Positions 1 to 64,000 of a DNA stretch of 64,000 bases are shown piece by piece. Origin of the DNA: Chiloscyllium plagiosum (lineage: Eukaryota); the NCBI RefSeq assembly GCF_004010195.1, contig NC_057758.1:7418630-7482629 (forward strand), in the 5' to 3' direction. The notes beneath the pieces were generated by a model. The model did no database searches. It was not told the origin of the DNA and was given only the letters and a program-made list of their open reading frames with translations. The position numbers and the translations under genes were made by a program. Position 1 is the stretch's first letter, and every line of letters begins with the position of its first letter.

Positions 1-479
1 ACCTGCTTTCCATCCATATACTACATCTATACCGCTGCCAACATTTGCATGGCTAAATTAGACTGATGAATTGACTCCTTGGCCTCAAATAATGATGATG
101 TTTCTAACATTGTTCTAGCAGAGTATGAGAATGTACAAGGTCTCTACCTCAGTCGTACTGATCTGTACTTCTCGCTTCCTATAACCTGCCTGATCTGCTC
201 ACTAAAAAGCCTTTCACTGTACTTCTGTACACCTAACAATAAATCAATCAATCTAGACGGCGCCTCTTGCAGGGTCTGAACTAGAGGACTAACAAATGAG
301 TCATAAAGGTGCAAAGATGTAGAATTGTACGACACCGAAACAGATACTTCGGTGTCAAACTTGCTCTTGCCCAGATATCCTTAATTCATTGAGCTCCTTT
401 GCCAGCAACACAAACAAAAACTGCTGGAAAGAACTCAACAAGTCTGGCAGCACTTGTGGAGCTACGTCAGAGTTAATAT

Positions 480-955
480 GGCACTCCGCTTGTCTTAGGC
501 CTCCAGCCTGAAATAGAACGTTCCACCACCACCTTGTCTCCCACCTTCAATGCAATTTTATGTGCAAGTGATTAGCTCTGCTGGATTCCATGTGATCAAA
601 CCTTGCTATCCGGTCTACCATGCATAACCTTGCAAAAAGTCTTGCTAAAGTCCATTTGGACAAATCCCTGCTCCGCCTTCATCAACCTCCATTGTCACTT
701 CTTCAAAAAATCAGTCATGCTCATGACACACGATTTCGCCCACACAACACCAGGTGGACTGCTCATAATTAGATCTTGCCTATCCAAATACATGTAAATC
801 CTGTCTCTAAGGATTCCCTCCAACAGTTTACCTACCACTGACATCAGGCTCACTGGTCTCTAATTTCCTGCCATTTCCTTACCACCTTTCTTAAGTATTG
901 ACATCACGTTAGCCAATCTCCTGTCTTCCAGCGCCTCACCTGTGGTAATCGATGT
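480..955 (-). mobile_element. CR1-type LINE ORF2 (RT) fragment, degenerate
   Basis: Minus translation TGEALEDRRLANVMSILKKGGKEMAGN*RPVSLMSVVGKLLEGILRDRI...MDFSK matches the CR1 motif TGEVPEDWRxANVxPLFKKG...NYRPVSL; it contains stops and frameshifts. Confidence 0.85.
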
Positions 956-959
956 TACA

Positions 960-2610
960 AATACAGGAGTAGTGCTGGATGATTGGATGGTGGCAAATGT
1001 TATTCCCTTGTTCAAGAAAGCGAATAAGGTTAATCCTGGAAATTTCAGACCAGTCAGTCTTATGTCAGCGATGGGCAAATACTGGAATGGATTCTGAGAG
1101 ACATAATTACTTGAAAAACCGTAGTTTAATTGGAGATAGTCAGCATGACTTTGGGAGAGGCAGGTCATGCCTCACAAATCTTATTGTATTCTTTGGGGAT
1201 GTGACAAATCATGTTAATGTGGGTCGAAGTGTATATGGACTTTCGCAAGGCATTTGATACGTTTGCCCGGATATTTAATGTTGTAGGGTAATTCAGAACG
1301 CAAGGAGGTATGGTATAAGGGAAATCTGGCTGGCTGGATACAGAATTGCCTGGCCCATAGAAGACAGGGTGGTAGTAGGTGGAAAGTGTTCAGCCTGGAG
1401 CTCAGTGCCTGCAAGTGAATGGTGTTCCACAGGGATAGGTTCTGGGACTGCTGCGTTTTTACAAATGACTTGGCCGAGGAGGTGGAAGGACGAGTTAGTA
1501 AATTGGTCGATGAGACAAACATTGATGGAGTCGTGGATAGTGTGAAGAACTGTAGTATTTTGCAAGTGGACATTGACAGGATGCACAACTGGTCTGATGG
1601 AGTGCAACCTGGAAAAGTGTGAAGTGATTCACTTTGGAAAATCAAAGCTGAATGCAGAAATCAGGTTTAAAGGCAGGATTATTGACAGTGTGGAGGAACA
1701 CGGGATCTCGGGCTCCATGCCCACAGATCCATCAAAGTTGCCACCCAAGTTGATTGGGTTCTTCAGAAAGTGTAAGGTATGATGGCTTTCATTAGCGGGG
1801 GAAAGAGTGTAAGATTCGCGAGGTTATGGTGTAGCTCTTTAGAGCCCTGTTTAGACCACACTTTGGATAATGTTTAAACTTCTGGTCGCCTGTTTATGGG
1901 AATGATGTGGAAGCTTCAGAGAGGGTGCAGAGGAGTTTACCAGGATGCTGGCTGGACTGGAGGGCATGTCTTAAGAAGAAAAGGTGAGGAAGTTAGGTCT
2001 TTTTTGATTGAAGAAGAATGAGATATAATTTGCTAGAGATCTACAAGATGTTGAGAGACGGGCATCGAGTGGTGGGAGGTACGATGGCATAGTGGTTAGC
2101 ACTGCTGCCTCACAGTGCTAGAGACCTGGGTTCAAATCCCGCCTCAGGCGACTGACTGTGTGGAGCTTGTATATTCTCCCCGTGGCTGTGTGGGTTTCCT
2201 CCGGTTTCCTCCCACAGTCCAATGATGTGCAGGTCAGGTGAATTGGCCATGCTAAGGGGTGCATGTAGGGTTGCGCTTCTGCGGGGCGGTGTGGACTTGT
2301 TGGGCCTAAGGGCCTGTTTCCACGCTGTAATAATCTAAACTTTTTCCTATGTTGGAAATGTCTATGACGAGGAATTGTAATTTTAAGGCAATTGGAAGAA
2401 GTTTTAAGGAGAGGTAGATTCTTTACTCAGAGTGCTGGGTGCGTGGAATGCGCTGCCAGCAGTAGCTTTAGAGTCAGATTCATTTACGTGACTCTTGGAT
2501 AGGCACATGGATGGTAATACTTTAAGGGCATGTAGGATAGTCTGAGCTTCGAGTAGAATAAAAGGCCAGCACAACATCGAAGGGCAGGAGGCCTTTACTG
2601 CTATGTGTTC
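960..2610 (+). mobile_element. CR1-type LINE ORF2 3' half, degenerate, interrupted by a SINE
   Basis: Plus translation DDWMVANVIPLFKK...GNFRPVSL, SQHDFGRGRSCLTNLI, KCEVIHFGKS and RPHFG..FWSP, followed by a CR1 3' region. Confidence 0.9.
2073..2340 (+). mobile_element. tRNA-derived V-domain SINE (HE1-like)
   Basis: Pol III A/B-box head (TGGCATAGTGG...GGTTCAAATCCC), V-domain-like GTGTGGAG..ATTCTCCCCGTG..GGTTTCCTCC..GTGCAGGTCAGGTGAATTGGCC and a CR1-like tail. Confidence 0.85.
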
Positions 2611-2639
2611 AAGAAACTTTAGGCGAGATATAACGGGTT

Positions 2640-5220
2640 GTAATGCAATGGGGTTGGGGAAGAGCGCAGCATTACTGATGGAGGAGAATGTCGGAAACAA
2701 GAATGAGCATCTTGAAGGGCCCATTTAGTGAGGTCATATGGAGCGATCTGAGGACGAGGAAAGATGCTGTCACTGTGATGGTGTTGTATGACAGGCCTCC
2801 TAAAAGTCAATGGGAGTAAGAGGAACACATATGCAAGCGGTTCAACAATAGAGTTGTTGTATTGGGCAATTTTAACTTCCCCAATATTGACTAGGACTCT
2901 CTTAGCGCCAGGCGCTGATATGAAATATGTGTATCCAGGAGGTATCCTTAAAAATATGTGCAGGTGTTCCAAGTAGTGAAGGGGCTGTCCCATATCTTAT
3001 ACTGGGGAATGAGCCTGGCTAAGTGATAAAAATATCAGTGAGGGAACATTTTGGAGACATGATCATATATCTACAAGTTCTAAAGTTGCTATGGATAAGG
3101 ATAAGATGCTTTCTCCGTTAAATTGCTAAATTTGTGCAAGTCTAATTACAACAGTATGAGGCAAGAAGTGGAGAAACTTCTCCAAGTGACAGTTTGAGGG
3201 TAAATCGATATCTGACAAGTGGGAATAATGAATGCGTGTTTGGGAATTTGAGCTTTATGGAACTGAAATCCAGTTCGACCTGAGAAGTTGTGGAAAAGAA
3301 CTGAAACAAGTTATTGGAAGGGGTCATAAAAAAGCCTTTGCAAGTAGAATTCAAGACAATGCCCAAGACATGTTATACACAGAGTTGGGGTAAGAGGGTT
3401 ACGAAGGAAAGGGTTGTTCTGCTCAAGAACAAAGGAGGGGAATATGGAGAGGTCGTTGATGAGTACTTTGCATTGGTTTTCACTCAGGAGAAAGACATGG
3501 ATTCTGATAAGATTATCGAGGCACTTGTTGATATTCTGGGGAATGTCAATATTGTTGTGGTGACAGTATTGCATGTTTTGAAACACATTAAGTCCCCAAG
3601 ACTTGATAGAATCTAACTCAGAACACTGAAGGTAGCAAGGGAGGAGATTGCTGGGGCCTTGAGAGAGATTTGTTTTGTATCCCCTTTCAAAACAGACAAA
3701 GAGTCAGAAGACTGGCGAAAAGCCTATGCTGTTCCTTTGTTGAGGAAGCGCAACCCAGTACATGATTGGTCGCTAAATCTTTAATCACTCGGAGGGAAAT
3801 TATTGGCGAAGGTTCTTTGACAGCGGATTTATTCAGATTGAGGGACGAATGGACGTTAGATATAATCAGCTGTCTTTATGCAAGGGAGGCCATGCCTCAC
3901 AAACTTGATTTTTTTGAGGAAGTGACAAAGATGATTACTGAGGGTAGACCAGTAGATATTGTCTGCATGGATTTTACTATAGAATGTCACAAGGCCCCTC
4001 ATGATAACCCCTCATGAGAAGATTGCGTTAAATGGAATCGAGGGCATGTTGGAAAGTTGGATACTTTAAAATTAACTTGATTACAGAAGAGAATTCAGTT
4101 ATGGAGGACTGGTTTTCTCCCTGGAGGTCTGTGACCTGGGGTTCTGTGGGGGTCAGTGCTGAGACATTGGCTGGTTGTTCCTCATTATGGATGAAAATTG
4201 CAGGAGGTCTGACTAGTACGTTTGCAAGGTGTGCGGATAGTAAGGAAGATTACCAAAGGATACAGCAGTATACCGAGCAGTTGGAACATTGAGTCGCAAA
4301 ATGTCAGGTGGAGTTTAATCTGTACAAGTGTGAGGTGATGGATTTTGGGAAGTCAAATGCTGGAGTAAATACAGCACATTGCAGGATTCTGAATTGCATT
4401 GATATCCAGCGGGATCTTGTGGTGCAGAAAAGTGGCAACGCAAGTGAACAAGGTGATAAAGAAGGCCTATGGCATGCTGTCCTTCATCAGTCAGGGCTTT
4501 GAGTTCGCATGTTTCAGTTGTATAAAACTTTAACTAGTCCACCTTTGGATTACTACGTGTAGTGAGATTGTGCAGGCTTTGGAGAGAGGCCAAGAAACGT
4601 TCAACAAGATGTTGTCTGAATTAGAGTAGATTAGCTCAAAGGAAAGGCTGCAAATTGTCTCTCCACCCCGGAGACTCTCTGCCATATTCCTGATGAAGGA
4701 CTTTTGCCTGAAATGTCGATCTTCCTGCTCTTCAGATGCTGCTTGACCTGCTCTGATTTCCCAGCACCACTCTAATCTAGATTCTGATCTCCAGTATCTG
4801 CAGGTCTCACTTTCGCCTGCACAAACTTGCAGTGTATTCACTACAGCGTCAGAATGTGAGGGACAAATTGATATAAACATATAAAATTATGAGAGGAAGA
4901 GATTTGGTAGTTAGCTAATCTTTACTCCACGTGGATGTGTCAAATAATACGGAACAAAGGATTAAGGTGAGAAGATAAGGTATAAAGGAGATGACAACAA
5001 TGTTTTTTTTTAAAAAAAGGTGGTCGGTGCCTGGAACCTAAAACCGGGAAAGGTGGGAAAATCAGATATGATCGCAACAACTAAGAAGCTTTGAACAGAC
5101 ATGTGAAATGGCATGGGATAAAGGGATAGGGATAATGTGCAGGCAGGTAGGATTAGTTTGGATGGACAGCACGACCGGCACAAATGTGCTGGGACAAAGG
5201 GCCTGATCCTTCTGTGTCCT
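2640..5220 (+). mobile_element. Old CR1-type LINE, endonuclease to RT remnants, highly degenerate
   Basis: Remnant motifs GNFNFPNID, EYFALVFTQEKD, KSPRLDRI, FFEEVTKMITEGRPVDIVCMDF and EFNLYKCEVMDFGKSN occur in order. Confidence 0.8.
4660..4820 (+). mobile_element. Solo PLE 3'-tail element with degenerate hammerhead core
   Basis: CTGATGA-AGGAC-TTTT-GCCT-GAAA-T-GTC at 4690-4717, followed by the GATGCTGC.TGACCTGC...CAGTATCTGCAG tail shared with the long PLE copies. Confidence 0.7.
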
Positions 5221-6077
5221 TTAAACAACAAAACATTTCACTGGAGTGTGTGTTACACAGTGGAAAGTAATTGAGAGGCAGAGAGATGATTTCTATAAAA
5301 TAACAAATACTTAAGAGTGAGTTAAAAATTGGAATCTGACTGAGAGTTTCATATTTAACAATTGGCCCACAACCGTAGAGTATTTTTGTTCCACATTCCA
5401 TTTATTCATAAATATACAGTCTGATCACTCTTTCCAAGTGGCTATCAGATAGAAAGTGTCATTGACGGTGCCCCTCTGCTGTTCGAGCCTGTTCGGAACT
5501 GTGCAGTGTTCTCTTGCCCATGCCCCACCCCAGTCTCCTCCCTCTGCGCTGGCTCTCCACTCACTGGTCCAGGAATGAGTTTCTCTTCACTCCACGGACA
5601 TGCAGGAAGATCTTGACTTGATGATCGGCGGGCTTTTTGCGATGTTCTGACATCACAAGGCAACCTGCAGACAGAATACAGAGTGAGTTCCTATACAATC
5701 ACAGGCAGGGAAGGCCAGAGAATGAGAGTGTGTGCGTGAATGACAGAGAGAGAATGTGAGAGTGTGAGGGTGTGTAATGTTTTCGCGCTATAGTCACACA
5801 ACAGTCCGTGCATAAGTATGTATCCACAACTGAAATGTGATAGGTCCCATGTGAATCACATGGTATTTAAGAGGCCCTGTCGCCCATCAAGTTTGTGTCA
5901 GCAAAACAATGCTGCTCCGAGGCAGGGTGGGATGTGTGGGTGGGGGGATGTTGCAGAGCTTGCCAGTGTGAATTGGAGAGGGCAAAAACAACGGGTGGAT
6001 GGTTCTGGGGTTGGGTAGAGCATGAGAATATTAGGGGGATCCAGCACTAGAGCGACTGGGGGGCGGAGCACAGTGTG

Positions 6078-6539
6078 NNNNNNNNNNNNNNNNNNNNNNN
6101 NNNNNNNNNNNNNNNNNNNNNNNNNNNNNNNNNNNNNNNNNNNNNNNNNNNNNNNNNNNNNNNNNNNNNNNNNNNNNNNNNNNNNNNNNNNNNNNNNNNN
6201 NNNNNNNNNNNNNNNNNNNNNNNNNNNNNNNNNNNNNNNNNNNNNNNNNNNNNNNNNNNNNNNNNNNNNNNNNNNNNNNNNNNNNNNNNNNNNNNNNNNN
6301 NNNNNNNNNNNNNNNNNNNNNNNNNNNNNNNNNNNNNNNNNNNNNNNNNNNNNNNNNNNNNNNNNNNNNNNNNNNNNNNNNNNNNNNNNNNNNNNNNNNN
6401 NNNNNNNNNNNNNNNNNNNNNNNNNNNNNNNNNNNNNNNNNNNNNNNNNNNNNNNNNNNNNNNNNNNNNNNNNNNNNNNNNNNNNNNNNNNNNNNNNNNN
6501 NNNNNNNNNNNNNNNNNNNNNNNNNNNNNNNNNNNNNNN
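6078..6539. other. Assembly gap (N run)
   Basis: Run of n characters. Confidence 1.
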
Positions 6540-6573
<34 letters not shown>

Positions 6574-6592
6574 AAGAGAGACAGAGAGAGAC
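6540..6592. repeat. (GATA)n microsatellite grading into GA repeats
   Basis: GATAGATAGATAG... directly after the gap. Confidence 0.95.
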
Positions 6593-7059
6593 AAAGTGGC
6601 AGGATGTGGACTGAGCACGAGGAGAGAGAGAGAAAAGGGGAGAAGAAAGGAAATAAGATCACCAAGAATTGGAGATTTCATTTTGGTAAATGATACAGGG
6701 CTATGCGGAGACAGCTGAGCAGGCAGATTAGATTGGAGATTATACAGGACTATGTGAAGAGAGAAGGGCAGTGCAATTCATTTGACGATTGATACAGGGA
6801 TGTGAAATGAAGCGGACAAAATCACTGAACACTGTCATTGATATTTGGTAGATTTCACCCAGACAGCAGACCATGATTGTAATCTCTCGGGGAATAGTCG
6901 AACAACCGTCGGGAAAACAGTTGCCAAAACACTCACAGGCACCATGTCTTCATTATTGCACTTTACCCTCGTCTTCACGGGGCTCGAGTGGAAACTTTTG
7001 AGCTGCTTCATGTTCCTGCCTGTGACGACAAACTGTGACAATCGCACGTGCAACGAGAC

Positions 7060-9520
7060 TACATTCGTCCGTTCCGTCAGTTAGTGCGTCCATTCAGTCT
7101 GTCAATGAGACAGTGTGTCCAGCCAGTCAGTCAGCGCGTGCAGTCAGTCAGTCCGTTCAGTCAGTCATGGTGTCAGTGCATTTATTCAGTGAGTCAGTCA
7201 GTGAGTGCATTCAGTGGGTCAATTCAGTCAGTCAATCAGATAGTGAGTTCATTCAAGAAGCAAATCAGTGCTATCATTCAGCCAGTCACTCCGTTCATTC
7301 AATCAGTCAGCCGTTCAGATCGTATGTTCTCTCAGTGCGTCCATTCAGTCAGTCAGCATGTGCACTCACTCAGTCAGTCAGTACTTTTATTCAGTGAGTC
7401 AGTCAGTCAGTGCGATTATTCAATCAGACATTCAGGGCAGTTCCATTCGGTCAGTCAGTCAGTGCATTCATTTGGTTAGTCAGTCAGTCAGTCACTCTGT
7501 CCATCCGTCCATTTAGTTGGTCAGTCATCGAAACAGTGCATCCGTTCAGTTTGCACGTAATCAGATAGTGCCACCATGCAGTCTGTTATTGCCAGTCGCT
7601 CTATTCACTCATTTAATAACTGACATTAAGTCAGTTAATCAGTCAGTATATCAGTGTGTCCATTCATTCAGTCAGTGAGCAAGTGCGTCCATTGTGTCAG
7701 TCAGTTATTGAGTCAGTGCATCCATTCGGTTAGTCACTCAGTCAGTCCATCAATTCAGCCAATCAGTGTGTCCGTTTAGTCAATCAGTCAGTGCTTCCAC
7801 CCTGTCTGTCAGTCAGTGAGTACGTTCATTCATTCAATCAGTCAGTGCGTCAATTCATTCAATGCGTCAGTCATGATGTCTTAAAATCTTTCAGACAGCC
7901 AGTGTCTCCAGTTAATTTGTCCGACTGTCAGTGTCTCCGTTCACACAATCAGACATTGCATCCATTCAGTGAGTCACTCAGTCGTTCAGTGCGTCTACTC
8001 AGTCAATCCGTCATCAGTGTGTTCATTCGTTCAGACAGTCAGTGGTGTCAGTCACTTCATCCCTTCAGTCAGTCAGTCATTATACCGAATCCGTTAGTCA
8101 GTCACTCAATCATTCAACGGATTCATTCAGTAAGTCAATCAGTTCGTGCGGACAATCAGCCAGTCAGTCAATCAGTCAGTGAGTTTCCATTCAGTCAGTC
8201 AGTCAGTCAGAATGCCCATTCACCCAGCGAGTGCTTCCATTTGGTCAGTCAGTCAGTCAGTGTGTCCATTCAGTCAATCATTCGGTGCGTCAAGTCAGTC
8301 AGTCAGTGGGTCCATTCATTCAATCAATCAGTCACGGCATCTCGTCATCATTCAGGCCATCAGTGCGTCCAGCCAGTCAGTATGACTCTCAGTCCGTTAA
8401 TTTAGTCAGTGCCCATTCACTCAGTCATTCAGTCAGTTCGTCAACTAAGTCAGTCATTCAGTCAGTCTGTCAGTGCATCCATTCACCCAGTCAGTCAGTA
8501 CATTCGTGCTTTCAGTCAGTGCATCCAGTCAGACGGTCAGTTGGTCAGTGCACCCAGTCAGTCAGTCAGACAGTGCATGTGTCCGTTCAGTCAATCAGTG
8601 ATTGAGTTAGTGCGCCCATTGGTTCAGTTAGGCTGTTAGTCAGTCAGTTAGTACGACAATTTAATTAGTCATTTAGTATGTCCACAAAGTCAATCAGTCA
8701 TTGAGTCAGAGCGTTAGTTTTGTCAGTCAGCCGGTCAGTGATTTCATTCAGTCTGTCATTCGGTCAGTGCACACATTCACTCATTCAATCAGTGCATTTA
8801 TTAAGTCCATCAGTCAGTCTCTCTTTGCGTCCATTCAGTAGGTTGGTCAGTTCGTCAGTCAGTCACTCAGTATGTGCATTCATTGAGTCAGTCAGTCATT
8901 TATTTAGTGCACCCATTCGATCAGTCCATTATTCAGTGCGTCAATCCAGTCTGTGACTGCTCATTCAGTATGACATTCACTGCGTCAAATCAGTCCGTCA
9001 GTGCATGCATTCATTCAATCAATCAGTCAGGGAGTCTCGGCGTCTTGTCATCTGTCAGACAGTCAGTACGTCCAGTCAGTCAGTACGATTGTCAGTCCGT
9101 TCATTCAGTCAGTTAGCCCGAGTCCATTCACTCATTCAATCAGGGCGTCTATTAATTTAGCCAGTCAGTCAGGCTGCCAATGCATTCATTCAGTTAGTCA
9201 CTGCCTTTATTCAGTCAGTCAGTCAGTGTGTCTGTGCTGTCAGTCAGTGCGTCCATTCTATTAGTCAGTCAATCTATCCGCGAGTTGGTCCATTCAGTCA
9301 TTCAGTCAGTAAGTCAGAGCGTCCATGCATTCAGTCAGTATATTAATTCAGTCATTCAATCAGCTGGTGCGTCAATTCAGTCGGTTATTGTGTCTGTACA
9401 TTAATTCAGTCAGTCCATGTCTCAGTCTATGCGTCCAGTCAGTATGCCATTCGGTCAGTGCGTAAATTCATTAATTCCGTCAGTGCTTTCATTATGTCTG
9501 TCAGTCAGTCAGTCTGTCAT
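7060..9520. repeat. Degenerate TCAG/TCAT/TCCAT-rich simple-sequence satellite (~2.45 kb)
   Basis: Continuous CAGT/TCAG/CATT tetramer variants with a recurring GTGCGTCCATTCAGTCAGT motif. Confidence 0.92.
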
Positions 9521-10194
9521 TGCATTGATTCATATCCATTTCAAGAATGAATGTGGAATTTACTGAGTTATCGTTACTATCCCAGAAATGCTGATCGACA
9601 AAAACACTTCAAATTCTTGACCGGTATTAATCCCTACAGCTACCTGTAACTCTATCACATTCATCGTCGGACGATCCATGTATTGGTAATAAACGACTCC
9701 TGGACGTATTTTCAATCTTGCCCCTATTGAATCCTTTCACATGAATGCAGTCTCAATTTATGTCAGCAAAGTTGAAATGCTCCCCAACTGCAACATAATC
9801 CTCTCAGACATATTTGCAATTGATTGCATATCTGCTCACGTGTCTCACTTCAACGTTTGGGAGATGTGCTGTCGAACCACAGACATGCATATTCAATTTA
9901 TTTTATTTCTAATCTCTAGTAGTAAACGCAAGCTGTAAGTAATTTCTTGATGTTTGACCGCCCACCCCCCTCGCAGCCAAAGAATGGGATTTTGCCATGG
10001 GTTAAGATATTATGAGAGTTGCTCGACTTCCCATGAAGGAAATGGTACAATGACAAACCACTCCCTTGATTGTACACCATTCATTGCACTAGGATTACAT
10101 AATTGTAAATCATGCTGTTTTCATGACACGTTTTACACTCGAAACTATCTGCCAAACTTTCGTTTGTCTTGTAGAGAGAGGAAACATTTAAACA

Positions 10195-10420
10195 CAAGTA
10201 GAAAGTGTTGCGGAAATTCAGCAGTTCTGACGGAGAAAAAATAAAGATAATGTTTCACTTCAGTAAGTCCACTCCTTTTCTCCAAATGAGGTCTGAAGAA
10301 GAATGACTGGACTTGTATGCTCCTTCGGCTTTGCCTACACAGATTCTGGGCAACCTCCTGAATAGCTCCAGCACCTCTACTCTTTTGTTTCAGAATTCCA
10401 GTATCTGCAGGTCTTACTTT
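10195..10420. mobile_element. Old fold-back PLE-tail-like element, degenerate
   Basis: Tail-like arms in opposite orientation (GAAATTCAGCAGTTCTG... / ...CTCCAGCAC...CCAGTATCTGCAG) surround a TCTGAAGAAG core. Confidence 0.4.
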
Positions 10421-10859
10421 TAATTACAAGGAAATGCTTAACGGAGTCAGAATTTTCCCAGGCACTATGGTCCCTTCCTAAAATGGCATTCCCCGGAGAT
10501 GAAAGGCACTCCAGATTCATTTGCAATAATTGACAGATCTATTTGTTTTGAACGCTGGTGCTGAGTTTGCCTTTTGGATACACCTGACATCTTCAGGAAC
10601 CAAGCATCCACCCACTCCTTATGTACTTTTTTTGCAAGTTATTTTACAAAACAAATTGTGACACTCCTCTGGCATAGTTTGAAATTGAACCTGAGTCGAG
10701 TGGCGCAGTGGTAAAGCCACATACATGTCTGGTTATGTTATGTCTGAGAAGTGGTTTGGGGAATGTCGAAGCAGCCACAGCTGAAAAGAAAGACCGACGT
10801 GGGAATCATCTTGAATTCAGATCTGGATACATGTGAAAGTGGAATACAGAAATAATTTG

Positions 10860-11370
10860 CTCTTTTTATTGTTTATAAATGACATGGATGAGGAAGTGCA
10901 AGGATCAGTTAGTCAGTTTTTCGATGAAACGAGGTTTGATGGAGAAGTGGATAGTGTGGAGAGTTGTTGCAGGTTGCAACGGGACATCAACAGAATGCAC
11001 AACTGAGCTAATTATTGGCAGATTGAGTTCACTGGGAAAGGTGCGAAGTGATTCATTTTGGAAGTCGAATTTGAAAGTAAATGCAGGTTTAAAGGCAGGA
11101 TATTTGGCGGTGTGGCGAAACAGAGGGATCCATGGGTCCATGTCCATAGACCCCTCAAAGTTGCCATCCAAGTTAATTGGGAAGTTAAGAAGTGGTGTGT
11201 TACCTTATATTTCATTAGCAGGGGGAATATGTTCAGGAGCCGCGAAGTTATTTTGCAGCTTTTTATAGCCGTGGTTAGACCACAATTGAAATATTGTGTT
11301 CAGTTCTGCTCACCTCATTCTTGGTTGGAGTTGAAAGCTTTAGATAGATTTCAGAGGAAATTTACCAGTT
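10860..11370 (+). mobile_element. CR1-type LINE RT fragment
   Basis: INDMDEEVQG, RFKGRIFGGVAKQRDPWVHVHRPLKVA and VRPQLKYCVQFCSPH. Confidence 0.85.
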
Positions 11371-11689
11371 TGAATGATAATGAAGGATAAGTCGATGGAC
11401 ATTGGCGGATAATCAATATGTGCCACTGACAGTCATTGGTTCAGGTTGTAATGAAAGCTCTGAATTATGACTTTGGATTTCTGTCCCATTGCAGTGCATG
11501 ATATTGTGGAACAGAAGTCAACAAATTTAGCTTTACGAGCACCAAGATCGACTCATCATTTAAACTGTACTTGTCGCCTCTGTTCTTCCTGCCACATGCA
11601 TTACAGCACGTTTCACAATATTATATTTAATAAACAGTGAGAACATTTGAAGCTCAGGTTGATGAGTGGTAATTTCTATACATACCGAT

Positions 11690-11995
11690 AAAGAAGGACA
11701 CCACTTTACCAGGGACAACACACACATCAGAGGACAGGCGAAAAGAAGACATGCATGAGAATTCTTAGAGACATGACAATCTCAACAGATCTCTCGATTT
11801 AGATCTTATCTAGCTTCTCTTTAAAATAGAACTGGAAATGTTATCACGCGCCTTAAGAAGCTAAGCCTTATAAATACAGAGGCAAAGCACACAAGGACCG
11901 CTTCATTGAAGACTCTCACTGATATTGTTACCTAGTATGGTGATGAAACGTCTGAAAACAAACCCTCTAGCTTCGTGAGCTAACGTACATACTTA
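11690..11995 (+). mobile_element. PLE 3' end (GIY-YIG C-terminal remnant plus hammerhead-like tail)
   Basis: GHHF..DNTHIRGQAKRRHA*EFLE resembles the C-terminus of the element at 18765-19550. Hammerhead-like TCA-CTGATAT-T-GTTACC-TAGTAT-GGTGAT-GAAAC-GTC-TGA lies at 11916-11955. Confidence 0.7.
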
Positions 11996-12139
11996 TTGAG
12001 TTTAATCTACAAAATGTTTTCCCACTTGCTTGGCCCGTGTGTAAGCTCTGCTTAATATTTATGCCTTTCTCATCAGTTGCCAATTTTTTTGCATCATCAA
12101 TCTTAGTCGGTTCACTTTCCTCGTCTATAACAGCAGAAC

Positions 12140-12483
12140 CTCGCTCAGTTGGTGTCCTCACAGTGCCAGGGACTCAGGTTTGATTGCAGCCTCGGACATC
12201 TGCTGTGCAGAGTTTGCACGTTCTTCCCCACGCGTCTGTGTGTGTTTCCTTCGGGTGCTCGGGTATACTCCCACAACGCAAAGGTTTGACGTTTAGGTGA
12301 ATTTGACATGCTGCATTGCCCATAGTATTCAGTGATGTGTCGGTTAGGTGCATTAAACAGGAGTAAATGCATAGCAATGGGGTAGGGGAATTGTTCTAAG
12401 TGGGGTCTTCTTCGCAGGGTCAGTCTGGTCTTGTTTGGACAAATGGCCTGTTGTCACACTATAGGGATTCTATGATTCTATGA
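12140..12483 (+). mobile_element. tRNA-derived V-domain SINE (HE1-like)
   Basis: Same head and V-domain as 2073-2340; ends in (TTCTATGA)n. Confidence 0.8.
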
Positions 12484-13333
12484 TTAACATTGTAAATAAT
12501 TCTCTCCACAACACTGATCCCTGGGGCAATCAAACACTTGCAGATGGAAACCCTGAAAATGTGTAATCGCCCACCAACCCACCGCGCATGCCGTCACTGT
12601 ACATCTGTCCTGTGATATTGTCCTCTGAACATAGACAATGAGTCTAGGAGTAGGTTCTTCAGCGTTCAAGCTTGTTCCACAATTCAATATGACGAGAAAT
12701 GAACAACCTACTCAGTACCCTGTTCCCAGTTTTTTTCCCCATAATTCACTTTCACCATAAGAATCTCCCATATCGCTTTCTTGAAAATATTCAATGTTTT
12801 GCATGAACTACATTCTGTGGTGGATAATTCTACAAATTCACCACTCTCTGTGTGAAAACATATCGTCTCATCTCTGTCTAAGCACAGTACCCTGTAATCA
12901 TAGGCTGTGAACCTCTATTTTCAGAAATAACGAATTTTCCTGTCGGAATACTACTGAGTGGTCTGGAGTTCTAGAGTTTACACCTATTTACACTTTATAA
13001 CAGTGCGTGAGTATGGGAACAACTAGCTGCGACACAACTTCATAACACACAGGGAGTATTAACAGATGACAAACAATCACCATCGTTTACTTGAACACTC
13101 AGTGGTGATCCATATTTCCATCTCGGTAGTTGTTATGATACACATGGTTTTAGAGCGAATGAGGTTAGGTGAAACAGTTTGTTTCAAGCTTTCAATTATC
13201 ATCAGTCGCCGTGGATCTGAAGCTGCCGCTGGAAGCTTTCCCTCTTGTGTTTACAAGGTCACTTCTTTCAATGGATGTTCCATTATGTCGGTGGGAACAT
13301 ATTCTCCACAGTTAGAGGGATCAATAATTTGGG

Positions 13334-13337
13334 AGAG

Positions 13338-13417
<80 letters not shown>
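13334..13417. repeat. (GA)n microsatellite
   Basis: Long AG dinucleotide run. Confidence 0.98.
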
Positions 13418-13420
<3 letters not shown>

Positions 13421-13869
13421 AGAATCTGGGAGCAAGAGGTTGGAACTTCAGAATAACTTCACAATCTGACAAGAAACGATTGGAAAGATTCTACAAGAGA
13501 TCTGAATCTGGGAACAACGGACTGGAGCATTCCTTCAAGGGAACCGAATCTGTAAACAATGAACTTGATATCTATAAGTCATTTCAAGAGTCTATCCTGG
13601 TATCTTTTCGGACCATGATCACCTCTCATTACGATTCAAAGTACAATAACTGCTTTAAAATATTGATTGTTATTGCTATATTATTATTGGTTTCATTGGA
13701 GTTTCTGGTAAGCCACTCTATTCAGCCATTGACTGTAAAGCTACATTTAGTTTATGAGCCTGCTTTCAATTCTTCACTCCCCATACTCTTTGTTGCTGTC
13801 CGCTTTCCTTTCTTGAACCTCTGTATCCGGAAATTGGAGGTGGAAGCATTTTTGTGAGCACGGAATAAA

Positions 13870-15330
13870 GAACATAGAATGTAACATATTATAGCACAGT
13901 AATGGGTCTTTAAATCACCATGTCGGGCCTTACACGACCGCAAATTGAATTATTCTAATCCTTTTTTTCTGCCTTGAGTACATTTCCTTCTATCATGGCA
14001 ACTTCATGTATTTGTCTGCGATACCCTTAAACTCCATATGTTATCAGCCTCCATCACTACCACTGGAAGAGCTATCTAGAAGTCTAGCACTGTCTATGTC
14101 AAATACATGCGCTTCTCAGCTCCTTTTAACTTGGTCGCTCTCACCTTAAATGCACAGGCAAAGACAATGAACTCTGATAATAAAATTTGGACCGTCAACC
14201 CTATCTATGTAAATCATTATTTTAAAGGCTTACATCAATTCTCCCCGAGCCTCCGCCTCTCCAAAGAAACAAATCCGAGTTTTCCAGTCTCTGCGTATAG
14301 TTCATATCTACTAATCTACAAAGTATCCTGAAAAGCCTCTCTTATACTCTTTGCAAAGCATCTACAACCTTCCTGTGATGCGGCAATACTGTTGGATGCA
14401 ACAGTTCAAGACCCGCCGAACTAAAGTCCTACAAAGCTGTAACATGACAATTTGACGCTTCCACTCCATTTCTAGATCAAAAAAGGTAAGCATGCCGTGT
14501 GCTTTCTTTAAAATACCATCGCGGCAATGTTCAGGGAGCTATAAACCTAAACCCCAAGATCCCTCTGTACATCAGCGCTTTCCGCGTCCTGCCAATGACT
14601 GTACAGTCCTTAACAGTTCATCGCCAAAAATACTGCACCACACCTTGACGTGAATTAAAGTAACTTTACCATTTCTCCTCCCAAATGTCCAATTGATTTA
14701 TGTTCCGCAACATGCTTTGAAAATCTTCCAAACTATCCACAAATCCGTTGATATTTGTAACGTCTACAACTTACTAACCCCCTTCCCCAACAACATGTGC
14801 ATTTTCGTCCAAATAATTTATATTCATCACAAATAGCAGGGGTCATCCGTAGCACGCAAACAGTCTCTCACATCCATCGAGAAAAATACCCTTCCAACGC
14901 TGCCCGCTTCCTTCTCTGAGCAAGCCAACTCTAGAACAAAGCAGTCAAACTATCGTCGACCCCAAGCGTTTTTAATCTTCCAGATGAGCCGACAATGAGG
15001 GACTTACTCGAAATCATTACTGAAATCAACATAGACAACTCCCAATGCTCCACATCGATCACCTTCGTCACCTCCTAGAAAAATTCAATCATTTTTGACA
15101 GGCATGTCATATCCAGCACAAACCCCTGTTGACTAGTCCTAATTAAGCCATTCTTCTCCAAATACGCATAAACAAAAATTGCTAAGTAATCCATCCAATA
15201 GCTACCCAAGCAACGATGCACATCTTACTGATTAATCCTATTTACCTTGCCGAAAAGAGAAAGAACATGAGCTACTCATCGTTCCTCTGCTACATCTGCA
15301 GAGGCTAGCGAGGATACAATGATCTTGGTC
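13870..15330 (-). mobile_element. Old CR1-type LINE 3' portion, degenerate
   Basis: Reverse-complement similarity, seen by eye, to the other CR1 copies, from the 3' tail (GAACATAGAA) through the RT region (SQQGFVLDMTCL, VDVEHWELSMLIS). Confidence 0.65.
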
Positions 15331-15594
15331 TGCAAAGTCCCTGAAGAATTTTTTGAATGTGGATAGGGCCAATGTCATGAATCAATGTTCATTCATCACT
15401 CTGGAAAGCTTGAGTCGTGTCTGCCGTTGGCAATCAAATGTGCGAAGTTCAAAAATGCCCATATCAGAGCAGAATGCAACACATACTCTTTGAAAACTGG
15501 CTCAATTTTGACTTCACTTCAAGTTCGAAAAGGTGTATTCCTATTATTCGTATTTCTATTTCAGACTGAAACATCGATCCAGAGAAAAAGGCGA

Positions 15595-16400
15595 ATGAGA
15601 AATCGGTCCTTAACTTCTGCTCCCGTCCATCCATGCCCCTCATAATTTAGTAAACATTTATACGGTCACCAACCAGCCTCCGATGCTCCAGTGAAAACAG
15701 CCCCAGCCTGTTCAGCCTCTCCCTATAGCTCAATCCCTCCAACCCTGGTTACATATTTGATTTTTTTTTTCTGAACTCTTTCATGTTTCACAACATCTGC
15801 CCGATAGGAAAGAGTCCAGAATTGCACGCAGTATTCCAACAGTGGTCTAACCAATGTCCTTTACAGCCACAACATGACCTCCCAACTTCAGCACTCAATG
15901 CTCTGACCAATGAAGGAAAGCATACCAAACGCCTTCTTCATTATCCTATCTAACTGCGACTTCACTTTCAAGGAGCTATGAACCTGCACTCCAGTGTCTC
16001 TTTGTTCAGCAACACTCCCGTGGAACTTACCATTAAGTGTATAAGTCCTGCTTAGATTTTCTTTCCCAAAATGCAGCACCTCGCAGTTATTTGAATTAAA
16101 CTCCATCTGCCACTTCTCAGCCCATTGGCCCATCTGGTTAAGATCTTGTTGTAATCAGAGGGAATCTTCCTCGCTGTCCACAACACATCCACTTTTGGTG
16201 TCATTTGCAAACTTACTAACTATCTCTTATGCTCGCATCGAAATCATTTATGTAAATGACAAAAAAGGACCCAGCACCGATACTTGTGACACTCCACTGG
16301 TCACAGGCCTCCAGTCTGAAAAACAACCCTCTATTCCCCACACTGTCTCTTCTACTTTTGAGCCATTTCAGTATCCAAATTGCTAGTCCTCCCTGTATAG
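15595..16400 (-). mobile_element. CR1-type LINE RT fragment
   Basis: QWAEKWQMEFNSNNCEVLHFGKENLSRTYTLNGK and FVIYINDFD. Confidence 0.9.
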
Positions 16401-17250
16401 GCACCAGTATGTGAGAATATATAGGAACGATAGCTATGTGAATCAGTGGGTTTGCATTAGATATTGGTGGCCAACCTATGATCACAAATGGAAATAAAGA
16501 CATCGAGGACAGGAAGGGGAAGTCGGATATGGGCCACGTGAAGGTGAAAGCGAGGTGGATATTGAAAGTGAAATAACAAAGTTATCTTTATAATTCTGAA
16601 TGAGAAAAGGAAACAGCATCAATCATGTCATTGATTCCCAGAGAATCGGGTGATGGCGAGATTAAACTGAAACAAGGAATTTTCCATGTAACCCAAAAAG
16701 AGATAGCCCTTTTAGAGGCAAACGTGGTACGCCCGATCATCCATTTGTTCTGAAAAAAATGAGTATAGGTAAAAACTAAGTTGTTCAGGGTGTCGGTATT
16801 CTTGGCATGTGGTGGAGGTTGTTCGTTGATGGGGCTATTTAAGGTTTGGCTTGAATGAAGAAATGGAAAGCCCTTGGACCATTCCAATGGAGCACGAATG
16901 TGTAAAGGGTTTGTGCGCACATGGTAAAAACGCATTTGGACAAAGGCATAGACATGAAATATTCATAAAGATTTGGGCTTAGTCCCAAAGGAAAATGGCG
17001 TTAGTGCTCTTGGACGTTTCTGTCAGCTTTGCCCAGTTTGAGCTGAATCGCCTGTATTAATACTGGGGGATTTTATGACACTATGACTATGACTGGAGCC
17101 CGCAAATCTGAAACTGGCATGAAGTGTATGACGAATCACGAGTGGGATTGGGAAGACGGAAAATTTCGAGTTGAGGTTGAAAATGATGCAAACTGTCGGA
17201 TATGGACAGGAAGAATCAATATGTCGGAATACTGTCGATTCTTTTAGTAG
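16400..17250 (-). mobile_element. Old PLE reverse transcriptase fragment
   Basis: Minus frames give GINDMIDAVSFSHSEL...FNIHLAFTFTWPISD, collinear with RYIDDCIGATSCSHEEV...FHPDLKFTW in the younger PLE at 30044-30556. Confidence 0.6.
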
Positions 17251-18477
17251 CAACGTTTTCCGAATCAAACCTGTTCCGACTCATTTTTCACACCTCTGGA
17301 GCAAGAGGAACATGTTCCAGGGGCAGGCGTCCAAACTACTGTCCTAGAATTGTGCCCGTGGTTTCGATTTAATCTCTCTTTGTTGATCCTTACCATGTCA
17401 GTGCGTGTTTGCTCAGCACTTTTAGTGAAGTGATCAATTTTTGCCACGTCAATTTTCCAGAATAATTCATTTTGAGAACTCGTGAAACAACCATGCACTC
17501 TAATATCGGATTTTGCTTCACTGTGTATATTGGACTGCCTTGTTGTCCCTTACAGACTATTGTGAGCACCGGTCGACTACATTTTTCTGTGTTGTTATTA
17601 ACATTGATTCACAGTATTACCTCTAATTTTAATCAAGCATTGTGATATTATTCACTTTTTTCCACTCTTTTTTAAAGCAAACTGCGTCACAGTTTAGATT
17701 CTTTCACCAGAAAAAAATGTTTACATGTTCGCAATTGCAACCACAGGTCTACGGGTTCTGATCAGGAATGTAATACTCTATTACATCCTCAGTTATCACT
17801 TTCCCGTATTATTCCTGTCCTTTACACCTCTTTGTAGGTTGACTTGCACATTAATGGTGTCAGTCTGGACTTATCTGCTGGGTGCATTGTCGCCCTCGCT
17901 TTTGTTAATAATTGAGCGAGAACTCTCAAAACGTTTTTGAGCGTGTAACTTCGCTCTTTGTTTCGCGAGGTGCAAAGTGGATATTCCCAATGTAAATTAC
18001 CTGGGGAGAATTCCAAATTTTATACAATCAAATTTTAGTTAGGGAATTACGAAAAGAAACAGAAAGAACAGAAAACAGATCGTCGGGTAACTTATCCTAT
18101 CCAAACCCGACTGAATGATGCTGTTCCGAAAATACTTGCAGTAGTCCTAGTACACACATCCCTTCGCACAAACAGCGCAATTAAAGACATGTTTCCAGTT
18201 TTCCAAGAGCGAAACAAGTCCAGCAGCGTTTCACACCTCCCCTGCTGTATGTGAACTGACTCAAGATCTGAACAGAGAAAAAGAACTAATCTAAACGAAG
18301 GAGAGCTATGCAGCGAGCTTGCAATTCCCCTTTGATCATCCGCTTTTTTAAGATGTGAAAATCTTAAGCTGGAGATATTATCTGTTCGGGTAAAGAGAAA
18401 GGCCCCACTGAACATATCAAGCTGCAGACATAATGGAGCCTCGCAAATTACACACTTACATTTAAAAAAAAAAGGCA

Positions 18478-18752
18478 TAGTGAACAGTGTCTTGACGCAA
18501 CATCTTTTGTGTGTGTTGGGGTGGTTGCTTTCGTAGTTTAGGACTTGGCCTGTGTGTGTGGCTTTCCTGTATACCTTTGTGGTGAATTCTCCGTTCGGTG
18601 TTCTCTGTACCATCACGTATAGGAATGGGAGTTGGTTGTCATTTTCTTCCTCTCTAGTGAATCGGATTCCTGTGAGTGTGGCGTTGATGATCCGGTGTGT
18701 GTTCTCTATTTCTATTTTTTAATGATTACAAAGGTATCGTCTCAATATCTGA
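18478..18752 (-). mobile_element. PLE RT C-terminal segment (inverted 5' part of the adjacent element)
   Basis: Minus frames read DDTFVIIKK...IRFTREEENDNQLPFLYVMVQRTPNGEFTTKVYRKATHTGQVLNYESNHPNTHKRCCVKTLF. Confidence 0.88.
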
Positions 18753-18764
18753 CCCAGGGTTTGT

Positions 18765-19550
18765 TTCAAGGCACTGTTCAAAAGGGGCACAACACACTGC
18801 AGCACACCAGAACTGCAAAAAGGGGAAGAGGAACACCTATACAACGTATTCCCCAAAAACGGACACCCCCGCAATTTCATTAAGAGATGCCTAAGGGAAA
18901 GACAACGGAATGCGGGCATTCCATAACCCAAAGGACTAGCCACACTACCATACATCAAAAACATTTCTGAACTAACAGACAAACTACTGCGACTACTGGG
19001 ACTCTTAACAGCGCACAAACCAACAGCCACTCTCAGAAAACAACTCACCAGTTCGAAGGACCCGATACCCAGCATGAGCAAAACCAATGGAGTCTACAAA
19101 ACCCCATGCAAGAACTGCAAAAACACTGCATAGGGCAAACAGGAAGACAGCTAATGATCCGCATCCATGAACACCAACTAGCTACGAAACGATACGACCA
19201 GATATCCTTAGTAGCCACACACTCGGATGACAAGCAACATTAGTTCGACTGGAACAACACTACTATGATAGGACAAGCCAAACAGAGAACAGCCAGGGAA
19301 TTCCTCGACGCATGACACTCATCCATTGATTCAATCAACAAGCACATCGACCTGGACCCAAAATACCGGCCGCTGCAGCGGACAGCTGGAACTGACAACC
19401 GGAAGCGGAAGATACAAATCACGATAAATGCCGGAGGAAACATCACAGAAGCGATTCACAGGAGGCTCCCCAGCACTGAGGATGTCACCGAGACAGGCGA
19501 CGAAACGTCTGCAACACAAATTCCCAGCTCGGCCGACAGAACCACATCAA
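18765..19550 (+). mobile_element. PLE 3' part: RT thumb, GIY-YIG endonuclease and terminal repeat
   Basis: LFKRGTTHCSTPEL...LATLPYIKNISE...TNGVYKTPCKNC...GRQLMIRIHEHQLA...AREFLDA*HS...INKHIDLDPKY. Confidence 0.9.
19473..19512 (+). ncRNA. Minimal type I hammerhead ribozyme motif in the PLE terminal repeat
   Basis: GCA-CTGAGGA-T-GTCACC-GAGACA-GGCGAC-GAAAC-GTC-TGC: full core, stem I GCA/TGC, 6-bp stem II with one mismatch, and palindromic ACGT in place of helix III. Confidence 0.8.
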
Positions 19551-21252
19551 CTCAAATATTGTCTTGCCAGAACCCTACTTAATGTCTCTTTCTCAATCGT
19601 CAAATATTTCTGCTGATGAACATTCAATTTCCTGGCGAAATATTTTAATCTTCTCGCCATCTTCCTGCAGGAGCGGAGCATTGACACCCACATCGCTTGC
19701 ACTGATAGCCGCCTTGAAAGGCTTTCGGTAATCAGGTGTGACTAGTAATGGGGCAGTGGTTAAAACAGTCATCAGGCAGGGAAACGGCTTCTGCCAGTCC
19801 GCTGTCGACTGAACCGCCTTGCCTTTCTTTCGCAATCAGTGAGTGGAGCTACCAGACTGCTAAAGTATTGCACAAATCTCACAGAAAATCGACGCAATCC
19901 CATGAAACCAATTACTCTGGTTTTTGCATCACCTGGAACCATTTGTCCATGTCCAATAGCATGACCCGTTAAGTTGACTTGGGCTTTCGCAAACTCACTT
20001 TTAGTTATTTTTTACCAAGCTTGTCTTGCAAATTCACTTGAACAAGACTGATAAATGTTGCAAATGTTCCTTCCATGAGTGACTAAAAATCACCAGATCA
20101 TCAATGTAGCAACACAGTTGGCTAATATGCCAAGGGTTTTTTTAGTTAGTCACTGTAATGAGTCCGCAGACATTTTCATACGAAATGGCATGAACTTAAT
20201 GTGACACAGTCCATTTGGCGTTACGAAAGCTGAAATGGCGTTTATTCTTTGTGATAGGGGCATCTGCCAGTAGCCTTTGAGCAAGTCTACATTTGAAAAT
20301 TAACATGCTTGTTCCACCTTTCCAAGACAGCTTTCCAATCAGGGGATTGATTATGCACCAGTCTTTGTAACGGCACTGCCTTTGCGGTCGTCGCCAACTC
20401 CCCAGCTCTATTTAATCGATCCATAAAATGTGATTTATAATCCTAATGTTTGGTCTGTGAAATCTGACTAATTTCTCCTTCATCAAATTTAATGATTCTC
20501 TCACTTCATGCCCAAAAACAAATTCAAATCGATTGGATTTGGTCGGTTCGCTTGGTGAATCTCTGACGGGAAGAAAGTGATGGCATTGCCTTATCACTAC
20601 CATCTAGATAATCCTGACTATAAGTCCTCAAAATAGTCTTTCCTGTTTTGATGCCAGCTTTCTTGAGCAGCGTTCGATTGCTTTCTGCTGATGCTGTCCG
20701 TAAGTTCATTAAGTAGTTTGGATGTGAAGATTGACACTTGACCTGACTGTACCTCTATTAGTAGTCGGTATTTAAAAAAACTGATTCCTCTACAATCCTA
20801 TTATCTGTGATATTGTGTAATGGAATTGCCTAAGGAAATCTCATCGGCACATCCATTACTTTTTTTTTTAACAGATATTGAGTCACACTTTTTGTTTGAG
20901 ACAGGGGACACAGGCAATTAATCAAGACTCTTGCAAAAGTTTCATCAACTGCTGGAATAGGTATTAAAGTGCAGGTTATATTACCTCCTGAGGTTTTGCA
21001 ATTTCCTGACATATGTCACACATCCGGCAAAGGTTAGTTTAATCCTTGTGCAAGCCAGACCAGTAAAAAAGTATTTGTATTTCAGCCTGTGTTGTCCTCA
21101 CTCTGAAATGTCCTTGAAGTAACAGCTCATGTGCCACTCGCAACATTTCTTTTTCTATACCCCACTGGTGATACAATTTGATAAATCTCTGCCCATATCT
21201 CAAATGCTTGAAAAGGAGGTGGTCTCCATTTCTTTAGTAATACATCATTTTT

Positions 21253-21424
21253 CAAAGTTAAAAATCACACAACACCAGGTTACAGTCCAACAGGTCTAAT
21301 TGGAAGCACATGAGCTTTCGGAGCGAAAGCCAGTGTGCTTCCAATTAAACCTGTTGGACAATAACCTGTTGTTGTGTGATTTTTAACTTTGTACGCCCCT
21401 ATCCAATACCAGCATCGCCAAATA
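21253..21424. mobile_element. Palindromic short insertion with 12-bp TSD, probably PLE-tail-derived
   Basis: Inverted arms spanning 21253-21391 centre on GCTTTCG-GAG-CGAAAGC. Direct repeat ATCATTTTTCAA at 21244-21255 and 21425-21436; removing the insert restores YLKNDVLLKKWR. Confidence 0.8.
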
Positions 21425-23027
21425 ATCATTTTTCAAGTAATAATACACATAGATACAGTCAGAATGCAACTGTCTATATGGTTTTTGATTAAATTTTGTT
21501 TAAGATTTTCCTCTATCTGCTGCAACACAATGCGTTCTGCAGAGGTAAACATATTTCCATGACAATTTCTTTGTTATTGTTTTGTCCCAACCGTCTGATT
21601 GAACACCATCTTCGCCATTTCAGCTTCCTATCTGTACTATTTGATCACTTCGCCTTCAACTGATGACGTTGTGACCTCCTTATTCAGGAAACAATCCCAG
21701 ATAAGAAGTTTGCATTCCTGGGTTGCTTGAGTGTCTACTGGCTTTTTGATTACAGTGGGAAACACGTGTACTAGTGAATCAGCTATATCATTTAAAAGGA
21801 CAAATTGTATTCCTGGAGCCGAAAGTTTGTCCAGTACTTCGATCACAAATTTTGTACTTTCCTCTGGACACTCTCACTTCACTTTGCATAATTGAATGCA
21901 GTTTGTCTGACCATGAATTCCCGCAACCTGCATCTTTTCGAGCAATAATCCTTCAGGAATATATATCTCCTCATCCTTCAGCACCGCAGACTGAGAGCTT
22001 CCTGTGTACTTTAATAATGTAACAGCTTTTCCTGCTATTCCTGGCCCATTAGAATTAAGTTTACATTTACAGGAATATATTTTTGAACAGATCAGGCAGT
22101 TGCTCCTTCATTAAACTCTGATCAGCTTGTGCACTCCCATGCAACTTTCTATCTCTCCCTGCACTTTCTGTTAGTTTTGCAACAAAATGTCCAGGCTTAT
22201 CCTGATTTCCCACGTCTGGCTTTCCTGTGCTCCTCCATGTCCAACAACACTGTGATTTCATGTGGTTCACTTCATTACAATCAAAACACATCAGCTTTTT
22301 ACCTTCTTTGACACTTCAATGATTTTCTTTTTATACTGTGGGAAGGTGTCCTTTTCATCTACACTGAGGATTTGTTTTTCCCCAAATTCTATCAGTCATG
22401 GATTTAAATTGATTCGGATGCCAAAACGTGTTTTCTGGGCAAATGCATCGTCATCAGCTACTTCAGCTGCTAACGTTGACTGCTTAACTTTCTGATATTC
22501 CACATACGTTCGCACGACGTTGGGCAATGAATTTTTAAAGTACTCCAAATTTATTTCCTCACTACCTACTTCGTGATTTTGCTACACTTTTACAGATTTT
22601 ATCCACCTGTCAAATTACTTTGGTTGATCTTTTCAAACTCAGCATAGGTTTGACCAAGGACTCCCCTTCGAATCCAGAATAGTTTCAGTCGGCATCTGAT
22701 ACAGGTTTATATGCACTTAAGATAGCTTTGTTCCCTCTCTTTATACTCCCTTGATACCTTTTCTGTCAGTGATGCAGATGGCTCACTCGCACTTATTACC
22801 AATTTTGTTTTCATCAACAAACCCTACATGGTCATTGGCCAATGTATTTGTTTAGCCACTTTTTGAAATGAGATAAAAATGGCTTCCACATCGTGTTCAT
22901 GAAATTTAGGCGATGCTTGAACATACTTAAACAGCTTCGCACCAGTCGTTTGACCACCTGGGAATCAACCTAATTTTCTTGCCATTTTATATCGTTCATC
23001 TCCATTGTTTTCTGCTGACTTGTATGT

Positions 23028-23232
23028 AGGCGAATCTGAGGACAGCAGATTCTGGAGATCAGAGTCTAGATTAGAGTAGTGCTGGAAAAGCACAGCAAGC
23101 CGGGCAACATCTGAGGAGCAGAAAAATCGACGTTTCGGGTAGCGTGTTGACGGGTTCCTGCCCGAAAACTCGAATTTCATGCTCCTCGGATGCTGCCTGA
23201 CCTTCTGTTCTTTTGAAGTACCACTCTAACAT
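23028..23232. mobile_element. Fold-back (head-to-head) PLE-tail element inserted in Gypsy gag
   Basis: AGAGTAGTGCTGGAAAAGCACAGC...CGACGTTTCGGG faces CCCGAAAACTCG...GATGCTGCCTGACC...ACCACTCT. Confidence 0.78.
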
Positions 23233-23934
23233 TAACTTGCCTTTTTAAGTGTCAATTTCTGTAGTTCAAACTCTGACTTCCTCTCCTGCGAGAGCCCTTT
23301 GTTCGCTTTCTTTCTCTTCTGCTAAAGCCCTTCGATCTTTCTTTCGCTCTCTTCTGATTTTAATCGTGATTGAAACTGTTTTATTTCTGCTGACCTTCGC
23401 GGCTCTCTCGCCTCTTACTCAAGCAGATTCATTGGCAATTGAAGTGTTGCAATCTCCACAGAACATGATGGCGTTTCCAGAAAATCCAAACGCTCAGCCA
23501 TTGCTGAAATCATCTCATCATTCCCCACGTTAGCTGGTAAGTTCAACCTCAGCTTATCCAATAATTCACGCATGTGGGTCATATCTGCCTTTTGTAAAAC
23601 TCCAAGAAAAGTCTTGCTGACTGAAAAAGACATTGCTTGCCGAGCTATGCTTAAACCAATCAAATTAACACCCGAAACAAAAGACACTAAGACCTACCAC
23701 TCGTTGCTGAAATCCAGCAGCAACCCCCTACCTATTTTGGACTAGGCGAGAGCCCTCGAAACATCTTCAACCAGGTATCCCAGACTGCAAATTTGCTATT
23801 TATTTCGCTCAGTCTATAGTGGATATTTCTGGAGTAAAATAGATAGGTGGACTTCAAACTTTTAAGCAAACAAGATATATTGACAAAATTATGAAATGAA
23901 ACACAAAGAAAATACAACGGAATGGTTGGATAGT

Positions 23935-24085
23935 GGGAAAGTGAAGACTGCAGATGCTGGTGAATAGAGTCGGGAGTGTGGTGCTGGAATAAAGCACAGC
24001 AGGAATATGATGAAGGGCTTTACCGAAACGCCCATCTTCCTCCTCCTTTGATGCTCCCTGACCTGCTGTGCTTTTCCAACACTGA
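23935..24085. mobile_element. Fold-back PLE-tail element with degenerate hammerhead core
   Basis: Reverse tail, then ATGATGA-AGGGCTTTACC-GAAAC, then forward tail. Confidence 0.7.
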
Positions 24086-24489
24086 CATCTCGTATCCAAT
24101 GCAATACCGACTTCATGATGCTGTTCTGAAAAATACTTGCAACAGTCGAAACACTCACATCCCCCAGCACAAACAGTAAAACAACAGAAAAGCTTGCAGT
24201 TTGTCGGAGAGAGAGCAGTCCAACAGCCTTCACACATGCCATGCAGTGACTGATCTGTTTCAAGTTCTGATCTGAAAAAAAAACCTAAACGAAGGCTATC
24301 TATTCATCTAGCTGTTCATTCTCCTTTGATTATTTGTTTTTTTCTAAGGCATGAAAGTGTTAAACTGGATGTAGTATCTGACAGGGTAAAGAGAAAGACA
24401 CTACTGAACTACAGATATGATGCACCCTGGCCAATTACCCCAGCTCCAGAAAACAATGCATTAAGGTCTTAGTAACCTTGTTACATAAA

Positions 24490-25154
24490 CAGTTCTGGAA
24501 CACATTTGATCGATTTGCCGTCAGAACTATCAAAAGCAGTACTCTATCAAAAGAATTGCAATCCTGTTAGTACGAGACATCACGGGTGTGATCGTATCGC
24601 AGAAAATGACAGTTTTTTTTTGTGGCTTATGAACCTGAAAAAACAATTATTGAAGAATAGTGGGGCAGCCAGGTATGAACAACTTTTTTTCTTGACTGCT
24701 GCCTGGCTAAAGTGCGCCTGCCTTTGCACCACCTGAATGATTGCCTTACCTTTACTCTGATTATCTTGTTATATTTCGTTAACTGTCCAACTTACTGTCG
24801 TGGCAAACAGACAGCAGAACTTCAAGGATCAAAGTGATTCAAAAATGGAGACCTTCAGAAAGCCCCTCCTATATGTCAGTAAGTTTTTCCTTGGTCTGGT
24901 TGACAATTGCCTTGACTTTAGGTGTTCCTAAACTAACGAGCACCGTTTATTACGAAGGCATCTGGACAAACGCTAAAATCATCGCCATTGAAGTTTTAGA
25001 TGCCTCGCAGGTTTTTAACTGTTTTCGAAACCATTGTATTTATGCAGTGACAACGATCAAGTTCAGAGCAGAGTTGAAGAATATGAAAAAAATATCCGTG
25101 GATGCTAATTTGGCGATAAGGTCAACAGAAATTTGTGAAATGAATTCAATGTAG
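24490..25154 (+). pseudogene. GPR139-like class A GPCR pseudogene fragment (TM3 to helix 8)
   Basis: Frame-switching translation FWNTFDRF, KQYSIKRIA, FFVAYEPEKTII, LTVQLTVVANR, DQSDSKME, SVSFSLVWLT and NHCIYAVTTIKFRAELK is collinear with the receptor at 59932-60837. Confidence 0.7.
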
Positions 25155-27559
25155 CAATTGGTTCTGACCAATAAAGTTTTCGTTTCTCATCTTTCTCCAT
25201 CAGAAAACTTCATTGTCTCTCTTAAAATGGAACATTATTCATTTCAATATTTGTATATCTTGGATTCCCCATAGTACCTTTGACATGGGTAATCTTTTAC
25301 GTTTTCGCATTTCTTTGTTGAGAAAATACAACCTTCTCCTGGAAAAGCAGCATTTCCTGAATTCAGAGATCGACAATGACGGATTTGAGCATTCATATGA
25401 AAAACAAGGGATCCCAGTGCAGCCACTGAAATCGAAGACGTGTATTTGAAGCCATCATTCAAATTTTGTTCAGTTCTAATCAACAGTGCGACATGTCCAC
25501 ATGCTTTGTTAATTTTGTTGGACACTAATGTAATGGCAAGTTATGGGAGAGAGTGTTCATCAATGTGAAACCTGAGATAGCCCATTTCGCTCGATTTACC
25601 TCAACTTGAGGAAACAGCGCACACTCATTCTATTGATGCAGCATAACTTATTTAGTCTCAGGCATTTCATTCAACTGCAGTGTCGCACTCATTACAGTTA
25701 TTGTCTTTAGCATTCGCGAATAGTACAATGACGTCTCGAGTTACATTAGTAAACATAAAATGATAGAAAAACTCAGCATCTCTGGCAGCGTCTGCGAAGA
25801 GAAGAAACGGATAATCATATCGAGGTACTGTGAATCTTCTTCAGAAATTGAGTAGCTTTATTACATTTTCTCTGCACCTATTGTGAAATAAATGGCTAAC
25901 AATGCTGTGATTGACGCTTACATAGCGTTATTAAGAAGTCTGTTTCCTACAAGTTAACTGTAATCCAAAAGAAACAATACTACAAAATATGATAATATCA
26001 AATTAATATAGATGATTTGCTAATGCAAACAGAAAGTGCTACAGGAAATGAATAGTTCTTGCAGATCCTGTGGAAAGTTGAAAATATAATGTTGAAACCA
26101 ATTACTTTTCTTCAAGGGATATCTAGCTGAACATGTTCATTGTCTGAGAAGCGAAAACAAAATACATAGTTGTCATCCTCTGAGGTGGTTTCTAACTTTA
26201 ACAAGTCATAACAGCAATGCTCACTGGGGAAACCATGTTAAAACCAAATTCAACTGTGCAGTTAGAGTTAAGTTCACAGTTGGTGTTTATCTTTTCTTTT
26301 TTTGACTGGTCTCGTCTGCGATGAGCGAGGTAAAACTGAATGCAAGTATAATCGGTCTCTTAAAATTTGTCAAAATTTTGGAAGAGAGAAAGGTAATAAC
26401 TTCTCTTACCTTCGCGATTACCACATGTACGAATAAATGAATAGAAATTCTTCAAGAAATTTGGAGAGAAGCACGTTAAGAGAAAACGTGAATGTATATT
26501 TTTTGCTGGATTGTGTACTACTTTGACACATAGTGTTTCGAGCATGGAATTAGACTACACATTCAAGCATACGAAAACGAATGTAGGTATGGACAGATTA
26601 ACAGATTCATTGATTAATTTGCAGCAATTAAACTCTTCAATGGTTCTCCATTGACCAATTTGGACAAGCACATTTACCCGCATTTCATATAATCATTTCA
26701 CGGAATGTATGTGCCAATGGCTGGACGAGCACTTGTTGTTCAAATTTGCACCAAAAGGCATTTAAGCATCAATCACATTTCCGTGGTTCTGGAGGCAATG
26801 TGAGGACGGTATTTATCTTCCCTAAAAGACATCAGTGAAGCACAATAGTTTTTTTTTTCCTTTAACAATTACCATTTTCCCAGATGTTTCCCCATTTGTC
26901 TCATTGTTTTCAAATTTCCCAAAGAGAATTGTTCTTACGAAGGGTCACTAAAATAGAAGCTTTTATATATCTCCACAGATGCTGTCAAAAGTGGTGAAAT
27001 TTTGTAACATTCTTTGGTTTACCGTGTTCCAGTTGAGATCATTATTATTTGTGTTGGATTTACACCTTTCAAAACATATTGGACAATTTTTCCCATTCAG
27101 GCTATGAAAACAGTTTGTAGCCTAAGACTTTAGAAGTGCATTCAGTTATCAATTACACCAACCAAGATGGCAATGTGGACAGAACGTCGAAACAAATCCC
27201 AACTGTCACAACATTCCGAAGAAATAATACGTTATTCGGTTTATTAGGTTCTAAATTACCCCGCTTGCATTGGGATCATTGTTAGAAATCGTTAAGAAGA
27301 AAGGGAACCAGAATACTGTGATCATTCAAAGAAAACTTTATCGGTGGAAATATTAATATTTGTCCACATGCAGGTGGAGATGCTGCTACATCTCTACGTA
27401 GTCTTAATTTTAAATCTAATTTGCCAGTTTCCCCGTGGCTCATATGGTCATCCAGATTGTGTTACCTTTGAGGATCTGTTGCATTCTGACTGTTTCTGAA
27501 ACGGAGAATTGTGCGCAGTATGCTCCCAGTTGATGCCAACCCACGCACAGATTAACCAG

Positions 27560-27726
27560 ATTTGCTGAAAAATGCTTCACAAGGAGCAGGAGAATCTTCA
27601 GGAATGAAGGCTTAAGCCCGAAACGTCCATTCTCCTGCTCCTTGAATGCTGCCTGACCTGCTACGCTTTTCTATCAACACAATTTTCAGTTCTGATCTCC
27701 TGCATCTGCGGTTCTCACTTTCTCCT
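27560..27726 (+). mobile_element. Solo or partly fold-back PLE-tail element
   Basis: AAGGCTTAAGCCCGAAACGTC followed by the GCTGCCTGACCTGC...CTCACTTTCTCC tail. Confidence 0.75.
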
Positions 27727-28189
27727 GAAAAATGTTTCAGTCGTGAATGGGTAAATGAATGGGGAAAAAATCGAGAGGCATTGCAAACGATCATGATCGA
27801 TTAGAGAGTGGCATATGAGCGAGCGGTAGAGAAAAAACCTAAACGTGTTTGTTTTCTAAACAGTGTTCATTCAATTTCAGTAACCCAAATTCGAATGTAC
27901 AAGTGGCTAACTTGTTCTAATTTTGTGAGAAAGAAACTTTTGTGAAATGCTGTCGTATCTCGGTCCAAATCCAGTTCATTCAATACATTTTAATTCGGAT
28001 TCTTCCATTTCTCCTGAGGATACTGCTTAATGGTTTCACCGTCACCCACACATATTAATGATCAGTGGAGCGTCGAGGAGAACCCGACCTCATAGCAACG
28101 GAGAGAATCAGAAAGACACGGGAATGAAATGCTAAGAAAAATAAACATTGTCTCTCTGTACGTCATCTCAGTAAATTTTATCCTGTCCG

Positions 28190-28420
28190 GTTCAAGATTA
28201 ATGAAGAATTATACATGGATATATGGTTTAGAGTTTCATACGATGTATTGATATTATTTTGTGCAGGAATTGATGGAAGTGAGTTTCGCAAAATGGAGAC
28301 GTGTAACCAGTGGTGTTTCACAGGGATCCATTCTGGGAACACAGTTGTTTGTGATATGCATGAACGATTTGGAGAAATATACAGGTCATCTGGATAAGCA
28401 AGCTTGCAGATTACACGAAG
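28190..28420 (+). mobile_element. CR1-type LINE RT fragment
   Basis: WRRVTSGVSQGSILGTQLFVICMNDLE (GVPQGS motif). Confidence 0.75.
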
Positions 28421-28614
28421 ATTGCTTGTTGAGCAGTGCTTCAATCTCAAATATCAGACCACAATTAGTGATATTTGTAGAAGTGCTTGAACATCAGCAA
28501 ATGTTCCAGTTAGACTTTAAACTTCGCGGGAATTTTTTTGTGAATTACCAACATCATGAAAAAGTAAATTTCGAAACACTCCCGATGACGTGAAGCAAAC
28601 ATGAACAACATTGT

Positions 28615-29114
28615 NNNNNNNNNNNNNNNNNNNNNNNNNNNNNNNNNNNNNNNNNNNNNNNNNNNNNNNNNNNNNNNNNNNNNNNNNNNNNNNNNNNNNN
28701 NNNNNNNNNNNNNNNNNNNNNNNNNNNNNNNNNNNNNNNNNNNNNNNNNNNNNNNNNNNNNNNNNNNNNNNNNNNNNNNNNNNNNNNNNNNNNNNNNNNN
28801 NNNNNNNNNNNNNNNNNNNNNNNNNNNNNNNNNNNNNNNNNNNNNNNNNNNNNNNNNNNNNNNNNNNNNNNNNNNNNNNNNNNNNNNNNNNNNNNNNNNN
28901 NNNNNNNNNNNNNNNNNNNNNNNNNNNNNNNNNNNNNNNNNNNNNNNNNNNNNNNNNNNNNNNNNNNNNNNNNNNNNNNNNNNNNNNNNNNNNNNNNNNN
29001 NNNNNNNNNNNNNNNNNNNNNNNNNNNNNNNNNNNNNNNNNNNNNNNNNNNNNNNNNNNNNNNNNNNNNNNNNNNNNNNNNNNNNNNNNNNNNNNNNNNN
29101 NNNNNNNNNNNNNN
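28615..29114. other. Assembly gap (N run)
   Basis: 500 n characters. Confidence 1.
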
Positions 29115-29375
29115 TCTTTCTGATGCAGCAATGCAACAATTCCGCAGTATCAGTCATGTGCTCAGTTTTGACCTTCAGGCACTGGGGGTGGGGGGTTCGT
29201 ACTGTCAATGATACTGATCCCTCAGCGTTTAAGAGACGAGCACAGAATATAGACTAACATTTTTCGAGATCGCTATCCAGTCAAAAGTGCTGTCTTTCTG
29301 ATGCAGCAATGCGACAATTCCGCAGTATCAGTCATGTGTTCAGTTTCGACCTTCAGGCACTGGGGGTGGGGGGTT
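29115..29375. repeat. Direct duplication of ~80 bp, period 178 bp
   Basis: TCTTTCTGATGCAGCAATGC...CAGGCACTGGGGGTGGGGG starts at 29115 and again at 29293. Confidence 0.9.
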
Positions 29376-29555
29376 TGGGGGGAGAGTTTCTATTGTCTTT
29401 GGTGCAACATTCCCTGGCGGAGTGGACTCGATGGGTCGAATGGCCTTTCTTATACTCCTATGGGAAACACGAGCCACTTTTCCCAAAACAGATTTACTCC
29501 TTGATCTCCATCAATTTGCTTTGAAAGTTCCACTCTTTGACAGTGCGAATATACG

Positions 29556-30875
29556 AGTCCACCCCTCTCACCCACTCCAACCTCTCACGCTCACAACGTG
29601 CAGCCCTCCAATCCCTCCGCTTCAACCCCAACCTCACTATCAAACCGGCAAACAAGGGAGGCGCAGTGGTAGTTTTGCACACTGATCTTTACATTGCTGA
29701 GGGTAAACGCCAACTCGCGGACACCTCCTATTCCTGCCCCTTAACCATGACCCGACCTCCCACCACCAAACCATCATCTCCCAGACAATCCATAACTTCA
29801 CCACCCCATGGGATCTCCCATCCGCCGCCTCCAACCTCATAGTCCCACAACCCCGCACCGCCCGTTTCCACCTCCTGCCCAAAATCCACAAACCTGCCAG
29901 CCCCGGCCGACCATTGTCTCAGCCTGCTGCTGCTCCACCGAACTCATCGCTGCATACCTCGACACAGTCCTGTCTCCCTTAGTCCAAGAACTCCCCACCA
30001 ACGTTCGGGACACCACACACGCCCTCCACCTCCTCCATGATTTTTGCATCCCCGGCCACCAACGCCTTATCTTCACCATGGACATCCGGTTCCTAAAGAC
30101 CTCCATCCCCCATTACGAAGGCCTCAAATCCCTCCGCTTCTTCCTTTCCCGCCGACCAACCAGTACCCTTCCACTAACACCCTGCTTCGACTAACTGAAT
30201 TGGTCTTCACGCTGAAAAACTTCTCTTTCCAATCCTCCCACTTCCTCCAAACCAAAGGAGTAGCCATGTGCACCCGCATGTGCCCCAGCTACGCCTGCCT
30301 CTTCGTCGGATATGTGGAACAGTCCACCTTCCGCAGCTACACTGGCACCAAACCGCACCTTTTCCTCCGCTACATTGATGACTGTATCGGCGCTACCTCG
30401 TGCTCCCACGAGGAGGTTCATCAATTCATCCACTTTACTGACACCTTCCACCCCGACCTCAAATTTACCTGGAACGTCTCAGGCTCCTCCCTCCACTTCC
30501 TAGACCTCTCCATTTCTATCTCAGGGGACCGACTCAACACGGACATTTGCTACTAATCAACCGACTCCAACAACTTCCTATATTACACCTCCTGCCACCC
30601 TGCCCCCTGTAAAGACGCCATCCCACATTCCCAATTCCTCCCAGGAGGACCGACTCCAATACCGAACAACACAGATGACCTCCTACTTCACAGACCACAA
30701 TTTCCCCTCAGACGTGGTTGGCGATGCTCTCTACCTCATCTCCTCCACTTCCCGTTCCTCCGCACTTGAACCCCGCCCCTCCAATTTCCACCAGGACAGA
30801 ACCCCACTGGTCCTCATCTACCACCCCACCAACCTCCAGAGACATGGTCCCATCCTTTGTCATTTCCACCACCTC
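29556..30875 (+). mobile_element. PLE reverse transcriptase region (second family), frameshifted
   Basis: LTIKPANKGGAVVV, LLPKIHKP, RLIFTMDI..L.TSIPH, FLQTKGVAMCTRMCPSYACLF and FLRYIDDCIG. Confidence 0.92.
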
Positions 30876-30904
30876 CAGACAGACCTGTTTTCCTGTATTT
30901 GGCG

Positions 30905-31135
30905 CTGACTAATCTATACATCTCTGTAGACTATGGGCAATTTAGCCAAATCACCTGACATGCACATCTTTGCATTGTGGGAGATAACAGGAGCACCCAG
31001 AGGAAAAACACAGAGATGTGGCAAGAATATGCAAAATCCACACAGACAGTCGCCCAAGTCTACGACTGAACCCGTATGCCTTGTACCGTGATGCAGCACA
31101 GTTAAAGACTGAACCACCTTGCTGCCCCAAACGAC
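30905..31135 (-). mobile_element. V-domain SINE (HE1-like)
   Basis: Reverse complement of the head and V-domain seen at 2073-2340. Confidence 0.8.
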
Positions 31136-31424
31136 AGTGCTGCTGTTCATTATATCTTCTATTCACTTAATGAAGCCTGTCCCAACGTGCTCTGGTTCTT
31201 TGGTCACAGTAGGAAATAGTTTACCCGCTCTTCTCAGCTGCCCTAACGAATTCCAACCACTTCAATCACGAGCAAATCTCTCCACACCCTACCCACTCTC
31301 AATCCTTTGCATATCTACGCAGGAACTTCCAAAGTGCTCCAACCTCCGCAGTTGAAGGTTATGCAACTATGCAATCAAAGCACAATTGCGTTTGTTGTCT
31401 CCAGAATATTCATCTCCACTGAAT

Positions 31425-31635
31425 GTCAGTGCTAGAAGAGCGCTGTTCTGACAGAGGGTCAGTTCTGAGGGAGTGCCGGCCTGTTAGAGCGTCACTGCTG
31501 AGGGATCTACACACTATTAGAGGGTTCTTGCTTTGGGGTTCCTGCAATATTGGAATGTTTGTGCTGAAGACATGGTACAATTGGAAGTATCAGTGCTGAG
31601 GGAGCAGGGTCTGCCCAATTGCGAGCACTGAGACA
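31425..31635 (-). repeat. Degenerate reverse-orientation copies of the 33-bp minisatellite unit
   Basis: AGAGGGTCAGTTCTGAGGGAGTGCC and TCAGTGCTGAGGGAGC are the reverse complement of the 54070-57020 unit. Confidence 0.65.
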
Positions 31636-31854
31636 GCTCCCCACGACTGAAATATCAAAATACAACGTTGAGACGAGTTAGAGATAAATTAAGTGATTTT
31701 AATTATTAAAACAGATCGAAGAAAATGCCATGTTATGAAGACTCAGACTATCTCTCCGTAGTTGGACAAGTTGTTGGAGTGTTGACGTCACAGTCGACAG
31801 TAACAACTCGCCAGTTGTTTTCATAATTTGACCACGCAGCAGTTATAACCCCAG

Positions 31855-32148
31855 NNNNNNNNNNNNNNNNNNNNNNNNNNNNNNNNNNNNNNNNNNNNNN
31901 NNNNNNNNNNNNNNNNNNNNNNNNNNNNNNNNNNNNNNNNNNNNNNNNNNNNNNNNNNNNNNNNNNNNNNNNNNNNNNNNNNNNNNNNNNNNNNNNNNNN
32001 NNNNNNNNNNNNNNNNNNNNNNNNNNNNNNNNNNNNNNNNNNNNNNNNNNNNNNNNNNNNNNNNNNNNNNNNNNNNNNNNNNNNNNNNNNNNNNNNNNNN
32101 NNNNNNNNNNNNNNNNNNNNNNNNNNNNNNNNNNNNNNNNNNNNNNNA
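31855..32148. other. Assembly gap (N run)
   Basis: Run of n characters. Confidence 1.
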
Positions 32149-32848
32149 ACCGCAAGAAATACAAAAATTGCCTCCAGACCTCCCCCTCACTTCCCTCCAA
32201 GGCCACAAGGGATCCTTCCATATCCGTCACAAATTCACCTGCACCTCCACACACATCATTTACTTCATCCGGTGCACCAGATGTGGCCTCCTCTATATTG
32301 GGGAGACATGCCGCCTACTTGTGGAACGTTTCAGGGAACACCTATGGGACCCCCGCACCAATCAACCCAACCACTCCGTGGCGGAACACTTTAACTTCCC
32401 TTCCACTCCGCCAAGGACGTACTGGTCCTTGACCTCCTCCATCGCCAGCCCATGGCAACACGACGCCTGGAGGAAGAGCGCCTCATCTTCCACCTTTGAA
32501 ACCTCCAACCACAAGGGATGAATTCAGATGTCTTCAGCTTCCTCATTTCCTCTCCCCTCCACATTATCTCAGTCCCAACCCTCGGACTCAGCACTGCCTT
32601 CTTGACCTGCAACCTTCTTCCCGATCTCTCCGCCCCAACCCTCTCCGGCCTATCACCCTCACCTTAACCTCCTTCCACCTACCGCATTCCCAACGCCCCT
32701 CCCCCAAGTCCCTCCTCCCTACCTTTTAACTTAGTCTGCTTGGCACACCTTCCTCATTCCTGAAGAAGGGGTAATGCCCGAAAAGTCGATTCTTCTGCTC
32801 CTTCGATGCTGCCTGACCTGTTGCGCTTTTCCAGCAAAACATTTTAAA
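32149..32848 (+). mobile_element. PLE 3' end: GIY-YIG endonuclease and hammerhead-like tail
   Basis: FTCTSTHIIYFIRCTRCGLLYIGETCRLLVERFREH; CTGAAGA-AGGG-GTAAT-GCCC-GAAA-AGTC at 32760-32787. Confidence 0.92.
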
Positions 32849-33199
32849 GGCTGTTTTCGGCTTTACTCACTGTCGGTGCACTCAAACACTTACACTGGCG
32901 TTTATATATCGTAATGCTTTATTTAAAATTCTTTGAAGCAGACAGAACAGAGAAACATTTCTCCCTCCACGGCGAAAGATCCATGATTTTCAGATCCTGA
33001 CAAATCAAGTGATTTCAGATCTTGACATGATGTTAATTTCAGATTTCTTTCTTCAAGTCAACTTCTCAGTGCAAGATAAAACTTCAAAAGAAAATACTTG
33101 CAAGGTGATGCACATTCGTGCGGATTGGTAGATTTCTATTTACTGTTAGTGCATAGGGATGGGAAGAACGGCGCCCTTTTTACCGCATGGTCGACTGCT

Positions 33200-35720
33200 T
33201 CTTATGGAGTCGTTCAGATGTCCAACATGAAAACAAATCTTTCTAGCCATCTCGTCAATGCTGACCAGATAATTGAACCGAATCGACTCCCATTTCCCTG
33301 CACCTGGCCCATATCCCTGTAAATCCTTCGTTTTCATGTCCCATCCAAATGTCTTTTAAATGCAGCAACTGTGCCAGGCTCCACCACTTCCTCTCGCAGC
33401 TCATTCCATACGCACAGCACCGTCTGTGTGAAAACGTTGCCCCTTCGGTCCCATCTATATCTTTCCCCTCGCAGCCGAAACCTATGCCCTCTAGTTCTGC
33501 ACACCTCACCCTACCCCACACCTTGTCTATTTATCTTATCCATGCCCCGTGTAATTTTATAAACCTTTCCAAGTTCGCCCCTCAGCCTCCGAAGCTCCAG
33601 GAAAATAAACCGTAGTCTGTTCACCCTCTCCCTATCGCTCAAACCCTCCAACCTTGGCACATCCTTGTAAATCGTTACTGAACCCTTTCAGGTTTCACAG
33701 CATGTTCCTAATAGGAAGGTGACAAAAATTGCATGCAATATTCTAAACTTGGCCTAACCAATATCCTGCAGAGTAATATCGTGACCTCCCAACTCCAATA
33801 CCCAATGCTTTGACCAATAAAGGAAAGCCCTTTCACTGTTCTGCTTACCCCTGCAGCTCTATTTTGTAGGAGCTACGAACCTGCAAACTTACTAATTACA
33901 CCTCCCAAGTTCACATCCAAATCATTCATATAAATAATGAAAAGTAGTGGACCCTGCACTGATCTTTGTGTCGCTCCACTGGTCACGAGACCTCCAGCCT
34001 GAAAAACAACCATCCACCACCACCCTCTTCGAACCAATTCTTTATCCAAATGCCTAGTCCTCCCTGTTTTCCATGAGATCGAACCTTGCTAACCAATCGC
34101 CCATGGGGAACCTTGTCGAACGCCTGACTGAAGTCCATGCAGATCACATCTACTGCACTGCCCACATCAATCATCTTTGTTATTTCTTCAAAAACCTTAA
34201 TTATGTTTGTGAGACGTGATTTCCCACGCACAAAGTCATGCTGACTATCCATAATCAGTCCTTCCTTTTTAAATAAATATAAATTCTGTGCCCTCCACCG
34301 ATGCCAAGCTCACTGGTCTAAGGTTCCCTGGTTTTTCCTTACCACCTTGCTTAAAGCGTGACACCATATTAGTCAACCTCTGGTCTGCCGGCACCTCACC
34401 TGTGACTATCTATGATAAAAATATCTCATAGAACATAGAACATAGAACATAGAAGATCACTTCCCTAGCTTCCCAGATATCTCGGGTACACCAAATGAAT
34501 TCCTGGGAATTTATCCACCTTTATGCATTTCAAGCCAATAAATACCTCCTCCTCTGTAATATGAACATTTTTCAAGATGGCACCATCTACTTCCCCACAT
34601 TCTATATCTTCCATGTCATTCTCCACACGAAACACTGGTACAAAATACGTGGTGAATATCTCCCCAATCTCGTGCGGCTCCAAACGAAGACTGCCTTGCT
34701 CATCTTTGAAGGGCACTATTCTCTCTATAGTTACCCTTTTGTCCTTAATGTATTTATAACAACCCTCTGGATTCTCCGTCAGCCTACTTGCCAAAGCTAT
34801 TTCTCTAGCCATCCAGCATTCCCTGGACCTACCTGCTTTTCCTTTCACCCTAATAGGAATATACTTCCTCTGGACTCTCGGTATCTCATTTCTGAAAGCT
34901 TCGCATTTTCCAGCTGTCCCTTTACCTGCGAACATCTGCCCCCCTCCCCACCGCACCACACTCAAATTGGCTTTTGAAAGTTTTTGCCTAACACCCTCAA
35001 AATTGGCCTTCCTCCAATATAGGCCTTCAGCTTTCAGATCCTGTCTAACCTTTTCCATCACTCTTTAAAATCTAAGATAATTATAGTCGCTGGCCTCAAA
35101 GTGCTCTCCCAGTGACACCTCAGTCACCTGTTCGAACTTATTTCTCAAGAATGGGTCAGGTTTTGCACCTTCCCTAGTAGGAACAGCCACATACTGAATC
35201 AGAAAGTTTTTTTGCAACCACTTAACACATTCCTCTCCATCAGAACCCTTCACACTATGGCAGTCCCAGTCTATGTTTGTAAATTTAAAATTCCCTACCA
35301 TAACCACCCGATTATTCTCAGAGATTAGTGAAAATTCTTTACAAATTTGTTTTTCAATTTTCCACTGACTATTAGCGGGTCTATTTTGTAATCCCAATAA
35401 GGTGATCATCAGTTTCATATTTCCCAGTTCCACCTAAATAATGTCACTGGATGTATTCCCAGGGGTATCCTAAGTACAGTAAGTAACGCTCTCCCTTATA
35501 AACGTTGCTATACCTCCCCGCGTCCCCCCCCCCCCCTTCATCTTGACCCCATTTCCAGCCGTCCTAAAGCATTTTGTCGCCTGGAACATTAAGCTGCCAG
35601 TCCTAAGCATCCCCAAGTCACGCTTCTGTAATGGATATGCTATCCCAGCGCTATGTTCCTCCTCATGTGCTAATTGCATCTGCCTTCACTTTTCGGCCTC
35701 TTGCATTGAAGTAATTGCAG
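33200..35720 (-). mobile_element. CR1-type LINE, endonuclease to 3' end, with internal deletions
   Basis: NNRVVMVGNFKFTNIDW, QYVAVPTREGA, KYIKDKRVT and SQHDFVRGKSRLTNII..VDVICMDFSQAFDKVPHGRLVSK. Confidence 0.92.
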
Positions 35721-35934
35721 TTTAAGTTATCAGTCCAGTCTTGTTCTCTGCTTGGTTCCTTCCTGCCCTGAAATTTTGACTTGTTTCATTTCCCAACCAC
35801 ACAAGTCTTAGACTGATCTCTTTCCTCACTATCGCCCTGGGTTCTCCCACGCAGCCAACCTCCCGCCCCCCACCCATGCAAGTCCTTAATGGAATGGGAG
35901 GGAGAGTTAAAGTGTTCAGCCACAAATCTTTTAG

Positions 35935-36190
35935 CCATGTCCTGAAGCAGATTCGCTACCACACCCGCATCATCTTCCTCAGTGCCTGCCTACTGATTCC
36001 GTATGGACTCCTGATACCGCACAGTGTCTGAACACTTCAACTCCCCCTCTCATTCCACCAAGGACAAGTACGTCCTGGGTCTCCTCCATCGCAAAACCCT
36101 TACCACCCAACTCTTGGATGAAGAATGCCACATCTTCCGCCTTGGAGCCTACAACCACACAGACTTAATGTGGGATTTCACCAGTTTCCC
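35935..36190 (+). mobile_element. Short PLE fragments
   Basis: SEHFNSPSHSTKDKYVLGLLH..LDEECHIFRLG.LQP, matching the GIY-YIG C-terminus of the other copies. Confidence 0.7.
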
Positions 36191-37184
36191 CTTCCATTAG
36201 GTTATCTTAGTCCAAGCACCACACTCTCAATTCTGACCTCCAACATTTGCTATTCTCACTTTCTCCTGGGTGGATGTTATATTCGCATGATGTTACCAAA
36301 TATGTACTGTATCACAAAACAAGGCATCTCACAACCTGATATTAATTTAATGCCTCATCACATTGTCAGCTCTTGCCTGTAAATCACCTTTTGTTGATTG
36401 TAAACATTATGAAATGGCATCATTCAGTTAACCAGACAAATGAGTGCGCCAAACTGAGTCAGTCAATGATGACAAACAAACGCAGACATTGCGAGAAAAG
36501 TTCAGTGGGTCTGGCAGCATCGGTGGAGAGATATCAAAATGTATTTTTCGGGTCAAGGGGCCCTTCCTCTGAACAGTTACCAATGTTACTGTTTTTGTAC
36601 ACAGCGGGAGACCTGGGATTCACTTTCTAGAAACTGTTCCCATCCCTGGATTCATTTCACGAACGTGCAATTCTTGCAAGTCAGCAATTTAATCCTGAAT
36701 GAGCAAAGAACAGAAAATCAATAAAATGCTTCCAGATGATTTCCCACAGGAGGATGGTTCAGTCTGGGTGAAGCTCCATCTTCATTCAGTGAAAGATGAG
36801 GAGCAGCAGCACCTTCTCTGGGCACCAATCAGCAGCTACATTGTCCAACTTCTGCATTCAGACCTTCGGAGTGCGCTGATTGGCTGCAGGACCAGCTTAC
36901 GTCCGGTCGTCCATGGATTCCCATTTGCCAACGGCGATGCGAGTCAATGGAGGGCTCAAACTGCCCTCCACATGCGCGATTCTGATGTTTAGCGGAATGA
37001 ATATGTTTATTTGTTTGTAAATAAATCAATACATCGAGCTTCTCCATCCCAGTGCATCCCCATTATTCCTTTGGGCAACTGGGACTTTGCAACCTGCCAA
37101 CGCTCTGTGTACAATCATCCAGATCAATGAACGCAGGAGCAATCGCGATTGAAAGTAATGGATGCTCAGGGTTTTTCAGAATGG

Positions 37185-37460
37185 ATTCCTTAAAGTGTGG
37201 AAACAGGCCCTTCAACCCAACAAGTCCACACCGACCCTCCGAAGAGTAATCCACCTAGACCCATGCCCCTCTGACTAACGCACCAAACACTATGGGCGAC
37301 TTATCACGGCCAATTTACCTGACCTGCACATCTTTGAAGAAGAAAACCCACACAGAGAAGGGGAGAACGTGCAAACTCCACACAGACGGTCGCCCGAGGC
37401 TGGATTTGAACCCAGCTCCATTGTGCTGCGAAGCAGCAGTGCTAACCACTGAGCCAAGCC
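37185..37460 (-). mobile_element. V-domain SINE (HE1-like)
   Basis: Reverse complement reads GGCTCAGTGGTTAGCACTGCTGC...GGGTTCAAATCC plus the V-domain. Confidence 0.85.
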
Positions 37461-38099
37461 AGGTGTGGAAGCAAATTCTGATTTTTGATGAGACATTAGT
37501 GTGAGTTTAATCCGGGAGTTAGTATTGCGGAACATATTTTAATCAAATGGAGAAGAGCATTTTTGTACTTGATGTCTGTTACACTGGCTCCTGTATCTTT
37601 CTATCTCTGGGTCTGTCGCTCAAACAGATCACTGCTTCACAACTCAGTTCTGTTCAACTGCTGGATCTCAGCTTCCTCGTGTATGGGAAAAACCAGGAGT
37701 AATCTTTGTGCAATTAGAGATCTTTATCACTCTATCCCTCCCCATTGAGCTCTCTGATGCTATTGCTAGAGGAATCTCACCTCAACACTAATGTCGGAAC
37801 TTGAGATTGAGGAGCAGGCGTCTGCAATTCAAGCCTTTTCCACCCTTTAACTGACTGCGGTTGATCACACCTCAGCCCTAACTCCACATGTCAATCAGTT
37901 AGTAGTTAAAACTTTGCCTGTGTCCTCATTTCAGTTTAATCAATGCACTGACATCTAACACACTGTGAGGAATGAATTCCATCGTTAGAAAACCAGTTGA
38001 GGGAATAATTCCTCCTCATCATTCTTTTAAATCTGATGCCTCTTAGCCTGAATCTGTTCTATTCTCTCATGGTCCATGGGCGTAGCAGTCTGGGATAGA

Positions 38100-38545
38100 A
38101 TAAATTCCCTATTCCTTCTGGCTCCTGAAAAAGTGGGGTGAGCTGCCTTCTTGAACCGCTGCAGGCCACGTGCTGTGGGTTAGCCCACAATGCCCTTGGG
38201 GAGGGAATTCCTGCAGTTTAATGCATTGACGCTGAAGGAATTGCTGATATATTTCCTGGGTGGTGCCGAGCTTGAGAGGAACTTGCAGGGCTGGGGCTCC
38301 CATGTATCTACTGGTATTACCCTTCCTTATGTAAGAGGTCGTGAATTTGGAAGATACTGTCTGAGGATCGTTGTTGACTTTTTGCATTACATTTTGCAGA
38401 TCGTCCCCACTGCTGCTTCTGAATGTCCATGGTGGAAGGAGTGGACGTGATACCAATTAAGCAGGCCTGGTTGGTGTTAAGTTTTAGTGTTGTTGGAGCT
38501 GCAGCCATTCCGGCAAGTGGGACATCACACTCCCTGACAGTCAAC
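38100..38545 (-). mobile_element. LINE 3' fragment (L2/CR1 group, distinct family)
   Basis: Minus frames give AAPTTLKLNTNQ..LIG... and ...LQRFKKAAHPTF, typical of a non-LTR ORF2 C-terminus. Confidence 0.55.
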
Positions 38546-38714
38546 AGCAAGACAAAAATGATGTTATCTGTGTTTTCTCTCACTCCCTCTGAGTCTTTCT
38601 GTTGCCCTTTCTGTCTCTCAATTGCCAAGTCTCTTGACTCTTTCTTTCTCTTGCTCAATTTCTATCCCTCGCTCTCTGTTGTCTTGATCTCTCTCACAGA
38701 TCCTCTCTCTGGAT

Positions 38715-39440
38715 AAATGCAAGTCATTGTATTTTGGTACAACAGGCATGGGTAGCTCTTCTACAATTAATAGCGGGGCTTTAGGTAGTGTTGTAGAACA
38801 GAGGGACCGATAAGTTCACGTTCATTGTTCTTTAAAGGTTTGTGTCACAGATGGACAGGATGGTTAAACTGGTGTTTGGCACTCTTGATTTCATTGGCCA
38901 GTCCTTTGAGATTGTACAGGATATTGGTGAGGCCTCCTCTGGTCGCCCAGTTATAGGAATGATGTTATCAAGGTGAAGGGGGTTCAGAAGAGATTTACCC
39001 GGATTGTGCTGAGTCTGGTACGTTTGAGTCATCAGGATAGGCTGGGACTTTTGTCACAGGAGCATAGGAGGTTGAGAGTGGTGATCAGACTTAAGTTTGG
39101 AAAAGAATGGGAGGCATAGATCAAGTTGATGATGGTTCTCTTTTCCCGAAGGTGGGAATTTCAAGAGTAGGGGGCACATTTTTGAGGAGAGAAATTTAAA
39201 GCAGACTTCAGAGATAATTTTCTTACTTCGAGAGTGGTTCGTGTGTGGAATGAATTTTTTAATGAAGTAGTTGATGTGCGTACAATTGCAACATTTAAAT
39301 TACATTTGGATGGATATATGAACAAGAAAGGTTTGGAGGAATATGGGACAGCGGCAGGCAGGTGGGACTAGTTTAGTTTGGGATTATGTTTGGCATCGAC
39401 AGCTTGGACTGATCGGTCTGTTTCAGTCCTCTATGTCTAT
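38715..39440 (+). mobile_element. CR1-type LINE 3' fragment
   Basis: KCKSLYFG, WSPSYRNDVIKVKGVQKRFTR and a CR1-type 3' tail. Confidence 0.8.
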
Positions 39441-40204
39441 CTGTCCATTTCTCTCTCTCTCTCCCTCTGAGAACAACAGTGTTGTTCTGACATGGATCAG
39501 AACTGTCCAGAATCCCACGCTGCCATTTCCTGGCCCGATGTGACCTGGGCTGGAGTCCAAGTGCCCAGGCTGTGTCTTTCCATGCCCATTCCTCTTTGGC
39601 TAAGATGTTCCAGACTAATGCAGGGGGTACAGGGTGGAATGAGGTGTAAACTGACTGTCACATCACACAGCTAATCACACATAGCGCATCAGGAGTTGTG
39701 AACACACAGGTTTGCGATCTCTCTCAGTCTACCCTCGATCTGCTTCGCTCACTGAGTGTCTCCCTTTCTTGCTGTCATTATGTGTAACCCTCCATCTCTC
39801 TGTCTGTCTTGATCTATGCCACAGTCCGTCTTCCCTTGTCTCACTGACCTTCTCTCTTTCTCTAACAATAGCTATCTTTCTCTCTCACTGCCTCTCCCTT
39901 TCTGTCTTATAGTTTGACATTGTCATCTCACTGCCCTCTTAATAATGGCTCTCAATCCTTTCTTTCTCTCACATATTCTGTCCATCCTTCTCTCTATCTC
40001 TAATTCACGGTCTCTACCTCTCGAGCAACAACAACGTCATACTTTGCATACCATTAGCTCTCCTCAAACACAATTTTTTCATTCTTCATTTCCCAGACAC
40101 TCACTGAGTAAAGTGATCTGCCTACTGCAATGCCAGCTTCTCCATCTGTCTCTCTTTCTACTTCACCATTCATCCCTGCACTCTGAATCTCGGTCCTAGA
40201 TAGT

Positions 40205-40690
40205 GCAAAGGACAACGTACCTAACGCACCGTGACGCCCAGTCGCAGAGCGGGGAAAGGATAGTGTATCTAACACCATGATACCCAGCTGCAGAGCGGGA
40301 AAAGGATAGTGTGTCTAAAGTCGTGACATCAGTCCCAAAGCGGGGAACGAAAATGTAACTCATGCACTCTGACTCCCGTTCCCAAAGGGTGGAAAGGACA
40401 ATATATCTAACGCACTGTGACACCCAGTTGCAGAGCGGGGAAGGATAGTGTGTCTAATGCACCAGGATGCCAGTCTCAAAGGGGGAAAGGACAGTGCATC
40501 TGATGCATTGTAACCCCCGATTCCAGAGGAGAGGAAGGACTCTCTACCTAATGTGCTGTAACCTCCGGTCCCAGAGTGGGGAAAAGACAAGCATGCAATG
40601 CAATCTGACTCCCGATTAAGGAGGAGGGAAACAAAAGTGTATCGAATGCATATGACCTCTGGCTCCAGGGGAGTGAAAGGACGGTGTAAT
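40205..40690. repeat. Minisatellite, ~46-48-bp unit, about 10 diverged copies
   Basis: Recurring AAAGGATAGTGTATCTAACGCAC.GTGAC.CCCAGT.GCAGAGCGGGG. Confidence 0.85.
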
Positions 40691-40819
40691 TCACTGTGAA
40701 TATTGCTTCTTTTGTGGTAAATTTATAATATGGGACTCAGTGAATGAGACCCTGGAGCGAGTTTACAATCTGTCAAACTGGTTAGCTCATGGTCCACCTC
40801 ACTTCTGGACCAGATAGTT

Positions 40820-41360
40820 CGTATTTCTCAACCAACAGTACAATGCAAGAACAGTCCCTTTGGCCGTCCAAGCCTGCGCCACCATACAAAAACAGTCTTC
40901 CCTTGCAGGGTCCATATACCTCCCTTCTCTTCCTATCCATGTGCTTCTTGAATGATTCCATTGCGTCAGCTTCCACCACCTCATCTGGCAACAGCCTCCA
41001 GGCACTCAACATCGTTTATGGAAAATTTGCCTCACGCAATTCTTTTAAACGTCCCCCACCTCATACCTTGAACCTGCGTGGCCTAATAATTGATCCCCTC
41101 CACCCCGGGAAAAAAGCTTATTTTCCACTCTATCCATGCCATTCCCAATCTTGTAAACTTCTATTAGATTGCCCTCATTCTCCTGCGATCCAGTGTAAAC
41201 AAACCTCGTCTCGCCAAACTTGCTCTATCGCTAAAATCTGCCACAGCACACAACATCCTGGTAAACCTTTTCCATATCCTATCCAAACGATCCACATCCT
41301 TCGGATAGTGTGGAATCAGAGCTGTCTGCAATATTTCAAGTGCGGCCTAATTTAAGCTGC
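40820..41360 (-). mobile_element. CR1-type LINE 3' fragment
   Basis: AWRLLPDEVVEADAMESFKKHMDR. Confidence 0.8.
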
Positions 41361-41364
41361 AGTT

Positions 41365-42390
41365 TAACTTTGTCGAAGAGTGTGGTGCTGCCAAAACCCC
41401 AGCCAGTCAGGCTGCGTCCGAGGAGCAGGAGAATCGATGTTTCGGGCATGAGTCCTTCATCAGGAATGAGGCTAGTGGACCAAAGGGGCAGAGAGATAAA
41501 TGGGAGTTCTATGTGTCTGGGTGGGTGGGGGGAGGTAGCTCAGAGTGCGATAGGCGAAGTGGGAGTGAAAACGAAAGGTCAGGGGGGATTGGGGCCGATT
41601 GGTGGGAAAGAAGATGGACAGGTGGGACAGGTCAAGAAAGCGGTGAAGAGTTGGAGGGATGGATCGGGGATAAGGTGGGGGAGGGAAAATAAGGGAACTG
41701 GTGAAATCCACATTGATCCCCTGTGGTTGTGGTGTCTCAATGTGGAAAATGAGGCATTCTTCCTCCAGGTGTCTGGCGGTTAGAGTTTGGCGATGGAGGA
41801 GGCCTAGGACTTACATGTCTTTGGCGGAGTGAGTGTAGAAGTTAAAGTGTTAGACTACGAAGTGGTGTGGTTGGTTGATGCGGGTGTCCCAGAGATGTTC
41901 TCTGAAACCTTTCGCAAGTTGGTGTCCTGTCTCCCCAAAGTAGAGGAGACCACATCAGGAGCAATGGACATGAACATGTGTCGAAGTACAGGTAAATCTC
42001 TGTCAGATGTGAAAGGATCCTTCTGGACCTTCGACGGAGGTAAGCAAGGAGGTGTGTGTGCAGTATGTGCAATTCTTGCCTTGGCTGGGGAATGTGCCTC
42101 GGCTGCAGGGTGGGATGGTGGGGTGGGGAGTGCTTGGACCTAACAAGTGGGTCGCGGAGGGAATGGTCTTTACAGAAAATAAAAGGAGTGGGCAAAATAT
42201 CCCAGGCGGTAGGGTCTGTGTGAAGGTGGTGGAAATGGTGGAGATGTATCTGGAGGTTGGTGAGCTGGAAGGTGAGGGCAGGCGTGGTTCTGTTGTTGCA
42301 GGTGGAAGGGTAGTGTTCAAGGGCAGAGATGTGGGAAGTGGATGAAATGCACTAGAGGGCATTGTCGGCCACGTAGGAGGGGAAATTGTG
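41365..42390 (-). mobile_element. PLE 3' fragment with degenerate hammerhead tail
   Basis: KDHSLRDPLVRS..., ERFQRT; minus-strand CTGATGA-AGGAC-TCAT-GCCC-GAAAC-ATC near 41436-41463. Confidence 0.82.
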
Positions 42391-42394
42391 GTCT

Positions 42395-43062
42395 TCCTCC
42401 TCGCAGCATAACTTGGCTATCCTTATCCTCAATGTGCCGACAATTATGGCAAGCATACCCTCAGCATTTTTCCCAACTACCTTATTTACCTGCGCTGACA
42501 CATTCAGTGATCGATGGACTCACATACCCAGACCCCTCCGCAAATCCATACTCCGAAGGATTCAGATATCCACTCTATAATTTCCACCTGCAGTTGACAT
42601 TTCAAAATGCATCACAACACATTTCACAGGATTAAACACCATCTTCCATTTTTTCTGACGGTGCCTCCAACTGTTCGGTATCCTCCAGTATCCTCTGACA
42701 ATCCTCCTCACGATCTGCAGCTTCACCAATCTTTGTATCGTTTGCATACTTACTAATTAGACAAGCTACATTTCCCTCCAAATCATTCACATCGATCAAG
42801 AATAGCAGAGGTCTCATCGCCAAACCCTGTGGAATACCACCAGTTAAAACTATCCATTGTAAAAAAAGCATTCTTCCATCGCTACCCTGCCTCCTCCAAC
42901 CAAGGCAGAGCTGTATCTTTATGCCAGCACTCTCCAATTCCATGTGATGCCAACTTTTGTACCAGTCTGCCATAAGGGACCTTATCAAAGGCTTTACCGA
43001 ACACCATTTGAACAACGTCAATTACCTTTCCCTCATCAATCATCTTCATCACCGACTCAAAA
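42395..43062 (-). mobile_element. CR1-type LINE RT fragment (continues at 43420-43443 and 46991-47920)
   Basis: KVIDVVQMVFGKAFDKVPYGRLVQK and GIPQGLAMRPLLFLIDVNDLE..ISKYANDTKIG. Confidence 0.88.
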
Positions 43063-43064
43063 GG

Positions 43065-43420
43065 AGGTGGCGGTGGGAGGCCATTGTCAAGTGGTATAAT
43101 TGATGAACTGTTCATCCACAAACACAGGCAATATTCTGGGGAGCCAGTTCCAGTCCTGCCGTGACGGATGGTAGAATTTGCATTTGATAAATATCTGGAA
43201 TTAAGGACTGAATAATGATCATGAATCCAGTGCTGTAAAACCCATCTGGTTCACAAATATCTTTCAGAGAATTAAATTGCCATCCATGCCCAGTCTGGCC
43301 TGTATGTGACTCCAGAACCACAGCAATGTGGTGGACACTCAACTGCCCTCTGGGCAATTAGGGATGGAAATAGTTGCTGGTCTCGCCAGTGTCACCCTCA
43401 TCCAAGGAATGAATACATAA
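43065..43420 (+). mobile_element. SINE of a second family (tRNA-like head, LINE-type GAATGAAT tail) inserted in CR1
   Basis: ~355-bp non-CR1 block that interrupts the CR1 reading and ends GGGCAATTAGGGATGG...GAATGAATACATAAAA. Confidence 0.6.
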
Positions 43421-43443
43421 AAACTTGATTCATGTTAGCGAGG

Positions 43444-45617
43444 AGAAAGTGAGGACTGCACATGCTGGAGATCAGAGCTGAATAATGTGTTGCTGAAAAA
43501 GCGCAACAGGTCAGGCAGCATCAAAGGAGCAGGAGAATCGACGTTTCGGGCATAAGCCCTTCTTCAGGAATGAGGAGGGTGTGCCAAGCAGGCTAAGGTA
43601 AAAGGTAGGGAGGAGGGACTTGGGGGAGGGGCGTTGGGAATGCGATATGTGGAAGGACGTTAAGGTGAGGATGATAGGACAGAGAGGGGGTGGGGGCGGA
43701 GAGGTCGGGAAGGACATTGCAGGACAAGACGGCGGTGCTGAGTCCGATGGTTTGGACTAAGAAAAGGTGGTGGGAGAGCAAATGAGGAAGCTGGAGAAAT
43801 CTGCATTCATCTCTTGTGGTTGGAGGTTTCCTAGGTGGAAGATGAGGTACTCTTCCTCCAGGCGTCGTGTTGCCATGATCTGGCGATGGAGGAGGCCAAG
43901 GACCTGCATGTTCTTGCCGGAGTCGGAGGGGAAGTCAAAGAGTTCAGTCAGGGGCCGGTTGGGTTGGTTGGTGCGGGTGTCCCAGAGGTGTTCTCTGAAA
44001 CGTTCCGCAAGTAGGTGGTCTGTCTCGTCAATGTAGAGGAGCCAATTCGGGTGCAGTGGATGCAGTAAATGATGTGTGTGGAGGTGCATGTGAATTTGTG
44101 ACAGATATGTAATGATTCCTTGGGGCCTTGGAGGGAAGTGAGGGGGGAGGTGTGGGCACAAGGTTTGCATTTCTTGCATTTGCAGGGGAAGGTGCCAGGA
44201 GTGGAGGTTGGGATGGCGGGGGTGTGCACCTGACGAGGGAGTCGCGGAGGGAGAGGTCCTTCGGGAACGCTGATAAGGGAGGGGATGGAAATATATCCCT
44301 GGTGGTGGGGTCTGTTTGGAGGTGGCGGAAATGACGAAGAAAGATACGATGTATCTGGAGATTGGTGATGTGGTCGGTGAGGACCAGTGGGGTTCTGTCC
44401 TGGTGGCGTTTGGAGGGGCGTGGATCAAGGGCGGAAGTGCGAAATGTGCAGGAGATGCGGTGGAGGCATCATCAACCACCTCTGAGGGGAAATTGCGGTC
44501 TTTGAAGAAGGAGTTGTTCGGTATTTTAATTGGTCCTCCTGGGAGCAGGTGCGGCAGAGGCGAAGGAATTCTGAATATGGGATTGCGTTTTTAAAGGGGG
44601 CAGGGAGGGAGGAGGTGTAATCTACGTAGCTGTGTGAGTCGATCAGTTTATAGTAAACGTCCGTGTTGAGTCGGTCGTCCAAGATAGAAATGGAGAGGTC
44701 TAGAAAGGAGAGGGCGGAGTCTGAGACTGTCCAGGTAAATTTGAGGTCGGTGTGGAAGGTGTTAGTAAAGTGGATGACCTGTTCAACCTCCTCGTGGGAG
44801 CACGAGGTCGCGCCAATACAGTCATCGAGGTAGCGGAGGAAAAGGCGGGGGATGGTGTCAGTGCAGCTGCAGAAGATGGACTGTTCCACATATACGACGA
44901 AGAGGCAGGTATAGCTGTGGCCCATGCGTGTTCGCATGTCTACTCCTTTGGTTTGGAGGAAGTGGGAGGATTGGAAAGAGAAGTTGTTCAGAGTGAGGAC
45001 CAGTTTAGTCAGTCGACGGAGGGTGTCAGTGGAAGGCTACTGATTAGTTCAACGGACTTTGTGTCCTTCGTGATGGGGGATGGAGGTGAAGATAAGTCGT
45101 TGGGGGCCGGGGGAGCGAAAATCATGGAGGAGGTGGAGGGCATGTGTGGTGTCCCGAAAGTTGGTGGGGAGTTAATGGACTAAGAGGGAACAAGACCGTG
45201 TTGAGGTATGCGGAGATGAGTTCGGTGGGTCAGGAGCAGGCTGTGACAATGGGTCGGCCGGGGTATTCAGGTTTGTAGATTTTGGGCGGGAGATAGAAAC
45301 GGGCTGTGCGTTGTGGGACTATGAGGTTGGACGCGGTGAATGGGAGATTCCCTGAGGTGATGAGGTTATGAATGGTCTGGGAGATGATGGTTTGGTGGTG
45401 CGAGGTGGGGTCATGGTCAAGTGGACAGTAGAAGGAGGTGTCCACGAGCTGGCATTTAGCCTCAGCAATGTAAAGTTCGGTGCGTCAAACTACCGCCGTG
45501 CCTCCCTTGTCTGTCGGTTTGATAGTGAGGTTGGGGTTGGAGCGGAGGGAGTGGAGGGCTGCACGTTGTGAGGGTGAGAGGTTGGAGTGGGTGAGAGGGG
45601 TGGACAGGTTGAGGCGG
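43444..45617 (-). mobile_element. PLE, RT plus GIY-YIG plus tail (long arm of an inverted double element)
   Basis: LTIKPTDKGGTAVV, RFYLPPKIYKPEYPGRPIV, FLRYLDDCIG and CKCKKCKPC..FTCTSTHIIYCIHC. Confidence 0.93.
43536..43571 (-). ncRNA. Minimal hammerhead ribozyme-like motif in the PLE tail
   Basis: Minus strand ATTC-CTGAAGA-A-GGGC-TTAT-GCCC-GAAAC-GTC-GATT: perfect core and 4-bp stem II; stem I is short with one mismatch. Confidence 0.65.
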
Positions 45618-46990
45618 ACAACGTCATGCTCCAACGAGGAGGTTGAACAGTTCATCCACATTATTTGCACCTTCCATCCCGACCACAAATTTTCCTGGAC
45701 CGTCTCAGACTCCTCCCTCCCCTTCCTAGACCTCTCCATTTCTATCTTGGACGACCGACTCACACGGTCATTTACTGTAAACCGACCGACTCCCACAGCT
45801 ACCTAGATTACACCTCCTCCACCCTGCCCCCTGTAAAAACGCCATCCCATATTCAGAATTCCTTCGCCTCCGCCGCATCTGCTCCCAGGACAACCAATTC
45901 AAATACCGTACAACCCAGATGGCCTCCTTTCTCAAATACCGCAATTTCCCCTCAGGGGTGGTTGACGATGCTCTCCACCGCATCTCCGCCACTTCCCGCT
46001 CCTCCGCCCTTGAACCCCGCCCCTCCAATCGCCACCAGGACAGAATCCCACTGGTCCTCACCTCCCCACCCCACTAAATTCCAGATACATCGCATCATCC
46101 TTCGTCATTTCCGCCACCTCCAAACAGACCCCACCACCAAGGATATATTTCCCTCACCTCCCCTATCAGTATTCCGGAAAGACCACTCCCTCCGTGACTC
46201 CCTCATTCGGTGCACACCCCCCAACTCAACGTCCACTCCCAGCACCTTCCCCTGCAAACGCAAGAAATGCAAAACGTGCGCGCACACCTCCCCCTCACTT
46301 CTCCCCAAGGCCCCAAGTTATCCTAACATATCTGTCACAAATTCACATGCACCTCCACACACATCATTTACTGCATCCGCTGCACACGATGTGGCCTCCT
46401 CTACATTGGGCAGACAGGCCACCTACTTGCGGAACGTTTCAGAGAACACCTCAGGGACACCCGCACCAACCAATCCAACAGACCGGTGGCTAACCACTTT
46501 AATCCCCCGTCCCACTCCGCCAAGGACATGCACGTCCTTGACCTCCTTCATCTCCAGACCATAGCAACCCGACGCCTGGAGTAAGAGCGCCTCACCTTCT
46601 GCCTAGGATCCCTCCAACTTCAAGGGATGAATGCAGATTTCTCCAGCTTACTCATTGTCCCCCCCCCCCCCACCCCTTCTCCCCCCCCCCCCCCCCACCT
46701 TTTCTCAGTCCCAACCCTCGGACTCAGCACCGACTTCTTTACCTGCAATCTTCTTTCCGAGCTCTCCGCCCCCACCCCCTCTCCGGCCTATCACCCTCAC
46801 CTTAACCTCCTTCCACCTATCGCATTCCCAACACCCCTCCGCCAAGTCCCTCCTCCCACCTTTTATCTTAGCCTGCTTGGCACACCCTCCTCATGCATGA
46901 AGAATAGCTTATGCCCGAAACGTCGATTCTCATGCTCCTTTGATGCTACCTGACCTGCTGCGCTTTTCCAGCAACACATTTTTCAGCTCT
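45618..46990 (+). mobile_element. PLE 3' half (short arm of the inverted double element)
   Basis: TSCSNEEVEQF, YCKPTDSHSYLDYTSS, CKRKKCKTC and IIYCIRCTRCGLLYIGQTG, then the same tail. Confidence 0.93.
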
Positions 46991-47920
46991 TGTTAGCGAG
47001 GCACAACCTCACTAGTACAAATCCATGCAATCATGAACATGTCAATTTACTCCTAACGTTGGTCCCTGAGAATCTTTTCCAATAATTTCACTAACACTGA
47101 TGTGCGATTTACAGGTCTGTCATTTCCAGGATTACCCCTACTGCCCTTCTTCAATGATGGGACTAGATTGGCTATTCTCCAAATCTCTGGGACATCACCT
47201 GTGACAAAAGAGTACACAAACATATCTGTCAATGCTCTGACTTGTTCTCTTGCCTTCATCAATATTTTGGTATAGAATCCTTTTTAATATGCATGACACC
47301 TCATTCTTTTTATTAGTAACTTGTCTTTGAAACCTGACGTTCCCTTCCCTGAGATCATCCTCCACCAATTCCATCTCATTGCTGAATATTGAGACAAAGT
47401 ATTCGTGTCAGATCTCACCAAACTCTTTTGGTTACACCCATGTATTCCCTCCATAGTCTTTGAGTTAGCCAACTCTTTCCCTGGTTACATTCTTGCTTTT
47501 TTTTATATGGATACAAAGCCTTTGAATTCTCCTTCATCTATTTGCTAACGACGTTTTATGACCCCTTTTAGTCTTTCTAATTAATTGTTTACGTTCTTTC
47601 CCACTTTACTTACACACTTCATTGTCTTCATAAGTTCCCATTCTCCTCGACCTTCCAAAAACTTCCTTTCTCTTCCTGACTAAGGTCTCAACATCCCTGG
47701 TCATCCGAGGTTCATATAAATTGCCATACACCTCCCTCATTCTCCCAGGTATGTGCCACTCATGAAATCTTGTCAACTGCTGTTTGATATAATCCCAAAT
47801 GTCCTATGTCGATTTATCCTCAAATACCTGCTTGCAAAATTTTCCAGTTCCTTCCTAATATTTTTGCAGTTTGCCTTCTCCCAAATTAAGAGGACAGCTG
47901 TTATCACTATCCGTGAATAT
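46991..47920 (-). mobile_element. CR1-type LINE fragment (upstream continuation of 42395-43062)
   Basis: VTGDVPEIWRIANLVPSLKKGSRGNPGNDRPVNRTSVLVKLLEKILRD. Confidence 0.85.
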
Positions 47921-47924
47921 CTTT

Positions 47925-49238
47925 GAGTCATAGAGTAATGGAGATGTACAGCAAGGAAACAGAAACTTCGGTGCAACCCGTACATGCTGACCAGATACCC
48001 AAACCCAATTTAGTCCCACCTGCCGGCACCCGTCCCATATCCCTCCAAACCCTTCTTATTCATATACCAATCCAAATGCCTCTTAAATGTTGCAATTGTA
48101 CCAGTCTCCACCACTTCCTCTGGCAGGTCATTCCATACAGGTGCCAACCTCTGCGTGAAACGTTTGCCCCTGAGGTATTTTTTATATCTTTCCTCTCTCA
48201 CCCTAAATCTGTGCCCTCTAATTCTGGACTCGATGAACCCAGGAAAAAGACTTTGCCTAATTAATCTATCCATGCCACTCATAATTTAGTAAACCTCTAT
48301 GAGGTCACCCCTCAGTCTCCGATGCTCCAGGGAAAGCAGCTCCAGACTATCCAGCCTCTCCCTATAGCTCAAATCCTCATATCCTGGCAACATCGTTGTG
48401 AATCTTTTCTGAACCCTTTCAAGTTTCACAACATATTTCTGATAAGAAGGAGACCTGAATTGCGCGCAATATTCCAACAGTGGCCTAACCAATGTTATTT
48501 CCAGCCGCAACATGACCTTCCAACCGCTGTACTCAATATACTGACCAATAAAGGAAAGCATACAAAACGCCTTATTTCACTATCCTATCTACCTGCGACT
48601 CCACTTTCAAGGACCAGCGCTCCAAGGTCTCTTTGTTCAGCAACACTCCCTTCGGACCTTACCATTAACTGTAAAATTATTTTAAGATTTCCTTTCCCAA
48701 AATGCAGCACCTCGCATTTATCTGAATTAAACTCCATCTGCCACTTCTCAGCTCATTGGCCCATCTGGTCCAGATCCTGTTGTAATCTGAGGTAACCCTC
48801 TTCGCTGTCCACTAAATTTCCAATTTTGGTGTCACCTGCAAACATGCTAACTGTACCACTTATGCTCGCATCCAAATCATTTATGTAAATGACAAAAATA
48901 GAGGACCCAGCACCGATCCTTGTGGCACTCCACTGGTCATCGCCCTCCAATCTGAAAAACAATCCGCTGCCACCACCCTCTATCTTCGACGTTTGAGCTA
49001 GTTCTGTAACCAAATGGTTAGTTCTCCCTGTATTCCGTGAGATCTAACCTTGCTAATCAGTCTTCCATGGGGAACCGTGACGAACGCCTTACTGAAGTCC
49101 ATACAGATCACATCTACTGCACTGCCCTCATCAATCGTCTTTGTTATTTCTTCAAAAAGACTCAATCAAGTTTGCGAAACATGCTTACCCATACACAACG
49201 CTATATTGATTTTCCCTCATCAGTCCTTGCCTATCCAG
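47925..49238 (-). mobile_element. Younger CR1-type LINE 3' half
   Basis: FVIYINDLD..MFAGDTKIG, LVRPLLEYCAQFRSPSY..LERVQKRFT and WNDLPEEVVETGTIATFKRHLD. Confidence 0.93.
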
Positions 49239-49242
49239 GCAC

Positions 49243-49340
49243 TAAGTTGAAAATGTGTTGCTGGAAAAGCGCAGCAGGTCAGGCAGCATCCAGGGAACAG
49301 GAGAATCCACGTTTCAGGCACAAGCCCTTCTTCAGGAAGC
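49243..49340 (-). mobile_element. Solo PLE-tail fragment with hammerhead-like core
   Basis: Minus strand CTGAAGA-AGGGC-TTGT-GCCT-GAAAC-GTG plus the tail. Confidence 0.75.
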
Positions 49341-49364
49341 CCTCCTATCCAGACACTAAGACAA

Positions 49365-49446
49365 CGGTGAGGTTGGGATTCGAAACCACGTTTGCAGAGC
49401 ACAAGGGATGAGCAGTTCATCGCCTTAACCACTCGACCACCTCGGC
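49365..49446 (-). pseudogene. tRNA-Ser(GCT)-like pseudogene
   Basis: Minus strand GCCGAGGTGGTCGAGTGGTTAAGGCGATGAACTGCTCATCCCTTGTGCTCTGCAAACGTGGTTTCGAATCCCAACCTCACCG: 82 nt with A/B boxes, a long variable arm and GCT anticodon; stems carry mismatches. Confidence 0.85.
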
Positions 49447-49449
49447 CTA

Positions 49450-49780
49450 CATGAAAGTCCTCGGTATTATCGCCACTTCTCCCAAAATTCTCCCACAGTG
49501 AAATTTCACTTACCTGGCCTGATTCAATTCCGAAACTCAGGTCCCTTCCTTGGTTGGACAGTTTATCTATTGTGTCAAGAATCCCTCCTGAACGAATCTT
49601 ACAAATTCTACCCATCCAAGTTCCTCGCACGTCGGGGAAGTTAAAATCACCCACCACAACAACACTGCTTTTACATTTTTCCAGGATCTGTCTACATGTT
49701 CTCTCCTCTCTCGTCTGCTGGTCATTGGGAGGCCTGTAGTATACACCCAGCATTGTGATTTCACATTTTCTATTCCCGAG
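49450..49780 (-). mobile_element. CR1 endonuclease fragment
   Basis: LGVYYRPPND..CRQILEKCKSSVVVVGDFNFP. Confidence 0.85.
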
Positions 49781-50840
49781 TTTTAAGAAATTAATCTTGC
49801 ACTGACCTTGCTTCTTTGAATCTGCTCTTGAGATGTTTATAATACACCAGGAATTATTTCTTCACCGGGAACTAGATCCTTCTCCTCCACCCATTTTATA
49901 ATGCCCTGCAGAGACATGCCATTTCTCCATCTAAAGCCGAGTACTGATTTTACCAATTTCACCGGGTGTGGAATGGTTCGAGTCCCATGCAGGGACGTGG
50001 AGGCTTCAGGCTCCATTTCCAGCCAAGCACTGAATTAAACAATTTCACCCAATGTGGGACTTTTGAAGACGCAGATAGGGAGATTTAGATGCAATCCCGA
50101 TCTCAACCTCATATTTGTTGATGCTTCATGGAGTCTGGAATTGAGAACCCCCACATGCATGAACGTCCACAGCAGGAAAGTACCAGGTTCCATCTTGGCC
50201 TAGTACTGCCGAGAATACCAATCTCATTCCTAACCTGAGAGATCAAAAACCCAGTAATCGTTGGAAATTGACATACTGGTCTCCTGTTTTGAAGCAAGCC
50301 AGGTGACTCAGACCAGTATGCCTCATCTGCCAGTTTTCCTGACTTTTCCTTCCGGTACAGACAAAGACCAACAATGTAGGGAAACATATACCAAGGCATC
50401 ATTTTGGGGAGTTGAGCTTACAATGATGTGAAACTCACAGCTACATACATGTACACACAGAGCAGCAGTGTCCCAGGCTCGCTTCTCGGGCCCTTTCGGA
50501 AACTGAGTTCACACATGATGATGTGGGATGAATTGAGACCCACAGCAATGGGACGTTTAGGTCTGAGATTCAGATCCTGGGCCGAGTATTTACAGTTGAC
50601 CTAGGGTTAGCTGAACCACACAAATCAGCGATAGAGAGCGCCGACTGAATCTTGGGCCTAACCATGACTTGGCCAACTTCACCCCTGGTGTCGGTTGGAT
50701 GGAATAACCTTCCGCACTGCCCACACCATCACACAAAGAGCAGGCACATAAAGGCTCAAGTTGTGGCCTGGGCCGAGTCAGCCAATGTCATTCGTGCTGG
50801 TGCATAAACTGAGCCACATCCCATTCAAGATCAAGTTTCT

Positions 50841-51325
50841 GGTGTGCTGGTTTGGGCACTGTGTTTGGGGATGGAGTTTGTGGTGTGCTGGTTGGGGCAC
50901 AGTGTTTGGGGTGGAGGTTGGGGTGTGCTGGGCGGGGCACAGTTTTGGGGCGGGATTTGCTATGTGCTGGACGGGTCATCGTGTTTTGGGGTGGAGTTCG
51001 GTGTATGCAGGGCAGGGCACTGTGTTTGGGGTGGAGTTTGCGGTGTGCTGGGCTGGACACAGTGTTTGGGGTGGGGTTTGGTGTTGGAGATTGGGGCATG
51101 CTGGGCGGCGCACAATGTTTGGGGGTGGAGTTGTAGGATGTGTTGAGAAACAGAGTTTGGGAGTGGAGTAATGGGGTGTGCTGGAGAATAGTGTTTGGCG
51201 GTGGAGTTATGGGGAGTGCTGGGGAACAGTGTTTGGGGGTGGGGTTTGTGGTGTGCTGGGCGGGTCACAGTGTTTGGGGTGGAGATGGAGTATGCTGGGC
51301 GGTACACAGTAGTGAGGGCGGAGTT
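50841..51325. repeat. G-rich minisatellite, ~40-bp unit, about 12 copies
   Basis: Recurring GGTGTGCTGGGCGGGGCACAGTGTTTGGGGTGGAGTTTG. Confidence 0.9.
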
Positions 51326-52219
51326 TGAGGAGTTGGCTCTGTCCAATGGAAAACTGAAAATAGCAAAGTATTGGAGAGCACAGCGAGTCAAGGGCTGTAT
51401 CCATGGAGTGCGAGAAAGCTCACGTTTTGAGTGTAGATGTTGATGTGTGGAGGGAGCAGTCTTTATGCAACATTGCTGGGGGGATGCTTGGACTGCTGGG
51501 GCTTAGAAAGGATGTTGATAATTCAGATTAAATGATCAGACTGTGTAAATGCTAGAATAACTGTGTGTCTATCTGCCAAACTGGCAAGAGTAGACCGTCC
51601 TACTGGTGTGGGCACGATGGGAGAATTGGTGATAGAAAAGGTAAAAAGGAAAGCTGAAAGGCAATGAAGGAATGAGTTCACAATTTGAAGGTGCTGAGCT
51701 CAACATTAGTCCAGAATTCTATGAATATGCCTGGTTTGAAGTTGAGATGTTACTCCTCCAGTTTCCGCTGTGACCCACTGGAGTATGGTAGTGTACCGAG
51801 GTGAGACACATGGGCTTGTGAGTAGAATGCTGTGTTAAAACGACTGGCCGACGAGAAGGTCAGGGTTATGCTTGTACACGGACTGGAGGTATTCTGCAAA
51901 AGGAGTGGAAAGTTAATGTTGTGCAGGGCTTGAGCGAGGAAGTGGAGTTTGAGAAAGGGGCGGGTTTCTGGGATGGCGGATTGCGGAAGCCCTGGGCATC
52001 GCCTCTCAGCCTCAAAGAGCTGGGCCATCTGCAGAGGAAGATTCCGTCCTCTGGAGAAGCCAGAGCTAGGCAACAGGAACAGAACGTCAAGTGAACGAGG
52101 CAAGAGATGGGGAACCAGTCCCAGAGCCAGAATATTCGCCAGCTCATTCCACACAACTGCCAGGGATGATCGATAATAATCAAGGGATGGTCAAAGAGGC
52201 CAGTAACATAGGAATACAG

Positions 52220-52505
52220 AGATTAGATTCCCTAAAATGTGGAAACAGGCACTTCGGGGCAACAAGTCCACACCAATCCTCCGAAGAGGAGGAGGAACCC
52301 ACCCAGACCCACTTCCCCTCTGACTAATGCACCTGGCAATTTAATATGACCAATTCACCTTACCTGCACATCTTTGTGACTGTGGGAGGAAACCTGCATA
52401 GACACGGGGAGAATGTGCAAACTCCATATAGAGTGTCAACCCAGGCTGGAATCAAACCTGGGACCCTGGTGCTGTGAAGCAGCATTACTCACCACTAAGC
52501 CACCC
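52220..52505 (-). mobile_element. V-domain SINE (HE1-like)
   Basis: Reverse complement of the SINE head and V-domain; closely similar to 37185-37460. Confidence 0.85.
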
Positions 52506-52571
52506 TAAGCAACGATCAGCCCAGACACGGGACTGTAATTATTACATCCTTGCCAACACCAGCACGACACT

Positions 52572-52646
52572 TGGCCATTGCGTGGGATTGAACTCACGAC
52601 CTTGGTGTTATTAACACCACTCTCTAACCATCTGAGCTGATCGACC
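52572..52646 (-). pseudogene. tRNA-Ile(AAT)-like pseudogene or isolated SINE head
   Basis: Minus strand GGTCGATCAGCTCAGATGGTTAGAGAGTGGTGTTAATAACACCAAGGTCGTGAGTTCAATCCCACGCAATGGCCA; anticodon stem TGGTG/CACCA encloses TTAATAA. Confidence 0.75.
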
Positions 52647-54069
52647 AATGCAATCCAACAATCACCGACCAAAGTTTAGGAGATTACACAGACAAAGCGG
52701 TGTAAGGTCTGGAGGAGTTTGCAGACACGGGACACAGATTGAAGGCAATTCTTAAGAGACTCAGTGGAGGCCAGCGGCGGATTGAAATTGACCCTTGCCT
52801 CCATCCCCAAACATCCACTGAGCAGGAAAAGTCCAGGCTTCATTTCAGGCCTGATATTGTGTGTGGGATCTTGTGAGTAAATAATGCTAGATGCAGTCGA
52901 ACAACTGTTGCTACCATGTGACAGCACGCCGAATGAGTAAGGGGGTAAACTAACCAAATATTCACCAGTTAAATTTTCACATGCTGGTCCTTCATCATAT
53001 GCATTGGTACTCATTGTCACTGCCCTTTAACATATTTGATGTAGATTTCTGGTTGTTAATATTTATTGGACTGACAATGAAGCCTTTAACTTGTTAATAT
53101 TGAGAGTGATATTTATTGATTGGCATTAGCAACATTCCTGAGGAGTTACGTAGTCCCCAGGCCATGTGGTTGGAAATGGTTGGGGAGGGGTTGGTGGTGG
53201 GTGTAATGGACAGCCATTTTGTTCATAATTTGTACTGCACACTTTCACTCCCTCTCCACCATACACAACTGCACCACCCCAACCCAAATATAATGCCCAA
53301 CCCACCCTACACGTTCACATTCGTGTGTGTGTGTATGTGTGTCTGTGTCTGATCCATTCCCACCCTCTGTCCCCGGCCTCTCTAGGCCTGAGGCATGGCC
53401 GATACATAAAATCTTTCCTCAAAGACAGCATCCACCAGACCATGAGCACTGCGAGCTGGGATGGGGGTGCAGCTCCAGCAAAACTGGAGAAGTTCGAGGG
53501 CAAAGCAGTCTCCCTCTGGATATTTGGTCACTGTGTGTTAGGTACACGGTCCTTCCCCACAGCGCCCAACCACGGGACTGGATATCTTGGTGCAGTTCTG
53601 CCTCGCGTTTGGGATTGCTTGCCTGGAGAAATGGCGCATATTTCTGAATCGTGTGGAACGAGACGTCACTATATCTTCTCTGACTCAGTGACCTGGGGAT
53701 AGAGAGTCCAAGTCAGTCACTGGCCACACACCAACTCCCTCTCCAGCAATTTCTGCCGATTGTGGCTGGTTCCCAGTAGCTGGTTACAGACTGTCCATTG
53801 TCCTGGAACTGGGGGCTGGCATTGGGGCTTTGGTGGATTCTCCATGCATTGAATGCCCAGGTTTACTCAATCATTGCTTCATCACTGGCCTGAGATTATT
53901 GCTGAGTCTGAAAGCAGCACCCCGCTGAAATGGTTGCTGCTCACCTCCTCCTCCTCAGAGATTACTCAACTACGACGTCCAACACAAACCTCAGGGCCAG
54001 CATTTGCAATGGTGGAGCTGTATCGAAATCTCATTATGTTCCATCTCTGTCGACCAAACCATAACCCTG

Positions 54070-57020
54070 GCCAACAATGCAGCACTCCCACAGCATTGAC
54101 CCTCCAATAGTGTGGCACTCCCTCAGCACTGAGAGTCCAACAGTGCGGCGCTCCCACAGTACTGACCCTCCAACAGTGCGGCACTCCCTCACCACTGACC
54201 CTCCAACAGTGCGCCGCTCCCTCAGCACTGATAAAACAACAGTGCGGTGCCCCCGCAGCACTGACCCTCTGAGAGTGCGCCATTCCATCAGCAATTAGAC
54301 ACCCAACAGTGCGGCACTCCCTTAGCTCTGATCCTCCGACAGTGACCAATCCATCAGCAATGACCCTCTGACAATGCGCCGCTCCCTCAGCACTGACCCT
54401 CCGACAGTGCAGTACTCCCTCAGCACTGACATTCAAAAGTGCGGCACTGCCTCAGCAGTCTCACTCCAACAGTGCAGCACTCCCTCAGCACTGACCCTCC
54501 AACAATGCAGCACTCCCTCAGCACTGACTCTCTGAGAGTGCGATATTCCCACAGCGCTGCCCCCTCCAACAATGACCCCTTCCAACAGGACTGACCCTCA
54601 GACAGTGCCCAATCCAACAGCTCTGAACTTCAGCAAGTCTGGAACTCTTTCAGTACTGACCGTCTGATCGTGCTCAGTCCCTCAGCATTGACCCACTGAT
54701 CGTGCCCACTCCCTCAGCACTGACCCTCCGACAGGTCCCACTCCTTCAGTTTCTGACGCTCCAATAGTGCCACGTCCCTCAGCACTGGCCCTTTGACACT
54801 GCAGCGCTCAGTCCGACAGTGTTATATTCCCTCAGCACTGACCCACTGACAGTGCAGCACTCGCTCAGCACTATCGCTCTGACATGCGGCATTCCCTCAG
54901 CACTGACGCTGTGACAGTGCAGCACTGCCTCAGCACTATCCCCCGATAGTGTGGCACTCCCGCAGCACTGACAATCAAACAGTGCATCACTCCCTCAGCA
55001 CTGACCCTCCAACAGTGCGGCACACCCTCATCACTGATACCATGACAGTGCGGCACCCCTTCAGCACTGACCCTCCAATAGTGCGGCACTCCGGCAGCAC
55101 TGACCCTTCGACACTGCCCGCTCCCTCAGCACTGACCCTCCAACAGTGTGGCACTCCAGCAGCACCGACCCTCCGACACTGCGGCACACCCTCAGCAATG
55201 ATCCTCCAACAGTGCTGCACTTCCTCAGTACTCACCCTCCAACTGTGCCCACACCCTCAGCACTATCTCTCTGACATGCGGCAATCCATCAGCACTGACA
55301 CTCTGACAGTAAGTCACTCCCTCAGCACTGAAACTGACCGTGCGGCACTCCCTCTGAACTGACACTCCAACAGTGCCCACCCCCTCAGCACTGACCCTTC
55401 GACATTGCAGCGCTCCCATACCACTACCCCTCTGACATGCGGCACTCCGTCAGCACTGATGATAGGACAGAATGACACTCGCACATCACTGACCCTCTCA
55501 TAATGTGGCACTCCCTCAGCACTGACCCTCCGGCAGTTCAGCACTCCCACAGCACTGTCACTCTATCAGTGCAGCACCTCCTCAGTACTGACCCTCCAAC
55601 AATGCGGCACTCCCTCAGTACTGTCCTTCCAACTGTGCCCACTCCGTCAGCAGTGTCACTTCAACAGTGCAGCTCTCCCTCATCATTGATCCTCTGACGG
55701 TGCAGCATTCCCTCAGTACTGACTCTCTGATAGTGCGGTGTTCCCTTAGCACTGACACTCTGACAGTGTGGCACTCTCTCAGCACTGACCCTCCAACAGT
55801 ACAGCATTCCCTCAGCACAGACGGTCGACACTGCGACACACCCTCAACACTGACAGTCTGGAAGGGCAGCACTCTCTCAGCACTGACCCTCTGACAGAGC
55901 GGTGCTCCCTTAGCACCTACACTCCGACGGTCTGGCACTCCCTCAGCACTGACACTACAATAGTGCAACATTCCCACAGCACTGCCCCCTCCCACAATGA
56001 CCCATTCCAACATGACTGACCCTCCCACAGTGCCCATTCCAACAGCACTGAACTTCAGCAAGTCTGGAGCTCCTTCAGCACTGAGCCTCTGATAGGGCTC
56101 ACTCCCTCAGCACTCACCCTCCGACAGTTCCCACTCCTTCAGCCCTGAGCCTCGAATAGTGCTACCTCCCCCAGCACTGACCCTTTGACAGTGCGGTGCT
56201 CCCTTAGTGCCTACGGTCCGAAGGTCTGGCACTCGCTCAGCACTGACACTCAAACAGTGCAGCACTCCCTCAGCACTGACCCTCCAACAGTGTGGCACTC
56301 CCTCAGCACTGACCATCTGACTGTGCAGCACTCCCTCAGCACTGACCCTTTGACACTGCTGCGCGACCTCAGCACTGACACTCCGACAGTGTGGTTTCCC
56401 TCAGCACTGACACTCTGACAGTTCAGCACTCCCTCAGCACTATCATCCTGACATGCGGAACTCCCTCTGCAGTGACCCTCTGACAGTGTGGCACTCTCTC
56501 AGCACTTTCCCCCTGACAGTGCGGCACTCCCTCAGCACTGACACTCAAACAATGCATCACTCCCTCAGCACTGACCCTCCAAGAGTGCTGCACTCCCTCA
56601 GTACTGACTCTCCAACTGTGCCCACTCCCTCAGCACTATCCGTCTGACATGCGGCACTCCATTGGCAATGACAGTCTGACAGTAAGTCACTTCCTCAGCA
56701 CTGACACTGACTGTGCCTACCCCCTCAGCACTGACCCTCCAGCATTGCGAAGCTCATCAGCACTATCCATATGACATGCTGCACTCCCTAAGCACTGATC
56801 CTAGGACAGCATGACACTCCCACATCACTGACCCTCTCATAATGTGGTATTCCCTCAGCACTCTCCCTCCAACAGTGTGACCTTGCCTCAGCACTTACTC
56901 TCCGACAGTGGCCACTCTCTCTGTGCTAACTCTCCCACAGTATGGTACTCCGTCAGCACTGCTCGTCCAACAGTGCAGCGCTCCCTAAGCACTGACCCTC
57001 TGATAGAACGCTCTGACAGA
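54070..57020. repeat. 33-bp minisatellite array (~2.95 kb) with higher-order duplication
   Basis: Unit CAGTGCGGCACTCCCTCAGCACTGACCCTCCGA; it translates as an 11-aa TVRHSLSTDPP repeat. Confidence 0.95.
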
Positions 57021-59152
57021 GTGGCGTTCTCTCAATTACTGTGTCACATCCCTGTAAATATTCTAGTAACGTTGGAGCAGGAGGTGTCGGTTCTGTTGAG
57101 GTGTGTGTGTTTGTAGGGGAAGAGATCGGATCCTGTCCATGGATATGCAGAAAATCCACTTCTCTCCCATTCTCTATGATCTGAGCGGAGAAACTATTTG
57201 CTCCCTGATCCCGAACGCACGTGAATGCTCGAGCACCTAGAGAATATCATTTTAGAAAAGCTCTCTGTGTGTCGACATGGTGCGAGTCATTGTGTGTTGA
57301 TCTTATTTGTGTATTACCGAGTGTTAAGTAACACGGACAGACGGAGCTTCATAACTGAACATTACTATCTCACGGAGGCTTGAGTGCAGAGTGGATCACA
57401 CTTTCATGTGCAAAACCGGTGATTCTTACTCACAGACAGCAAGATTAAGAGACAGGATGAATCCCACTTTCAATATATAACTAGACACTAAGTTCCACAG
57501 TTCCAGACATTCGTGAATCTGACAGTCAGAGTTGAGGAGAAACTGAGAGGTTCTTGGTCACATGCAGTACTCGGCACTGGATAATACAGAAGGAATTCAA
57601 TATTCTCTTACATCGTCGGAGATTGAGACAATGTATCAAACTCAGTATGTTTGCACAAACGTCAATCAACAATCATTGAAATACTGTCTGAATCACTGTT
57701 TATTTTGTATAAAATCGGTCAGTCAAGAAGGAAACCACCATCAAACGATATTAAAACAGGAACTTCATTGAACAACATGTGCCTTGAACTCGCCTCCACC
57801 TTTATCCTTCCCGAAATGACCTGTCTAAGATAATCACAATGCATTTTCATGCAACATTTTCTAATCTGTAAATGTCATCATTCAATATTGTGAGGGCAAT
57901 TATTGGCCAGAATTAAGGGCTGTAACACAGTTGGTCAAATTTATATTTAATCTCAGTAACATAGAAACAGGACAATGTATAATTTGAGCATGGTTTCTGG
58001 CTTATTTTTGCCATTTATTGATGAGAATTGCTTCGAGAAACAACAGACGATTCGAGAAACAATACAAGACTCGTTCCATGATTGGTAATTTTATGTGTAG
58101 CTTGTAATGATGATGAAACAAGGTTTCTGTCAGATTTCTGCCAGAACAGGCTTAACGTTATCTGAAATAACCCAATGACAAATAGCAATGAAAGCTGATG
58201 GCTAGACCGCAGGTTTCACAGATACTAAAACTTGTACACGGCTCTGGTGTGCTATAAAAGAAGAATACCAAAGAATGAGAAAATGTCGACATAATGGAGT
58301 GTCGAAGCAGATTCTGTGTTATATTCGTGGAAAAGGTATCCTCAGGGAAACAGTTGCATCTGGCAATTGTGCTGTTTGAAGATGCATCCTCAGATCATCA
58401 GCATGGGATCTCTGAGTTCAATGACATTTCCACAAGGACACTTGTTGCTACTTTCATTCAGAAACAAATATATTCATATTATCTTCACTGTCTTTTTAGA
58501 TTCCAGTTCTGTACACCTATCTCTCCCAGTCTGGTTAGTGCTTAGACCCTGCACAGACCCTGCACGCCCTCGGACAAGACCCAATGCACAAATATCGAAA
58601 GAACTCCAGGACCATTATCGCGTTTTGACCATTTTTCCAGCAATTTGTGCAATTGCTGAAACGTCCTCTGTCTGCAACTCACCAGCATGTGATACTTTGG
58701 GGTGATTTCATGTGGGAGAATTGGAATCCTGCACTGAACCCTCCGCTCAGGACACTTTACCATTTGGAAGAAATGCTAAGTGAACCACTTCCTCCCGCAT
58801 TGTGCACAATTCTCACTGTCAACCAATTCCCAGATATCATTATTCAACCCTATGTATGTAAGCTTGTAATGAATCACTCTATGGATTAACTTCCCCCATA
58901 CACCCACCCTCTCAGTATTCAAAAGACGTAAAGCCAATACTGACGGCCGTGTTCAAGTGAAGGATATCCAGTGATATTTGGATAACTGCTTTATCAGGAT
59001 CTGAATGTATAACTACACGACTTAAACTTATGCGTCCCTGGGCAGAACCTGGCTCTGACACAAAAAAGTGTAACTTGATAAAAAAAGTTTCACCTGTTAA
59101 ATTCCTGCTCCATCGGTTGAGAATCTCACGTATTGATCAAGCTGGACCAATC

Positions 59153-59228
59153 CGAGCAAATCTGCGAGTATTTCATTATGTTTCAGACGTCTGTCTGAAA
59201 CATAATGAAATACTCGCAGATTTGCTCG
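59153..59228. repeat. Perfect inverted repeat, 36-bp arms, 4-nt spacer
   Basis: CGAGCAAATCTGCGAGTATTTCATTATGTTTCAGAC-GTCT-GTCTGAAACATAATGAAATACTCGCAGATTTGCTCG. Confidence 0.97.
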
Positions 59229-59318
59229 TCTGCGTTCAAGATGGTGGATGCGCATTTTGGAGAGTGGCGATGAGTTCCTCACCATGGAAACCATTGCATC
59301 TAGTCTCCTGTATCAATG

Positions 59319-59446
59319 ATTCCTGAACAAGGGCTCATGTCTGAAACGTCGATTCTCCTGCTCCTTGGATGTTGCCAGACCTGTTGCGCTTTTTCAGCAA
59401 CACTTTTTCAGCTCTGTTCTCCAGCATCTGCAGTCCTCACTTTCTC
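59319..59446 (+). mobile_element. Solo PLE-tail element with 12-bp TSD
   Basis: Starts ATTC-CTGAACA-AGGGC-TCAT-GTCT-GAAAC-GTC; flanked by CCTGTATCAATG at 59307-59318 and 59447-59458. Confidence 0.85.
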
Positions 59447-59931
59447 CCTGTATCAATGGCAATAAGATGATGAATAAAGTTCAACGGCCAGTTGATCTTT
59501 TCTTTGTTGAATCATTTAGCCTTGCTGACAGAAAACTATGTTGTTGATTGCCATGTGAGTAATAGTATCCTGCAGCACACAAGCTTAACCCATCGTTTTT
59601 CTTCCTCGTACGCACATTACAAACAAGATTGCAGGACGGGTGTTATCTCGAGGCCTTGTCCTCTTTGCTCTAGGATGTTCGAATTTTCCTGCTCTTTTGC
59701 CATTAGCCAGACAAGTTCATATAGGATGTGCCTTGCTGCTGTTGTGGATTTGGGTTATGCCTGCTCATTTCTTTCAGGCCTGCCAAAAGTTTCTGTTTGA
59801 CCTGGTGCCACTTTTCTTTATAAGTTCCTCTGTTACGCCATGTGGATTGGTCACGACACCTTAATATGTCTTGCTTCTCGGTTTTCTTTCCAATCGATGT
59901 TCTGCCAGCCACTCTTTCAATTCGCATCTCA

Positions 59932-60837
59932 TCATTTCAACAGCTCTGAGTTGTTTCTTTTTGAAGTTATTTTCATAATTAATGTAACCGGATATTTCAT
60001 CATGCTCTTCAACTGTTCTCTGAACTTGGAATTTGTCACAATATAAATTAATGTGTTTGTGCTGCAAGTTAAGTTTCGCAACATATATCCAACGTTTTTA
60101 AATGTATATTCAGAATTGTCATCGAGGAGTTCATTAACAAGAAAAATGAACAAAATATACGGAAACCACAAAGTATAAAACTGCTCGATATTGTGAGGAG
60201 AAAAATCACAGAATTCCGTCTGCTCTCCATCTCTGGATCATTCTGTCCCTTGCTATGACCCTTCACTCCCTTACGGACTCGACTAGCCTCTAATATTTGC
60301 CTAACTATCAGAGCATTGAGCAACAGAATTAAACCAAATGGTAACAATGGCGTTAAAATCTTATCAACCATTCTAAATCCAATCCATCTCGGATCAGTGA
60401 AATAGCTTCGTTTATTAGAACAATACAGAGGAACATTGTTTATTCGTTTCGTTTTGGCTTAAATCGAAAGTAAATGGGGATGTTTTTTAAACTAAAAAAT
60501 AAACTGACTGTTGCAAGAACTACTTTTGCAGTTTTCCTGGTGCAATATTTAGATTTAAGCCTCTCGCAACAAATTGCAATAAATCGATCAAAATTAAAGG
60601 CGACAGTGAAACAGACTGAACAGTCCATTGCTAATCGAGCCAGGAGGTAGTTAACTTTACACACAGCAGTAAGTTTCAGGAGAGGAAACGGGAAATAGTA
60701 CCAATTGATTCGTAAATGCATGTCCTCAGTGCCAATCGTCAGTAGATCCGCCATTGCCATGGCCACCATGTAACGAGTGGTGCAGTAAAAGATCCCACAC
60801 TTGCCCTGGGATAGGATGACACTTGCCACGAGATTTG
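59932..60837 (-). pseudogene. GPR139-like class A GPCR, exon 2 (TM1 end to C-terminus), two frameshifts
   Basis: Acceptor CTTTCTGTTACAG, then (A)NLVASVILSQGKCG..RYMVAMAMADLL..DCSVCFTVAFNFDRFIAICC..TPLLPFGLILLLNALIVR..DPEMESRRNS..CSTNTLIYIVTNSKFREQL; frameshifts near 60450 and 60175. Confidence 0.88.
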
Positions 60838-61235
60838 CTGTAACAGAAAGTCGGCAGAAAGGTGCTCAATTTTGTTTATATTCGTGTGGCGATAGTAAGC
60901 ACCGAGACTTGTTTGGAAACATGACCATCCGCCTTTTTCACTGTTTAAACCATAACTAAGCCAAGGCACTTAATTGCGGCTGCATTTACTTTTTTTCATA
61001 ACGTAGAACTGGTGATTTGAACGAATTTACTGATATGAAGGTCTGAATATTCTTATGTCCAAAGAATGATTGAAAAAGTACGGAGGCTGCTTGGCACATG
61101 AAGGCTGAGCTGACCCTCGGAAGAATATACCAACCGGAGCACGCATCCCCATAAACTGACGAGAATTTTCTATGCCAATCTGGTAATCTCGCAATTCCCA
61201 TGACAAATCCACCGAGCATGCACGTCCCTGAACAC

Positions 61236-61865
61236 TCAGGCTCAGTAGTTAGCACTGCTGTCTCAAAGCGCCAGGTCAGGTCACACGAGACAGTCTTGAG
61301 CGCAGACAATGATCCAATTATCTGAGCAGTTCCTACCTTGCAGAACGTTTTTCATTTCCAATTTCCTCATTCAAGTCTGTTCTCTGTGTTTAGCACAGCA
61401 CCAGAGACCCGGGTTTGATTCCAACCTCGGGCGATTGTCTGTGTGGACTTTGCACATTCTCCCCTTGTCTGTATGGGTTTCCTCTGGGTGTTCCGGTTTC
61501 CTCCTCCAGTCCAAAGAAGTGCAGGTTTGGATGAATTGGCCATGATCACTTGCCGATAGTGATCACGTATGTGCGCCTTAGGTGCATTAGTCAGGGCGAA
61601 ATATAGAATAATAGGAGAGGGTATGGGTCTGATGGGTGAAGCTTTGAGGGTCAGTTTTGACTTGTTGAGCCAAAGGGCCTCTTTCCACACTGTCAGGAAT
61701 CTAAGGTGCTCGTTGTTATGGTCAATCCTACTAACATGCACATCTCTGGACCATGGGAGGAGATTGAAGACCCGGCGGAAACCCATGCAGATCTTTGTAA
61801 ACTGCACACAGACAGTGACCCCAAGGCTGGAATCGCACCTGGGTCCCTACCGCTGTGCTAACCCC
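61236..61865 (+). mobile_element. V-domain SINE (head split by a ~120-bp insert) followed by a partial opposite-strand SINE; intronic
   Basis: GGCTCAGTAGTTAGCACTGCTG at 61239, body resumes at ~61394, and a reversed V-domain piece lies at ~61715-61865. Confidence 0.75.
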
Positions 61866-63264
61866 TAAGTACACAGTTTAATGAGGAAGCTGGAAAAGAG
61901 AAATGGTGTGCCAAGTAAGAACTGTTCCGATGATTGGATCATCGTCGTGCATTCAAGATTTTCTGGTGTGACCTGGGTCCATCCACCTTGGACCAGTCCC
62001 TATTGTTCTGGAAACAGATACATAATGATTTCAGTTGGAAAAAAAATGAGTTCAATGGGACAGTATACTTGTAATCGAAACATATTTCACAAAGTCTCAC
62101 ACTATGAGCGTGGACCTATTCATTCATCGAGTACCCCCATAGTGGAGCATGAGACAGATTTCTGATGGATGTAAGTTTGCTCACTGAGCTGGAAGATTTG
62201 TGATCTTCAAAGCAGCAGAAAACCAATTATGATGCATTGATGGGTTTGCTTCTCTTGGACAAGCACAATTCCATTACAGGAAGGTAATATGAATTGGGGA
62301 ATATTGAACAGCCGTCACCATTATTCTGTACTTTGGAAATTTTGTGCAGTGTTCAAGTAGAGACCTTTAAGCTATATTCTAATTTGAACACGGAAGGTGG
62401 AGATCTTGTGGAAGTGCCACATTCTGAACTTTATGCCGCAATCATCACTAAATTCACAAAAATAAATGATCCAACAGAGGAAATCGATTGATTTACTTCT
62501 GAACGATGAGAGTTCCCTTTGATATTGCGGGAAGAATAAAAGATTGGAGAAGAGCGATGGAGATGGCCGTGGAACCATATGGAAGCATCGAATCAAGTGA
62601 TGTGAAATTGATTAATGCTCAGAAAATGTCAATATCTAGTTTATATCCTGTTATGTTCCCACGACGTATTAAAAATATTAATCATCTGTGTTAATCTCTG
62701 CGTCTTGGTATCAATTCTTTACGAACGCAGGACACGTGACATCCGATTCTATTTAAAGTTGTGCACCGGAACGAAGATTAATCAAGATGAGAAAGTGCTG
62801 TTAATAAATCACTGCATCTAATTAGATTAAAAGTAAATGACGTGTGAAACTGAATGCACTCATCCACACATGCGCAAAGCTAACCTATAATTTCTCTTCG
62901 TATAAAAAGCCGACTGATATGATGTGTTTTTGTCCATTTTTCATCGCACACAGGACAATCTAACATTGATAACCTCCAACAAGACCTATTATCAGGGAGT
63001 TTACCCTTTCCTGTCTCAAGCTCTCTCTCTCTCTCTCACACACACACATTCGCAGACACTGATCCCTGCGAGTGAGAATCAAATAAACAAGACAGGCATT
63101 TTCAGCAAAAAAAGTAGCATTGATAAAAATGAAATTTTGGTACCAGTAACAACATCATGTTGTCGGTAATAGAATGACCAACAAATACTATATGAAGTAA
63201 CTGTGCATATCAAAAGCCAATGCATATAGACAATTAAACAATTTCTAAACTTATAAACACTTAC

Positions 63265-63331
63265 CAGGAATACTAATAATAGTAAGGATCGGATAAAGTA
63301 TTTGACTGACAACTCGTACAGTACTATGCAT
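63265..63331 (-). pseudogene. GPR139-like GPCR exon 1 (start codon and TM1 N-half)
   Basis: ATG at 63331 gives MHSTVRVVSQILYPILTIISIP plus one G, then donor GTAAGT; the phase-1 join to exon 2 restores GCA-AAT-CTC-GTG in frame. Confidence 0.82.
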
Positions 63332-63592
63332 TTTCTCTGCGAAATTTCTGTGTTGTTTTGTACTGCAGACTGTTTTCCAAGTCCAACTCTGAAATGTTCC
63401 ATACCAGAGCATTCATTTTATACTTTCAGCGGCATCCATTGGGACACGGAAGTGTTTTGTTTTTCTCATTTGGTAAATTTTGAGTAAACAGATTACAACA
63501 TGCGTGACATCCCCTGTTGATGAAAAACACAGGGTGTTGAGATTTAATTAGAGCCTGAAACACTCCAAATGGCCAAGTCTGATCAGTTTAAA

Positions 63593-63795
63593 GTCGATAG
63601 TGTGGTGCTGGAAAAGCACAACAGGTCAGACAGCATCCCAGGAGCAGGAAAATCGACAGTTCGGGCAAAAGCCCTTCATCAGATTCCTGCTCAAAACGTC
63701 GATCTTCCTCTTCCTCTGTGCTGCCTGAACCGCTTTGTTTTTCCAACACCACATTCGTGACCCGACTCACCAGCATCTGCAGACTTCACTTTCTC
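63593..63795. mobile_element. Fold-back PLE-tail element with 14-bp TSD
   Basis: Inverted arms around the minus-strand motif CTGATGA-AGGGC-TTTT-GCCC-GAAC; flanked by CTGATCAGTTTAAA at 63579-63592 and 63796-63809. Confidence 0.88.
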
Positions 63796-64000
63796 CTGAT
63801 CAGTTTAAAATATCCTCACACTTGTAAACTGCAAAACTACAACATGAGTTCAAGATCTGTATTTTATATTGTTCTAGTGCTGGATCTAACGAATCCAGTT
63901 AAACAAATTAGAACCTCAAGATAAGCACATTAAGATATTCATAGCCCAGCAAGTGACTTTTCACCCTGTACTGTCATTCACAGCTCTCTGCGGGTTTCAC

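Follow-up and report, generated by a model that had tools for sequence, protein, structure and literature searches.

A single Neptune-type Penelope-like element (PLE) tail recurs in a 64,000-nt stretch of the Chiloscyllium plagiosum genome (contig NC_057758.1, 7,418,630-7,482,629, forward strand; hereafter the window) as 7 short insertions (3 solo and 4 fold-back) and 4 long ones. The notable observation is that the 5' ends are non-random and mostly lie off the predicted hammerhead cut site. With a probability of roughly 0.55, we read the short copies as TSD-flanked tail insertions with an edge 31 nt before the predicted cut, made from run-off cDNAs that would have been primed internally on the 5' tail copy of the PLE transcript. 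Tail positions are counted from 0 at the predicted cleavage base C17 (window position 43540, minus strand), with C3 of the CTGA at -27.

The tail insertions themselves are real, and their kind is mostly known already. A profile search of the window with the tail gave 15 strong matches (E 4e-39 to 1e-8) and 4 weak older relatives (E 1e-6 to 1e-3) that were omitted from the end counts, with the short arm at 27580 matching at E 0.1 only; the best value in a reversed-window control was E 0.9. All 11 places at which a preliminary description of this DNA had put the tail were recovered in this way, whereas its tail length of ~130 bp holds only where the 3' end falls at +97..99, the second of two places at which tails stop. 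The copies at 32760, 41436, 46897 and 49243, together with the short arms of the palindromes, end at +51 to +66. The short insertions are PLE end pieces with 90-130 bases per tail, single or head to head, and at 95-205 bp in all they are the majority form in the window. All five inverted pairs carry a 33-37-bp tail extension at one end and never at both, the long end at +97..99 and the short end at +51..66, with the exception of the short arm at 27560, which ends at +17. Pattern scans of viral, metagenome and prokaryote contigs returned 0 loci.

The long copies read, at the level of sequence, as EN+ Penelope-like elements (RT, C-terminal GIY-YIG), and their earlier assignment to PLEs is borne out by the RT and GIY-YIG remnants present. 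A tblastn search with a 762-aa relative placed RT and then EN in order in the long copies, every one of which is broken; Pfam gave no RT match in the broken window ORFs, and the GIY-YIG family PF01541 scored above cutoff at 32192-32395 (25.3 bits) and again at 46330-46575. A CX2-5CxxC linker between RT and EN, which marks the Neptune and Nematis clades (PMC8557442), occurs as CKRKKCKTC in ORF 45647-46564 and as CKCKKCKPC in ORF 43948-44424, and we assume Neptune rather than Nematis from the vertebrate distribution given in bioRxiv 10.64898/2026.07.22.740005. The long head-to-head pair (3.5 kb) carries a CX4CxxC linker and GIY-YIG in its arms, and its junction lies 1.3-2 kb from the hammerhead motif; since this pair is TSD-flanked and joined far from the motif, inversion does not require the motif.

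Of the 11 insertions, 5 lie between TSDs of 11-17 bp (Table 1). Two exact ones had been described before, at the solo copy 59319 and the palindrome 63593, and both stand; further ones were found at 27560, at 49243 and around the long pair. In a chance control of 300 random site pairs, an exact repeat of at least 12 appeared twice and of at least 10 appeared 7 times. The earlier list of solo copies was partly retained: 49243 and 59319 are solo, the copy placed at 4660 really starts at 4686, and 27560 is instead a fold-back with a 17-nt inverted arm. Each fold-back centre is different. The fold-back at 23935 sits inside an older Poseidon-type PLE fragment, and its left arm can alternatively be aligned as -31..-25 joined to +33 via CCTG microhomology; likewise, the right arm at 63593 may start at -31 with an internal deletion.

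Table 1. Features of the PLE tail family in the window, with tail coordinates relative to the predicted cleavage base.
Feature	Position	Strand	Structure	TSD
Solo tail	4686..4818	+	-31 to +99; older subfamily (TCTAATCTAG type)	not found
Fold-back	23028..23232		left arm 23028-23141 minus (-12 to +99); right arm 23145-23232 plus (about -26 to +60)	not found
Fold-back	23935..24081		left arm minus (+30 to +97); right arm plus (-26 to +51)	no long TSD found
Fold-back	27580..27726		inverted +1..+17, inverted -23..-31, then sense arm about -23 to +99	27565-27579 / 27725-27739, 15 bp, 1 mismatch
Long broken PLE copy	29546..32845	+	RT 29546-30884; interruption and N gap; GIY-YIG 32192-32395; tail to about +58	not found
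Old endonuclease fragment	36016..36267	+	internal deletion; joined to tail +46..+99	not found
Long PLE remnant, second subfamily	41375..42426	-	67-69% to first subfamily; short tail	not found
Long head-to-head pair	43441..46990		left arm minus 43441-45605 (tail +99); right arm plus 45621-46990 (tail +66)	43433-43443 / 46991-47001, 11 bp exact, 14 bp with 1 mismatch
Intact minimal hammerhead core	43540..43567	-	CTGAAGA, 4-bp helix II, GAAAC-GTC; predicted cut after 43540	
Initiator-like TCATTC	43568..43573	-	A at 43571 = position -31, the short-copy 5' edge	
Solo tail	49245..49338	-	-30 to +64; 5 extra bases at 5' junction	49230-49246 / 49344-49360, 17 bp, 1 mismatch
Solo tail	59319..59447	+	-31 to +98; core G8 mutated	59307-59318 / 59447-59458, 12 bp exact
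Fold-back	63593..63797		left arm minus (-27 to about +62); right arm plus (about -17 to +99)	63579-63592 / 63796-63809, 14 bp exact
Weak older tails	36489-36569, 10366-10420, 25761-25801, 422-462			

The solo copies, which span two subfamilies, start at -31, -31 and -30, and 7 of the 16 arms begin within -31..-23. Under a null model of exponential truncation (mean 60-500 nt), the probability that three solos fall within 2 nt lies between 6e-4 and 1e-5, and that of 7 of 16 arms in a 9-nt window between 0.018 and 5e-6. Ordinary random 5' truncation, or recombination that leaves solo pLTRs behind, is scarcely credible given this clustering, the absence from the window of any copy ending between -32 and about -220, and the TSDs that directly adjoin the -31/-30 edge at 59319 and 49243, although solo pLTRs via recombination or deletion have been proposed (PMC3846280) and no TSD was found at 3 of the 7 short insertions. 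The edge likely marks the start of the copied RNA. The 325-nt reference holds a single match to the initiator-like pattern TCAKTY, whose A falls at -31 (background 0.003 per site), and the pattern is also present in the long copies 32760 and 41436, whose remaining upstream sequence differs; the remnant at 41375 retains TCATTCC at -33..-27. The match to an initiator was spotted only after the edge had been found. Sequence inspection against the Penelope downstream element RGACGTGY (PMC2377424) gave 5 of 8 positions matched, 2 nt off position. A splice-acceptor origin was considered and rejected: no AG precedes -31, so the edge is not a splice edge, and read depth hardly changes across the good acceptor site at -52 (246 vs 230).

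The same edge, with many different flanks, is seen in 3 of 4 public sequencing runs (X21, X1 and X15). Among the top loose ends listed, those at 43571 number 224 reads in X21, 429 contigs in X1 (with a further 354 at 43570) and 118 in X15, and 43571 is absent among the 6 listed for X10, a listing in which some ends went uncounted; a further 1468 rows lie outside those listed. Flank agreement at these ends is 0.32-0.39, which points to many different loci. Depth in X21 falls from 2140 at 43523 to 246 at 43578, an 8.7-fold drop that is inflated because subfamilies fall under 80% likeness upstream, and stands at 33-80 in 43781-44020. The X21 library is poly(A) single-cell, and 94% of its matched reads continue into unlike sequence, on both strands; it shows host read-through and is therefore uninformative on a dedicated PLE transcript, and the reads show no position where many molecules begin or end, as a transcript start would. 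All 4 opposite-strand joints listed have one side at 43562-43572, and a head-to-tail unit joint (43572 to 43440) is rare, with 2 contigs in X1. Further loose-end peaks were not used, one at 43562 (-22) that is probably clipping at the variable N7, since the X1 consensus continues like the element, and those at 43484-43487 that reflect subfamily and indel effects. The view that the short forms are PLE-made insertions with non-random ends is upheld, but the dominant boundary lies 31 nt upstream of the GTC site against which the ends were to be mapped.

The hammerhead pattern previously quoted as common to the tail did not prove general, its full core being intact in 1 of 13 arms examined (that at 43540) and in 0 of 9 short arms, with CTGANGA intact in 6 of 13. 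Only at 43540 is the minimal type I order CUGANGA, helix II, GAAA, NUH intact, as a predicted ribozyme. Across 10 copies, 87% of cells are paired in the predicted hammerhead fold vs 6-46% when the pairing is slid, and 0 pairs of helix I or II changed on both sides. Self-cleavage by this ribozyme would make RNA ends and so could set the solo ends and inversion junctions, as might be read from the 27560 left arm that ends at +1 (ambiguous to +3), from the opposite-strand joint 43537/43571 in X1 (4 contigs), X10 (2) and X15 (1), and from further joints listed, of a kind not stated, with one side at 43537-43540. We regard this as quite improbable, because cleaved RNA would begin at +1 without the core whereas the solos keep the core and begin at -31/-30, 1 of 11 short arms starts at 0..+3, and no loose end at 43539-43540 is among the 24 listed; the distant junction of the long pair also speaks against it, and in Anolis hammerhead mutants insert normally, with no reads ending at the cut (PMC11167929). 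The proposal that the motif defines the junction keeps some support where second arms, in a minority of cases, stop at 0 to +3, and fails for the dominant edge at -31. Other second arms end at +14, +17/18 and +63, and since +18 is also a GAT, microhomology accounts for the second-arm ends equally well.

The edge might alternatively arise on 3'-primed copies, with no transcript start, from an RNA fold or protein footprint at the hammerhead that causes RT drop-off, or from microhomology repair at ATTC. In keeping with this, predicted helix I opens with A(-31), 31 nt before the predicted cut, and its pairs are retained in 90% of cells; ATTC at -31..-28 recurs at +2..+5, and most PLE insertions are 5'-truncated (PMC8557442). 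We nonetheless consider it unlikely. An enzyme travelling 3' to 5' on the RNA should stall at +4, before the motif and not past it; in the monomer, helix I has a pairing probability of 0.001 or less, helix II alone being stable (0.97-0.98), and the tail shows no unusual folding (z -0.3 to -1.2).

In a tree of weak support (drawn without the fragment 36215 and the 17-nt 27580 arm) that has no starred branch, short tails lie interspersed with long ones. Three short and three long copies share a branch with support of 91/90, below the star threshold; 0% of bootstrap trees cleanly split short from long, and the short solos are 86-91% identical to the long copy 43540/32760. A separate non-autonomous family, as entertained in the preliminary description, is not supported by this weak tree. 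A related possibility is that a few short copies serve as SINE-like masters, transcribed from an internal promoter of their own or by read-through, which PLE protein mobilises in trans, the edge being inherited. Short copies do outnumber long ones (7 vs 4 insertions, and the depth step in X21), the 130-nt unit contains both putative priming sites, head-to-tail unit joints exist in X1, the short labels show mild clustering in the tree (equally low values in 20 of 500 shuffles), and PLE-derived retrozymes have been proposed (bioRxiv 10.64898/2026.07.22.740005). Against this stand the identical edge in at least two subfamilies, the adjacency of short to long copies in the tree, the differing fold-back centres, the lack of a Pol III A/B box, the lack of a SINE head in an Rfam search (which also gave no hammerhead match at E up to 1), and the loss of the full core from the short arms with no compensatory helix change. 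We therefore think SINE-like masters somewhat unlikely as the source of the edge, and note that they can coexist with run-off copying.

Our preferred reading, run-off from internal priming, draws on published PLE biochemistry. In PLEs an internal promoter starts the transcript within the upstream pLTR (PMC2377424, PMC8557442), and the PLE protein of Anolis nicks both strands of the target and extends them, with internal priming at two adjacent sites defining the tail and ribozyme cleavage unnecessary (PMC11167929). If transcripts of the shark family start at A(-31), priming at +62 or +99 on the 5' copy would run off after about 95 or 130 nt and leave a solo, whereas priming on the 3' copy would give long, randomly truncated copies. 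Priming at both nicks would yield two head-to-head arms, one long-tailed and the other short-tailed, that may be joined by trimming and microhomology that erode the fold-back centre. The ribozyme would be mostly a passenger, although it may set the end of some second arms. The window holds no full-length or tandem PLE copy and no head-to-tail tandem units with an intact hammerhead each, so the 5' tail copy is not seen in it; nor does the window contain a long copy of the oldest subfamily, and both points count against this reading. Although speculative, it is possible that shark Neptune PLEs insert their own 'strong-stop' cDNA, 5' pLTR priming giving a fixed 95/130-bp promoter-plus-hammerhead unit that is now the main product in sharks, a proposal that we hold only tentatively. 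Were it true, each stub would be a genomic record of the transcription start and two priming sites, and in fold-back arms that stop at +1, hammerhead cleavage of a PLE in vivo would for the first time have left its mark in a genome. The stub junctions bear on how PLEs replicate and on what their hammerhead does: should the edge be the transcript start, they would offer a free and large read-out of transcription start, priming start and use of cleaved RNA as template, and would show SINE-like units arising from PLEs without a new promoter; should it not be, they are an abundant yet ordinary case of described PLE insertion forms.

The available parts of the literature searched mention neither a fixed 5' edge nor this shark family; Repbase or older PLE papers may describe such units, and the tail-region coverage plotted in PMC11167929 may have a comparable edge. 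Non-LTR retrozymes (Cervera and De la Pena 2020, PMC7229834; Li et al. 2026, bioRxiv 10.64898/2026.07.22.740005), reported in one chondrichthyan, resemble the window copies in being non-coding, hammerhead-bearing and PLE pLTR-related, with dispersed monomer derivatives; however, they are head-to-tail tandems with intact hammerheads, whereas the window copies are solo or head-to-head with an intact core in none of the 9 short arms. The minimal hammerheads that metazoan PLEs carry in their pLTRs (PMC4209133, Cervera and De la Pena 2014) share with the window motif a type I core without helix III, an unpaired base before helix II and a short helix I, helix II of the window motif differing in being 4 bp long. 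Solo and opposite-strand copies of such minimal motifs are already reported there, most being single and ascribed to truncated PLEs, with pairs 100-700 bp apart on opposite strands; the available text contains no shark data and no fixed solo 5' edge. Anolis Poseidon (Frangieh et al. 2024, PMC11167929) is alike in its two priming sites that bracket the tail, in the nicking and extension of both strands and in a hammerhead dispensable for insertion. It belongs to a different clade, its ORF starts in helix II and it primes without target homology, whereas the window TSDs begin with CT that also ends the element; run-off stubs were not found discussed in the available text. Closest in architecture are the EN+ PLEs (Arkhipova et al. 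2013, PMC3846280; Craig et al. 2021, PMC8557442), in which head-to-head inverted ends, TSDs, palindromic junctions and solo pLTRs occur as in the window, and whose one-sided 30-40-bp tail is matched by all five window pairs. The window TSDs are 11-17 bp as against 8-10 in rotifer EN+ PLEs, and, unlike in that architecture, the insertions here shrink to 95-205 bp, form the majority and start at one base.

BLAST and profile searches of the whole window, animal DNA rich in repeats, recovered the terminal piece (tail) of the Penelope-like element (PLE) at all 11 places where the preliminary description had put it (best match of the profile-search null, only E 0.9). The window holds 11 insertions, namely 3 solos, 4 fold-backs and 4 long remnants, the 7 short ones totalling ~1060 bp, or 1.7% of the window; the 27560 copy, formerly read as a solo, is a fold-back. 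Target site duplications (TSDs) are present at 5 of the 11: the exact 12- and 14-bp ones already reported, a 17-bp and a 15-bp one, each carrying a single mismatch, and an exact 11-bp one surrounding the long inverted pair. The exact hammerhead motif quoted for the tail is intact in just 1 of 13 arms, the one at 43540. Positions below are relative to the predicted cleavage base (zero, window 43540, minus strand; C3 at -27).

Tail insertions and neighbouring features, in window coordinates
Feature	Coordinates	Remarks
Solo tails (no coding sequence)	4686; 49245; 59319	
Fold-back tails (two arms head to head)	23028; 23935; 27580; 63593	
Long PLE remnants	29546-32845; 36016-36267; 41375-42426; inverted pair 43441-46990	
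Older, more diverged tail relatives	36489-36569 (minus); 10366-10420; 25761-25801; 422-462	First seems to start just ahead of a decayed CTGA core
Second PLE family, presumably Poseidon-like by motif resemblance	17944-19550	RT part (18092-18718, minus) head to head with GIY-YIG end (plus); no short copies of its tail found in window
Its own terminal minimal hammerhead	19476-19509	Helix II longer
Its paralog	23786-24409	Interrupted by 23935 fold-back
Intronless 7-transmembrane receptor gene, broken	59932-60865 (minus)	Pfam 7tm_1, two frames; 59319 solo ~500 bp beyond its end
Self-complementary palindromes unrelated to the tail	21253-21391; 59153-59228	139 bp, 88%; 76 bp, 95%; first has a weak, below-threshold Rfam match to a miRNA family
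Large degenerate tandem arrays	7060-9530; 50790-51500; 54016-57030	TCAG-based, ~31-bp and 33-bp units
Dispersed 300-bp repeats, probably a tRNA-derived SINE	2085-2353; 12159-12472; 30909-31116; 37178-37456; 52205-52507; 61394-61703	Weak tRNA match at 52572-52646; one copy breaks into 29546 PLE

Among proteins, the best relatives of the RT remnant (28 matches) carry names from Chiloscyllium, Rhincodon, Stegostoma and rays, which marks the window as shark-type DNA. A 762-aa relative aligns onto the long copies, every one of them broken, in the order RT, CX4CxxC linker, GIY-YIG. Such a linker is a hallmark of the Neptune and Nematis clades (PMC8557442).

The 5' ends share an edge. Solos start at -31, -31 and -30, 7 of 16 arms start within -31 to -23, and none of the 16 arms in the window ends between -32 and about -220, a clustering that is rare under simple truncation models (weakest case P 0.018). 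Four public runs were compared with window 43421-44020. In the raw RNA run depth drops at the edge, from 2140 to 246. This ratio does not measure copy number, and the step is enlarged by diverged subfamilies. In three of the four runs, from two organisms, the top-ranking rows include loose ends at 43571 (-31), and since their flank agreement is only 0.32-0.39, many loci end there; 43571 is absent from the six loose-end rows listed for the fourth run, and none of the 24 rows listed for all four, with 1468 more outside the listing, lies at the predicted cut site. All four opposite-strand joints listed have one side at the edge, the other varying (+3, +17, +18, +63). Additional joints, whose kind is not specified, place one side at 0 to +3 or +14. 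Public contigs also hold rare head-to-tail joints of the 131-bp unit (43572 to 43440); these retrozyme-like tandem dimers could form an active dimeric hammerhead.

The edge differs from the predicted cut site and is not preceded by an AG. Position -31 is the A of TCATTC, the sole TCAKTY (which we take to be an initiator consensus) in the 325-nt reference, and is kept in two subfamilies. The same base opens predicted helix I, a helix that is unstable in the monomer. We infer a transcription start here, and Penelope and Chlamys transcripts begin inside the pLTR, driven by an internal promoter (PMC2377424; PMC8557442). The runs showed no pile of molecule ends, the RNA library being poorly suited to showing one. 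A start at -31 would leave a tail copy at the RNA 5' end; internal priming on it would copy 95 or 130 nt before run-off, and priming at both nicks, as the Anolis protein does in vitro (PMC11167929), would give head-to-head pairs with centres trimmed on joining. Bases -31 to -25 are still present at the centres of fold-backs 23935, 27580 and 63593. Self-priming fold-back, proposed in PMC3846280, may also be a source of these pairs.

The 3' ends fall into two groups, +97 to +99 and +51 to +66, mostly 33-37 bp apart, with exactly one long end in each of the five inverted pairs. These pairs match published PLE insertions, where an inverted truncated copy accompanies a 30-40-bp tail on one end (PMC8557442; PMC3846280); in the Anolis element this pattern corresponds to two internal priming sites (PMC11167929). 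Because the 3.5-kb pair inverted without a ribozyme at its junction, the motif is unnecessary for inversion. At the four long ends with a TSD, the first bases of the duplication are CT or CCT, which also end the element; the two are in register at three of these ends and one base off at 59447, reflecting either primer-template microhomology or endonuclease preference.

Short forms had been read as truncated or inverted PLE insertions or as a separate non-autonomous family. In the tree, short tails are mixed with long ones: 3 of each share one branch (support 91/90), and no bootstrap tree separates the two groups, but no branch is starred and mild clustering remains. Helices lack compensatory change and most hammerhead cores are decayed, as expected of dead copies. 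Ribozyme cleavage is ruled out as the origin of the solos, which keep the core; it may account for a minority of second arms.

Overall, the preliminary description is confirmed in part as observation and supported in part as interpretation. Our literature search, of partial coverage and with Repbase outside it, returned no report of a fixed 5' edge or of this shark tail family. Earlier work describes minimal PLE hammerheads both as solo copies and on opposite strands (PMC4209133), and inverted insertions of the pLTR and retrozymes derived from PLEs are likewise on record; the tail insertions are a known kind of PLE insertion with one sharp, testable feature, the fixed edge.
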